Source of the DNA: Auanema rhodensis
Lineage: Eukaryota; Animalia; Nematoda
Assembly (NCBI GenBank): GCA_964057225.1
Contig: OZ059900.1
Location: 1,302,001 to 1,366,000 of the forward strand
Direction of reading: 5' to 3'
Length of the DNA: 64,000 bases
The translations under genes were made by a program, and so were the position numbers. The notes beneath the pieces were generated by a model. That model did not search any database, was not told the origin of the DNA, and saw nothing but the letters and a program-made list of their open reading frames with translations. Within the stretch, counting starts at the first letter, position 1. Every line of letters begins with the position of its first letter. Shown in pieces: positions 1-64,000 of this stretch.

Positions 1-3000
1 AGTTTGCACTGATATTTATTCATTTTGATCAAAAAAGGTCGAAAATAGAAAGAATTTTTGAAATTTCCGAGTTTTGAGTCTAATTTGGCTAAATCGCTCA
101 TATATATGATCAAAAGCATAGTTTCATTGTCTATGACAACAAAAGTCATCAATTAAACGCTAGTGATGTTTAAATACTGAATTTCGCTCAAATAGCATTA
201 CTACACTAAGTATGGTCGTTTTTATGCCTTTAACACCATATACTCACCGATTTTTGGTACAAAATCTGTAATACTCGTAAATTTTGATCATATTCGTTAA
301 GATTTGAGAATCAAACATACAATACACAAAATCAGTCTATTTTTATGAGCTTGCACTGATATATATTCATTTTGATCAAAAAAGGTCGAAAATAGAAAGA
401 ATTTTTGAAATTTACGAGTTTTGAGTCTAATTTGGCTAAATCGCTCATATATATGATCAGAAGCATAGTTTTATTGTCTATGACAACAAAAGCCATTAAT
501 TAAACACTAATGATGTTTAAATCACTAAATTTCGCTCAAATAGCATTACTACACTAAGTATGGTCGTTTTTATGCCTTTAACACCATATACTCACCGATT
601 TTTGGTACAAAATCTGTAATACTTGTAAATTTTGATCATATTCGTTAAGATTCGAGAATCAAACACATAATACACGAAATAAGTCTATTTTTATGAGTTT
701 GCACTGATATTTATTCATTTTGATCAAAAAAGGTCGAAAATAGAAAGAATTTTTGAATTTTCCGAGTTTTGAGTCCAATTGGGCTAAATCGCTCATATAT
801 ATGATCAAAAGCATAGTTTTACTGTCTATGATAACAAAAGTCTTCAAATATACACTAATAATGTGTAAATCACTGAATTTCACTCAAATAGCTTTACTAC
901 ACTAAGTATGGTCGTTTTTATGCCTTTAACACCATATACTCACCGATTTTTGGTACAAAATCTGTAATACTCGTAAATTTTGATCATATTCGTTTAGATT
1001 TGAGAATCAAACATACAATACACAAAATCAGTCTATTTTTATGAGCTTGCACTGATATATATTCATTTTGATCAAAAAAGGTCGAAAATAGAAAGAATTT
1101 TTGAAATTTCCGAGTTTTGAGTCCAATTTGGCTAAATCGCTCATATATATGATCAAAAGCATAGTTCTATTGTCTATAACAACAAAAGTCTTCAATTAAA
1201 CGCTAGTGATGTTTAAATACTGAATTTCGCTCAAATAGCATTACTACACTAAGTATGGTCGTTTTTATGCCTTTAACACCATATACTCACCGATTTTTGG
1301 TACAAAATCTGTAATACTCGTAAGTTTTGATCATATTCGTTAAGATTTGAGAATCAAACATACAATACACAAAATCAGTCTATTTTTATGAGCTTGCACT
1401 GCTATATATTCATCTTGATCAAAAAAGGTCGAAAATAGAAAGAATTTTTGAAATTTACGAGTTTTGAGTCTAATTTGGCTAAATCGCTCATATATATGAT
1501 CAGAAGCATAGTTTTATTGTCTATGACAACAAAAGCCATTAATTAAACACTAATGATGTTTAAATCACTAAATTTCGCTCAAATAGCATTACTACACTAA
1601 GTATGGTCGTTTTTATGCCTTTAACACCATATACTCACCGATTTTTGGTACAAAATCTGTAATACTTGTAAATTTTGATCATATTCGTTAAGATTCGAGA
1701 ATCAAACACATAATACACGAAATAAGTCTATTTTTATGAGTTTGCACTGATATTTATTCATTTTGATCAAAAAAGGTCGAAAATAGAAAGAATTTTTGAA
1801 TTTTCCGAGTTTTGAGTCCAATTGCGCTAAATCGCTCATATATATGATCAAAAGCATAGTTTTACTGTCTATGATAACAAAAGTCTTCAAATATACACTA
1901 ATAATGTGTAAATCACTGAATTTCACTCAAATAGCTTTACTACACTAAGTATGGTCGTTTTTATGCCTTTAACACCATATACTCACCGATTTTTGGTACA
2001 AAATCTGTAATACTCGTAAATTTTGATCATATTCGTTTAGATTTGAGAATCAAACATACAATACACAAAATCAGTCTATTTTTATGAGCTTGCACTGATA
2101 TATATTCATTTTGATCAAAAAAGGTCGAAAATAGAAAGAATTTTTGAAATTTCCGAGTTTTGAGTCCAATTTGGCTAAATCGCTCATATATATGATCAAA
2201 AGCATAGTTTTACTGTCTATGATAACAAAAGTCTTCAAATATACACTAATAATGTGTAAATCACTGAATTTCACTCAAATAGCTTTACTACACTAAGTAT
2301 GGTCGTTTTTATGCCTTTAACACCATATACTCACCGATTTTTGGTACAAAATCTGTAATACTTGTAAATTTCGATCATATTCGTTAAGATTTGAGAATCA
2401 AACACATAATACACGAAATAAGTCTATTTTTACAAGTTTGCACTGATATTTATTCATTTTGATCAAAAAAGGTCGAAAATAGAAAGAATTTTTGAAATTT
2501 CCGAGTTTTGAGTCCAATTTGGCTAAATCGCTCATATATATGATCAAAAGCATAGTTCTATTGTCTATAACAACAAAAGTCTTCAATTAAACGCTAGTGA
2601 TGTTTTAATACTGAATTTCGCTCAAATAGCATTACTACACTAAGTATGGTCGTTTTTATGCCTTTAACACCATATACTCACCGATTTTTGGTACAAAATC
2701 TGTAATACTCGTAAATTTTGATCATATTCGTTAAGATTTGAGAATCAAACATACAATACACGAAATCAGTCTATTTTTATGAGCTTGCACTGATATATAT
2801 TCATTTTGATCAAAAAAGGTCGAAAATAGAAAGAATTTTTGAAATTTACGAGTTTTGAGTCTAATTTGGCTAAATCGCTCATATATATGATCAGAAGCAT
2901 AGTTTTATTGTCTATGACAACAAAAATCATCAATTAAACGCTAGTGATGTTTAAATACTGATTTTCGCTCAAATAGCATTACTACACTAAGTATGGTCGT

Positions 3001-4794
3001 TTTTGTGCCTTTAACACCATATACTCACCGATTTTTGGTACAAAATCTGTAATACTTGTAAATTTTGATCATATTCGTTAAGATTCGAGAATCAAACACA
3101 TAATACACGAAAAAAGTCTATTTTTATGAGCTTGCACTGATATATATTCATTTTGATCAAAAAAGGTCGAAAATAGAAAGAATTTTTGAAATTTACGAGT
3201 TTTGAGTCTAATTTGGCTAAATCGCTCATATATATGATCAGAAGCATAGTTTTATTGTCTATGACAACAAAAGTCATTAATTAAACACTAATGATGTTTA
3301 AATCACTAAATTTCGCTCAAATAGCATTACTACACTAAGTATGGTCGTTTTTATGCCTTTAACACCATATACTCACCGATTTTTGGTACAAAATCTGTAA
3401 TACTTGTAAATTTCGATCATATTCGTTAAGATTTGAGAATCAAACACATAATACACGAAATAAGTCTATTTTTACAAGTTTGCACTGATATTTATTCATT
3501 TTGATCAAAAAAGGTCGAAAATAGAAAGAATTTTTGAAATTTCCGAGTTTTGAGTCCAATTTGGCTAAATCGCTCATATATATGATCAAAAGCATAGTTC
3601 TATTGTCTATAACAACAAAAGTCTTCAATTAAACGCTAGTGATGTTTTAATACTGAATTTCGCTCAAATAGCATTACTACACTAAGTATGGTCGTTTTTA
3701 TGCCTTTAACACCATATACTCACCGATTTTTGGTACAAAATCTGTAATACTCGTAAATTTTGATCATATTCGTTAAGATTTGAGAATCAAACATACAATA
3801 CACGAAATCAGTCTATTTTTATGAGCTTGCACTGATATATATTCATTTTGATCAAAAAAGGTCGAAAATAGAAAGAATTTTTGAAATTTACGAGTTTTGA
3901 GTCTAATTTGGCTAAATCGCTCATATATATGATCAGAAGCATAGTTTTATTGTCTATGACAACAAAAATCATCAATTAAACGCTAGTGATGTTTAAATAC
4001 TGATTTTCGCTCAAATAGCATTACTACACTAAGTATGGTCGTTTTTATGCCTTTAACACCATATACTCACCGATTTTTGGTACAAAATCTGTAATACTTG
4101 TAAATTTTGATCATATTTGTTAAGATTCGAGAATCAAACACATAATACACGAAAAAAGTCTATTTTTATGAGCTTGCACTGATATATATTCATTTTGATC
4201 AAAAAAGGTCGAAAATAGAAAGAATTTTTGAAATTTACGAGTTTTGAGTCTAATTTGGCTAAATCGCTCATATATATGATCAGAAGCATAGTTTTATTGT
4301 CTATGACAACAAAAGTCATTAATTAAACACTAATGATGTTTAAATCACTAAATTTCGCTCAAATAGCATTACTACACTAAGTATGGTCGTTTTTATGCCT
4401 TTAACACCATATACTCACCGATTTTTGGTACAAAATCTGTAATACTTGTAAATTTTGATCATATTCGTTAAGATTCGAGAATCAAACACATAATACACGA
4501 AAAAAGTCTATTTTTATGAGTTTGCACTGATATTTATTCATTTTGATCAAAAAAGGTCGAAAATAGAAAGAATTTTTGAATTTTCCGAGTTTTGAGTCCA
4601 ATTGGGCTAAATCGCTCATATATATGATCAAAAGCATAGTTTTACTGTCTATGATAACAAAAGTCTTCAAATATACACTAATAATGTGTAAATCACTGAA
4701 TTTCACTCAAATAGCTTTACTACACTAAGTATGGTCGTTTTTATGCCTTTAACACCATATACTCACCGATTTTTGGTACAAAATCTGTAATACT

Positions 4795-4804
4795 CGTAAA
4801 AAGG
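4795..4804 (+). repeat. 100-bp deletion junction (247-bp monomer), copy 1
   Basis: cgtaaaaagg replaces cgtaaa...(100 bp)...aagg. The local period 4482->5077 is 595 = 348+247. Confidence 0.95.
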
Positions 4805-5771
4805 TCGAAAATAGAAAGAATTTTTGAAATTTACGAGTTTTGAGTCTAATTTGGCTAAATCGCTCATATATATGATCAAAAGCATAGTTTTATTGTCTAT
4901 AACAACAAAAGTCATCAATTAAACGCTAGTGATGTTTAAATACTGAAATTCACTCAAATAGCATTACTACACTAAGTATGGTCGTTTTTATGCCTTTAAC
5001 ACCATATACTCACCGATTTTTGGTACAAAATCTGTGATACTCGTAAATTTTGATCATATTCGGTGAGATTCGAGAATCAAACACACAATACACGAAATAA
5101 GTTTATTTTTACGAGTTTGCACTGATATTTATTCATTTTGATCAAAAAAGGTCGAAAATAGAAAGAATTTTTGAAATTTCCGAGTTTTGAGTCTAATTTG
5201 GCTAAATCGCTCATATATATGATCAAAAGCATAGTTTCATTGTCTATGACAACAAAAGTCATCAATTAAACGCTAGTGATGTTTAAATACTGAATTTCGC
5301 TCAAATAGCATTACTACACTAAGTATGGTCGTTTTTATGCCTTTAACACCATATACTCACCGATTTTTGGTACAAAATCTGTAATACTCGTAAATTTTGA
5401 TCATATTCGTTAAGATTTGAGAATCAAACATACAATACACAAAATCAGTCTATTTTTATGAGCTTGCACTGATATATATTCATTTTGATCAAAAAAGGTC
5501 GAAAATAGAAAGAATTTTTGAAATTTACGAGTTTTGAGTCTAATTTGGCTAAATCGCTCATATATATGATCAGAAGCATAGTTTTATTGTCTATGACAAC
5601 AAAAGCCATTAATTAAACACTAATGATGTTTAAATCACTAAATTTCGCTCAAATAGCATTACTACACTAAGTATGGTCGTTTTTATGCCTTTAACACCAT
5701 ATACTCACCGATTTTTGGTACAAAATCTGTAATACTTGTAAATTTTGATCATATTCGTTAAGATTCGAGAA

Positions 5772-8551
5772 TCAAACACATAATACACGAAATAAGTCTA
5801 TTTTTATGAGTTTGCACTGATATTTATTCATTTTGATCAAAAAAGGTCGAAAATAGAAAGAATTTTTGAAATTTACGAGTTTTGAGTCTAATTTGGCTAA
5901 ATCGCTCATATATATGATCAGAAGCATAGTTTTATTGTCTATGACAACAAAAGTCTTCAAATATACACTAATAATGTGTAAATCACTGAATTTCACTCAA
6001 ATAGCTTTACTACACTAAGTATGGTCGTTTTTATGCCTTTAACACCATATACTCACCGATTTTTGGTACAAAATCTGTAATACTTGTAAATTTCGATCAT
6101 ATTCGTTAAGATTTGAGAATCAAACACATAATACACGAAATAAGTCTATTTTTACAAGTTTGCACTGATATTTATTCATTTTGATCAAAAAAGGTCGAAA
6201 ATAGAAAGAATTTTTGAAATTTCCGAGTTTTGAGTCCAATTTGGCTAAATCGCTCATATATATGATCAAAAGCATAGTTCTATTGTCTATAACAACAAAA
6301 GTCTTCAATTAAACGCTAGTGATGTTTTAATACTGAATTTCGCTCAAATAGCATTACTACACTAAGTATGGTCGTTTTTATGCCTTTAACACCATATACT
6401 CACCGATTTTTGGTACAAAATCTGTAATACTCGTAAATTTTGATCATATTCGTTAAGATTTGAGAATCAAACATACAATACACGAAATCAGTCTATTTTT
6501 ATGAGCTTGCACTGATATATATTCATTTTGATCAAAAAAGGTCGAAAATAGAAAGAATTTTTGAAATTTACGAGTTTTGAGTCTAATTTGGCTAAATCGC
6601 TCATATATATGATCAGAAGCATAGTTTTATTGTCTATGACAACAAAAATCATCAATTAAACGCTAGTGATGTTTAAATACTGATTTTCGCTCAAATAGCA
6701 TTACTACACTAAGTATGGTCGTTTTTGTGCCTTTAACACCATATACTCACCGATTTTTGGTACAAAATCTGTAATACTTGTAAATTTTGATCATATTCGT
6801 TAAGATTCGAGAATCAAACACATAATACACGAAAAAAGTCTATTTTTATGAGCTTGCACTGATATATATTCATTTTGATCAAAAAAGGTCGAAAATAGAA
6901 AGAATTTTTGAAATTTACGAGTTTTGAGTCTAATTTGGCTAAATCGCTCATATATATGATCAGAAGCATAGTTTTATTGTCTATGACAACAAAAGTCATT
7001 AATTAAACACTAATGATGTTTAAATCACTAAATTTCGCTCAAATAGCATTACTACACTAAGTATGGTCGTTTTTATGCCTTTAACACCATATACTCACCG
7101 ATTTTTGGTACAAAATCTGTAATACTTGTAAATTTTGATCATATTCGTTAAGATTCGAGAATCAAACACATAATACACGAAATAAGTCTATTTTTATGAG
7201 TTTGCACTGATATTTATTCATTTTGATCAAAAAAGGTCGAAAATAGAAAGAATTTTTGAAATTTACGAGTTTTGAGTCTAATTTGGCTAAATCGCTCATA
7301 TATATGATCAGAAGCATAGTTTTATTGTCTATGACAACAAAAGTCTTCAAATATACACTAATAATGTGTAAATCACTGAATTTCACTCAAATAGCTTTAC
7401 TACACTAAGTATGGTCGTTTTTATGCCTTTAACACCATATACTCACCGATTTTTGGTACAAAATCTGTAATACTTGTAAATTTCGATCATATTCGTTAAG
7501 ATTTGAGAATCAAACACATAATACACGAAATAAGTCTATTTTTACAAGTTTGCACTGATATTTATTCATTTTGATCAAAAAAGGTCGAAAATAGAAAGAA
7601 TTTTTGAAATTTCCGAGTTTTGAGTCCAATTTGGCTAAATCGCTCATATATATGATCAAAAGCATAGTTCTATTGTCTATAACAACAAAAGTCTTCAATT
7701 AAACGCTAGTGATGTTTTAATACTGAATTTCGCTCAAATAGCATTACTACACTAAGTATGGTCGTTTTTATGCCTTTAACACCATATACTCACCGATTTT
7801 TGGTACAAAATCTGTAATACTCGTAAATTTTGATCATATTCGTTAAGATTTGAGAATCAAACATACAATACACGAAATCAGTCTATTTTTATGAGCTTGC
7901 ACTGATATATATTCATTTTGATCAAAAAAGGTCGAAAATAGAAAGAATTTTTGAAATTTACGAGTTTTGAGTCTAATTTGGCTAAATCGCTCATATATAT
8001 GATCAGAAGCATAGTTTTATTGTCTATGACAACAAAAATCATCAATTAAACGCTAGTGATGTTTAAATACTGATTTTCGCTCAAATAGCATTACTACACT
8101 AAGTATGGTCGTTTTTGTGCCTTTAACACCATATACTCACCGATTTTTGGTACAAAATCTGTAATACTTGTAAATTTTGATCATATTCGTTAAGATTCGA
8201 GAATCAAACACATAATACACGAAAAAAGTCTATTTTTATGAGCTTGCACTGATATATATTCATTTTGATCAAAAAAGGTCGAAAATAGAAAGAATTTTTG
8301 AAATTTACGAGTTTTGAGTCTAATTTGGCTAAATCGCTCATATATATGATCAGAAGCATAGTTTTATTGTCTATGACAACAAAAGTCATTAATTAAACAC
8401 TAATGATGTTTAAATCACTAAATTTCGCTCAAATAGCATTACTACACTAAGTATGGTCGTTTTTATGCCTTTAACACCATATACTCACCGATTTTTGGTA
8501 CAAAATCTGTAATACTTGTAAATTTCGATCATATTCGTTAAGATTTGAGAA
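5772..8551 (+). repeat. Local higher-order repeat: 4-monomer unit of 1390 bp, two tandem copies
   Basis: Same monomer types at 5772/7162, 6120/7510 and 6814/8204 (offset 1390). The gtttttGtgcc variant occurs at 6727 and 8117. Confidence 0.85.
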
Positions 8552-9906
8552 TCAAACACATAATACACGAAATAAGTCTATTTTTACAAGTTTGCACTGA
8601 TATTTATTCATTTTGATCAAAAAAGGTCGAAAATAGAAAGAATTTTTGAAATTTCCGAGTTTTGAGTCCAATTTGGCTAAATCGCTCATATATATGATCA
8701 AAAGCATAGTTCTATTGTCTATAACAACAAAAGTCTTCAATTAAACGCTAGTGATGTTTTAATACTGAATTTCGCTCAAATAGCATTACTACACTAAGTA
8801 TGGTCGTTTTTATGCCTTTAACACCATATACTCACCGATTTTTGGTACAAAATCTGTAATACTCGTAAATTTTGATCATATTCGTTAAGATTTGAGAATC
8901 AAACATACAATACACGAAATCAGTCTATTTTTATGAGCGCGCACTGATATATATTCATTTTGATCAAAAAAGGTCGAAAATAGAAAGAATTTTTGAAATT
9001 TACGAGTTTTGAGTCTAATTTGGCTAAATCGCTCATATATATGATCAGAAGCATAGTTTTATTGTCTATGACAACAAAAATCATCAATTAAACGCTAGTG
9101 ATGTTTAAATACTGATTTTCGCTCAAATAGCATTACTACACTAAGTATGGTCGTTTTTATGCCTTTAACACCATATACTCACCGATTTTTGGTACAAAAT
9201 CTGTAATACTTGTAAATTTTGATCATATTCGTTAAGATTCGAGAATCAAACACATAATACACGAAAAAAGTCTATTTTTATGAGCTTGCACTGATATATA
9301 TTCATTTTGATCAAAAAAGGTCGAAAATAGAAAGAATTTTTGAAATTTACGAGTTTTGAGTCTAATTTGGCTAAATCGCTCATATATATGATCAGAAGCA
9401 TAGTTTTATTGTCTATGACAACAAAAGTCATTAATTAAACACTAATGATGTTTAAATCACTAAATTTCGCTCAAATAGCATTACTACACTAAGTATGGTC
9501 GTTTTTATGCCTTTAACACCATATACTCACCGATTTTTGGTACAAAATCTGTAATACTTGTAAATTTTGATCATATTCGTTAAGATTCGAGAATCAAACA
9601 CATAATACACGAAAAAAGTCTATTTTTATGAGTTTGCACTGATATTTATTCATTTTGATCAAAAAAGGTCGAAAATAGAAAGAATTTTTGAATTTTCCGA
9701 GTTTTGAGTCCAATTGGGCTAAATCGCTCATATATATGATCAAAAGCATAGTTTTACTGTCTATGATAACAAAAGTCTTCAAATATACACTAATAATGTG
9801 TAAATCACTGAATTTCACTCAAATAGCTTTACTACACTAAGTATGGTCGTTTTTATGCCTTTAACACCATATACTCACCGATTTTTGGTACAAAATCTGT
9901 AATACT

Positions 9907-9916
9907 CGTAAAAAGG
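9907..9916 (+). repeat. 100-bp deletion junction, copy 2
   Basis: cgtaaaaagg; 9594->10189 = 595. Confidence 0.95.
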
Positions 9917-12900
9917 TCGAAAATAGAAAGAATTTTTGAAATTTACGAGTTTTGAGTCTAATTTGGCTAAATCGCTCATATATATGATCAAAAGCATAGT
10001 TTTATTGTCTATAACAACAAAAGTCATCAATTAAACGCTAGTGATGTTTAAATACTGAATTTCACTCAAATAGCATTACTACACTAAGTATGGTCGTTTT
10101 TATGCCTTTAACACCATATACTCACCGATTTTTGGTACAAAATCTGTGATACTCGTAAATTTTGATCATATTCGGTGAGATTCGAGAATCAAACACACAA
10201 TACACGAAATAAGTTTATTTTTACGAGTTTGCACTGATATTTATTCATTTTGATCAAAAAAGGTCGAAAATAGAAAGAATTTTTGAAATTTCCGAGTTTT
10301 GAGTCTAATTTGGCTAAATCGCTCATATATATGATCAAAAGCATAGTTTCATTGTCTATGACAACAAAAGTCATCAATTAAACGCTAGTGATGTTTAAAT
10401 ACTGAATTTCGCTCAAATAGCATTACTACACTAAGTATGGTCGTTTTTATGCCTTTAACACCATATACTCACCGATTTTTGGTACAAAATCTGTAATACT
10501 CGTAAATTTTGATCATATTCGTTAAGATTTGAGAATCAAACATACAATACACAAAATCAGTCTATTTTTATGAGCTTGCACTGATATATATTCATTTTGA
10601 TCAAAAAAGGTCGAAAATAGAAAGAATTTTTGAAATTTACGAGTTTTGAGTCTAATTTGGCTAAATCGCTCATATATATGATCAGAAGCATAGTTTTATT
10701 GTCTATGACAACAAAAGCCATTAATTAAACACTAATGATGTTTAAATCACTAAATTTCGCTCAAATAGCATTACTACACTAAGTATGGTCGTTTTTATGC
10801 CTTTAACACCATATACTCACCGATTTTTGGTACAAAATCTGTAATACTTGTAAATTTTGATCATATTCGTTAAGATTCGAGAATCAAACACATAATACAC
10901 GAAATAAGTCTATTTTTATGAGTTTGCACTGATATTTATTCATTTTGATCAAAAAAGGTCGAAAATAGAAAGAATTTTTGAATTTTCCGAGTTTTGAGTC
11001 CAATTGGGCTAAATCGCTCATATATATGATCAAAAGCATAGTTTTACTGTCTATGATAACAAAAGTCTTCAAATATACACTAATAATGTGTAAATCACTG
11101 AATTTCACTCAAATAGCTTTACTACACTAAGTATGGTCGTTTTTATGCCTTTAACACCATATACTCACCGATTTTTGGTACAAAATCTGTAATACTCGTA
11201 AATTTTGATCATATTCGTTTAGATTTGAGAATCAAACATACAATACACAAAATCAGTCTATTTTTATGAGCTTGCACTGATATATATTCATTTTGATCAA
11301 AAAAGGTCGAAAATAGAAAGAATTTTTGAAATTTCCGAGTTTTGAGTCCAATTTGGCTAAATCGCTCATATATATGATCAAAAGCATAGTTCTATTGTCT
11401 ATAACAACAAAAGTCTTCAATTAAACGCTAGTGATGTTTAAATACTGAATTTCGCTCAAATAGCATTACTACACTAAGTATGGTCGTTTTTATGCCTTTA
11501 ACACCATATACTCACCGATTTTTGGTACAAAATCTGTAATACTCGTAAGTTTTGATCATATTCGTTAAGATTTGAGAATCAAACATACAATACACAAAAT
11601 CAGTCTATTTTTATGAGCTTGCACTGCTATATATTCATTTTGATCAAAAAAGGTCGAAAATAGAAAGAATTTTTGAAATTTACGAGTTTTGAGCCTAATT
11701 TGGCTAAATCGCTCATATATATGATCAGAAGCATAGTTTTATTGTCTATGACAACAAAAGCCATTAATTAAACACTAATGATGTTTAAATCACTAAATTT
11801 CGCTCAAATAGCATTACTACACTAAGTATGGTCGTTTTTATGCCTTTAACACCATATACTCACCGATTTTTGGTACAAAATCTGTAATACTTGTAAATTT
11901 TGATCATATTCGTTAAGATTCGAGAATCAAACACATAATACACGAAATAAGTCTATTTTTATGAGTTTGCACTGATATTTATTCATTTTGATCAAAAAAG
12001 GTCGAAAATAGAAAGAATTTTTGAATTTTCCGAGTTTTGAGTCCAATTGGGCTTAATCGCTCATATATATGATCAAAAGCATAGTTTTACTGTCTATGAT
12101 AACAAAAGTCTTCAAATATACACTAATAATGTGTAAATCACTGAATTTCACTCAAATAGCTTTACTACACTAAGTATGGTCGTTTTTATGCCTTTAACAC
12201 CATATACTCACCGATTTTTGGTACAAAATCTGTAATACTCGTAAATTTTGATCATATTCGTTTAGATTTGAGAATCAAACATACAATACACAAAATCAGT
12301 CTATTTTTATGAGCTTGCACTGATATATATTCATTTTGATCAAAAAAGGTCGAAAATAGAAAGAATTTTTGAAATTTCCGAGTTTTGAGTCCAATTTGGC
12401 TAAATCGCTCATATATATGATCAAAAGCATAGTTTTACTGTCTATGATAACAAAAGTCTTCAAATATACACTAATAATGTGTAAATCACTGAATTTCACT
12501 CAAATAGCTTTACTACACTAAGTATGGTCGTTTTTATGCCTTTAACACCATATACTCACCGATTTTTGGTACAAAATCTGTAATACTTGTAAATTTCGAT
12601 CATATTCGTTAAGATTTGAGAATCAAACACATAATACACGAAATAAGTCTATTTTTACAAGTTTGCACTGATATTTATTCATTTTGATCAAAAAAGGTCG
12701 AAAATAGAAAGAATTTTTGAAATTTCCGAGTTTTGAGTCCAATTTGGCTAAATCGCTCATATATATGATCAAAAGCATAGTTCTATTGTCTATAACAACA
12801 AAAGTCTTCAATTAAACGCTAGTGATGTTTTAATACTGAATTTCGCTCAAATAGCATTACTACACTAAGTATGGTCGTTTTTATGCCTTTAACACCATAT

Positions 12901-13977
12901 ACTCACCGATTTTTGGTACAAAATCTGTAATACTCGTAAATTTTGATCATATTCGTTAAGATTTGAGAATCAAACATACAATACACGAAATCAGTCTATT
13001 TTTATGAGCTTGCACTGATATATATTCATTTTGATCAAAAAAGGTCGAAAATAGAAAGAATTTTTGAAATTTACGAGTTTTGAGTCTAATTTGGCTAAAT
13101 CGCTCATATATATGATCAGAAGCATAGTTTTATTGTCTATGACAACAAAAATCATCAATTAAACGCTAGTGATGTTTAAATACTGATTTTCGCTCAAATA
13201 GCATTACTACACTAAGTATGGTCGTTTTTGTGCCTTTAACACCATATACTCACCGATTTTTGGTACAAAATCTGTAATACTTGTAAATTTTGATCATATT
13301 CGTTAAGATTCGAGAATCAAACACATAATACACGAAAAAAGTCTATTTTTATGAGCTTGCACTGATATATATTCATTTTGATCAAAAAAGGTCGAAAATA
13401 GAAAGAATTTTTGAAATTTACGAGTTTTGAGTCTAATTTGGCTAAATCGCTCATATATATGATCAGAAGCATAGTTTTATTGTCTATGACAACAAAAGTC
13501 ATTAATTAAACACTAATGATGTTTAAATCACTAAATTTCGCTCAAATAGCATTACTACACTAAGTATGGTCGTTTTTATGCCTTTAACACCATATACTCA
13601 CCGATTTTTGGTACAAAATCTGTAATACTTGTAAATTTTGATCATATTCGTTAAGATTCGAGAATCAAACACATAATACACGAAAAAAGTCTATTTTTAT
13701 GAGTTTGCACTGATATTTATTCATTTTGATCAAAAAAGGTCGAAAATAGAAAGAATTTTTGAATTTTCCGAGTTTTGAGTCCAATTGGGCTAAATCGCTC
13801 ATATATATGATCAAAAGCATAGTTTTACTGTCTATGATAACAAAAGTCTTCAAATATACACTAATAATGTGTAAATCACTGAATTTCACTCAAATAGCTT
13901 TACTACACAAAGTATGGTCGTTTTTATGCCTTTAACACCATATACTCACCGATTTTTGGTACAAAATCTGTAATACT

Positions 13978-13987
13978 CGTAAAAAGG
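13978..13987 (+). repeat. 100-bp deletion junction, copy 3
   Basis: cgtaaaaagg; 13665->14260 = 595. Confidence 0.95.
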
Positions 13988-15267
13988 TCGAAAATAGAAA
14001 GAATTTTTGAAATTTACGAGTTTTGAGTCTAATTTGGCTAAATCGCTCATATATATGATCAAAAGCATAGTTTTATTGTCTATAACAACAAAAGTCATCA
14101 ATTAAACGCTAGTGATGTTTAAATACTGAATTTCACTCAAATAGCATTACTACACTAAGTATGGTCGTTTTTATGCCTTTAACACCATATACTCACCGAT
14201 TTTTGGTACAAAATCTGTGATACTCGTAAATTTTGATCATATTCGGTGAGATTCGAGAATCAAACACACAATACACGAAATAAGTTTATTTTTACGAGTT
14301 TGCACTGATATTTATTCATTTTGATCAAAAAAGGTCGAAAATAGAAAGAATTTTTGAAATTTCCGAGTTTTGAGTCTAATTTGGCTAAATCGCTCATATA
14401 TATGATCAAAAGCATAGTTTCATTGTCTATGACAACAAAAGTCATCAATTAAACGCTAGTGATGTTTAAATACTGAATTTCGCTCAAATAGCATTACTAC
14501 ACTAAGTATGGTCGTTTTTATGCCTTTAACACCATATACTCACCGATTTTTGGTACAAAATCTGTAATACTCGTAAATTTTGATCATATTCGTTAAGATT
14601 TGAGAATCAAACATACAATACACAAAATCAGTCTATTTTTATGAGCTTGCACTGATATATATTCATTTTGATCAAAAAAGGTCGAAAATAGAAAGAATTT
14701 TTGAAATTTACGAGTTTTGAGTCTAATTTGGCTAAATCGCTCATATATATGATCAGAAGCATAGTTTCATTGTCTATGACAACAAAAGCCATTAATTAAA
14801 CACTAATGATGTTTAAATCACTAAATTTCGCTCAAATAGCATTACTACACTAAGTATGGTCGTTTTTATGCCTTTAACACCATATACTCACCGATTTTTG
14901 GTACAAAATCTGTAATACTTGTAAATTTTGATCATATTCGTTAAGATTCGAGAATCAAACACATAATACACGAAATAAGTCTATTTTTATGAGTTTGCAC
15001 TGATATTTATTCATTTTGATCAAAAAAGGTCGAAAATAGAAAGAATTTTTGAATTTTCCGAGTTTTGAGTCCAATTGGGCTAAATCGCTCATATATATGA
15101 TCAAAAGCATAGTTTTACTGTCTATGATAACAAAAGTCTTCAAATATACACTAATAATGTGTAAATCACTGAATTTCACTCAAATAGCTTTACTACACTA
15201 AGTATGGTCGTTTTTATGCCTTTAACACCATATACTCACCGATTTTTGGTACAAAATCTGTAATACT

Positions 15268-15277
15268 CGTAAAAAGG
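15268..15277 (+). repeat. 100-bp deletion junction, copy 4
   Basis: cgtaaaaagg; 14955->15550 = 595. Confidence 0.95.
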
Positions 15278-17634
15278 TCGAAAATAGAAAGAATTTTTGA
15301 AATTTACGAGTTTTGAGTCTAATTTGGCTAAATCGCTCATATATATGATCAAAAGCATAGTTTTATTGTCTATAACAACAAAAGTCATCAATTAAACGCT
15401 AGTGATGTTTAAATACTGAATTTCACTCAAATAGCATTACTACACTAAGTATGGTCGTTTTTATGCCTTTAACACCATATACTCACCGATTTTTGGTACA
15501 AAATCTGTGATACTCGTAAATTTTGATCATATTCGGTGAGATTCGAGAATCAAACACACAATACACGAAATAAGTTTATTTTTACGAGTTTGCACTGATA
15601 TTTATTCATTTTGATCAAAAAAGGTCGAAAATAGAAAGAATTTTTGAAATTTCCGAGTTTTGAGTCTAATTTGGCTAAATCGCTCATATATATGATCAAA
15701 AGCATAGTTTCATTGTCTATGACAACAAAAGTCATCAATTAAACGCTAGTGATGTTTAAATACTGAATTTCGCTCAAATAGCATTACTACACTAAGTATG
15801 GTCGTTTTTATGCCTTTAACACCATATACTCACCGATTTTTGGTACAAAATCTGTAATACTCGTAAATTTTGATCATATTCGTTAAGATTTGAGAATCAA
15901 ACATACAATACACAAAATCAGTCTATTTTTATGAGCTTGCACTGATATATATTCATTTTGATCAAAAAAGGTCGAAAATAGAAAGAATTTTTGAAATTTA
16001 CGAGTTTTGAGTCTAATTTGGCTAAATCGCTCATATATATGATCAGAAGCATAGTTTTATTGTCTATGACAACAAAAGCCATTAATTAAACACTAATGAT
16101 GTTTAAATCACTAAATTTCGCTCAAATAGCATTACTACACTAAGTATGGTCGTTTTTATGCCTTTAACACCATATACTCACCGATTTTTGGTACAAAATC
16201 TGTAATACTTGTAAATTCTGATCATATTCGTTAAGATTCGAGAATCAAACACATAATACACGAAATAAGTCTATTTTTATGAGTTTGCACTGATATTTAT
16301 TCATTTTGATCAAAAAAGGTCGAAAATAGAAAGAATTTTTGAATTTTCCGAGTTTTGAGTCCAATTGGGCTAAATCGCTCATATATATGATCAAAAGCAT
16401 AGTTTTACTGTCTATGATAACAAAAGTCTTCAAATATACACTAATAATGTGTAAATCACTGAATTTCACTCAAATAGCTTTACTACACTAAGTATGGTCG
16501 TTTTTATGCCTTTAACACCATATACTCACCGATTTTTGGTACAAAATCTGTAATACTCGTAAATTTTGATCATATTCGTTTAGATTTGAGAATCAAACAT
16601 ACAATACACAAAATCAGTCTATTTTTATGAGCTTGCACTGATATATATTCATTTTGATCAAAAAAGGTCGAAAATAGAAAGAATTTTTGAAATTTCCGAG
16701 TTTTGAGTCCAATTTGGCTCAATCGCTCATATATATGATCAAAAGCATAGTTCTATTGTCTATAACAACAAAAGTCTTCAATTAAACGCTAGTGATGTTT
16801 AAATACTGAATTTCGCTCAAATAGCATTACTACACTAAGTATGGTCGTTTTTATGCCTTTAACACCATATACTCACCGATTTTTGGTACAAAATCTGTAA
16901 TACTCGTAAGTTTTGATCATATTCGTTAAGATTTGAGAATCAAACATACAATACACAAAATCAGTCTATTTTTATGAGCTTGCACTGATATTTATTCATT
17001 TTGATCAAAAAAGGTCGAAAATAGAAAGAATTTTTGAATTTTCCGAGTTTTGAGTCCAATTGGGCTAAATCGCTCATATATATGATCAAAAGCATAGTTT
17101 TACTGTCTATGATAACAAAAGTCTTCAAATATACACTAATAATGTGTAAATCACTGAATTTCACTCAAATAGCTTTACTACACTAAGTATGGTCGTTTTT
17201 ATGCCTTTAACACCATATACTCACCGATTTTTGGTACAAAATCTGTAATACTCGTAAATTTTGATCATATTCGTTTAGATTTGAGAATCAAACATACAAT
17301 ACACAAAATCAGTCTATTTTTATGAGCTTGCACTGATATATATTCATTTTGATCAAAAAAGGTCGAAAATAGAAAGAATTTTTGAAATTTCCGAGTTTTG
17401 AGTCCAATTTGGCTAAATCGCTCATATATATGATCAAAAGCATAGTTCTATTGTCTATAACAACAAAAGTCATTAATTAAACACTAATGATGTTTAAATA
17501 CTGATTTTCGCTCAAATAGCATTACTACACTAAGTATGGTCGTTTTTATACCTTCAACACCATATACTCACCGATTTTTGGTACAAAATCTGTGATACTC
17601 GTAAATTTCGATCATATTCGTTAAGATTCGAGAA

Positions 17635-20600
17635 TCAAACACACAATACACGAAATGAGTTTATTTTCACGAGTTTGCACTGATATTTATTCATTTTGAT
17701 CAAAAAAGGTCGAAAATAGAAAGAATTTTTGAATTTTCCGAGTTTTGAGTCCAATTGGGCTAAATCGCTCATATATATGATCAAAAGCATAGTTTTACTG
17801 TCTATGATAACAAAAGTCTTCAAATATACACTAGTAATGATTAAATCACTGAATTTCACTCAAATAGCATTACTACACTAAGTATGGTCGTTTTTATGCC
17901 TTTAACACCATATACTCACCGATTTTTGGTACAAAATCTGTAATACTCGTAAATTTTGATCATGTTTGTTAAGATTTGAGAATCAAACATACAATACACA
18001 AAATCAGTCTATTTTTATGAGCTTGCACTGATATATATTGATTTTGATCAAAAAAGGTCGAAAATAGAAAGAATTTTTGAAATTTACGAGTTTTGAGTCT
18101 AATTTGGCTAAATCGCTCATATATATGATCAGAAGCATAGTTTTATTGTCTATGACAACAAAAGTCATTAATTAAACACTAATGATGTTTAAATACTGAT
18201 TTTCGCTCAAATAGCATTACTACACTAAGTATGGTCGTTTTTATACCTTCAACACCATATACTCACCGATTTTTGGTACAAAATCTGTAATACTTGTAAA
18301 TTTCGATCATATTCGTTAAGATTTGAGAATCAAACACATAATACACGAAATAAGTCTATTTTTACAAGTTTGCACTGATATTTATTCATTTTGATCAAAA
18401 AAGGTCGAAAATAGAAAGAATTTTTGAAATTTCCGAGTTTTGAGTCCAATTTGGCTAAATCGCTCATATATATGATCAAAAGCATAGTTCTATTGTCTAT
18501 AACAACAAAAGTCTTCAATTAAACGCTAGTGATGTTTTAATACTGAATTTCGCTCAAATAGCATTACTACACTAAGTATGGTCGTTTTTATGCCTTTAAC
18601 ACCATATACTCACCGATTTTTGGTACAAAATCTGTAATACTTGTAAATTTTGATCATATTCGTTAAGATTCGAGAATCAAACACATAATACACGAAAAAA
18701 GTCTATTTTTATGAGTTTGCACTGATATTTATTCATTTTGATCAAAAAAGGTCGAAAATAGAAAGAATTTTTGAATTTTCCGAGTTTTGAGTCCAATTGG
18801 GCTAAATCGCTCATATATATGATCAAAAGCATAGTTTTACTGTCTATGATAACAAAAGTCTTCAAATATACACTAATAATGTGTAAATCACTGAATTTCA
18901 CTCAAATAGCTTTACTACACTAAGTATGGTCGTTTTTATGCCTTTAACACCATATACTCACCGATTTTTGGTACAAAATCTGTGATACTCGTAAATTTCG
19001 ATCATATTCGTTAAGATTCGAGAATCAAACACACAATACACGAAATGAGTTTATTTTCACGAGTTTGCACTGATATTTATTCATTTTGATCAAAAAAGGT
19101 CGAAAATAGAAAGAATTTTTGAATTTTCCGAGTTTTGAGTCCAATTGGGCTAAATCGCTCATATATATGATCAAAAGCATAGTTTTACTGTCTATGATAA
19201 CAAAAGTCTTCAAATATACACTAGTAATGATTAAATCACTGAATTTCACTCAAATAGCATTACTACACTAAGTATGGTCGTTTTTATGCCTTTAACACCA
19301 TATACTCACCGATTTTTGGTACAAAATCTGTAATACTCGTAAATTTTGATCATGTTTGTTAAGATTTGAGAATCAAACATACAATACACAAAATCAGTCT
19401 ATTTTTATGAGCTTGCACTGATATATATTGATTTTGATCAAAAAAGGTCGAAAATAGAAAGAATTTTTGAAATTTACGAGTTTTGAGTCTAATTTGGCTA
19501 AATCGCTCATATATATGATCAGAAGCATAGTTTTATTGTCTATGACAACAAAAGTCATTAATTAAACACTAATGATGTTTAAATACTGATTTTCGCTCAA
19601 ATAGCATTACTACACTAAGTATGGTCGTTTTTATACCTTCAACACCATATACTCACCGATTTTTGGTACAAAATCTGTAATACTTGTAAATTTCGATCAT
19701 ATTCGTTAAGATTTGAGAATCAAACACATAATACACGAAATAAGTCTATTTTTACAAGTTTGCACTGATATTTATTCATTTTGATCAAAAAAGGTCGAAA
19801 ATAGAAAGAATTTTTGAAATTTCCGAGTTTTGATTCCAATTTGGCTAAATCGCTCATATATATGATCAAAAGCATAGTTCTATTGTCTATAACAACAAAA
19901 GTCTTCAATTAAACGCTAGTGATGTTTTAATACTGAATTTCGCTCAAATAGCATTACTACACTAAGTATGGTCGTTTTTATGCCTTTAACACCATATACT
20001 CACCGATTTTTGGTACAAAATCTGTAATACTTGTAAATTTTGATCATATTCGTTAAGATTCGAGAATCAAACACATAATACACGAAAAAAGTCTATTTTT
20101 ATGAGTTTGCACTGATATTTATTCATTTTGATCAAAAAAGGTCGAAAATAGAAAGAATTTTTGAATTTTCCGAGTTTTGAGTCCAATTGGGCTAAATCGC
20201 TCATATATATGATCAAAAGCATAGTTTTACTGTCTATGATAACAAAAGTCTTCAAATATACACTAATAATGTGTAAATACTGATTTTCGCTCAAATAGCA
20301 TTACTACACTAAGTATGGTCGTTTTTATACCTTCAACACCATATACTCACCGATTTTTGGTACAAAATCTGTGATACTCGTAAATTTTGATCATTTCCGT
20401 TAAGATTCAAGAATCAAACACACAATACACGAAATAAGTTCATTTTTACAAGTTTGCACTGATATTTATTCATTTTGATCAAAAAAGGTCGAAAATAGAA
20501 AGAATTTTTGAAATTTACGAGTTTTGAGTCTAATTTGGCTAAATCGCTCATATATATGATCAGAAGCATAGTTTTATTGTCTATGACAACAAAAGCCATT

Positions 20601-22940
20601 AATTAAACACTAATGATGTTTAAATCACTAAATTTCGCTCAAATAGCATTACTACACTAAGTATGGTCGTTTTTATGCCTTTAACACCATATACTCACCG
20701 ATTTTTGGTACAAAATCTGTAATACTTGTAAATTTTGATCATATTCGTTAAGATTCGAGAATCAAACACATAATACACGAAATAAGTCTATTTTTATGAG
20801 TTTGCACTGATATTTATTCATTTTGATCAAAAAAGGTCGAAAATAGAAAGAATTTTTGAATTTTCCGAGTTTTGAGTCCAATTGGGCTAAATCGCTCATA
20901 TATATGATCAAAAGCATAGTTTTACTGTCTATGATAACAAAAGTCTTCAAATATACACTAATAATGTGTAAATACTGATTTTCGCTCAAATAGCATTACT
21001 ACACTAAGTATGGTCGTTTTTATACCTTCAACACCATATACTCACCGATTTTTGGTACAAAATCTGTGATACTCGTAAATTTCGATCATATTCGTTAAGA
21101 TTCGAGAATCAAACACACAATACACGAAATGAGTTTATTTTCACGAGTTTGCACTGATATTTATTCATTTTGATCAAAAAAGGTCGAAAATAGAAAGAAT
21201 TTTTGAATTTTCCGAGTTTTGAGTCCAATTTGGCTAAATCGCTCATATATATGATCAAAAGCATAGTTCTATTGTCTATAACAACAAAAGTCTTCAATTA
21301 AACGCTAGTGATGTTTTAATACTGAATTTCGCTCAAATAGCATTACTACACTAAGTATGGTCGTTTTTATGCCTTTAACACCATATACTCACCGATTTTT
21401 GGTACAAAATCTGTAATACTTGTAAATTTTGATCATATTCGTTAAGATTCGAGAATCAAACACATAATACACGAAAAAAGTCTATTTTTATGAGTTTGCA
21501 CTGATATTTATTCATTTTGATCAAAAAAGGTCGAAAATAGAAAGAATTTTTGAATTTTCCGAGTTTTGAGTCCAATTGGGCTAAATCGCTCATATATATG
21601 ATCAAAAGCATAGTTTTACTGTCTATGATAACAAAAGTCTTCAAATATACACTAATAATGTGTAAATCACTGAATTTCACTCAAATAGCTTTACTACACT
21701 AAGTATGGTCGTTTTTATGCCTTTAACACCATATACTCACCGATTTTTGGTACAAAATCTGTGATACTCGTAAATTTCGATCATATTCGTTAAGATTCGA
21801 GAATCAAACACACAATACACGAAATGAGTTTATTTTCACGAGTTTGCACTGATATTTATTCATTTTGATCAAAAAAGGTCGAAAATAGAAAGAATTTTTG
21901 AATTTTCCGAGTTTTGAGTCCAATTGGGCTAAATCGCTCATATATATGATCAAAAGCATAGTTTTACTGTCTATGATAACAAAAGTCTTCAAATATACAC
22001 TAGTAATGATTAAATCACTGAATTTCACTCAAATAGCATTACTACACTAAGTATGGTCGTTTTTATGCCTTTAACACCATATACTCACCGATTTTTGGTA
22101 CAAAATCTGTAATACTCGTAAATTTTGATCATGTTTGTTAAGATTTGAGAATCAAACATACAATACACAAAATCAGTCTATTTTTATGAGCTTGCACTGA
22201 TATATATTGATTTTGATCAAAAAAGGTCGAAAATAGAAAGAATTTTTGAAATTTACGAGTTTTGAGTCTAATTTGGCTAAATCGCTCATATATATGATCA
22301 GAAGCATAGTTTTATTGTCTATGACAACAAAAGTCATTAATTAAACACTAATGATGTTTAAATACTGATTTTCGCTCAAATAGCATTACTACACTAAGTA
22401 TGGTCGTTTTTATACCTTCAACACCATATACTCACCGATTTTTGGTACAAAATCTGTAATACTTGTAAATTTCGATCATATTCGTTAAGATTTGAGAATC
22501 AAACACATAATACACGAAATAAGTCTATTTTTACAAGTTTGCACTGATATTTATTCATTTTGATCAAAAAAGGTCGAAAATAGAAAGAATTTTTGAAATT
22601 TCCGAGTTTTGATTCCAATTTGGCTAAATCGCTCATATATATGATCAAAAGCATAGTTCTATTGTCTATAACAACAAAAGTCTTCAATTAAACGCTAGTG
22701 ATGTTTTAATACTGAATTTCGCTCAAATAGCATTACTACACTAAGTATGGTCGTTTTTATGCCTTTAACACCATATACTCACCGATTTTTGGTACAAAAT
22801 CTGTAATACTTGTAAATTTTGATCATATTCGTTAAGATTCGAGAATCAAACACATAATACACGAAAAAAGTCTATTTTTATGAGTTTGCACTGATATTTA
22901 TTCATTTTGATCAAAAAAGGTCGAAAATAGAAAGAATTTT
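17635..22940 (+). repeat. Nested higher-order repeats: 1390-bp 4-mer and 2779-bp 8-mer periodicity
   Basis: 17635/19025 and 18330/19720 are offset by 1390; 18677/21456, 19025/21804 and 19720/22499 by 2779. Markers: catGtttgtt, atattGatttt, tgaTtccaat. Confidence 0.8.
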
Positions 22941-24740
22941 TGAAATTTCCGAGTTTTGATTCCAATTTGGCTAAATCGCTCATATATATGATCAAAAGCA
23001 TAGTTCTATTGTCTATAACAACAAAAGTCTTCAATTAAACGCTAGTGATGTTTTAATACTGAATTTCGCTCAAATAGCATTACTACACTAAGTATGGTCG
23101 TTTTTATACCTTCAACACCATATACTCACCGATTTTTGGTACAAAATCTGTAATACTTGTAAATTTCGATCATATTCGTTAAGATTTGAGAATCAAACAC
23201 ATAATACACGAAATAAGTCTATTTTTACAAGTTTGCACTGATATTTATTCATTTTGATCAAAAAAGGTCGAAAATAGAAAGAATTTTTGAAATTTCCGAG
23301 TTTTGATTCCAATTTGGCTAAATCGCTCATATATATGATCAAAAGCATAGTTCTATTGTCTATAACAACAAAAGTCTTCAATTAAACGCTAGTGATGTTT
23401 TAATACTGAATTTCGCTCAAATAGCATTACTACACTAAGTATGGTCGTTTTTATGCCTTTAACACCATATACTCACCGATTTTTGGTACAAAATCTGTAA
23501 TACTTGTAAATTTTGATCATATTCGTTAAGATTCGAGAATCAAACACATAATACACGAAAAAAGTCTATTTTTATGAGTTTGCACTGATATTTATTCATT
23601 TTGATCAAAAAAGGTCGAAAATAGAAAGAATTTTTGAATTTTCCGAGTTTTGAGTCCAATTGGGCTAAATCGCTCATATATATGATCAAAAGCATAGTTT
23701 TACTGTCTATGATAACAAAAGTCTTCAAATATACACTAATAATGTGTAAATACTGATTTTCGCTCAAATAGCATTACTACACTAAGTATGGTCGTTTTTA
23801 TACCTTCAACACCATATACTCACCGATTTTTGGTACAAAATCTGTGATACTCGTAAATTTTGATCATTTCCGTTAAGATTCAAGAATCAAACACACAATA
23901 CACGAAATAAGTTCATTTTTACAAGTTTGCACTGATATTTATTCATTTTGATCAAAAAAGGTCGAAAATAGAAAGAATTTTTGAAATTTACGAGTTTTGA
24001 GTCTAATTTGGCTAAATCGCTCATATATATGATCAGAAGCATAGTTTTATTGTCTATGACAACAAAAGCCATTAATTAAACACTAATGATGTTTAAATCA
24101 CTAAATTTCGCTCAAATAGCATTACTACACTAAGTATGGTCGTTTTTATGCCTTTAACACCATATACTCACCGATTTTTGGTACAAAATCTGTAATACTT
24201 GTAAATTTTGATCATATTCGTTAAGATTCGAGAATCAAACACATAATACACGAAATAAGTCTATTTTTATGAGTTTGCACTGATATTTATTCATTTTGAT
24301 CAAAAAAGGTCGAAAATAGAAAGAATTTTTGAAATTTCCGAGTTTTGAGTCCAATTTGGCTAAATCGCTCATATATATGATCAAAAGCATAGTTCTATTG
24401 TCTATAACAACAAAAGTCTTCAATTAAACGCTAGTGATGTTTTAATACTGAATTTCGCTCAAATAGCATTACTACACTAAGTATGGTCGTTTTTATGCCT
24501 TTAACACCATATACTCACCGATTTTTGGTACAAAATCTGTAATACTTGTAAATTTTGATCATATTCGTTAAGATTCGAGAATCAAACACATAATACACGA
24601 AAAAAGTCTATTTTTATGAGTTTGCACTGATATTTATTCATTTTGATCAAAAAAGGTCGAAAATAGAAAGAATTTTTGAAATTTACGAGTTTTGAGTCTA
24701 ATTTGGCTAAATCGCTCATATATATGATCAGAAGCATAGT

Positions 24741-24771
24741 TTTATTGTCTATTAAAACATCACTAGCGTTT
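24741..24771. other. Left inversion junction with 3-bp microhomology (TAT, 24750-24752)
   Basis: The sequence is tttattgtc[tat]taaaacatcactagcgttt. A forward monomer would continue tat-gacaac, and the reverse monomer would be preceded by cag-tat. Confidence 0.92.
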
Positions 24772-27700
24772 AATTGAAGACTTTTGTTGTTATAGACAAT
24801 AGAACTATGCTTTTGATCATATATATGAGCGATTTAGCCAAATTGGACTCAAAACTCGGAAAATTCAAAAATTCTTTCTATTTTCGACCTTTTTTGATCA
24901 AAATGAATAAATATCAGTGCAAACTCGTGAAAATAAACTCATTTCGTGTATTGTGTGTTTGATTCTCGAATCTTAACGAATATGATCGAAATTTACGAGT
25001 ATCACAGATTTTGTACCAAAAATCGGTGAGTATATGGTGTTGAAGGTATAAAAACGACCATACTTAGTGTAGTAATGCTATTTGAGCGAAAATCAGTATT
25101 TACACATTATTAGTGTATATTTGAAGACTTTTGTTATCATAGACAGTAAAACTATGCTTTTGATCATATATATGAGCGATTTAGCCAAATTAGACTCAAA
25201 ACTCGTAAATTTCAAAAATTCTTTCTATTTTCGACCTTTTTTGATCAAAATGAATAAATATCAGTGCAAACTTGTAAAAATGAACTTATTTCGTGTATTG
25301 TGTGTTTGATTCTTGAATCTTAACGGAAATGATCAAAATTTACGAGTATCACAGATTTTGTACCAAAAATCGGTGAGTATATGGTGTTGAAGGTATAAAA
25401 ACGACCATACTTAGTGTAGTAATGCTATTTGAGCGAAATTTAGTGATTTAAACATCATTAGTGTTTAATTAATGGCTTTTGTTGTCATAGACAATAAAAC
25501 TATGCTTCTGATCATATATATGAGCGATTTAGCCAAATTAGACTCAAAACTCGTAAATTTCAAAAATTCTTTCTATTTTCGACCTTTTTTGATCAAAATG
25601 AATAAATATCAGTGCAAACTTGTAAAAATGAACTTATTTCGTGTATTGTGTGTTTGATTCTTGAATCTTAACGGAAATGATCAAAATTTACGAGTATCAC
25701 AGATTTTGTACCAAAAATCGGTGAGTATATGGTGTTGAAGGTATAAAAACGACCATACTTAGTGTAGTAATGCTATTTGAGCGAAAATCAGTATTTACAC
25801 ATTATTAGTGTATATTTGAAGACTTTTGTTATCATAGACAGTAAAACTATGCTTTTGATCATATATATGAGCGATTTAGCCCAATTGGACTCAAAACTCG
25901 GAAAATTCAAAAATTCTTTCTATTTTCGACCTTTTTTGATCAAAATGAATAAATATCAGTGCAAACTCATAAAAATAGACTTTTTTCGTGTATTATGTGT
26001 TTGATTCTCGAATCTTAACGAATATGATCAAAATTTACAAGTATTACAGATTTTGTACCAAAAATCGGTGAGTATATGGTGTTAAAGGCATAAAAACGAC
26101 CATACTTAGTGTAGTAATGCTATTTGAGCGAAATTCAGTATTAAAACATCACTAGCGTTTAATTGAAGACTTTTGTTGTTATAGACAATAGAACTATGCT
26201 TTTGATCATATATATGAGCGATTTAGCCAAATTGGAATCAAAACTCGGAAATTTCAAAAATTCTTTCTATTTTCGACCTTTTTTGATCAAAATGAATAAA
26301 TATCAGTGCAAACTTGTAAAAATAGACTTATTTCGTGTATTATGTGTTTGATTCTCAAATCTTAACGAATATGATCGAAATTTACAAGTATTACAGATTT
26401 TGTACCAAAAATCGGTGAGTATATGGTGTTGAAGGTATAAAAACGACCATACTTAGTGTAGTAATGCTATTTGAGCGAAAATCAGTATTTAAACATCATT
26501 AGTGTTTAATTAATGACTTTTGTTGTCATAGACAATAAAACTATGCTTCTGATCATATATATGAGCGATTTAGCCAAATTAGACTCAAAACTCGTAAATT
26601 TCAAAAATTCTTTCTATTTTCGACCTTTTTTGATCAAAATCAATATATATCAGTGCAAGCTCATAAAAATAGACTGATTTTGTGTATTGTATGTTTGATT
26701 CTCAAATCTTAACAAACATGATCAAAATTTACGAGTATTACAGATTTTGTACCAAAAATCGGTGAGTATATGGTGTTAAAGGCATAAAAACGACCATACT
26801 TAGTGTAGTAATGCTATTTGAGTGAAATTCAGTGATTTAATCATTACTAGTGTATATTTGAAGACTTTTGTTATCATAGACAGTAAAACTATGCTTTTGA
26901 TCATATATATGAGCGATTTAGCCCAATTGGACTCAAAACTCGGAAAATTCAAAAATTCTTTCTATTTTCGACCTTTTTTGATCAAAATGAATAAATATCA
27001 GTGCAAACTCGTGAAAATAAACTCATTTCGTGTATTGTGTGTTTGATTCTCGAATCTTAACGAATATGATCGAAATTTACGAGTATCACAGATTTTGTAC
27101 CAAAAATCGGTGAGTATATGGTGTTAAAGGCATAAAAACGACCATACTTAGTGTAGTAAAGCTATTTGAGTGAAATTCAGTGATTTACACATTATTAGTG
27201 TATATTTGAAGACTTTTGTTATCATAGACAGTAAAACTATGCTTTTGATCATATATATGAGCGATTTAGCCCAATTGGACTCAAAACTCGGAAAATTCAA
27301 AAATTCTTTCTATTTTCGACCTTTTTTGATCAAAATGAATAAATATCAGTGCAAACTCATAAAAATAGACTTTTTTCGTGTATTATGTGTTTGATTCTCG
27401 AATCTTAACGAATATGATCAAAATTTACAAGTATTACAGATTTTGTACCAAAAATCGGTGAGTATATGGTGTTAAAGGCATAAAAACGACCATACTTAGT
27501 GTAGTAATGCTATTTGAGCGAAATTCAGTATTAAAACATCACTAGCGTTTAATTGAAGACTTTTGTTGTTATAGACAATAGAACTATGCTTTTGATCATA
27601 TATATGAGCGATTTAGCCAAATTGGACTCAAAACTCGGAAAATTCAAAAATTCTTTCTATTTTCGACCTTTTTTGATCAAAATGAATAAATATCAGTGCA

Positions 27701-30700
27701 AACTCGTGAAAATAAACTCATTTCGTGTATTGTGTGTTTGATTCTCGAATCTTAACGAATATGATCGAAATTTACGAGTATCACAGATTTTGTACCAAAA
27801 ATCGGTGAGTATATGGTGTTGAAGGTATAAAAACGACCATACTTAGTGTAGTAATGCTATTTGAGCGAAAATCAGTATTTACACATTATTAGTGTATATT
27901 TGAAGACTTTTGTTATCATAGACAGTAAAACTATGCTTTTGATCATATATATGAGCGATTTAGCCCAATTGGACTCAAAACTCGGAAAATTCAAAAATTC
28001 TTTCTATTTTCGACCTTTTTTGATCAAAATGAATAAATATCAGTGCAAACTCATAAAAATAGACTTATTTCGTGTATTATGTGTTTGATTCTCGAATCTT
28101 AACGAATATGATCAAAATTTACAAGTATTACAGATTTTGTACCAAAAATCGGTGAGTATATGGTGTTAAAGGCATAAAAACGACCATACTTAGTGTAGTA
28201 ATGCTATTTGAGCGAAATTTAGTGATTTAAACATCATTAGTGTTTAATTAATGGCTTTTGTTGTCATAGACAATAAAACTATGCTTCTGATCATATATAT
28301 GAGCGATTTAGCCAAATTAGACTCAAAACTCGTAAATTTCAAAAATTCTTTCTATTTTCGACCTTTTTTGATCAAAATGAATAAATATCAGTGCAAACTT
28401 GTAAAAATGAACTTATTTCGTGTATTGTGTGTTTGATTCTTGAATCTTAACGGAAATGATCAAAATTTACGAGTATCACAGATTTTGTACCAAAAATCGG
28501 TGAGTATATGGTGTTGAAGGTATAAAAACGACCATACTTAGTGTAGTAATGCTATTTGAGCGAAAATCAGTATTTACACATTATTAGTGTATATTTGAAG
28601 ACTTTTGTTATCATAGACAGTAAAACTATGCTTTTGATCATATATATGAGCGATTTAGCCCAATTGGACTCAAAACTCGGAAAATTCAAAAATTCTTTCT
28701 ATTTTCGACCTTTTTTGATCAAAATGAATAAATATCAGTGCAAACTCATAAAAATAGACTTTTTTCGTGTATTATGTGTTTGATTCTCGAATCTTAACGA
28801 ATATGATCAAAATTTACAAGTATTACAGATTTTGTACCAAAAATCGGTGAGTATATGGTGTTAAAGGCATAAAAACGACCATACTTAGTGTAGTAATGCT
28901 ATTTGAGCGAAATTCAGTATTAAAACATCACTAGCGTTTAATTGAAGACTTTTGTTGTTATAGACAATAGAACTATGCTTTTGATCATATATATGAGCGA
29001 TTTAGCCAAATTGGAATCAAAACTCGGAAATTTCAAAAATTCTTTCTATTTTCGACCTTTTTTGATCAAAATGAATAAATATCAGTGCAAACTTGTAAAA
29101 ATAGACTTATTTCGTGTATTATGTGTTTGATTCTCAAATCTTAACGAATATGATCGAAATTTACAAGTATTACAGATTTTGTACCAAAAATCGGTGAGTA
29201 TATGGTGTTGAAGGTATAAAAACGACCATACTTAGTGTAGTAATGCTATTTGAGCGAAAATCAGTATTTAAACATCATTAGTGTTTAATTAATGACTTTT
29301 GTTGTCATAGACAATAAAACTATGCTTCTGATCATATATATGAGCGATTTAGCCAAATTAGACTCAAAACTCGTAAATTTCAAAAATTCTTTCTATTTTC
29401 GACCTTTTTTGATCAAAATCAATATATATCAGTGCAAGCTCATAAAAATAGACTGATTTTGTGTATTGTATGTTTGATTCTCAAATCTTAACAAACATGA
29501 TCAAAATTTACGAGTATTACAGATTTTGTACCAAAAATCGGTGAGTATATGGTGTTAAAGGCATAAAAACGACCATACTTAGTGTAGTAATGCTATTTGA
29601 GTGAAATTCAGTGATTTAATCATTACTAGTGTATATTTGAAGACTTTTGTTATCATAGACAGTAAAACTATGCTTTTGATCATATATATGAGCGATTTAG
29701 CCCAATTGGACTCAAAACTCGGAAAATTCAAAAATTCTTTCTATTTTCGACCTTTTTTGATCAAAATGAATAAATATCAGTGCAAACTCGTGAAAATAAA
29801 CTCATTTCGTGTATTGTGTGTTTGATTCTCGAATCTTAACGAATATGATCGAAATTTACGAGTATCACAGATTTTGTACCAAAAATCGGTGAGTATATGG
29901 TGTTAAAGGCATAAAAACGACCATACTTAGTGTAGTAAAGCTATTTGAGTGAAATTCAGTGATTTACACATTATTAGTGTATATTTGAAGACTTTTGTTA
30001 TCATAGACAGTAAAACTATGCTTTTGATCATATATATGAGCGATTTAGCCCAATTGGACTCAAAACTCGGAAAATTCAAAAATTCTTTCTATTTTCGACC
30101 TTTTTTGATCAAAATGAATAAATATCAGTGCAAACTCATAAAAATAGACTTTTTTCGTGTATTATGTGTTTGATTCTCGAATCTTAACGAATATGATCAA
30201 AATTTACAAGTATTACAGATTTTGTACCAAAAATCGGTGAGTATATGGTGTTAAAGGCATAAAAACGACCATACTTAGTGTAGTAATGCTATTTGAGCGA
30301 AATTCAGTATTAAAACATCACTAGCGTTTAATTGAAGACTTTTGTTGTTATAGACAATAGAACTATGCTTTTGATCATATATATGAGCGATTTAGCCAAA
30401 TTGGACTCAAAACTCGGAAATTTCAAAAATTCTTTCTATTTTCGACCTTTTTTGATCAAAATGAATAAATATCAGTGCAAACTTGTAAAAATAGACTTAT
30501 TTCGTGTATTATGTGTTTGATTCTCAAATCTTAACGAATATGATCGAAATTTACAAGTATTACAGATTTTGTACCAAAAATCGGTGAGTATATGGTGTTG
30601 AAGGTATAAAAACGACCATACTTAGTGTAGTAATGCTATTTGAGCGAAAATCAGTATTTAAACATCATTAGTGTTTAATTAATGACTTTTGTTGTCATAG

Positions 30701-33572
30701 ACAATAAAACTATGCTTCTGATCATATATATGAGCGATTTAGCCAAATTAGACTCAAAACTCGTAAATTTCAAAAATTCTTTCTATTTTCGACCTTTTTT
30801 GATCAAAATCAATATATATCAGTGCAAGCTCATAAAAATAGACTGATTTTGTGTATTGTATGTTTGATTCTCAAATCTTAACAAACATGATCAAAATTTA
30901 CGAGTATTACAGATTTTGTACCAAAAATCGGTGAGTATATGGTGTTAAAGGCATAAAAACGACCATACTTAGTGTAGTAATGCTATTTGAGTGAAATTCA
31001 GTGATTTAATCATTACTAGTGTATATTTGAAGACTTTTGTTATCATAGACAGTAAAACTATGCTTTTGATCATATATATGAGCGATTTAGCCCAATTGGA
31101 CTCAAAACTCGGAAAATTCAAAAATTCTTTCTATTTTCGACCTTTTTTGATCAAAATGAATAAATATCAGTGCAAACTCGTGAAAATAAACTCATTTCGT
31201 GTATTGTGTGTTTGATTCTCGAATCTTAACGAATATGATCGAAATTTACGAGTATCACAGATTTTGTACCAAAAATCGGTGAGTATATGGTGTTGAAGGT
31301 ATAAAAACGACCATACTTAGTGTAGTAATGCTATTTGAGCGAAAATCAGTATTTAAACATCATTAGTGTTTAATTAATGACTTTTGTTGTTATAGACAAT
31401 AGAACTATGCTTTTGATCATATATATGAGCGATTTAGCCAAATTGGACTCAAAACTCGGAAATTTCAAAAATTCTTTCTATTTTCGACCTTTTTTGATCA
31501 AAATGAATATATATCAGTGCAAGCTCATAAAAATAGACTGATTTTGTGTATTGTATGTTTGATTCTCAAATCTAAACGAATATGATCAAAATTTACGAGT
31601 ATTACAGATTTTGTACCAAAAATCGGTGAGTATATGGTGTTAAAGGCATAAAAACGACCATACTTAGTGTAGTAAAGCTATTTGAGTGAAATTCAGTGAT
31701 TTACACATTATTAGTGTATATTTGAAGACTTTTGTTATCATAGACAGTAAAACTATGCTTTTGATCATATATATGAGCGATTTAGCCCAATTGGACTCAA
31801 AACTCGGAAAATTCAAAAATTCTTTCTATTTTCGACCTTTTTTGATCAAAATGAATAAATATCAGTGCAAGCTCATAAAAATAGACTGATTTTGTGTATT
31901 GTATGTTTGATTCACAAATCTTAACGAATATGATCAAAACTTACGAGTATTACAGATTTTGTACCAAAAATCGGTGAGTATATGGTGTTAAAGGCATAAA
32001 AACGACCATACTTAGTGTAGTAATGCTATTTGAGCGAAATTCAGTATTTAAACATCACTAGCGTTTAATTGAAGACTTTTGTTGTTATAGACAATAGAAC
32101 TATGCTTTTGATCATATATATGAGCGATTGAGCCAAATTGGACTCAAAACTCGGAAATTTCAAAAATTCTTTCTATTTTCGACCTTTTTTGATCAAAATG
32201 AATATATATCAGTGCAAGCTCATAAAAATAGACTGATTTTGTGTATTGTATGTTTGATTCTCAAATCTAAACGAATATGATCAAAATTTACGAGTATTAC
32301 AGATTTTGTACCAAAAATCGGTGAGTATATGGTGTTAAAGGCATAAAAACGACCATACTTAGTGTAGTAAAGCTATTTGAGTGAAATTCAGTGATTTACA
32401 CATTATTAGTGTATATTTGAAGACTTTTGTCATCATAGACAGTAAAACTATGCTTTTGATCATATATATGAGCGATTTAGCCCAATTGGACTCAAAACTC
32501 GGAAAATTCAAAAATTCTTTCTATTTTCGACCTTTTTTGATCAAAATGAATAAATATCAGTGCAAACTCATAAAAATAGACTTATTTCGTGTATTATGTG
32601 TTTGATTCTCGAATCTTAACGAATATGATCAGAATTTACAAGTATTACAGATTTTGTACCAAAAATCGGTGAGTATATGGTGTTAAAGGCATAAAAACGA
32701 CCATACTTAGTGTAGTAATGCTATTTGAGCGAAATTTAGTGATTTAAACATCATTAGTGTTTAATTAATGGCTTTTGTTGTCATAGACAATAAAACTATG
32801 CTTCTGATCATATATATGAGCGATTTAGCCAAATTAGACTCAAAACTCGTAAATTTCAAAAATTCTTTCTATTTTCGACCTTTTTTGATCAAAATGAATA
32901 TATATCAGTGCAAGCTCATAAAAATAGACTGATTTTGTGTATTGTATGTTTGATTCTCAAATCTTAACGAATATGATCAAAATTTACGAGTATTACAGAT
33001 TTTGTACCAAAAATCGGTGAGTATATGGTGTTAAAGGCATAAAAACGACCATACTTAGTGTAGTAATGCTATTTGAGCGAAATTCAGTATTTAAACATCA
33101 CTAGCGTTTAATTGATGACTTTTGTTGTCATAGACAATGAAACTATGCTTTTGATCATATATATGAGCGATTTAGCCAAATTAGACTCAAAACTCGGAAA
33201 TTTCAAAAATTCTTTCTATTTTCGACCTTTTTTGATCAAAATGAATAAATATCAGTGCAAACTCGTAAAAATAAACTTATTTCGTGTATTGTGTGTTTGA
33301 TTCTCGAATCTCACCGAATATGATCAAAATTTACGAGTATCACAGATTTTGTACCAAAAATCGGTGAGTATATGGTGTTAAAGGCATAAAAACGACCATA
33401 CTTAGTGTAGTAATGCTATTTGAGTGAAATTCAGTATTTAAACATCACTAGCGTTTAATTGATGACTTTTGTTGTTATAGACAATAAAACTATGCTTTTG
33501 ATCATATATATGAGCGATTTAGCCAAATTAGACTCAAAACTCGTAAATTTCAAAAATTCTTTCTATTTTCGA

Positions 33573-33582
33573 CCTTTTTACG
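33573..33582 (-). repeat. 100-bp deletion junction, copy 5 (inverted; mirror of 15268-15277)
   Basis: cctttttacg. Confidence 0.95.
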
Positions 33583-34862
33583 AGTATTACAGATTTTGTA
33601 CCAAAAATCGGTGAGTATATGGTGTTAAAGGCATAAAAACGACCATACTTAGTGTAGTAAAGCTATTTGAGTGAAATTCAGTGATTTACACATTATTAGT
33701 GTATATTTGAAGACTTTTGTTATCATAGACAGTAAAACTATGCTTTTGATCATATATATGAGCGATTTAGCCCAATTGGACTCAAAACTCGGAAAATTCA
33801 AAAATTCTTTCTATTTTCGACCTTTTTTGATCAAAATGAATAAATATCAGTGCAAACTCATAAAAATAGACTTATTTCGTGTATTATGTGTTTGATTCTC
33901 GAATCTTAACGAATATGATCAAAATTTACAAGTATTACAGATTTTGTACCAAAAATCGGTGAGTATATGGTGTTAAAGGCATAAAAACGACCATACTTAG
34001 TGTAGTAATGCTATTTGAGCGAAATTTAGTGATTTAAACATCATTAGTGTTTAATTAATGGCTTTTGTTGTCATAGACAATAAAACTATGCTTCTGATCA
34101 TATATATGAGCGATTTAGCCAAATTAGACTCAAAACTCGTAAATTTCAAAAATTCTTTCTATTTTCGACCTTTTTTGATCAAAATGAATATATATCAGTG
34201 CAAGCTCATAAAAATAGACTGATTTTGTGTATTGTATGTTTGATTCTCAAATCTTAACGAATATGATCAAAATTTACGAGTATTACAGATTTTGTACCAA
34301 AAATCGGTGAGTATATGGTGTTAAAGGCATAAAAACGACCATACTTAGTGTAGTAATGCTATTTGAGCGAAATTCAGTATTTAAACATCACTAGCGTTTA
34401 ATTGATGACTTTTGTTGTCATAGACAATGAAACTATGCTTTTGATCATATATATGAGCGATTTAGCCAAATTAGACTCAAAACTCGGAAATTTCAAAAAT
34501 TCTTTCTATTTTCGACCTTTTTTGATCAAAATGAATAAATATCAGTGCAAACTCGTAAAAATAAACTTATTTCGTGTATTGTGTGTTTGATTCTCGAATC
34601 TCACCGAATATGATCAAAATTTACGAGTATCACAGATTTTGTACCAAAAATCGGTGAGTATATGGTGTTAAAGGCATAAAAACGACCATACTTAGTGTAG
34701 TAATGCTATTTGAGTGAAATTCAGTATTTAAACATCACTAGCGTTTAATTGATGACTTTTGTTGTTATAGACAATAAAACTATGCTTTTGATCATATATA
34801 TGAGCGATTTAGCCAAATTAGACTCAAAACTCGTAAATTTCAAAAATTCTTTCTATTTTCGA

Positions 34863-34872
34863 CCTTTTTACG
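34863..34872 (-). repeat. 100-bp deletion junction, copy 6 (inverted; mirror of 13978-13987)
   Basis: cctttttacg. Confidence 0.95.
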
Positions 34873-37800
34873 AGTATTACAGATTTTGTACCAAAAATCG
34901 GTGAGTATATGGTGTTAAAGGCATAAAAACGACCATACTTTGTGTAGTAAAGCTATTTGAGTGAAATTCAGTGATTTACACATTATTAGTGTATATTTGA
35001 AGACTTTTGTTATCATAGACAGTAAAACTATGCTTTTGATCATATATATGAGCGATTTAGCCCAATTGGACTCAAAACTCGGAAAATTCAAAAATTCTTT
35101 CTATTTTCGACCTTTTTTGATCAAAATGAATAAATATCAGTGCAAACTCATAAAAATAGACTTTTTTCGTGTATTATGTGTTTGATTCTCGAATCTTAAC
35201 GAATATGATCAAAATTTACAAGTATTACAGATTTTGTACCAAAAATCGGTGAGTATATGGTGTTAAAGGCATAAAAACGACCATACTTAGTGTAGTAATG
35301 CTATTTGAGCGAAATTTAGTGATTTAAACATCATTAGTGTTTAATTAATGACTTTTGTTGTCATAGACAATAAAACTATGCTTCTGATCATATATATGAG
35401 CGATTTAGCCAAATTAGACTCAAAACTCGTAAATTTCAAAAATTCTTTCTATTTTCGACCTTTTTTGATCAAAATGAATATATATCAGTGCAAGCTCATA
35501 AAAATAGACTTTTTTCGTGTATTATGTGTTTGATTCTCGAATCTTAACGAATATGATCAAAATTTACAAGTATTACAGATTTTGTACCAAAAATCGGTGA
35601 GTATATGGTGTTAAAGGCACAAAAACGACCATACTTAGTGTAGTAATGCTATTTGAGCGAAAATCAGTATTTAAACATCACTAGCGTTTAATTGATGATT
35701 TTTGTTGTCATAGACAATAAAACTATGCTTCTGATCATATATATGAGCGATTTAGCCAAATTAGACTCAAAACTCGTAAATTTCAAAAATTCTTTCTATT
35801 TTCGACCTTTTTTGATCAAAATGAATATATATCAGTGCAAGCTCATAAAAATAGACTGATTTCGTGTATTGTATGTTTGATTCTCAAATCTTAACGAATA
35901 TGATCAAAATTTACGAGTATTACAGATTTTGTACCAAAAATCGGTGAGTATATGGTGTTAAAGGCATAAAAACGACCATACTTAGTGTAGTAATGCTATT
36001 TGAGCGAAATTCAGTATTAAAACATCACTAGCGTTTAATTGAAGACTTTTGTTGTTATAGACAATAGAACTATGCTTTTGATCATATATATGAGCGATTT
36101 AGCCAAATTGGACTCAAAACTCGGAAATTTCAAAAATTCTTTCTATTTTCGACCTTTTTTGATCAAAATGAATAAATATCAGTGCAAACTTGTAAAAATA
36201 GACTTATTTCGTGTATTATGTGTTTGATTCTCAAATCTTAACGAATATGATCGAAATTTACAAGTATTACAGATTTTGTACCAAAAATCGGTGAGTATAT
36301 GGTGTTAAAGGCATAAAAACGACCATACTTAGTGTAGTAAAGCTATTTGAGTGAAATTCAGTGATTTACACATTATTAGTGTATATTTGAAGACTTTTGT
36401 TATCATAGACAGTAAAACTATGCTTTTGATCATATATATGAGCGATTTAGCCAAATTGGACTCAAAACTCGGAAATTTCAAAAATTCTTTCTATTTTCGA
36501 CCTTTTTTGATCAAAATGAATATATATCAGTGCAAGCTCATAAAAATAGACTGATTTTGTGTATTGTATGTTTGATTCTCAAATCTAAACGAATATGATC
36601 AAAATTTACGAGTATTACAGATTTTGTACCAAAAATCGGTGAGTATATGGTGTTAAAGGCATAAAAACGACCATACTTAGTGTAGTAAAGCTATTTGAGT
36701 GAAATTCAGTGATTTACACATTATTAGTGTATATTTGAAGACTTTTGTTATCATAGACAGTAAAACTATGCTTTTGATCATATATATGAGCGATTAAGCC
36801 CAATTGGACTCAAAACTCGGAAAATTCAAAAATTCTTTCTATTTTCGACCTTTTTTGATCAAAATGAATAAATATCAGTGCAAACTCATAAAAATAGACT
36901 TATTTCGTGTATTATGTGTTTGATTCTCGAATCTTAACGAATATGATCAAAATTTACAAGTATTACAGATTTTGTACCAAAAATCGGTGAGTATATGGTG
37001 TTAAAGGCATAAAAACGACCATACTTAGTGTAGTAATGCTATTTGAGCGAAATTCAGTATTTAAACATCACTAGCGTTTAATTGAAGACTTTTGTTGTTA
37101 TAGACAATAGAACTATGCTTTTGATCATATATATGAGCGATTTAGCCAAATTGGACTCAAAACTCGGAAATTTCAAAAATTCTTTCTATTTTCGACCTTT
37201 TTTGATCAAAATGAATATATATCAGTGCAAGCTCATAAAAATAGACTGATTTTGTGTATTGTATGTTTGATTCTCAAATCTAAACGAATATGATCAAAAT
37301 TTACGAGTATTACAGATTTTGTACCAAAAATCGGTGAGTATATGGTGTTAAAGGCATAAAAACGACCATACTTAGTGTAGTAAAGCTATTTGAGTGAAAT
37401 TCAGTGATTTACACATTATTAGTGTATATTTGAAGACTTTTGTTATCATAGACAGTAAAACTATGCTTTTGATCATATATATGAGCGATTTAGCCCAATT
37501 GGACTCAAAACTCGGAAAATTCAAAAATTCTTTCTATTTTCGACCTTTTTTGATCAAAATGAATAAATATCAGTGCAAACTCATAAAAATAGACTTATTT
37601 CGTGTATTATGTGTTTGATTCTCGAATCTTAACGAATATGATCAAAATTTACAAGTATTACAGATTTTGTACCAAAAATCGGTGAGTATATGGTGTTAAA
37701 GGCATAAAAACGACCATACTTAGTGTAGTAATGCTATTTGAGCGAAATTTAGTGATTTAAACATCATTAGTGTTTAATTAATGGCTTTTGTTGTCATAGA

Positions 37801-39630
37801 CAATAAAACTATGCTTCTGATCATATATATGAGCGATTTAGCCAAATTAGACTCAAAACTCGTAAATTTCAAAAATTCTTTCTATTTTCGACCTTTTTTG
37901 ATCAAAATGAATATATATCAGTGCAAGCTCATAAAAATAGACTGATTTTGTGTATTGTATGTTTGATTCTCAAATCTTAACGAATATGATCAAAATTTAC
38001 GAGTATTACAGATTTTGTACCAAAAATCGGTGAGTATATGGTGTTAAAGGCATAAAAACGACCATACTTAGTGTAGTAATGCTATTTGAGCGAAATTTAG
38101 TGATTTAAACATCATTAGTGTTTAATTAATGGCTTTTGTTGTCATAGACAATAAAACTATGCTTCTGATCATATATATGAGCGATTTAGCCAAATTAGAC
38201 TCAAAACTCGTAAATTTCAAAAATTCTTTCTATTTTCGACCTTTTTTGATCAAAATGAATATATATCAGTGCAAGCTCATAAAAATAGACTGATTTTGTG
38301 TATTGTATGTTTGATTCTCAAATCTTAACGAATATGATCAAAATTTACGAGTATTACAGATTTTGTACCAAAAATCGGTGAGTATATGGTGTTAAAGGCA
38401 TAAAAACGACCATACTTAGTGTAGTAAAGCTATTTGAGTGAAATTCAGTGATTTACACATTATTAGTGTATATTTGAAGACTTTTGTTATCATAGACAGT
38501 AAAACTATGCTTTTGATCATATATATGAGCGATTTAGCCCAATTGGACTCAAAACTCGGAAAATTCAAAAATTCTTTCTATTTTCGACCTTTTTTGATCA
38601 AAATGAATAAATATCAGTGCAAACTCATAAAAATAGACTTATTTCGTGTATTATGTGTTTGATTCTCGAATCTTAACGAATATGATCAAAATTTACAAGT
38701 ATTACAGATTTTGTACCAAAAATCGGTGAGTATATGGTGTTAAAGGCATAAAAACGACCATACTTAGTGTAGTAATGCTATTTGAGCGAAATTTAGTGAT
38801 TTAAACATCATTAGTGTTTAATTAATGGCTTTTGTTGTCATAGACAATAAAACTATGCTTCTGATCATATATATGAGCGATTTAGCCCAATTGGACTCAA
38901 AACTCGGAAAATTCAAAAATTCTTTCTATTTTCGACCTTTTTTGATCAAAATGAATAAATATCAGTGCAAACTCATAAAAATAGACTTATTTCGTGTATT
39001 ATGTGTTTGATTCTCGAGTCTTAACGAATATGATCAAAATTTACAAGTATTACAGATTTTGTACCAAAAATCGGTGAGTATATGGTGTTAAAGGCATAAA
39101 AACGACCATACTTAGTGTAGTAATGCTATTTGAGCGAAATTTAGTGATTTAAACATCATTAGTGTTTAATTAATGGCTTTTGTTGTCATAGACAATGAAA
39201 CTATGCTTTTGATCATATATATGAGCGATTTAGCCAAATTAGACTCAAAACTCGGAAATTTCAAAAATTCTTTCTATTTTCGACCTTTTTTGATCAAAAT
39301 GAATAAATATCAGTGCAAACTCGTAAAAATAAACTTATTTCGTGTATTGTGTGTTTGATTCTCGAATCTCACCGAATATGATCAAAATTTACGAGTATCA
39401 CAGATTTTGTACCAAAAATCGGTGAGTATATGGTGTTAAAGGCATAAAAACGACCATACTTAGTGTAGTAATGCTATTTGAGTGAAATTCAGTATTTAAA
39501 CATCACTAGCGTTTAATTGATGACTTTTGTTGTTATAGACAATAAAACTATGCTTTTGATCATATATATGAGCGATTTAGCCAAATTAGACTCAAAACTC
39601 GTAAATTTCAAAAATTCTTTCTATTTTCGA

Positions 39631-39640
39631 CCTTTTTACG
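39631..39640 (-). repeat. 100-bp deletion junction, copy 7 (inverted; mirror of 44305-44314)
   Basis: cctttttacg. Confidence 0.95.
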
Positions 39641-40920
39641 AGTATTACAGATTTTGTACCAAAAATCGGTGAGTATATGGTGTTAAAGGCATAAAAACGA
39701 CCATACTTAGTGTAGTAAAGCTATTTGAGTGAAATTCAGTGATTTACACATTATTAGTGTATATTTGAAGACTTTTGTTATCATAGACAGTAAAACTATG
39801 CTTTTGATCATATATATGAGCGATTTAGCCCAATTGGACTCAAAACTCGGAAAATTCAAAAATTCTTTCTATTTTCGACCTTTTTTGATCAAAATGAATA
39901 AATATCAGTGCAAACTCATAAAAATAGACTTTTTTCGTGTATTATGTGTTTGATTCTCGAATCTTAACGAATATGATCAAAATTTACAAGTATTACAGAT
40001 TTTGTACCAAAAATCGGTGAGTATATGGTGTTAAAGGCATAAAAACGACCATACTTAGTGTAGTAATGCTATTTGAGCGAAATTTAGTGATTTAAACATC
40101 ATTAGTGTTTAATTAATGACTTTTGTTGTCATAGACAATAAAACTATGCTTCTGATCATATATATGAGCGATTTAGCCAAATTAGACTCAAAACTCGTAA
40201 ATTTCAAAAATTCTTTCTATTTTCGACCTTTTTTGATCAAAATGAATATATATCAGTGCAAGCTCATAAAAATAGACTTTTTTCGTGTATTATGTGTTTG
40301 ATTCTCGAATCTTAACGAATATGATCAAAATTTACAAGTATTACAGATTTTGTACCAAAAATCGGTGAGTATATGGTGTTAAAGGCATAAAAACGACCAT
40401 ACTTAGTGTAGTAATGCTATTTGAGCGAAATTCAGTATTTAAACATCACTAGCGTTTAATTGATGACTTTTGTTGTCATAGACAATGAAACTATGCTTTT
40501 GATCATATATATGAGCGATTTAGCCAAATTAGACTCAAAACTCGGAAATTTCAAAAATTCTTTCTATTTTCGACCTTTTTTGATCAAAATGAATAAATAT
40601 CAGTGCAAACTCGTAAAAATAAACTTATTTCGTGTATTGTGTGTTTGATTCTCGAATCTCACCGAATATGATCAAAATTTACGAGTATCACAGATTTTGT
40701 ACCAAAAATCGGTGAGTATATGGTGTTAAAGGCATAAAAACGACCATACTTAGTGTAGTAATGCTATTTGAGTGAAATTCAGTATTTAAACATCACTAGC
40801 GTTTAATTGATGACTTTTGTTGTTATAGACAATAAAACTATGCTTTTGATCATATATATGAGCGATTTAGCCAAATTAGACTCAAAACTCGTAAATTTCA
40901 AAAATTCTTTCTATTTTCGA

Positions 40921-40930
40921 CCTTTTTACG
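40921..40930 (-). repeat. 100-bp deletion junction, copy 8 (inverted; mirror of 43015-43024)
   Basis: cctttttacg. Confidence 0.95.
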
Positions 40931-41144
40931 AGTATTACAGATTTTGTACCAAAAATCGGTGAGTATATGGTGTTAAAGGCATAAAAACGACCATACTTAG
41001 TGTAGTAAAGCTATTTGAGTGAAATTCAGTGATTTACACATTATTAGTGTATATTTGAAGACTTTTGTTATCATAGACAGTAAAACTATGCTTTTGATCA
41101 TATATATGAGCGATTTAGCCCAATTGGACTCAAAACTCGGAAAA

Positions 41145-41177
41145 TTCAAAAATTCAAACGCTAGTGATGTTTTAATA
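41145..41177. other. Right inversion junction (41155/41156), essentially blunt
   Basis: The sequence is ttcaaaaattc|aaacgctagtgatg. A reverse monomer would continue tttctatt, and the forward monomer is normally preceded by caatt (imperfect AATT homology with one extra C). Confidence 0.92.
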
Positions 41178-43014
41178 CTGAATTTCGCTCAAATAGCATT
41201 ACTACACTAAGTATGGTCGTTTTTATGCCTTTAACACCATATACTCACCGATTTTTGGTACAAAATCTGTAATACTTGTAAATTTTGATCATATTCGTTA
41301 AGATTCGAGAATCAAACACATAATACACGAAAAAAGTCTATTTTTATGAGTTTGCACTGATATTTATTCATTTTGATCAAAAAAGGTCGAAAATAGAAAG
41401 AATTTTTGAATTTTCCGAGTTTTGAGTCCAATTGGGCTAAATCGCTCATATATATGATCAAAAGCATAGTTTTACTGTCTATGATAACAAAAGTCTTCAA
41501 ATATACACTAATAATGTGTAAATCACTGAATTTCACTCAAATAGCTTTACTACACTAAGTATGGTCGTTTTTATGCCTTTAACACCATATACTCACCGAT
41601 TTTTGGTACAAAATCTGTAATACTTGTAAATTTCGATCATATTCGTTAAGATTTGAGAATCAAACACATAATACACGAAATAAGTCTATTTTTACAAGTT
41701 TGCACTGATATTTATTCATTTTGATCAAAAAAGGTCGAAAATAGAAAGAATTTTTGAAATTTCCGAGTTTTGAGTCCAATTTGGCTAAATCGCTCATATA
41801 TATGATCAAAAGCATAGTTCTATTGTCTATAACAACAAAAGTCTTCAATTAAACGCTAGTGATGTTTTAATACTGAATTTCGCTCAAATAGCATTACTAC
41901 ACTAAGTATGGTCGTTTTTATGCCTTTAACACCATATACTCACCGATTTTTGGTACAAAATCTGTAATACTCGTAAATTTTGATCATATTCGTTAAGATT
42001 TGAGAATCAAACATACAATACACGAAATCAGTCTATTTTTATGAGCTTGCACTGATATATATTCATTTTGATCAAAAAAGGTCGAAAATAGAAAGAATTT
42101 TTGAAATTTACGAGTTTTGAGTCTAATTTGGCTAAATCGCTCATATATATGATCAGAAGCATAGTTTTATTGTCTATGACAACAAAAATCATCAATTAAA
42201 CGCTAGTGATGTTTAAATACTGATTTTCGCTCAAATAGCATTACTACACTAAGTATGGTCGTTTTTGTGCCTTTAACACCATATACTCACCGATTTTTGG
42301 TACAAAATCTGTAATACTTGTAAATTTTGATCATATTCGTTAAGATTCGAGAATCAAACACATAATACACAAAAAAAGTCTATTTTTATGAGCTTGCACT
42401 GATATATATTCATTTTGATCAAAAAAGGTCGAAAATAGAAAGAATTATTGAAATTTACGAGTTTTGAGTCTAATTTGGCTAAATCGCTCATATATATGAT
42501 CAGAAGCATAGTTTTATTGTCTATGACAACAAAAGTCATTAATTAAACACTAATGATGTTTAAATCACTAAATTTCGCTCAAATAGCATTACTACACTAA
42601 GTATGGTCGTTTTTATGCCTTTAACACCATATACTCACCGATTTTTGGTACAAAATCTGTAATACTTGTAAATTTTGATCATATTCGTTAAGATTCGAGA
42701 ATCAAACACATAATACACGAAAAAAGTCTATTTTTATGAGTTTGCACTGATATTTATTCATTTTGATCAAAAAAGGTCGAAAATAGAAAGAATTTTTGAA
42801 TTTTCCGAGTTTTGAGTCCAATTGGGCTAAATCGCTCATATATATGATCAAAAGCATAGTTTTACTGTCTATGATAACAAAAGTCTTCAAATATACACTA
42901 ATAATGTGTAAATCACTGAATTTCACTCAAATAGCTTTACTACACTAAGTATGGTCGTTTTTATGCCTTTAACACCATATACTCACCGATTTTTGGTACA
43001 AAATCTGTAATACT

Positions 43015-43024
43015 CGTAAAAAGG
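43015..43024 (+). repeat. 100-bp deletion junction, copy 9
   Basis: cgtaaaaagg; 42702->43297 = 595. Confidence 0.95.
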
Positions 43025-44304
43025 TCGAAAATAGAAAGAATTTTTGAAATTTACGAGTTTTGAGTCTAATTTGGCTAAATCGCTCATATATATGATCAAA
43101 AGCATAGTTTTATTGTCTATAACAACAAAAGTCATCAATTAAACGCTAGTGATGTTTAAATACTGAATTTCACTCAAATAGCATTACTACACTAAGTATG
43201 GTCGTTTTTATGCCTTTAACACCATATACTCACCGATTTTTGGTACAAAATCTGTGATACTCGTAAATTTTGATCATATTCGGTGAGATTCGAGAATCAA
43301 ACACACAATACACGAAATAAGTTTATTTTTACGAGTTTGCACTGATATTTATTCATTTTGATCAAAAAAGGTCGAAAATAGAAAGAATTTTTGAAATTTC
43401 CGAGTTTTGAGTCTAATTTGGCTAAATCGCTCATATATATGATCAAAAGCATAGTTTCATTGTCTATGACAACAAAAGTCATCAATTAAACGCTAGTGAT
43501 GTTTAAATACTGAATTTCGCTCAAATAGCATTACTACACTAAGTATGGTCGTTTTTATGCCTTTAACACCATATACTCACCGATTTTTGGTACAAAATCT
43601 GTAATACTTGTAAATTTTGATCATATTCGTTAAGATTCGAGAATCAAACACATAATACACGAAAAAAGTCTATTTTTATGAGCTTGCACTGATATATATT
43701 CATTTTGATCAAAAAAGGTCGAAAATAGAAAGAATTTTTGAAATTTACGAGTTTTGAGTCTAATTTGGCTAAATCGCTCATATATATGATCAGAAGCATA
43801 GTTTTATTGTCTATGACAACAAAAGTCATTAATTAAACACTAATGATGTTTAAATCACTAAATTTCGCTCAAATAGCATTACTACACTAAGTATGGTCGT
43901 TTTTATGCCTTTAACACCATATACTCACCGATTTTTGGTACAAAATCTGTAATACTTGTAAATTTTGATCATATTCGTTAAGATTCGAGAATCAAACACA
44001 TAATACACGAAAAAAGTCTATTTTTATGAGTTTGCACTGATATTTATTCATTTTGATCAAAAAAGGTCGAAAATAGAAAGAATTTTTGAATTTTCCGAGT
44101 TTTGAGTCCAATTGGGCTAAATCGCTCATATATATGATCAAAAGCATAGTTTTACTGTCTATGATAACAAAAGTCTTCAAATATACACTAATAATGTGTA
44201 AATCACTGAATTTCACTCAAATAGCTTTACTACACTAAGTATGGTCGTTTTTATGCCTTTAACACCATATACTCACCGATTTTTGGTACAAAATCTGTAA
44301 TACT

Positions 44305-44314
44305 CGTAAAAAGG
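44305..44314 (+). repeat. 100-bp deletion junction, copy 10
   Basis: cgtaaaaagg; 43992->44587 = 595. Confidence 0.95.
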
Positions 44315-46290
44315 TCGAAAATAGAAAGAATTTTTGAAATTTACGAGTTTTGAGTCTAATTTGGCTAAATCGCTCATATATATGATCAAAAGCATAGTTT
44401 TATTGTCTATAACAACAAAAGTCATCAATTAAACGCTAGTGATGTTTAAATACTGAATTTCACTCAAATAGCATTACTACACTAAGTATGGTCGTTTTTA
44501 TGCCTTTAACACCATATACTCACCGATTTTTGGTACAAAATCTGTGATACTCGTAAATTTTGATCATATTCGGTGAGATTCGAGAATCAAACACACAATA
44601 CACGAAATAAGTTTATTTTTACGAGTTTGCACTGATATTTATTCATTTTGATCAAAAAAGGTCGAAAATAGAAAGAATTTTTGAAATTTCCGAGTTTTGA
44701 GTCTAATTTGGCTAAATCGCTCATATATATGATCAAAAGCATAGTTTCATTGTCTATGACAACAAAAGCCATTAATTAAACACTAATGATGTTTAAATCA
44801 CTAAATTTCGCTCAAATAGCATTACTACACTAAGTATGGTCGTTTTTATGCCTTTAACACCATATACTCACCGATTTTTGGTACAAAATCTGTAATACTT
44901 GTAAATTTTGATCATATTCGTTAAGACTCGAGAATCAAACACATAATACACGAAATAAGTCTATTTTTATGAGTTTGCACTGATATTTATTCATTTTGAT
45001 CAAAAAAGGTCGAAAATAGAAAGAATTTTTGAATTTTCCGAGTTTTGAGTCCAATTGGGCTAAATCGCTCATATATATGATCAAAAGCATAGTTTTACTG
45101 TCTATGATAACAAAAGTCTTCAAATATACACTAATAATGTGTAAATCACTGAATTTCACTCAAATAGCTTTACTACACTAAGTATGGTCGTTTTTATGCC
45201 TTTAACACCATATACTCACCGATTTTTGGTACAAAATCTGTAATACTCGTAAATTTTGATCATATTCGTTTAGATTTGAGAATCAAACATACAATACACA
45301 AAATCAGTCTATTTTTATGAGCTTGCACTGATATATATTCATTTTGATCAAAAAAGGTCGAAAATAGAAAGAATTTTTGAAATTTACGAGTTTTGAGTCT
45401 AATTTGGCTAAATCGCTCATATATATGATCAGAAGCATAGTTTTATTGTCTATGACAACAAAAATCATCAATTAAACGCTAGTGATGTTTAAATACTGAT
45501 TTTCGCTCAAATAGCATTACTACACTAAGTATGGTCGTTTTTGTGCCTTTAACACCATATACTCACCGATTTTTGGTACAAAATCTGTAATACTTGTAAA
45601 TTTTGATCATATTCGTTAAGATTCGAGAATCAAACACATAATACACGAAAAAAGTCTATTTTTATGAGCTTGCACTGATATATATTCATTTTGATCAAAA
45701 AAGGTCGAAAATAGAAAGAATTTTTGAAATTTACGAGTTTTGAGTCTAATTTGGCTAAATCGCTCATATATATGATCAGAAGCATAGTTTTATTGTCTAT
45801 GACAACAAAAGTCATTAATTAAACACTAATGATGTTTAAATCACTAAATTTCGCTCAAATAGCATTACTACACTAAGTATGGTCGTTTTTATGCCTTTAA
45901 CACCATATACTCACCGATTTTTGGTACAAAATCTGTAATACTTGTAAATTTTGATCATATTCGTTAAGATTCGAGAATCAAACACATAATACACGAAAAA
46001 AGTCTATTTTTATGAGTTTGCACTGATATTTATTCATTTTGATCAAAAAAGGTCGAAAATAGAAAGAATTTTTGAATTTTCCGAGTTTTGAGTCCAATTG
46101 GGCTAAATCGCTCATATATATGATCAAAAGCATAGTTTTACTGTCTATGATAACAAAAGTCTTCAAATATACACTAATAATGTGTAAATCACTGAATTTC
46201 ACTCAAATAGCTTTACTACACTAAGTATGGTCGTTTTTATGCCTTTAACACCATATACTCACCGATTTTTGGTACAAAATCTGTAATACT

Positions 46291-46300
46291 CGTAAAAAGG
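46291..46300 (+). repeat. 100-bp deletion junction, copy 11 (last in window)
   Basis: cgtaaaaagg; 45978->46573 = 595. Confidence 0.95.
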
Positions 46301-47259
46301 TCGAAAATAGAAAGAATTTTTGAAATTTACGAGTTTTGAGTCTAATTTGGCTAAATCGCTCATATATATGATCAAAAGCATAGTTTTATTGTCTATAACA
46401 ACAAAAGTCATCAATTAAACGCTAGTGATGTTTAAATACTGAATTTCACTCAAATAGCATTACTACACTAAGTATGGTCGTTTTTATGCCTTTAACACCA
46501 TATACTCACCGATTTTTGGTACAAAATCTGTGATACTCGTAAATTTTGATCATATTCGGTGAGATTCGAGAATCAAACACACAATACACGAAATAAGTTT
46601 ATTTTTACGAGTTTGCACTGATATTTATTCATTTTGATCAAAAAAGGTCGAAAATAGAAAGAATTTTTGAAATTTCCGAGTTTTGAGTCTAATTTGGCTA
46701 AATCGCTCATATATATGATCAAAAGCATAGTTTCATTGTCTATGACAACAAAAGTCATCAATTAAACGCTAGTGATGTTTAAATACTGAATTTCGCTCAA
46801 ATAGCATTACTACACTAAGTATGGTCGTTTTTATGCCTTTAACACCATATACTCACCGATTTTTGGTACAAAATCTGTAATACTCGTAAATTTTGATCAT
46901 ATTCGTTAAGATTTGAGAATCAAACATACAATACACAAAATCAGTCTATTTTTATGAGCTTGCACTGATATATATTCATTTTGATCAAAAAAGGTCGAAA
47001 ATAGAAAGAATTTTTGAATTTTCCGAGTTTTGAGTCCAATTGGGCTAAATCGCTCATATATATGATCAAAAGCATAGTTTTACTGTCTATGATGACAAAA
47101 GTCTTCAAATATACACTAATAATGTGTAAATCACTGAATTTCACTCAAATAGCTTTACTACACTAAGTATGGTCGTTTTTATGCCTTTAACACCATATAC
47201 TCACCGATTTTTGGTACAAAATCTGTAATACTCGTAAATTTTGATCATATTCGTTTAGA

Positions 47260-50200
47260 TTTGAGAATCAAACATACAATACACAAAATCAGTCTATTTT
47301 TATGAGCTTGCACTGATATATATTCATTTTGATCAAAAAAGGTCGAAAATAGAAAGAATTTTTGAAATTTCCGAGTTTTGAGTCCAATTTGGCTCAATCG
47401 CTCATATATATGATCAAAAGCATAGTTCTATTGTCTATAACAACAAAAGTCTTCAATTAAACGCTAGTGATGTTTAAATACTGAATTTCGCTCAAATAGC
47501 ATTACTACACTAAGTATGGTCGTTTTTATGCCTTTAACACCATATACTCACCGATTTTTGGTACAAAATCTGTAATACTCGTAAGTTTTGATCATATTCG
47601 TTAAGATTTGAGAATCAAACATACAATACACAAAATCAGTCTATTTTTATGAGCTTGCACTGATATTTATTCATTTTGATCAAAAAAGGTCGAAAATAGA
47701 AAGAATTTTTGAATTTTCCGAGTTTTGAGTCCAATTGGGCTAAATCGCTCATATATATGATCAAAAGCATAGTTTTACTGTCTATGATAACAAAAGTCTT
47801 CAAATATACACTAATAATGTGTAAATCACTGAATTTCACTCAAATAGCTTTACTACACTAAGTATGGTCGTTTTTATGCCTTTAACACCATATACTCACC
47901 GATTTTTGGTACAAAATCTGTAATACTCGTAAATTTTGATCATATTCGTTTAGATTTGAGAATCAAACATACAATACACAAAATCAGTCTATTTTTATGA
48001 GCTTGCACTGATATATATTCATTTTGATCAAAAAAGGTCGAAAATAGAAAGAATTTTTGAAATTTCCGAGTTTTGAGTCCAATTTGGCTAAATCGCTCAT
48101 ATATATGATCAAAAGCATAGTTCTATTGTCTATAACAACAAAAGTCTTCAATTAAACGCTAGTGATGTTTAAATACTGAATTTCGCTCAAATAGCATTAC
48201 TACACTAAGTATGGTCGTTTTTATGCCTTTAACACCATATACTCACCGATTTTTGGTACAAAATCTGTAATACTCGTAAGTTTTGATCATATTCGTTAAG
48301 ATTTGAGAATCAAACATACAATACACAAAATCAGTCTATTTTTATGAGCTTGCACTGATATATATTCATTTTGATCAAAAAAGGTCGAAAATAGAAAGAA
48401 TTTTTGAAATTTACGAGTTTTGAGTCTAATTTGGCTAAATCGCTCATATATATGATCAGAAGCATAGTTTTATTGTCTATGACAACAAAAGCCATTAATT
48501 AAACACTAATGATGTTTAAATCACTAAATTTCGCTCAAATAGCATTACTACACTAAGTATGGTCGTTTTTATGCCTTTAACACCATATACTCACCGATTT
48601 TTGGTACAAAATCTGTAATACTTGTAAATTTTGATCATATTCGTTAAGACTCGAGAATCAAACACATAATACACGAAATAAGTCTATTTTTATGAGTTTG
48701 CACTGATATTTATTCATTTTGATCAAAAAAGGTCGAAAATAGAAAGAATTTTTGAATTTTCCGAGTTTTGAGTCCAATTGGGCTAAATCGCTCATATATA
48801 TGATCAAAAGCATAGTTTTACTGTCTATGATAACAAAAGTCTTCAAATATACACTAATAATGTGTAAATCACTGAATTTCACTCAAATAGCTTTACTACA
48901 CTAAGTATGGTCGTTTTTATGCCTTTAACACCATATACTCACCGATTTTTGGTACAAAATCTGTAATACTCGTAAATTTTGATCATATTCGTTTAGATTT
49001 GAGAATCAAACATACAATACACAAAATCAGTCTATTTTTATGAGCTTGCACTGATATATATTCATTTTGATCAAAAAAGGTCGAAAATAGAAAGAATTTT
49101 TGAAATTTCCGAGTTTTGAGTCCAATTTGGCTCAATCGCTCATATATATGATCAAAAGCATAGTTCTATTGTCTATAACAACAAAAGTCTTCAATTAAAC
49201 GCTAGTGATATTTAAATACTGAATTTCGCTCAAATAGCATTACTACACTAAGTATGGTCGTTTTTATGCCTTTAACACCATATACTCACCGATTTTTGGT
49301 ACAAAATCTGTAATACTCGTAAGTTTTGATCATATTCGTTAAGATTTGAGAATCAAACATACAATACACAAAATCAGTCTATTTTTATGAGCTTGCACTG
49401 ATATTTATTCATTTTGATCAAAAAAGGTCGAAAATAGAAAGAATTTTTGAATTTTCCGAGTTTTGAGTCCAATTGGGCTAAATCGCTCATATATATGATC
49501 AAAAGCATAGTTTTACTGTCTATGATAACAAAAGTCTTCAAATATACACTAATAATGTGTAAATCACTGAATTTCACTCAAATAGCTTTACTACACTAAG
49601 TATGGTCGTTTTTATGCCTTTAACACCATATACTCACCGATTTTTGGTACAAAATCTGTAATACTCGTAAATTTTGATCATATTCGTTTAGATTTGAGAA
49701 TCAAACATACAATACACAAAATCAGTCTATTTTTATGAGCTTGCACTGATATATATTCATTTTGATCAAAAAAGGTCGAAAATAGAAAGAATTTTTGAAA
49801 TTTCCGAGTTTTGAGTCCAATTTGGCTAAATCGCTCATATATATGATCAAAAGCATAGTTCTATTGTCTATAACAACAAAAGTCTTCAATTAAACGCTAG
49901 TGATGTTTAAATACTGAATTTCGCTCAAATAGCATTACTACACTAAGTATGGTCGTTTTTATGCCTTTAACACCATATACTCACCGATTTTTGGTACAAA
50001 ATCTGTAATACTCGTAAGTTTTGATCATATTCGTTAAGATTTGAGAATCAAACATACAATACACAAAATCAGTCTATTTTTATGAGCTTGCACTGATATA
50101 TATTCATTTTGATCAAAAAAGGTCGAAAATAGAAAGAATTTTTGAAATTTCCGAGTTTTGAGTCCAATTTGGCTAAATCGCTCATATATATGATCAGAAG

Positions 50201-50700
50201 CATAGTTTTATTGTCTATGACAACAAAAGCCATTAATTAAACACTAATGATGTTTAAATCACTAAATTTCGCTCAAATAGCATTACTACACTAAGTATGG
50301 TCGTTTTTATGCCTTTAACACCATATACTCACCGATTTTTGGTACAAAATCTGTAATACTTGTAAATTTTGATCATATTCGTTAAGATTCGAGAATCAAA
50401 CACATAATACACGAAATAAGTCTATTTTTATGAGTTTGCACTGATATTTATTCATTTTGATCAAAAAAGGTCGAAAATAGAAAGAATTTTTGAATTTTCC
50501 GAGTTTTGAGTCCAATTGGGCTAAATCGCTCATATATATGATCAAAAGCATAGTTTTACTGTCTATGATAACAAAAGTCTTCAAATATACACTAATAATG
50601 TGTAAATCACTGAATTTCACTCAAATAGCTTTACTACACTAAGTATGGTCGTTTTTATGCCTTTAACACCATATACTCACCGATTTTTGGTACAAAATCT
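47260..50700 (+). repeat. Local higher-order repeat: 5-monomer unit of 1738 bp, about two copies
   Basis: 47636/49374 and 48658/50396 are offset by 1738. The ggctCaatcg variant occurs at 47395 and 49133. Confidence 0.8.
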
Positions 50701-53700
50701 GTAATACTCGTAAATTTTGATCATATTCGTTAAGATTTGAGAATCAAACATACAATACACGAAATAAGTTCATTTTTACAAGTTTGCACTGATATTTATT
50801 CATTTTGATCAAAAAAGGTCGAAAATAGAAAGAATTTTTGAAATTTACGAGTTTTGAGTCTAATTTGGCTAAATCGCTCATATATATGATCAGAAGCATA
50901 GTTTTATTGTCTATGACAACAAAAGTCATTAATTAAACACTAATGATGTTTAAATACTGATTTTCGCTCAAATAGCATTACTACACTAAGTATGGTCGTT
51001 TTTATACCTTCAACACCATATACTCACCGATTTTTGGTACAAAATCTGTAATACTCGTAAATTTTGATCATATTCGTTAAGATTTGAGAATCAAACATAC
51101 AATACACGAAATAAGTTCATTTTTACAAGTTTGCACTGATATTTATTCATTTTGATCAAAAAAGGTCGAAAATAGAAAGAATTTTTGAAATTTACGAGTT
51201 TTGAGTCTAATTTGGCTAAATCGCTCATATATATGATCAGAAGCATAGTTTTATTGTCTATGACAACAAAAGCCATTAATTAAACACTAATGATGTTTAA
51301 ATCACTAAATTTCGCTCAAATAGCATTACTACACTAAGTATGGTCGTTTTTATGCCTTTAACACCATATACTCACCGATTTTTGGTACAAAATCTGTAAT
51401 ACTTGTAAATTTTGATCATATTCGTTAAGATTCGAGAATCAAACACATAATACACGAAATAAGTCTATTTTTATGAGTTTGCACTGATATTTATTCATTT
51501 TGATCAAAAAAGGTCGAAAATAGAAAGAATTTTTGAATTTTCCGAGTTTTGAGTCCAATTGGGCTAAATCGCTCATATATATGATCAAAAGCATAGTTTT
51601 ACTGTCTATGATAACAAAAGTCTTCAAATATACACTAATAATGTGTAAATCACTGAATTTCACTCAAATAGCTTTACTACACTAAGTATGGTCGTTTTTA
51701 TGCCTTTAACACCATATACTCACCGATTTTTGGTACAAAATCTGTAATACTCGTAAATTTTGATCATATTCGTTAAGATTTGAGAATCAAACATACAATA
51801 CACGAAATAAGTTCATTTTTACAAGTTTGCACTGATATTTATTCATTTTGATCAAAAAAGGTCGAAAATAGAAAGAATTTTTGAAATTTACGAGTTTTGA
51901 GTCTAATTTGGCTAAATCGCTCATATATATGATCAGAAGCATAGTTTTATTGTCTATGACAACAAAAGCCATTAATTAAACACTAATGATGTTTAAATCA
52001 CTAAATTTCGCTCAAATAGCATTACTACACTAAGTATGGTCGTTTTTATGCCTTTAACACCATATACTCACCGATTTTTGGTACAAAATCTGTGATACTC
52101 GTAAATTTCGATCATATTCGTTAAGATTCGAGAATCAAACACACAATACACGAAATGAGTTTATTTTCACGAGATTGCACTGATATTTATTCATTTTGAT
52201 CAAAAAAGGTCGAAAATAGAAAGAATTTTTGAATTTTCCGAGTTTTGAGTCCAATTGGGCTAAATCGCTCATATATATGATCAAAAGCATAGTTTTACTG
52301 TCTATGATAACAAAAGTCTTCAAATATACACTAGTAATGATTAAATCACTGAATTTCACTCAAATAGCATTACTACACTAAGTATGGTCGTTTTTATGCC
52401 TTTAACACCATATACTCACCGATTTTTGGTACAAAATCTGTAATACTCGTAAATTTTGATCATGTTTGTTAAGATTTGAGAATCAAACATACAATACACA
52501 AAATCAGTCTATTTTTATGAGCTTGCACTGATATATATTGATTTTGATCAAAAAAGGTCGAAAATAGAAAGAATTTTTGAAATTTACGAGTTTTGAGTCT
52601 AATTTGGCTAAATCGCTCATATATATGATCAGAAGCATAGTTTTATTGTCTATGACAACAAAAGTCATTAATTAAACACTAATGATGTTTAAATACTGAT
52701 TTTCGCTCAAATAGCATTACTACACTAAGTATGGTCGTTTTTATACCTTCAACACCATATACTCACCGATTTTTGGTACAAAATCTGTAATACTTGTAAA
52801 TTTCGATCATATTCGTTAAGATTTGAGAATCAAACACATAATACACGAAATAAGTCTATTTTTACAAGTTTGCACTGATATTTATTCATTTTGATCAAAA
52901 AAGGTCGAAAATAGAAAGAATTTTTGAAATTTCCGAGTTTTGAGTCCAATTTGGCTAAATCGCTCATATATATGATCAAAAGCATAGTTCTATTGTCTAT
53001 AACAACAAAAGTCTTCAATTAAACGCTAGTGATGTTTTAATACTGAATTTCGCTCAAATAGCATTACTACACTAAGTATGGTCGTTTTTATGCCTTTAAC
53101 ACCATATACTCACCGATTTTTGGTACAAAATCTGTAATACTTGTAAATTTTGATCATATTCGTTAAGATTCGAGAATCAAACACATAATACACGAAAAAA
53201 GTCTATTTTTATGAGTTTGCACTGATATTTATTCATTTTGATCAAAAAAGGTCGAAAATAGAAAGAATTTTTGAATTTTCCGAGTTTTGAGTCCAATTGG
53301 GCTAAATCGCTCATATATATGATCAAAAGCATAGTTTTACTGTCTATGATAACAAAAGTCTTCAAATATACACTAATAATGTGTAAATCACTGAATTTCA
53401 CTCAAATAGCTTTACTACACTAAGTATGGTCATTTTTATGCCTTTAACACCATATACTCACCGATTTTTGGTACAAAATCTGTGATACTCGTAAATTTTG
53501 ATCATTTCCGTTAAGATTCAAGAATCAAACACACAATACACGAAATAAGTTCATTTTTACAAGTTTGCACTGATATTTATTCATTTTGATCAAAAAAGGT
53601 CGAAAATAGAAAGAATTTTTGAAATTTACGAGTTTTGAGTCTAATTTGGCTAAATCGCTCATATATATGATCAGAAGCATAGTTTTATTGTCTATGACAA

Positions 53701-56700
53701 CAAAAGCCATTAATTAAACACTAATGATGTTTAAATCACTAAATTTCGCTCAAATAGCATTACTACACTAAGTATGGTCGTTTTTATGCCTTTAACACCA
53801 TATACTCACCGATTTTTGGTACAAAATCTGTAATACTTGTAAATTTTGATCATATTCGTTAAGATTCGAGAATCAAACACATAATACACGAAATAAGTCT
53901 ATTTTTATGAGTTTGCACTGATATTTATTCATTTTGATCAAAAAAGGTCGAAAATAGAAAGAATTTTTGAATTTTCCGAGTTTTGAGTCCAATTGGGCTA
54001 AATCGCTCATATATATGATCAAAAGCATAGTTTTACTGTCTATGATAACAAAAGTCTTCAAATATACACTAATAATGTGTAAATCACTGAATTTCACTCA
54101 AATAGCTTTACTACACTAAGTATGGTCGTTTTTATGCCTTTAACACCATATACTCACCGATTTTTGGTACAAAATCTGTAATACTCGTAAATTTTGATCA
54201 TATTCGTTAAGATTTGAGAATCAAACATACAATACACGAAATAAGTTCATTTTTACAAGTTTGCACTGATATTTATTCATTTTGATCAAAAAAGGTCGAA
54301 AATAGAAAGAATTTTTGAAATTTACGAGTTTTGAGTCTAATTTGGCTAAATCGCTCATATATATGATCAGAAGCATAGTTTTATTGTCTATGACAACAAA
54401 AGTCATTAATTAAACACTAATGATGTTTAAATACTGATTTTCGCTCAAATAGCATTACTACACTAAGTATGGTCGTTTTTATACCTTCAACACCATATAC
54501 TCACCGATTTTTGGTACAAAATCTGTGATACTCGTAAATTTCGATCATATTCGTTAAGATTCGAGAATCAAACACACAATACACGAAATGAGTTTATTTT
54601 CACGAGTTTGCACTGATATTTATTCATTTTGATCAAAAAAGGTCGAAAATAGAAAGAATTTTTGAATTTTCCGAGTTTTGAGTCCAATTGGGCTAAATCG
54701 CTCATATATATGATCAAAAGCATAGTTTTACTGTCTATGATAACAAAAGTCTTCAAATATACACTAGTAATGATTAAATCACTGAATTTCACTCAAATAG
54801 CATTACTACACTAAGTATGGTCGTTTTTATGCCTTTAACACCATATACTCACCGATTTTTGGTACAAAATCTGTAATACTCGTAAATTTTGATCATGTTT
54901 GTTAAGATTTGAGAATCAAACATACAATACACAAAATCAGTCTATTTTTATGAGCTTGCACTGATATATATTGATTTTGATCAAAAAAGGTCGAAAATAG
55001 AAAGAATTTTTGAAATTTACGAGTTTTGAGTCTAATTTGGCTAAATCGCTCATATATATGATCAGAAGCATAGTTTTATTGTCTATGACAACAAAAGTCA
55101 TTAATTAAACACTAATGATGTTTAAATACTGATTTTCGCTCAAATAGCATTACTACACTAAGTATGGTCGTTTTTATACCTTCAACACCATATACTCACC
55201 GATTTTTGGTACAAAATCTGTAATACTTGTAAATTTCGATCATATTCGTTAAGATTTGAGAATCAAACACATAATACACGAAATAAGTCTATTTTTACAA
55301 GTTTGCACTGATATTTATTCATTTTGATCAAAAAAGGTCGAAAATAGAAAGAATTTTTGAAATTTCCGAGTTTTGAGTCCAATTTGGCTAAATCGCTCAT
55401 ATATATGATCAGAAGCATAGTTTTATTGTCTATGACAACAAAAGTCATTAATTAAACACTAATGATGTTTAAATACTGATTTTCGCTCAAATAGCATTAC
55501 TACACTAAGTATGGTCGTTTTTATACCTTCAACACCATATACTCACCGATTTTTGGTACAAAATCTGTGATACTCGTAAATTTTGATCATATTCGTTAAG
55601 ATTTGAGAATCAAACATACAATACACAAAATCAGTCTATTTTTATAAGCTTGCACTGATATATATTCATTTTGATCAAAAAGGGTCGAAAATAGAAAGAA
55701 TTTTTGTAATTTACGAGTTTTGAGTCTAATTTGGCTAAATCGCTCATATATATGATCAGAAGCATAGTTTTATTGTCTATGACAACAAAAGTCATTAATT
55801 AAACACTAATAATGTTTAAATCACTAAATTTCGCTCAAATAGCATTACTACACTAAGTATGGTCGTTTTTATGCCTTTAACACCATATACTCACCGATTT
55901 TTGGTACAAAATCTGTAATACTTGTAAATTTTGATCATATTCGTTAAGATTCGAGAATCAAACACATAATACACGAAATAAGTCTATTTTTATGAGTTTG
56001 CACTGATATTTATTCATTTTGATCAAAAAAGGTCGAAAATAGAAAGAATTTTTGAATTTTCCGAGTTTTGAGTCCAATTGGGCTAAATCGCTCATATATA
56101 TGATCAAAAGCATAGTTTTACTGTCTATGATAACAAAAGTCTTCAAATATACACTAGTAATGATTAAATCACTAAATTTCGCTCAAATAGCATTACTACA
56201 CTAAGTATGGTCGTTTTTATGCCTTTAACACCATATACTCACCGATTTTTGGTACAAAATCTGTAATACTTGTAAATTTTGATCATATTCGTTAAGATTC
56301 GAGAATCAAACACATAATACACGAAATAAGTCTATTTTTATGAGTTTGCACTGATATTTATTCATTTTGATCAAAAAAGGTCGAAAATAGAAAGAATTTT
56401 TGAAATTTACGAGTTTTGAGTCTAATTTGGCTAAATCGCTCATATATATGATCAGAAGCATAGTTTTATTGTCTATGACAACAAAAGTCATTAATTAAAC
56501 ACTAATAATGTTTAAATCACTAAATTTCGCTCAAATAGCATTACTACACTAAGTATGGTCGTTTTTATGCCTTTAACACCATATACTCACCGATTTTTGG
56601 TACAAAATCTGTAATACTTGTAAATTTTGATCATATTCGTTAAGATTCGAGAATCAAACACACAATACACGAAATGAGTTTATTTTCACGAGTTTGCACT

Positions 56701-58390
56701 GATATTTATTCATTTTGATCAAAAAAGGTCGAAAATAGAAAGAATTTTTGAATTTTCCGAGTTTTGAGTCCAATTGGGCTAAATCGCTCATATATATGAT
56801 CAAAAGCATAGTTTTACTGTCTATGATAACAAAAGTCTTCAAATATACACTAGTAATGATTAAATCACTGAATTTCACTCAAATAGCATTACTACACTAA
56901 GTATGGTCGTTTTTATGCCTTTAACACCATATACTCACCGATTTTTGGTACAAAATCTGTAATACTTGTAAATTTCGATCATATTCGTTAAGATTTGAGA
57001 ATCAAACACGTAATACACGAAATAAGTCTATTTTTACAAGTTTGCACTGATATTTATTCATTTTGATCAAAAAAGGTCGAAAATAGAAAGAATTTTTGAA
57101 ATTTCCGAGTTTTGAGTCCAATTTGGCTAAATCGCTCATATATATGATCAAAAGCATAGTTCTATTGTCTATAACAACAAAAGTCTTCAATTAAACGCTA
57201 GTGATGTTTTAATACTGAATTTCGCTCAAATAGCATTACTACACTAAGTATGGTCGTTTTTATGCCTTTAACACCATATACTCACCGATTTTTGGTACAG
57301 AATCTGTAATACTCGTAAATTTTGATCATATTCGTTAAGATTTGAGAATCAAACATACAATACACAAAATCAGTCTATTTTTATAAGCTTGCACTGATAT
57401 ATATTCATTTTGATCAAAAAGGGTCGAAAATAGAAAGAATTTTTGAAATTTACGAGTTTTGAGTCTAATTTGGCTAAATCGCTCATATATATGATCAGAA
57501 GCATAGTTTTATTGTCTATGACAACAAAAGTCATTAATTAAACACTAATAATGTTTAAATCACTAAATTTCGCTCAAATAGCATTACTACACTAAGTATG
57601 GTCGTTTTTATGCCTTTAACACCATATACTCACCGATTTTTGGTACAAAATCTGTAATACTTGTAAATTTTGATCATATTCGTTAAGATTCGAGAATCAA
57701 ACACATAATACACGAAATAAGTCTATTTTTATGAGTTTGCACTGATATTTATTCATTTTGATCAAAAAAGGTCGAAAATAGAAAGAATTTTTGAAATTTC
57801 CGAGTTTTGAGTCTAATTTGGCTAATTCGCTCATATATATGATCAGAAGCATAGTTTTATTGTCTATGACAACAAAAATCATCAATTAAACGCTAGTGAT
57901 GTTTAAATACTGATTTTCGCTCAAATAGCATTACTACACTAAGTATGGTCGTTTTTATGCCTTTAACACCATATACTCACCGATTTTTGGTACAAAATCT
58001 GTAATACTTGTAAATTTTGATCATATTCGTTAAGATTTGAGAATCAAACATACAATACACAAAATCAGTCTATTTTTATGAGCTTGCACTGATATATATT
58101 CATTTTGATCAAAAAAGGTCGAAAATAGAAAGAATTTTTGAAATTTCCGAGTTTTGAGTCTAATTTGGCTAAATCGCTCATATATATGATCAGAAGCATA
58201 GTTTTATTGTCTTTGACAACAAAAATCATCAATTAAACGCTAGTGATGTTTAAATACTGATTTTCGCTCAAATAGCATTACTACACTAAGTATGGTCGTT
58301 TTTATGCCTTTAACACCATATACTCACCGATTTTTGGTACAAAATCTGTAATACTCGTAAATTTTGATCATATTCGGTGAGATTTGAGAA

Positions 58391-60476
58391 TCAAACACAC
58401 AATACACGAAATAAGTTTATTTTTACGAGTTTGCACTGATATTTATTCATTTTGATCAAAAAAGGTCGAAAATAGAAAGTATTTTTGAATTTTCCGAGTT
58501 TTGAGTCCAATTGGGCTAAATCGCTCATATATATGATCAAAAGCATAGTTTCACTGTCTATGATAACAAAAGTCTTCAAATATACACTAGTGATGTTGAA
58601 ATACTGAATTTCGCTCAAGTAGCATTACTACACTAAGTATGGTCGTTTTTATGCCTTTAACAGCATATACTCACCGATTTTTGGTACAAAATCTGTAATA
58701 CTCGTAAATTTTGATCATATTCGGTGAGATTCGAGAATCAAACACACAATACACGAAATAAGTTTATTTTGACGAGTTTGCACTGATATTTATTCATTTT
58801 GATCAAAAAAGGTCGAAAATAGAAAGAATTTTTGAATTTTCCGAGTTTTGAGTCCAATTGGGCTAAATCGCTCATATATATGATCAAAAGCATAGTTTTA
58901 CTGTCTATGATAACATAAGTCTTCAAATATACACTAATAATGATTAAATCACTGAATTTCACTCAAATAGCATTACTACACTAAGTATGGTCGTTTTTAT
59001 GCCTTTAACACCATATACTCACCGATTTTTGGTACAAAATCTGTGATACTCGTAAATTTTGATCATATTCGGTGAGATTCGAGAATCGAACACACAATAC
59101 ACGAAATAAGTCTATTTTTACGAGTTTGCACTGATATTTATTCATTTTGATCAAAAAAGGTCGAAAATAGAAAGAATTTTTGAAATTTCCGAGTTTTGAG
59201 TCTAATTTGGCTAAATCGCTCATATATATGATCAAAAGCATAGTTTTACTGTCTATGATAACAAAAGTCTTCAAATATACACTAATAATGTGTAAATCAC
59301 TGAATTTCACTCAAATAGCTTTACTACACTAAGTATGGTCGTTTTTATGCCTTTAACACCATATACTCACCGATTTTTGGTACAAAATCTGTAATACTCG
59401 TAAATTTCGATCATATTCGTTAAGATTCGAGAATCAAACACACAATACACGAAATAAGTTTATTTTTACGAGTTTGCACTGATATTTATTCATTTTGATC
59501 AAAAAAGGTCGAAAATAGAAAGTATTTTTGAATTTTCCGAGTTTTGAGTCCAATTGGGCTAAATCGCTCATATATATGATCAAAAGCATAGTTTCACTGT
59601 CTATGATAACAAAAGTCTTCAAATATACACTAGTGATGTTTAAATACTGAATTTCGCTCAAGTAGCATTACTACACTAAGTATGGTCGTTTTTATGCCTT
59701 TAACACCATATACTCACCGATTTTTGGTACAAAATCTGTAATACTCGTAAATTTTGATCATATTCGGTGAGATTCGAGAATCAAACACACAATACACGAA
59801 ATAAGTTTATTTTGACGAGTTTGCACTGATATTTATTCATTTTGATCAAAAAAGGTCGAAAATAGAAAGAATTTTTGAATTTTCCGAGTTTTGAGTCCAA
59901 TTGGGCTAAATCGCTCATATATATGATCAAAAGCATAGTTTTACTGTCTATGATAACAAAAGTCTTCAAATATACACTAATAATGATTAAATCACTGAAT
60001 TTCACTCAAATAGCATTACTACACTAAGTATGGTCGTTTTTATGCCTTTAACACCATATACTCACCGATTTTTGGTACAAAATCTGTGATACTCGTAAAT
60101 TTTGATCATATTCGGTGAGATTCGAGAATCGAACACACAATACACGAAATAAGTCTATTTTTACGAGTTTGCACTGATATTTATTCATTTTGATCAAAAA
60201 AGGTCGAAAATAGAAAGAATTTTTGAAATTTCCGAGTTTTGAGTCTAATTTGGCTAAATCGCTCATATATATGATCAAAAGCATAGTTTTACTGTCTATG
60301 ATAACAATAGTCTTCAAATATACACTAATAATGTGTAAATCACTGAATTTCACTCAAATAGCTTTACTACACTAAGTATGGTCGTTTTTATGCCTTTAAC
60401 ACCATATACTCACCGATTTTTGGTACAAAATCTGTAATACTCGTAAATTTCGATCATATTCGTTAAGATTCGAGAA
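58391..60476 (+). repeat. Local higher-order repeat: 3-monomer unit of 1043 bp, two copies
   Basis: 58391/59434, 58738/59781 and 59005/60048 are offset by 1043. Markers: gaaagTatttttg, ctcaaGtagc, gagaatcGaa. Confidence 0.85.
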
Positions 60477-63400
60477 TCAAACACACAATACACGAAATAA
60501 GTTTATTTTTACGAGTTTGCACTGATATTTATTCATTTTGATCAAAAAAGGTCGAAAATAGAAAGAATTTTTGAATTTTCCGAGTTTTGAGTCCAATTGG
60601 GCTAAATCGCTCATATATATGATCAAAAGCATAGTTTCACTGTCTATGATAACAAAAGTCTTCAAATATACACTAATAATGATTAAATCACTGAATTTCA
60701 CTCAAATAGCATTACTACACTAAGTATGGTCGTTTTTATGCCTTTAACACCATATACTCACCGATTTTTGGTACAAAATCTGTAATACTTGTAAATTTTG
60801 ATCATATTCGTTAAGATTTGAGAATCAAACACATAATACACGAAATAAGTCTTTTTTTACAAGTTTGCACTGATATTTATTCATTTTGATCAAAAAAGGT
60901 CGAAAATAGAAAGAATTTTTGAAATTTCCGAGTTTTGAGTCCAATTTGGCTAAATCGCTCATATATATGATCAAAAGCATAGTTCTATTGTCTATAACAA
61001 CAAAAGTCTTTAATTAAACGCTAGTGATGTTTTAATACTGAATTTCGCTCAAATAGCATTACTACACTAAGTATGGTCGTTTTTATGCCTTTAACACCAT
61101 ATACTCACCGATTTTTGGTACAAAATCTGTAATACTTGTAAATTTTGATCATATTCGTTAAGATTCGAAAATCAAACACACAATACACGAAATAAGTTTA
61201 TTTTTACAAGTTTGCACTGATATTTATTCATTTTGATCAAAAAAGGTCGAAAATAGAAAGAATTTTTGAAATTTCCGAGTTTTGAGTCTAATTTGGCTAA
61301 ATCGCTCATATATATGATCAAAAGCATAGTTTTATTGTCTATAACAACAAAAGTCATCAATTAAACGCTAGTGATGTTTAAATACTGAATTTCGCTCAAA
61401 TAGCATTACTACACTAAGTATGGTCGTTTTTATGCCTTTAACACCATATACTCACCGATTTTTGGTACAAAATCTGTAATACTCGTAAATTTTGATCATA
61501 TTTGTTAAGATTTGAGAATCAAACATACAATACACAAAATCAATCTATTTTTATGAGCTTGCACTGATATATATTCATTTTGATCAAAAAAGGTCGAAAA
61601 TAGAAAGAATTTTTGAAATTTCCGAGTTTTGAGTCTAATTTGGCTAAATCGCTCATATATAAGATCAGAAGCATAGTTTTATTGTCTATGACAACAAAAA
61701 TCATCAATTAAACGCTAGTGATGTTTAAATACTGATTTTCGCTCAAATAGCATTACTACACTAAGTATGGTCGTTTTTATGCCTTTAACACCATATACTC
61801 ACCGATTTTTGGTACAAAATCTGTGATACTCGTAAATTTTGATCATATTCGGTGAGATTCGAGAATCAAACACACAATACACGAAATAAGTTTATTTTTA
61901 TGAGTTTGCACTGATATATATTCATTTTGATCAAAAAAGGTCGAAAATAGAAAGAATTTTTGAATTTTCCGAGTTTTGAGTCTTATTTGGCTAAATCGCT
62001 CATATATATGATCAAAAGCATAGTTTTATTGTCTATAACAACAAAAGTCATCAATTAAACGCTAGTGATGTTTAAATACTGAATTTCGCTCAAATAGCAT
62101 TACTACACTAAGTATGGTCGTTTTTATGCCTTTAACACCATATACTCACCGATTTTTGGTACAAAATCTGTAATACTCGTAAATTTTGATCATATTCGTT
62201 AAGATTTGAGAATCAAACATACAATACACAAAATCAGTCTATTTTTATGAGCTTGCACTGATATATATTCATTTTGATCAAAAAAGGTCGAAAATAGAAA
62301 GAATTTTTGAAATTTCCGAGTTTTGAGTCTAATTTGGCTAAATCGCTCATATATAAGATCAGAAGCATAGTTTTATTGTCTATGACAACAAAAATCATCA
62401 ATTAAACGCTAGTGATTTTTAAATACTGATTTTCGCTCAAATAGCATTACTACACTAAGTATGGTCGTTTTTATGCCTTTAACACCATATACTCACCGAT
62501 TTTTGGTACAAAATCTGTAATACTCGTAAATTTTGATCATATTCGGTGAGATTCGAGAATCAAACACACAATACACGAAATAAGTTTATTTTTACGAGTT
62601 TGCACTGATATTTATTCATTTTGATCAAAAAAGGTCGAAAATAGAAAGAATTTTTGAAATTTCCGAGTTTTGAGTCCAATTGGGCTAAATCGCTCATATA
62701 TATAATCAAAAGCATAGTTTTACTGTCTATGATAACAAAAGTCATCAATTAAACGCTAGTGATGTTTAAATACTGATTTTCGCTCAAATAGCATTACTAC
62801 ACTAAGTATGGTCGTTTTTATGCCTTTAACACCATATACTCACCGATTTTTGGTACAAAATCTGTAATACTCGTAAATTTTGATCATATTCGGTGAGATT
62901 CGAGAATCAAACACACAATACACGAAATAAGTTTATTTTGACGAGTTTGCACTGATATTTATTCATTTTGATCAAAAAAGGTCGAAAATAGAAAGAATTT
63001 TTGAATTTTCCGAGTTTTGAGTCCAATTGGGCTAAATCGCTCATATATATGATCAAAAGCATAGTTTTACTGTCTATGATAACAAAAGTCTTCAAATATA
63101 CACTAATAATGATTAAATCACTGAATTTCACTCAAATAGCTTTACTACACTAAGTATGATCGTTTTTATGCCTTTAACACCATATACTCACCGATTTTTG
63201 GTACAAAATCTGTGATACTCGTAAATTTTGATCATATTCGTTAAGATTTGAGTATCAAACATACAATACACAAAATCAGTCTATTTTTATGAGCTTGCAC
63301 TGATATATATTCATTTTGATCAAAAAAGGTCGAAAATAGAAAGAATTTTTGAAATTTCCGAGTTTTGAGTCTAATTTGGCTAAATCGCTCATATATAAGA

Positions 63401-64000
63401 TCAGAAGCATAGTTTTATTGTCTATGACAACAAAAATCATCAATTAAACGCTAGTGATATTTAAATACTGATTTTCGCTCAAATAGCATTACTACACTAA
63501 GTATGGTCGTTTTTATGCCTTTAACACCATATACTCACCGATTTTTGGTACAAAATCTGTAATACTCGTAAATTTTGATCATATTCGGTGAGATTCGAGA
63601 ATCAAACACACAATACACGAAATAAGTTTATTTTGACGAGTTTGCACTGATATTTATTCATTTTGATCAAAAAAGGTCGAAAATAGAAAGAATTTTTGAA
63701 TTTTCCGAGTTTTGAGTCCAATTGGGCTAAATCGCTCATATATATGATCAAAAGCATAGTTTTACTGTCTATGATAACAAAAGTCTTCAAATATACACTA
63801 ATAATGTGTAAATCACTGAATTTCACTCAAATAGCTTTACTACACTAAGTATGGTCGTTTTTATGCCTTTAACACCATATACTCACCGATTTTTGGTACA
63901 AAATCTGTAATACTCGTAAATTTCGATCATATTCGTTAAGATTCGAGAATCAAACACACAATACACGAAATAAGTTTATTTTTACCAGTTTGCACTGATA

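Follow-up and report, generated by a model that had tools for sequence, protein, structure and literature searches.

Mirror-image organization of a satellite array

How does a block of satellite DNA come to stand backwards within its own array, as a mirror image of the sequence on either side? The question is raised by the 64-kb stretch of nematode DNA analysed here (the window), the whole of which is made up of one AT-rich, non-coding satellite with a monomer of 347/348 bp. The satellite reads forward from 1 to 24750 (segment A), backwards from 24751 to 41155 (block B) and forward again from 41156 (segment C), with a first junction (J1) between A and B and a second (J2) between B and C. The forward anchors in A (n=73) are spaced by 347, 348 or 248 bp only, and all of the 48 reverse anchors (48/48) fall within 24751..41155. 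Monomer variants of the array are typically about 6% apart. From 42790 to about 54000, C holds a third copy of the super-unit that is shorter and more diverged, and past about 54 kb each monomer is a unique variant. The window holds no open reading frame longer than 101 aa, an Rfam search of 22000-27500 matched no family and a literature search with four monomer fragments matched no paper. The coordinates of all features are collected in Table 1.

Table 1. Features of the satellite array, in order of position along the window
Feature	Position	Strand	Remarks
Array segment A	1..24752	+	347/348/248-bp monomers; from TRF and the sign of the GC skew
Outer exact tract	10405..11543	+	Pairs with 36959-38097; between it and the core, B cleanly lacks one monomer
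Left core arm	11796..22944	+	3 mismatches in 11,149 against the right core arm
Arm difference 1	14768 (pairs with 34082)	.	A: 25-mer unique in the window; B: common state
Arm difference 2	16419 (pairs with 32431)	.	B has a rare state, common only to the paralogous monomer in C (variant 27)
Arm difference 3	16936 (pairs with 31914)	.	B base is a singleton in the whole window
Two-monomer segment in A, missing in B	22919..23612	+	Variants 39 and 10, 694 bp
Direct repeat flanking block B	24426..24680	+	255 bp, exact, with 41156-41410
Junction J1, forward to reverse	24750..24752	.	TAT assignable to either side (3-bp microhomology); mirror identity at sum 46071 reaches B 24750
Inverted block B	24751..41155	-	16,405 bp; 47 full monomers and two partial ones; from the monomer map
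Junction-proximal end of B	24751..25905	-	Exact mirror pieces of A, sum 46071, and a patch
Right core arm	25906..37054	-	Mirror of 11796-22944, coordinate sum 48850
B piece between the C-like and A-like parts	38298..38861	-	Exact mirror of C 50197-50760 over 564 bp
Distal end of B	38862..41155	-	Exact mirror of C 42790-45083, sum 83945; 2,294 bp, 0 mismatches
Junction J2, reverse to forward	41155..41156	.	Blunt; last base of B at phase 16 of a 248-bp-type monomer, first base of C at phase 120
Array segment C	41156..64000	+	From the anchors and the monomer map
C partner of the distal end of B	42790..45083	+	Exact mirror of 38862-41155

Identity of the mirrored arms

The full monomers of B follow the end of A in mirror order without exception (47/47). 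An ungapped comparison of the core arms (sum 48850, 11,149 bases) yields an identity of 99.97%, and the three differences that the first-pass annotation had picked out by eye turn out to be the full set, the rest of the arms being identical. The base at 31914 is the only one in B that is a singleton in the window. The arms are also more alike than other array segments of the same length: the 32 core monomers show 3 differences from their mirror partner, whereas no other stretch of 32 monomers, whether in A, B or C, differs from the core at fewer than 579 positions (94.7% identity or less). The next-longest near-exact match in the window, searched in any orientation from k-mer-seeded diagonals, measures 2.3 kb, and the core is in length a roughly five-fold outlier among the near-exact repeats of the window. 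Among the four pairs of SNPs that had been described as private to the arms, those at 12054, 13909 and 16218 indeed occur once forward and once reverse-complemented, whereas the one at 16720 has two further copies in C.

Overall, A and B share about 13.4 kb of sequence with 3 substitutions and two whole-monomer indels. Set against the divergence between variants, this bears out the earlier description of the structure as very recent or actively homogenised. Given an identity of 99.97% over a core of such outlying length, the copying is therefore taken to be recent. A comparably long, near-identical direct duplication was not found in the window, and duplication and inversion are therefore most economically seen as one event.

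Beyond the core the mirror continues on both sides, as had been proposed, and both extensions are exact: outwards 10405-11543 pairs with 38097-36959 (sum 48502, 0 mismatches) and inwards 23064-24149 pairs with 26480-25395 (sum 49544, 0 mismatches). The inner tract partly echoes an 8-monomer higher-order repeat, in that 23064-24333 is an exact direct copy of 19591-20860. At the deletion in B, variant 43 consists of the head of variant 36 and the tail of variant 37, and in the two-monomer segment of A variant 39 combines the head of variant 10 with the tail of variant 6. Every monomer that occurs only in B is a simple recombinant joining two pieces of common variants, which is the outcome expected of slippage between homologous monomers.

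Three observations go beyond the first-pass annotation: the first 600 bp on either side of J1 are only about 93% alike when mirrored about the junction, a second strand switch lies at 41155/41156, and the far end of B mirrors the right flank rather than the left. The counterpart of this distal end in A differs from it at 38 positions. Near J1, B 24751-25160 and 25395-25905 exactly mirror A 20911-21320 and 20166-20676, respectively; between them, 25161-25394 is a patch of 234 bp whose copy is shifted by one monomer. B can almost wholly be painted with exact mirror pieces of A and C.

Patchy identity with sharp tract edges within monomers, and with separate tracts common to A and to C, would also be seen in an older inverted unit whose near-identity to the flanks was kept or made by recent long-tract gene conversion between inverted repeats. 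We consider such a history quite improbable: a tract of 11-13 kb far exceeds the other exact tracts in the window (2.3 kb or shorter), private mutations, which would betray age, are absent from the unconverted patches, and the inverted length would still have to coincide with the period of the duplication.

Junctions and origin of the reversed block

At both J1 and J2 exact mirror identity starts at the junction base. At J1, B 24750-25160 mirrors A 20911-21321 without a mismatch, and an adjacent inverted copy is likewise present at J2 (38862-41155 against C). The mirror partner is reached 3,432 bp past J1 and, across the forward spacer 41156-42789, 1,634 bp past J2; these spacer sizes are model-dependent, since the higher-order repeat allows other registers. 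With a 3-bp microhomology at J1 and a blunt joint at J2, the geometry of a fold-back with spacer is present twice.

Block B is most likely a very young inverted duplication in a recently amplified, higher-order-repeat part of the array. As to how it arose, we tentatively prefer a recent duplicative double fold-back or template-switching event. From the anatomy, the identities and the junction sequences, all of which are observed directly, we infer the following order of events and enzymology. In one replication or repair episode, template switching of the fold-back type would have occurred on both sides of a break or a collapsed fork. Synthesis would have left the left flank at 24752 and restarted 3.4 kb back on the opposite strand via the 3-bp microhomology, after which about 13.4 kb of A would have been copied backwards with three slips between homologous monomers. 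The right edge would likewise have copied C (1.6-kb spacer, 2.3 + 0.56 kb copied), and the two backward-copied tails may then have joined seamlessly inside homologous monomers. The product would be a 16.4-kb reversed block that mirrors both neighbours. The direct repeat flanking the block fits such a course, as when synthesis resumes just upstream of its point of departure.

Several observations argue against a double fold-back. Given the low likeness of the innermost 600 bp (about 93%), the fold-back reading needs the 3.4-kb spacer and, in addition, a jump across one higher-order repeat unit of 2,779 bp; it also calls for five or more template legs, and the rare state of B at 16419 is common to C and not to A. 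The junction geometry is itself weak evidence, because the higher-order repeat offers many alternative exact alignments. Furthermore, joining the junction-proximal partial monomer of B to the first partial monomer of C recreates variant 24 exactly (the two overlap by 21 identical bp), as predicted for an inversion in place.

For such an inversion, a recent tandem duplication of about 17 kb would have given three super-units (the end of A, a direct B and the start of C), of which the middle one became a hybrid of its two neighbours by unequal exchange and was then flipped by two breaks or two template switches. Un-inverting B does yield a regular super-repeat order, and B is C-like at its start and A-like for the remainder, in line with the middle unit of an unequal exchange. 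Nonetheless we find this course rather unlikely. A coincidence would be needed for the flipped length of 16,405 bp to agree with the period of the duplication (17,056 bp, or 16,362 bp in the inner register), a direct duplicate of comparable size and identity is not in the window, and the linkers between the duplicated tracts are non-identical, so that more than one homogenisation event would still be needed. The breakpoints are also non-reciprocal, which bears on the staggered-break version of the inversion. Staggered breaks, as modelled in Drosophila, leave inverted duplications at both breakpoints; here the identical 21-bp sequence is found at both ends of the right breakpoint pair, whereas the left pair overlaps by 81 bp with 6 mismatches and would need a deletion of about 1.7 kb. 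Moreover, simply removing B joins variant 11 to variant 47 with 255 bp of exact continuity. Since the join with B removed is as good as the join with B flipped, we treat both continuities, including the rebuilding of variant 24, as uninformative.

A different type of explanation is that chimeric long reads (one or several), such as the fold-back chimeras that arise in whole-genome amplification, found their way into the assembled array at a place where normal reads cannot contradict them. In one nematode study, palindromic chimeras accounted for 8.8-30.9% of the amplified long-read samples of C. elegans (PMC10450198). They resemble the present block in their fold-back geometry and possibly in having several switches per molecule (PMC10450198); a fold-back with a kilobase spacer and 0-3 bp of microhomology is chimera geometry as well. 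Consensus errors could account for the three differences in 13 kb, and among the public runs (n=12, short contigs with pieces of about 60 nt that mostly place at multiple positions) none of the records listed crosses J1, the holes in depth being uninformative. Still, an artefact appears rather unlikely to us, as a single assembled path would have to contain several internal switches as well as two junctions at a distance of 16.4 kb. The worm arms differ from amplification chimeras (PMC10450198) by their two whole-monomer indels and by one arm difference that equals a genuine rare variant present in C. In addition, the window is without Ns or contig ends, with normal array for 23 kb beyond J2, and flipping B back fails to restore the monomer phase, which speaks against a simple orientation error made in silico.

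Two simpler artefacts were considered separately and are ruled out: a plain flip of the contig in silico, as the monomer phase at J1 is not restored by turning B back, and a single-molecule fold-back chimera centred on J1, as there is a 7% difference between the innermost 600 bp of the two sides.

Comparison with known systems

Hermetz et al. reportedly described, in 2014, fold-back inverted duplications of the human germline with a short single-copy spacer. Block B is similar in that the inverted copy adjoins the original, with a kilobase-scale spacer and a microhomology or blunt junction. In contrast to the human cases it is interstitial in a tandem array and two-ended (mirroring both flanks), shows internal register slips, and is without terminal deletion or telomere healing.

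Primate sex-chromosome palindromes keep an arm identity of 99.9+% through arm-to-arm gene conversion. The arms in the worm are likewise longer than 10 kb and, at 99.97%, more than 99.9% identical. They differ from these palindromes in consisting of non-coding satellite, in their patchy identity, and in lacking both a unique spacer and any sign of long-term maintenance.

The same direct-inverted-direct order, with a middle block that mirrors both neighbours, is found in DUP-TRP/INV-DUP structures and the ODIRA model (Brewer et al. 2024, PMC10766186). Palindromic junctions that are secondarily altered into spacers would suit the worm block. However, the triplication that defines ODIRA is missing, C not being a near-identical third copy: over 32 monomers the core has no better match in C than one of 94.7% (579 differences), against 3 differences between A and B, and a triplication of the ODIRA type is ruled out.

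Human beta-satellite and HSat3 arrays contain hundreds of strand switches or inversions per assembly set, according to a preprint (bioRxiv 10.64898/2026.07.22.740206). There, too, orientation flips within a uniform array, and the flips are seen as by-products of array turnover; compared with the switches covered in the passages considered, the worm block is traceable base by base to both flanks and almost undiverged.

Function and significance

The reversed block is probably a very young rearrangement scar of an already known kind, without any indication of a function. The earlier suggestion of a candidate fragile or functional site, with its link to centromere-specifying dyad symmetry, gains no support from the present analysis. 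Holocentric chromosomes are the rule in nematodes, and the proposal that dyad symmetry specifies centromeres concerns short dyads inside monomers, not arms of 10 kb. The macro-palindrome is a feature on another scale, and as it stands the reversed block has no bearing on centromere specification. The suggestion that the centre folds back when single-stranded holds thermodynamically (-136 kcal/mol for the central 301 nt, z = -29), but is trivial, as any strand switch in a 94%-identical satellite would fold likewise.

It might be argued that double fold-back copying is a recurrent and genuine mode of satellite turnover in this nematode, regularly yielding blocks that mirror both flanks, and that transcripts crossing the junctions fold into long perfect hairpins from which small-RNA silencing of the whole satellite family could start; we deem this very unlikely. 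If the junctions are real, the block provides an unusually clean, almost undiverged record of a strand change in an array, where each reversed piece has a source in the flanks and the slips between homologous monomers are still visible. It would then make a useful worked example, for satellites, of either template switching or inversion. The block is also a test locus for whether such junctions are biology or a systematic assembly artefact.

Array organization and mirror symmetry

The entire 64-kb window consists of a single AT-rich tandem repeat (29% GC), for which Tandem Repeats Finder reports periods of 347/348 bp and, now and then, 248-bp units. Using a 30-nt anchor (at most 4 substitutions allowed) we located the starts of 139 forward and 48 reverse monomers, spaced by 347, 348 or 248 bp only. 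All 48 reverse anchors are confined to 24889-40922 and the GC skew changes sign twice along the window. The forward, reversed and forward segments (A, B and C) meet at the switches J1 (A/B) and J2 (B/C).

Segments and monomer classes of the satellite array (positions in the window)
Feature	Positions	Strand	Basis or remark
Segment A	1-24750	+	monomer anchors, GC skew
Segment B	24751-41155 (16,405 bp)	-	monomer anchors, GC skew
Segment C	41156 onward	+	monomer anchors, GC skew
248-bp monomers	9667-9914, 13738-13985, 15028-15275, 33575-33822, 34865-35112		listed copies
248-bp monomers	39633-39880, 42775-43022, 44065-44312, 46051-46298, and others		listed copies
Hybrid monomers (examples)	36851-37197, 37894-38241, 25237-25584, 22919-23265, 41385-41732		two-piece recombinants

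A 25-kb macro-palindrome at 11796-37054, with near-identical arms of ~11.1 kb, had been claimed in the first-pass annotation. Full comparison of the core arms (11796-22944 against the complement of 37054-25906, coordinate sum 48850) yields 3 mismatches over 11,149 bases (14768, 16419 and 16936), precisely the differences it had named. The outer (10405-11543, sum 48502) and inner (23064-24149, sum 49544) extensions that it proposed align with 0 mismatches, and three of its four 'private SNP' pairs are indeed unique forward/reverse pairs in the window, whereas the remaining one is not. For the comparison with same-length array segments suggested alongside that claim, the 32 core monomers were set against all other 32-monomer stretches in A, B and C, giving 3 differences for the mirror partner and at least 579 for every other stretch (the runner-up, 94.7% identity). 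The next-longest near-exact repeat in the window, in either orientation, measures 2.3 kb. The mirror symmetry is real and lies far above the array background. The 184 monomers in the window represent only 81 distinct variants, and the background itself holds many exact repeats of 1-2.3 kb because of the higher-order structure in this part of the array.

In a monomer-by-monomer alignment every one of the 47 monomers of B has its place in the mirrored succession of the final 49 of A. Between A 10405-24149 and B there are three substitutions and two monomer-level differences, namely a clean one-monomer deletion in B (variant 43 combines the head of variant 36 with the tail of 37) and two additional monomers in A (22919-23612). 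In a switch-centred register the innermost 600 bp on each side are just 93% alike. No base rare in the window occurs in the monomers found only in B; each of these consists of two pieces recombined from common variants. At 14768 A has a 25-mer unique in the window and B the common state, at 16936 the singleton base is on the B side, and at 16419 the rare state of B is seen elsewhere only in a paralogous monomer of C. Since all three are substitutions and none a homopolymer-length change, they look like real changes, with consensus errors as a possible alternative. The nematode mutation rate is roughly 2-3e-9 per site per generation (C. elegans), and 3 differences in ~13.4 kb would correspond to no more than some tens of thousands of generations.

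Junctions and origin of the reversed segment

The far end of B matches C rather than A: over 2,294 bp, 38862-41155 mirrors C 42790-45083 exactly, with 38 positions differing in the A counterpart, and the adjoining 38298-38861 exactly mirrors C 50197-50760. Near J1, 24751-25905 exactly mirrors A 20166-21320 (sum 46071) save for a patch of 234 bp whose copy is shifted by one monomer. At both switches the junction base is the start of exact mirror identity, the partner being offset beyond the junction by 3,432 bp (J1) and 1,634 bp (J2). J1 has a 3-bp microhomology (TAT, 24750-24752) and J2 is a blunt join.

Four histories are all compatible with this structure and, because of the higher-order repeat, difficult to tell apart. 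We tentatively favour an origin of B by duplicative double fold-back or template switching. Such copying would give mirror order and exact identity abutting the junctions, kilobase spacers at both ends and microhomology at a junction; it would also give a 255-bp exact direct repeat on both sides of B, as seen here (24426-24680 = 41156-41410). Recombinant monomers might represent slips between homologous monomers during copying, and the absence of a comparably long direct duplicate in the window is consistent with this origin, which requires at least five template legs.

It is rather unlikely that the middle unit of a recent ~17-kb tandem duplication was inverted in place. This would account for the regular super-repeat order obtained on flipping B back and for the first partial monomers of B and C, which overlap by 21 bp and together restore variant 24 exactly. 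However, the inverted length would equal the duplication period only by chance, continuity is just as good with B removed, and the opposite breakpoint is non-reciprocal (81-bp overlap, 6 mismatches). A reciprocal staggered break therefore fits one breakpoint only, and the two-sided pattern of a staggered-break inversion is not seen here. The structure of a fold-back junction is found at both ends. Patchy identity could also reflect an older inversion with later long-tract arm-to-arm conversion, but this is improbable: the converted tract would be exceptionally long, and length and period would again have to coincide.

An artefact such as a fold-back chimera in the assembly is rather unlikely, on a par with the in-place inversion. 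Such chimeras have the same geometry and are common in long reads from amplified nematode DNA, accounting for 8.8-30.9% of the amplified samples from C. elegans (PMC10450198). Nonetheless, monomer indels and a variant common to B and C set the arms apart, a single assembled path would have to accommodate two junctions and several switches, and monomer phase is not restored when B is flipped back.

Fold-back inverted duplications are well described, and palindromes reaching 99.9+% arm identity occur on sex chromosomes; the locus is an unusually well-preserved example of an already known rearrangement type. Inverted triplications, with the rearrangements that follow them, are likewise an established class (PMC10766186); the locus differs from these because C is not near-identical to the core (best 32-monomer match 94.7%). 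Between 42790 and ~54000, C holds a third copy of the super-unit that is shorter and more diverged. In complete human assemblies satellite strand switches are common and seen as array-expansion by-products, as sketched in bioRxiv 10.64898/2026.07.22.740206.

As single-stranded DNA the central 301 nt fold into a near-continuous hairpin (-136 kcal/mol, z = -29), and a similar hairpin would be expected at any strand switch in a ~94%-identity satellite. The dyad-symmetry proposal for centromeres concerns short dyads inside repeat units, not 10-kb arms.

Public sequencing runs over J1

The satellite is present in 12 public runs from three studies, always as short contigs. Four runs were placed on 22000-27500 as ~60-nt pieces, most with several possible positions; among these no J1-bridging record is listed, and the bin ending at J1 (24576-24759) has depth in the best-matching run only. 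This run may be the source sample. At 24929, in the monomer adjoining J1, the window has G, three of the four runs have A alone and the best-matching run has A at a small minority of depth, which is a strain or copy variant. Zero contigs of the four runs were placed on 22920-23471 and 24392-24575 (trace depth in one, 22920-23103). These stretches are mostly identical to other window copies, and their emptiness probably reflects the way contigs with several placements were assigned, not a real absence.

Monomer variants and other features

No ORF in the window exceeds 101 aa, and no Rfam families were found in 22000-27500. The two 101-aa ORFs (GTG start, minus strand, 59005-59310 and 60048-60353) are spaced by 1,043 bp, or three monomers, and are most likely chance products of the repeat.

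Over 1-54000, its left and middle parts, the window is made up of a small set of monomer variants that recur, and it includes a 2,779-bp repeat of eight monomers (variants 12 5 6 10 13 0 23 24). From ~54 kb to the window end no variant recurs and many monomers carry singleton bases; ~54 kb is the boundary between a young amplified and an older diverged domain. The 248-bp monomer, lacking ~100 bp (alignment columns ~240-340), has a fixed place in the motif '8 4* 2 x' and was seen ten times; it is one propagated deletion variant rather than independent deletions. Switch points of hybrid monomers recur at columns ~190 and ~240, the latter coinciding with the left end of the deletion in the 248-bp variant; this clustering might mark a hotspot of recombination or breakage, or only reflect the placement of informative sites.
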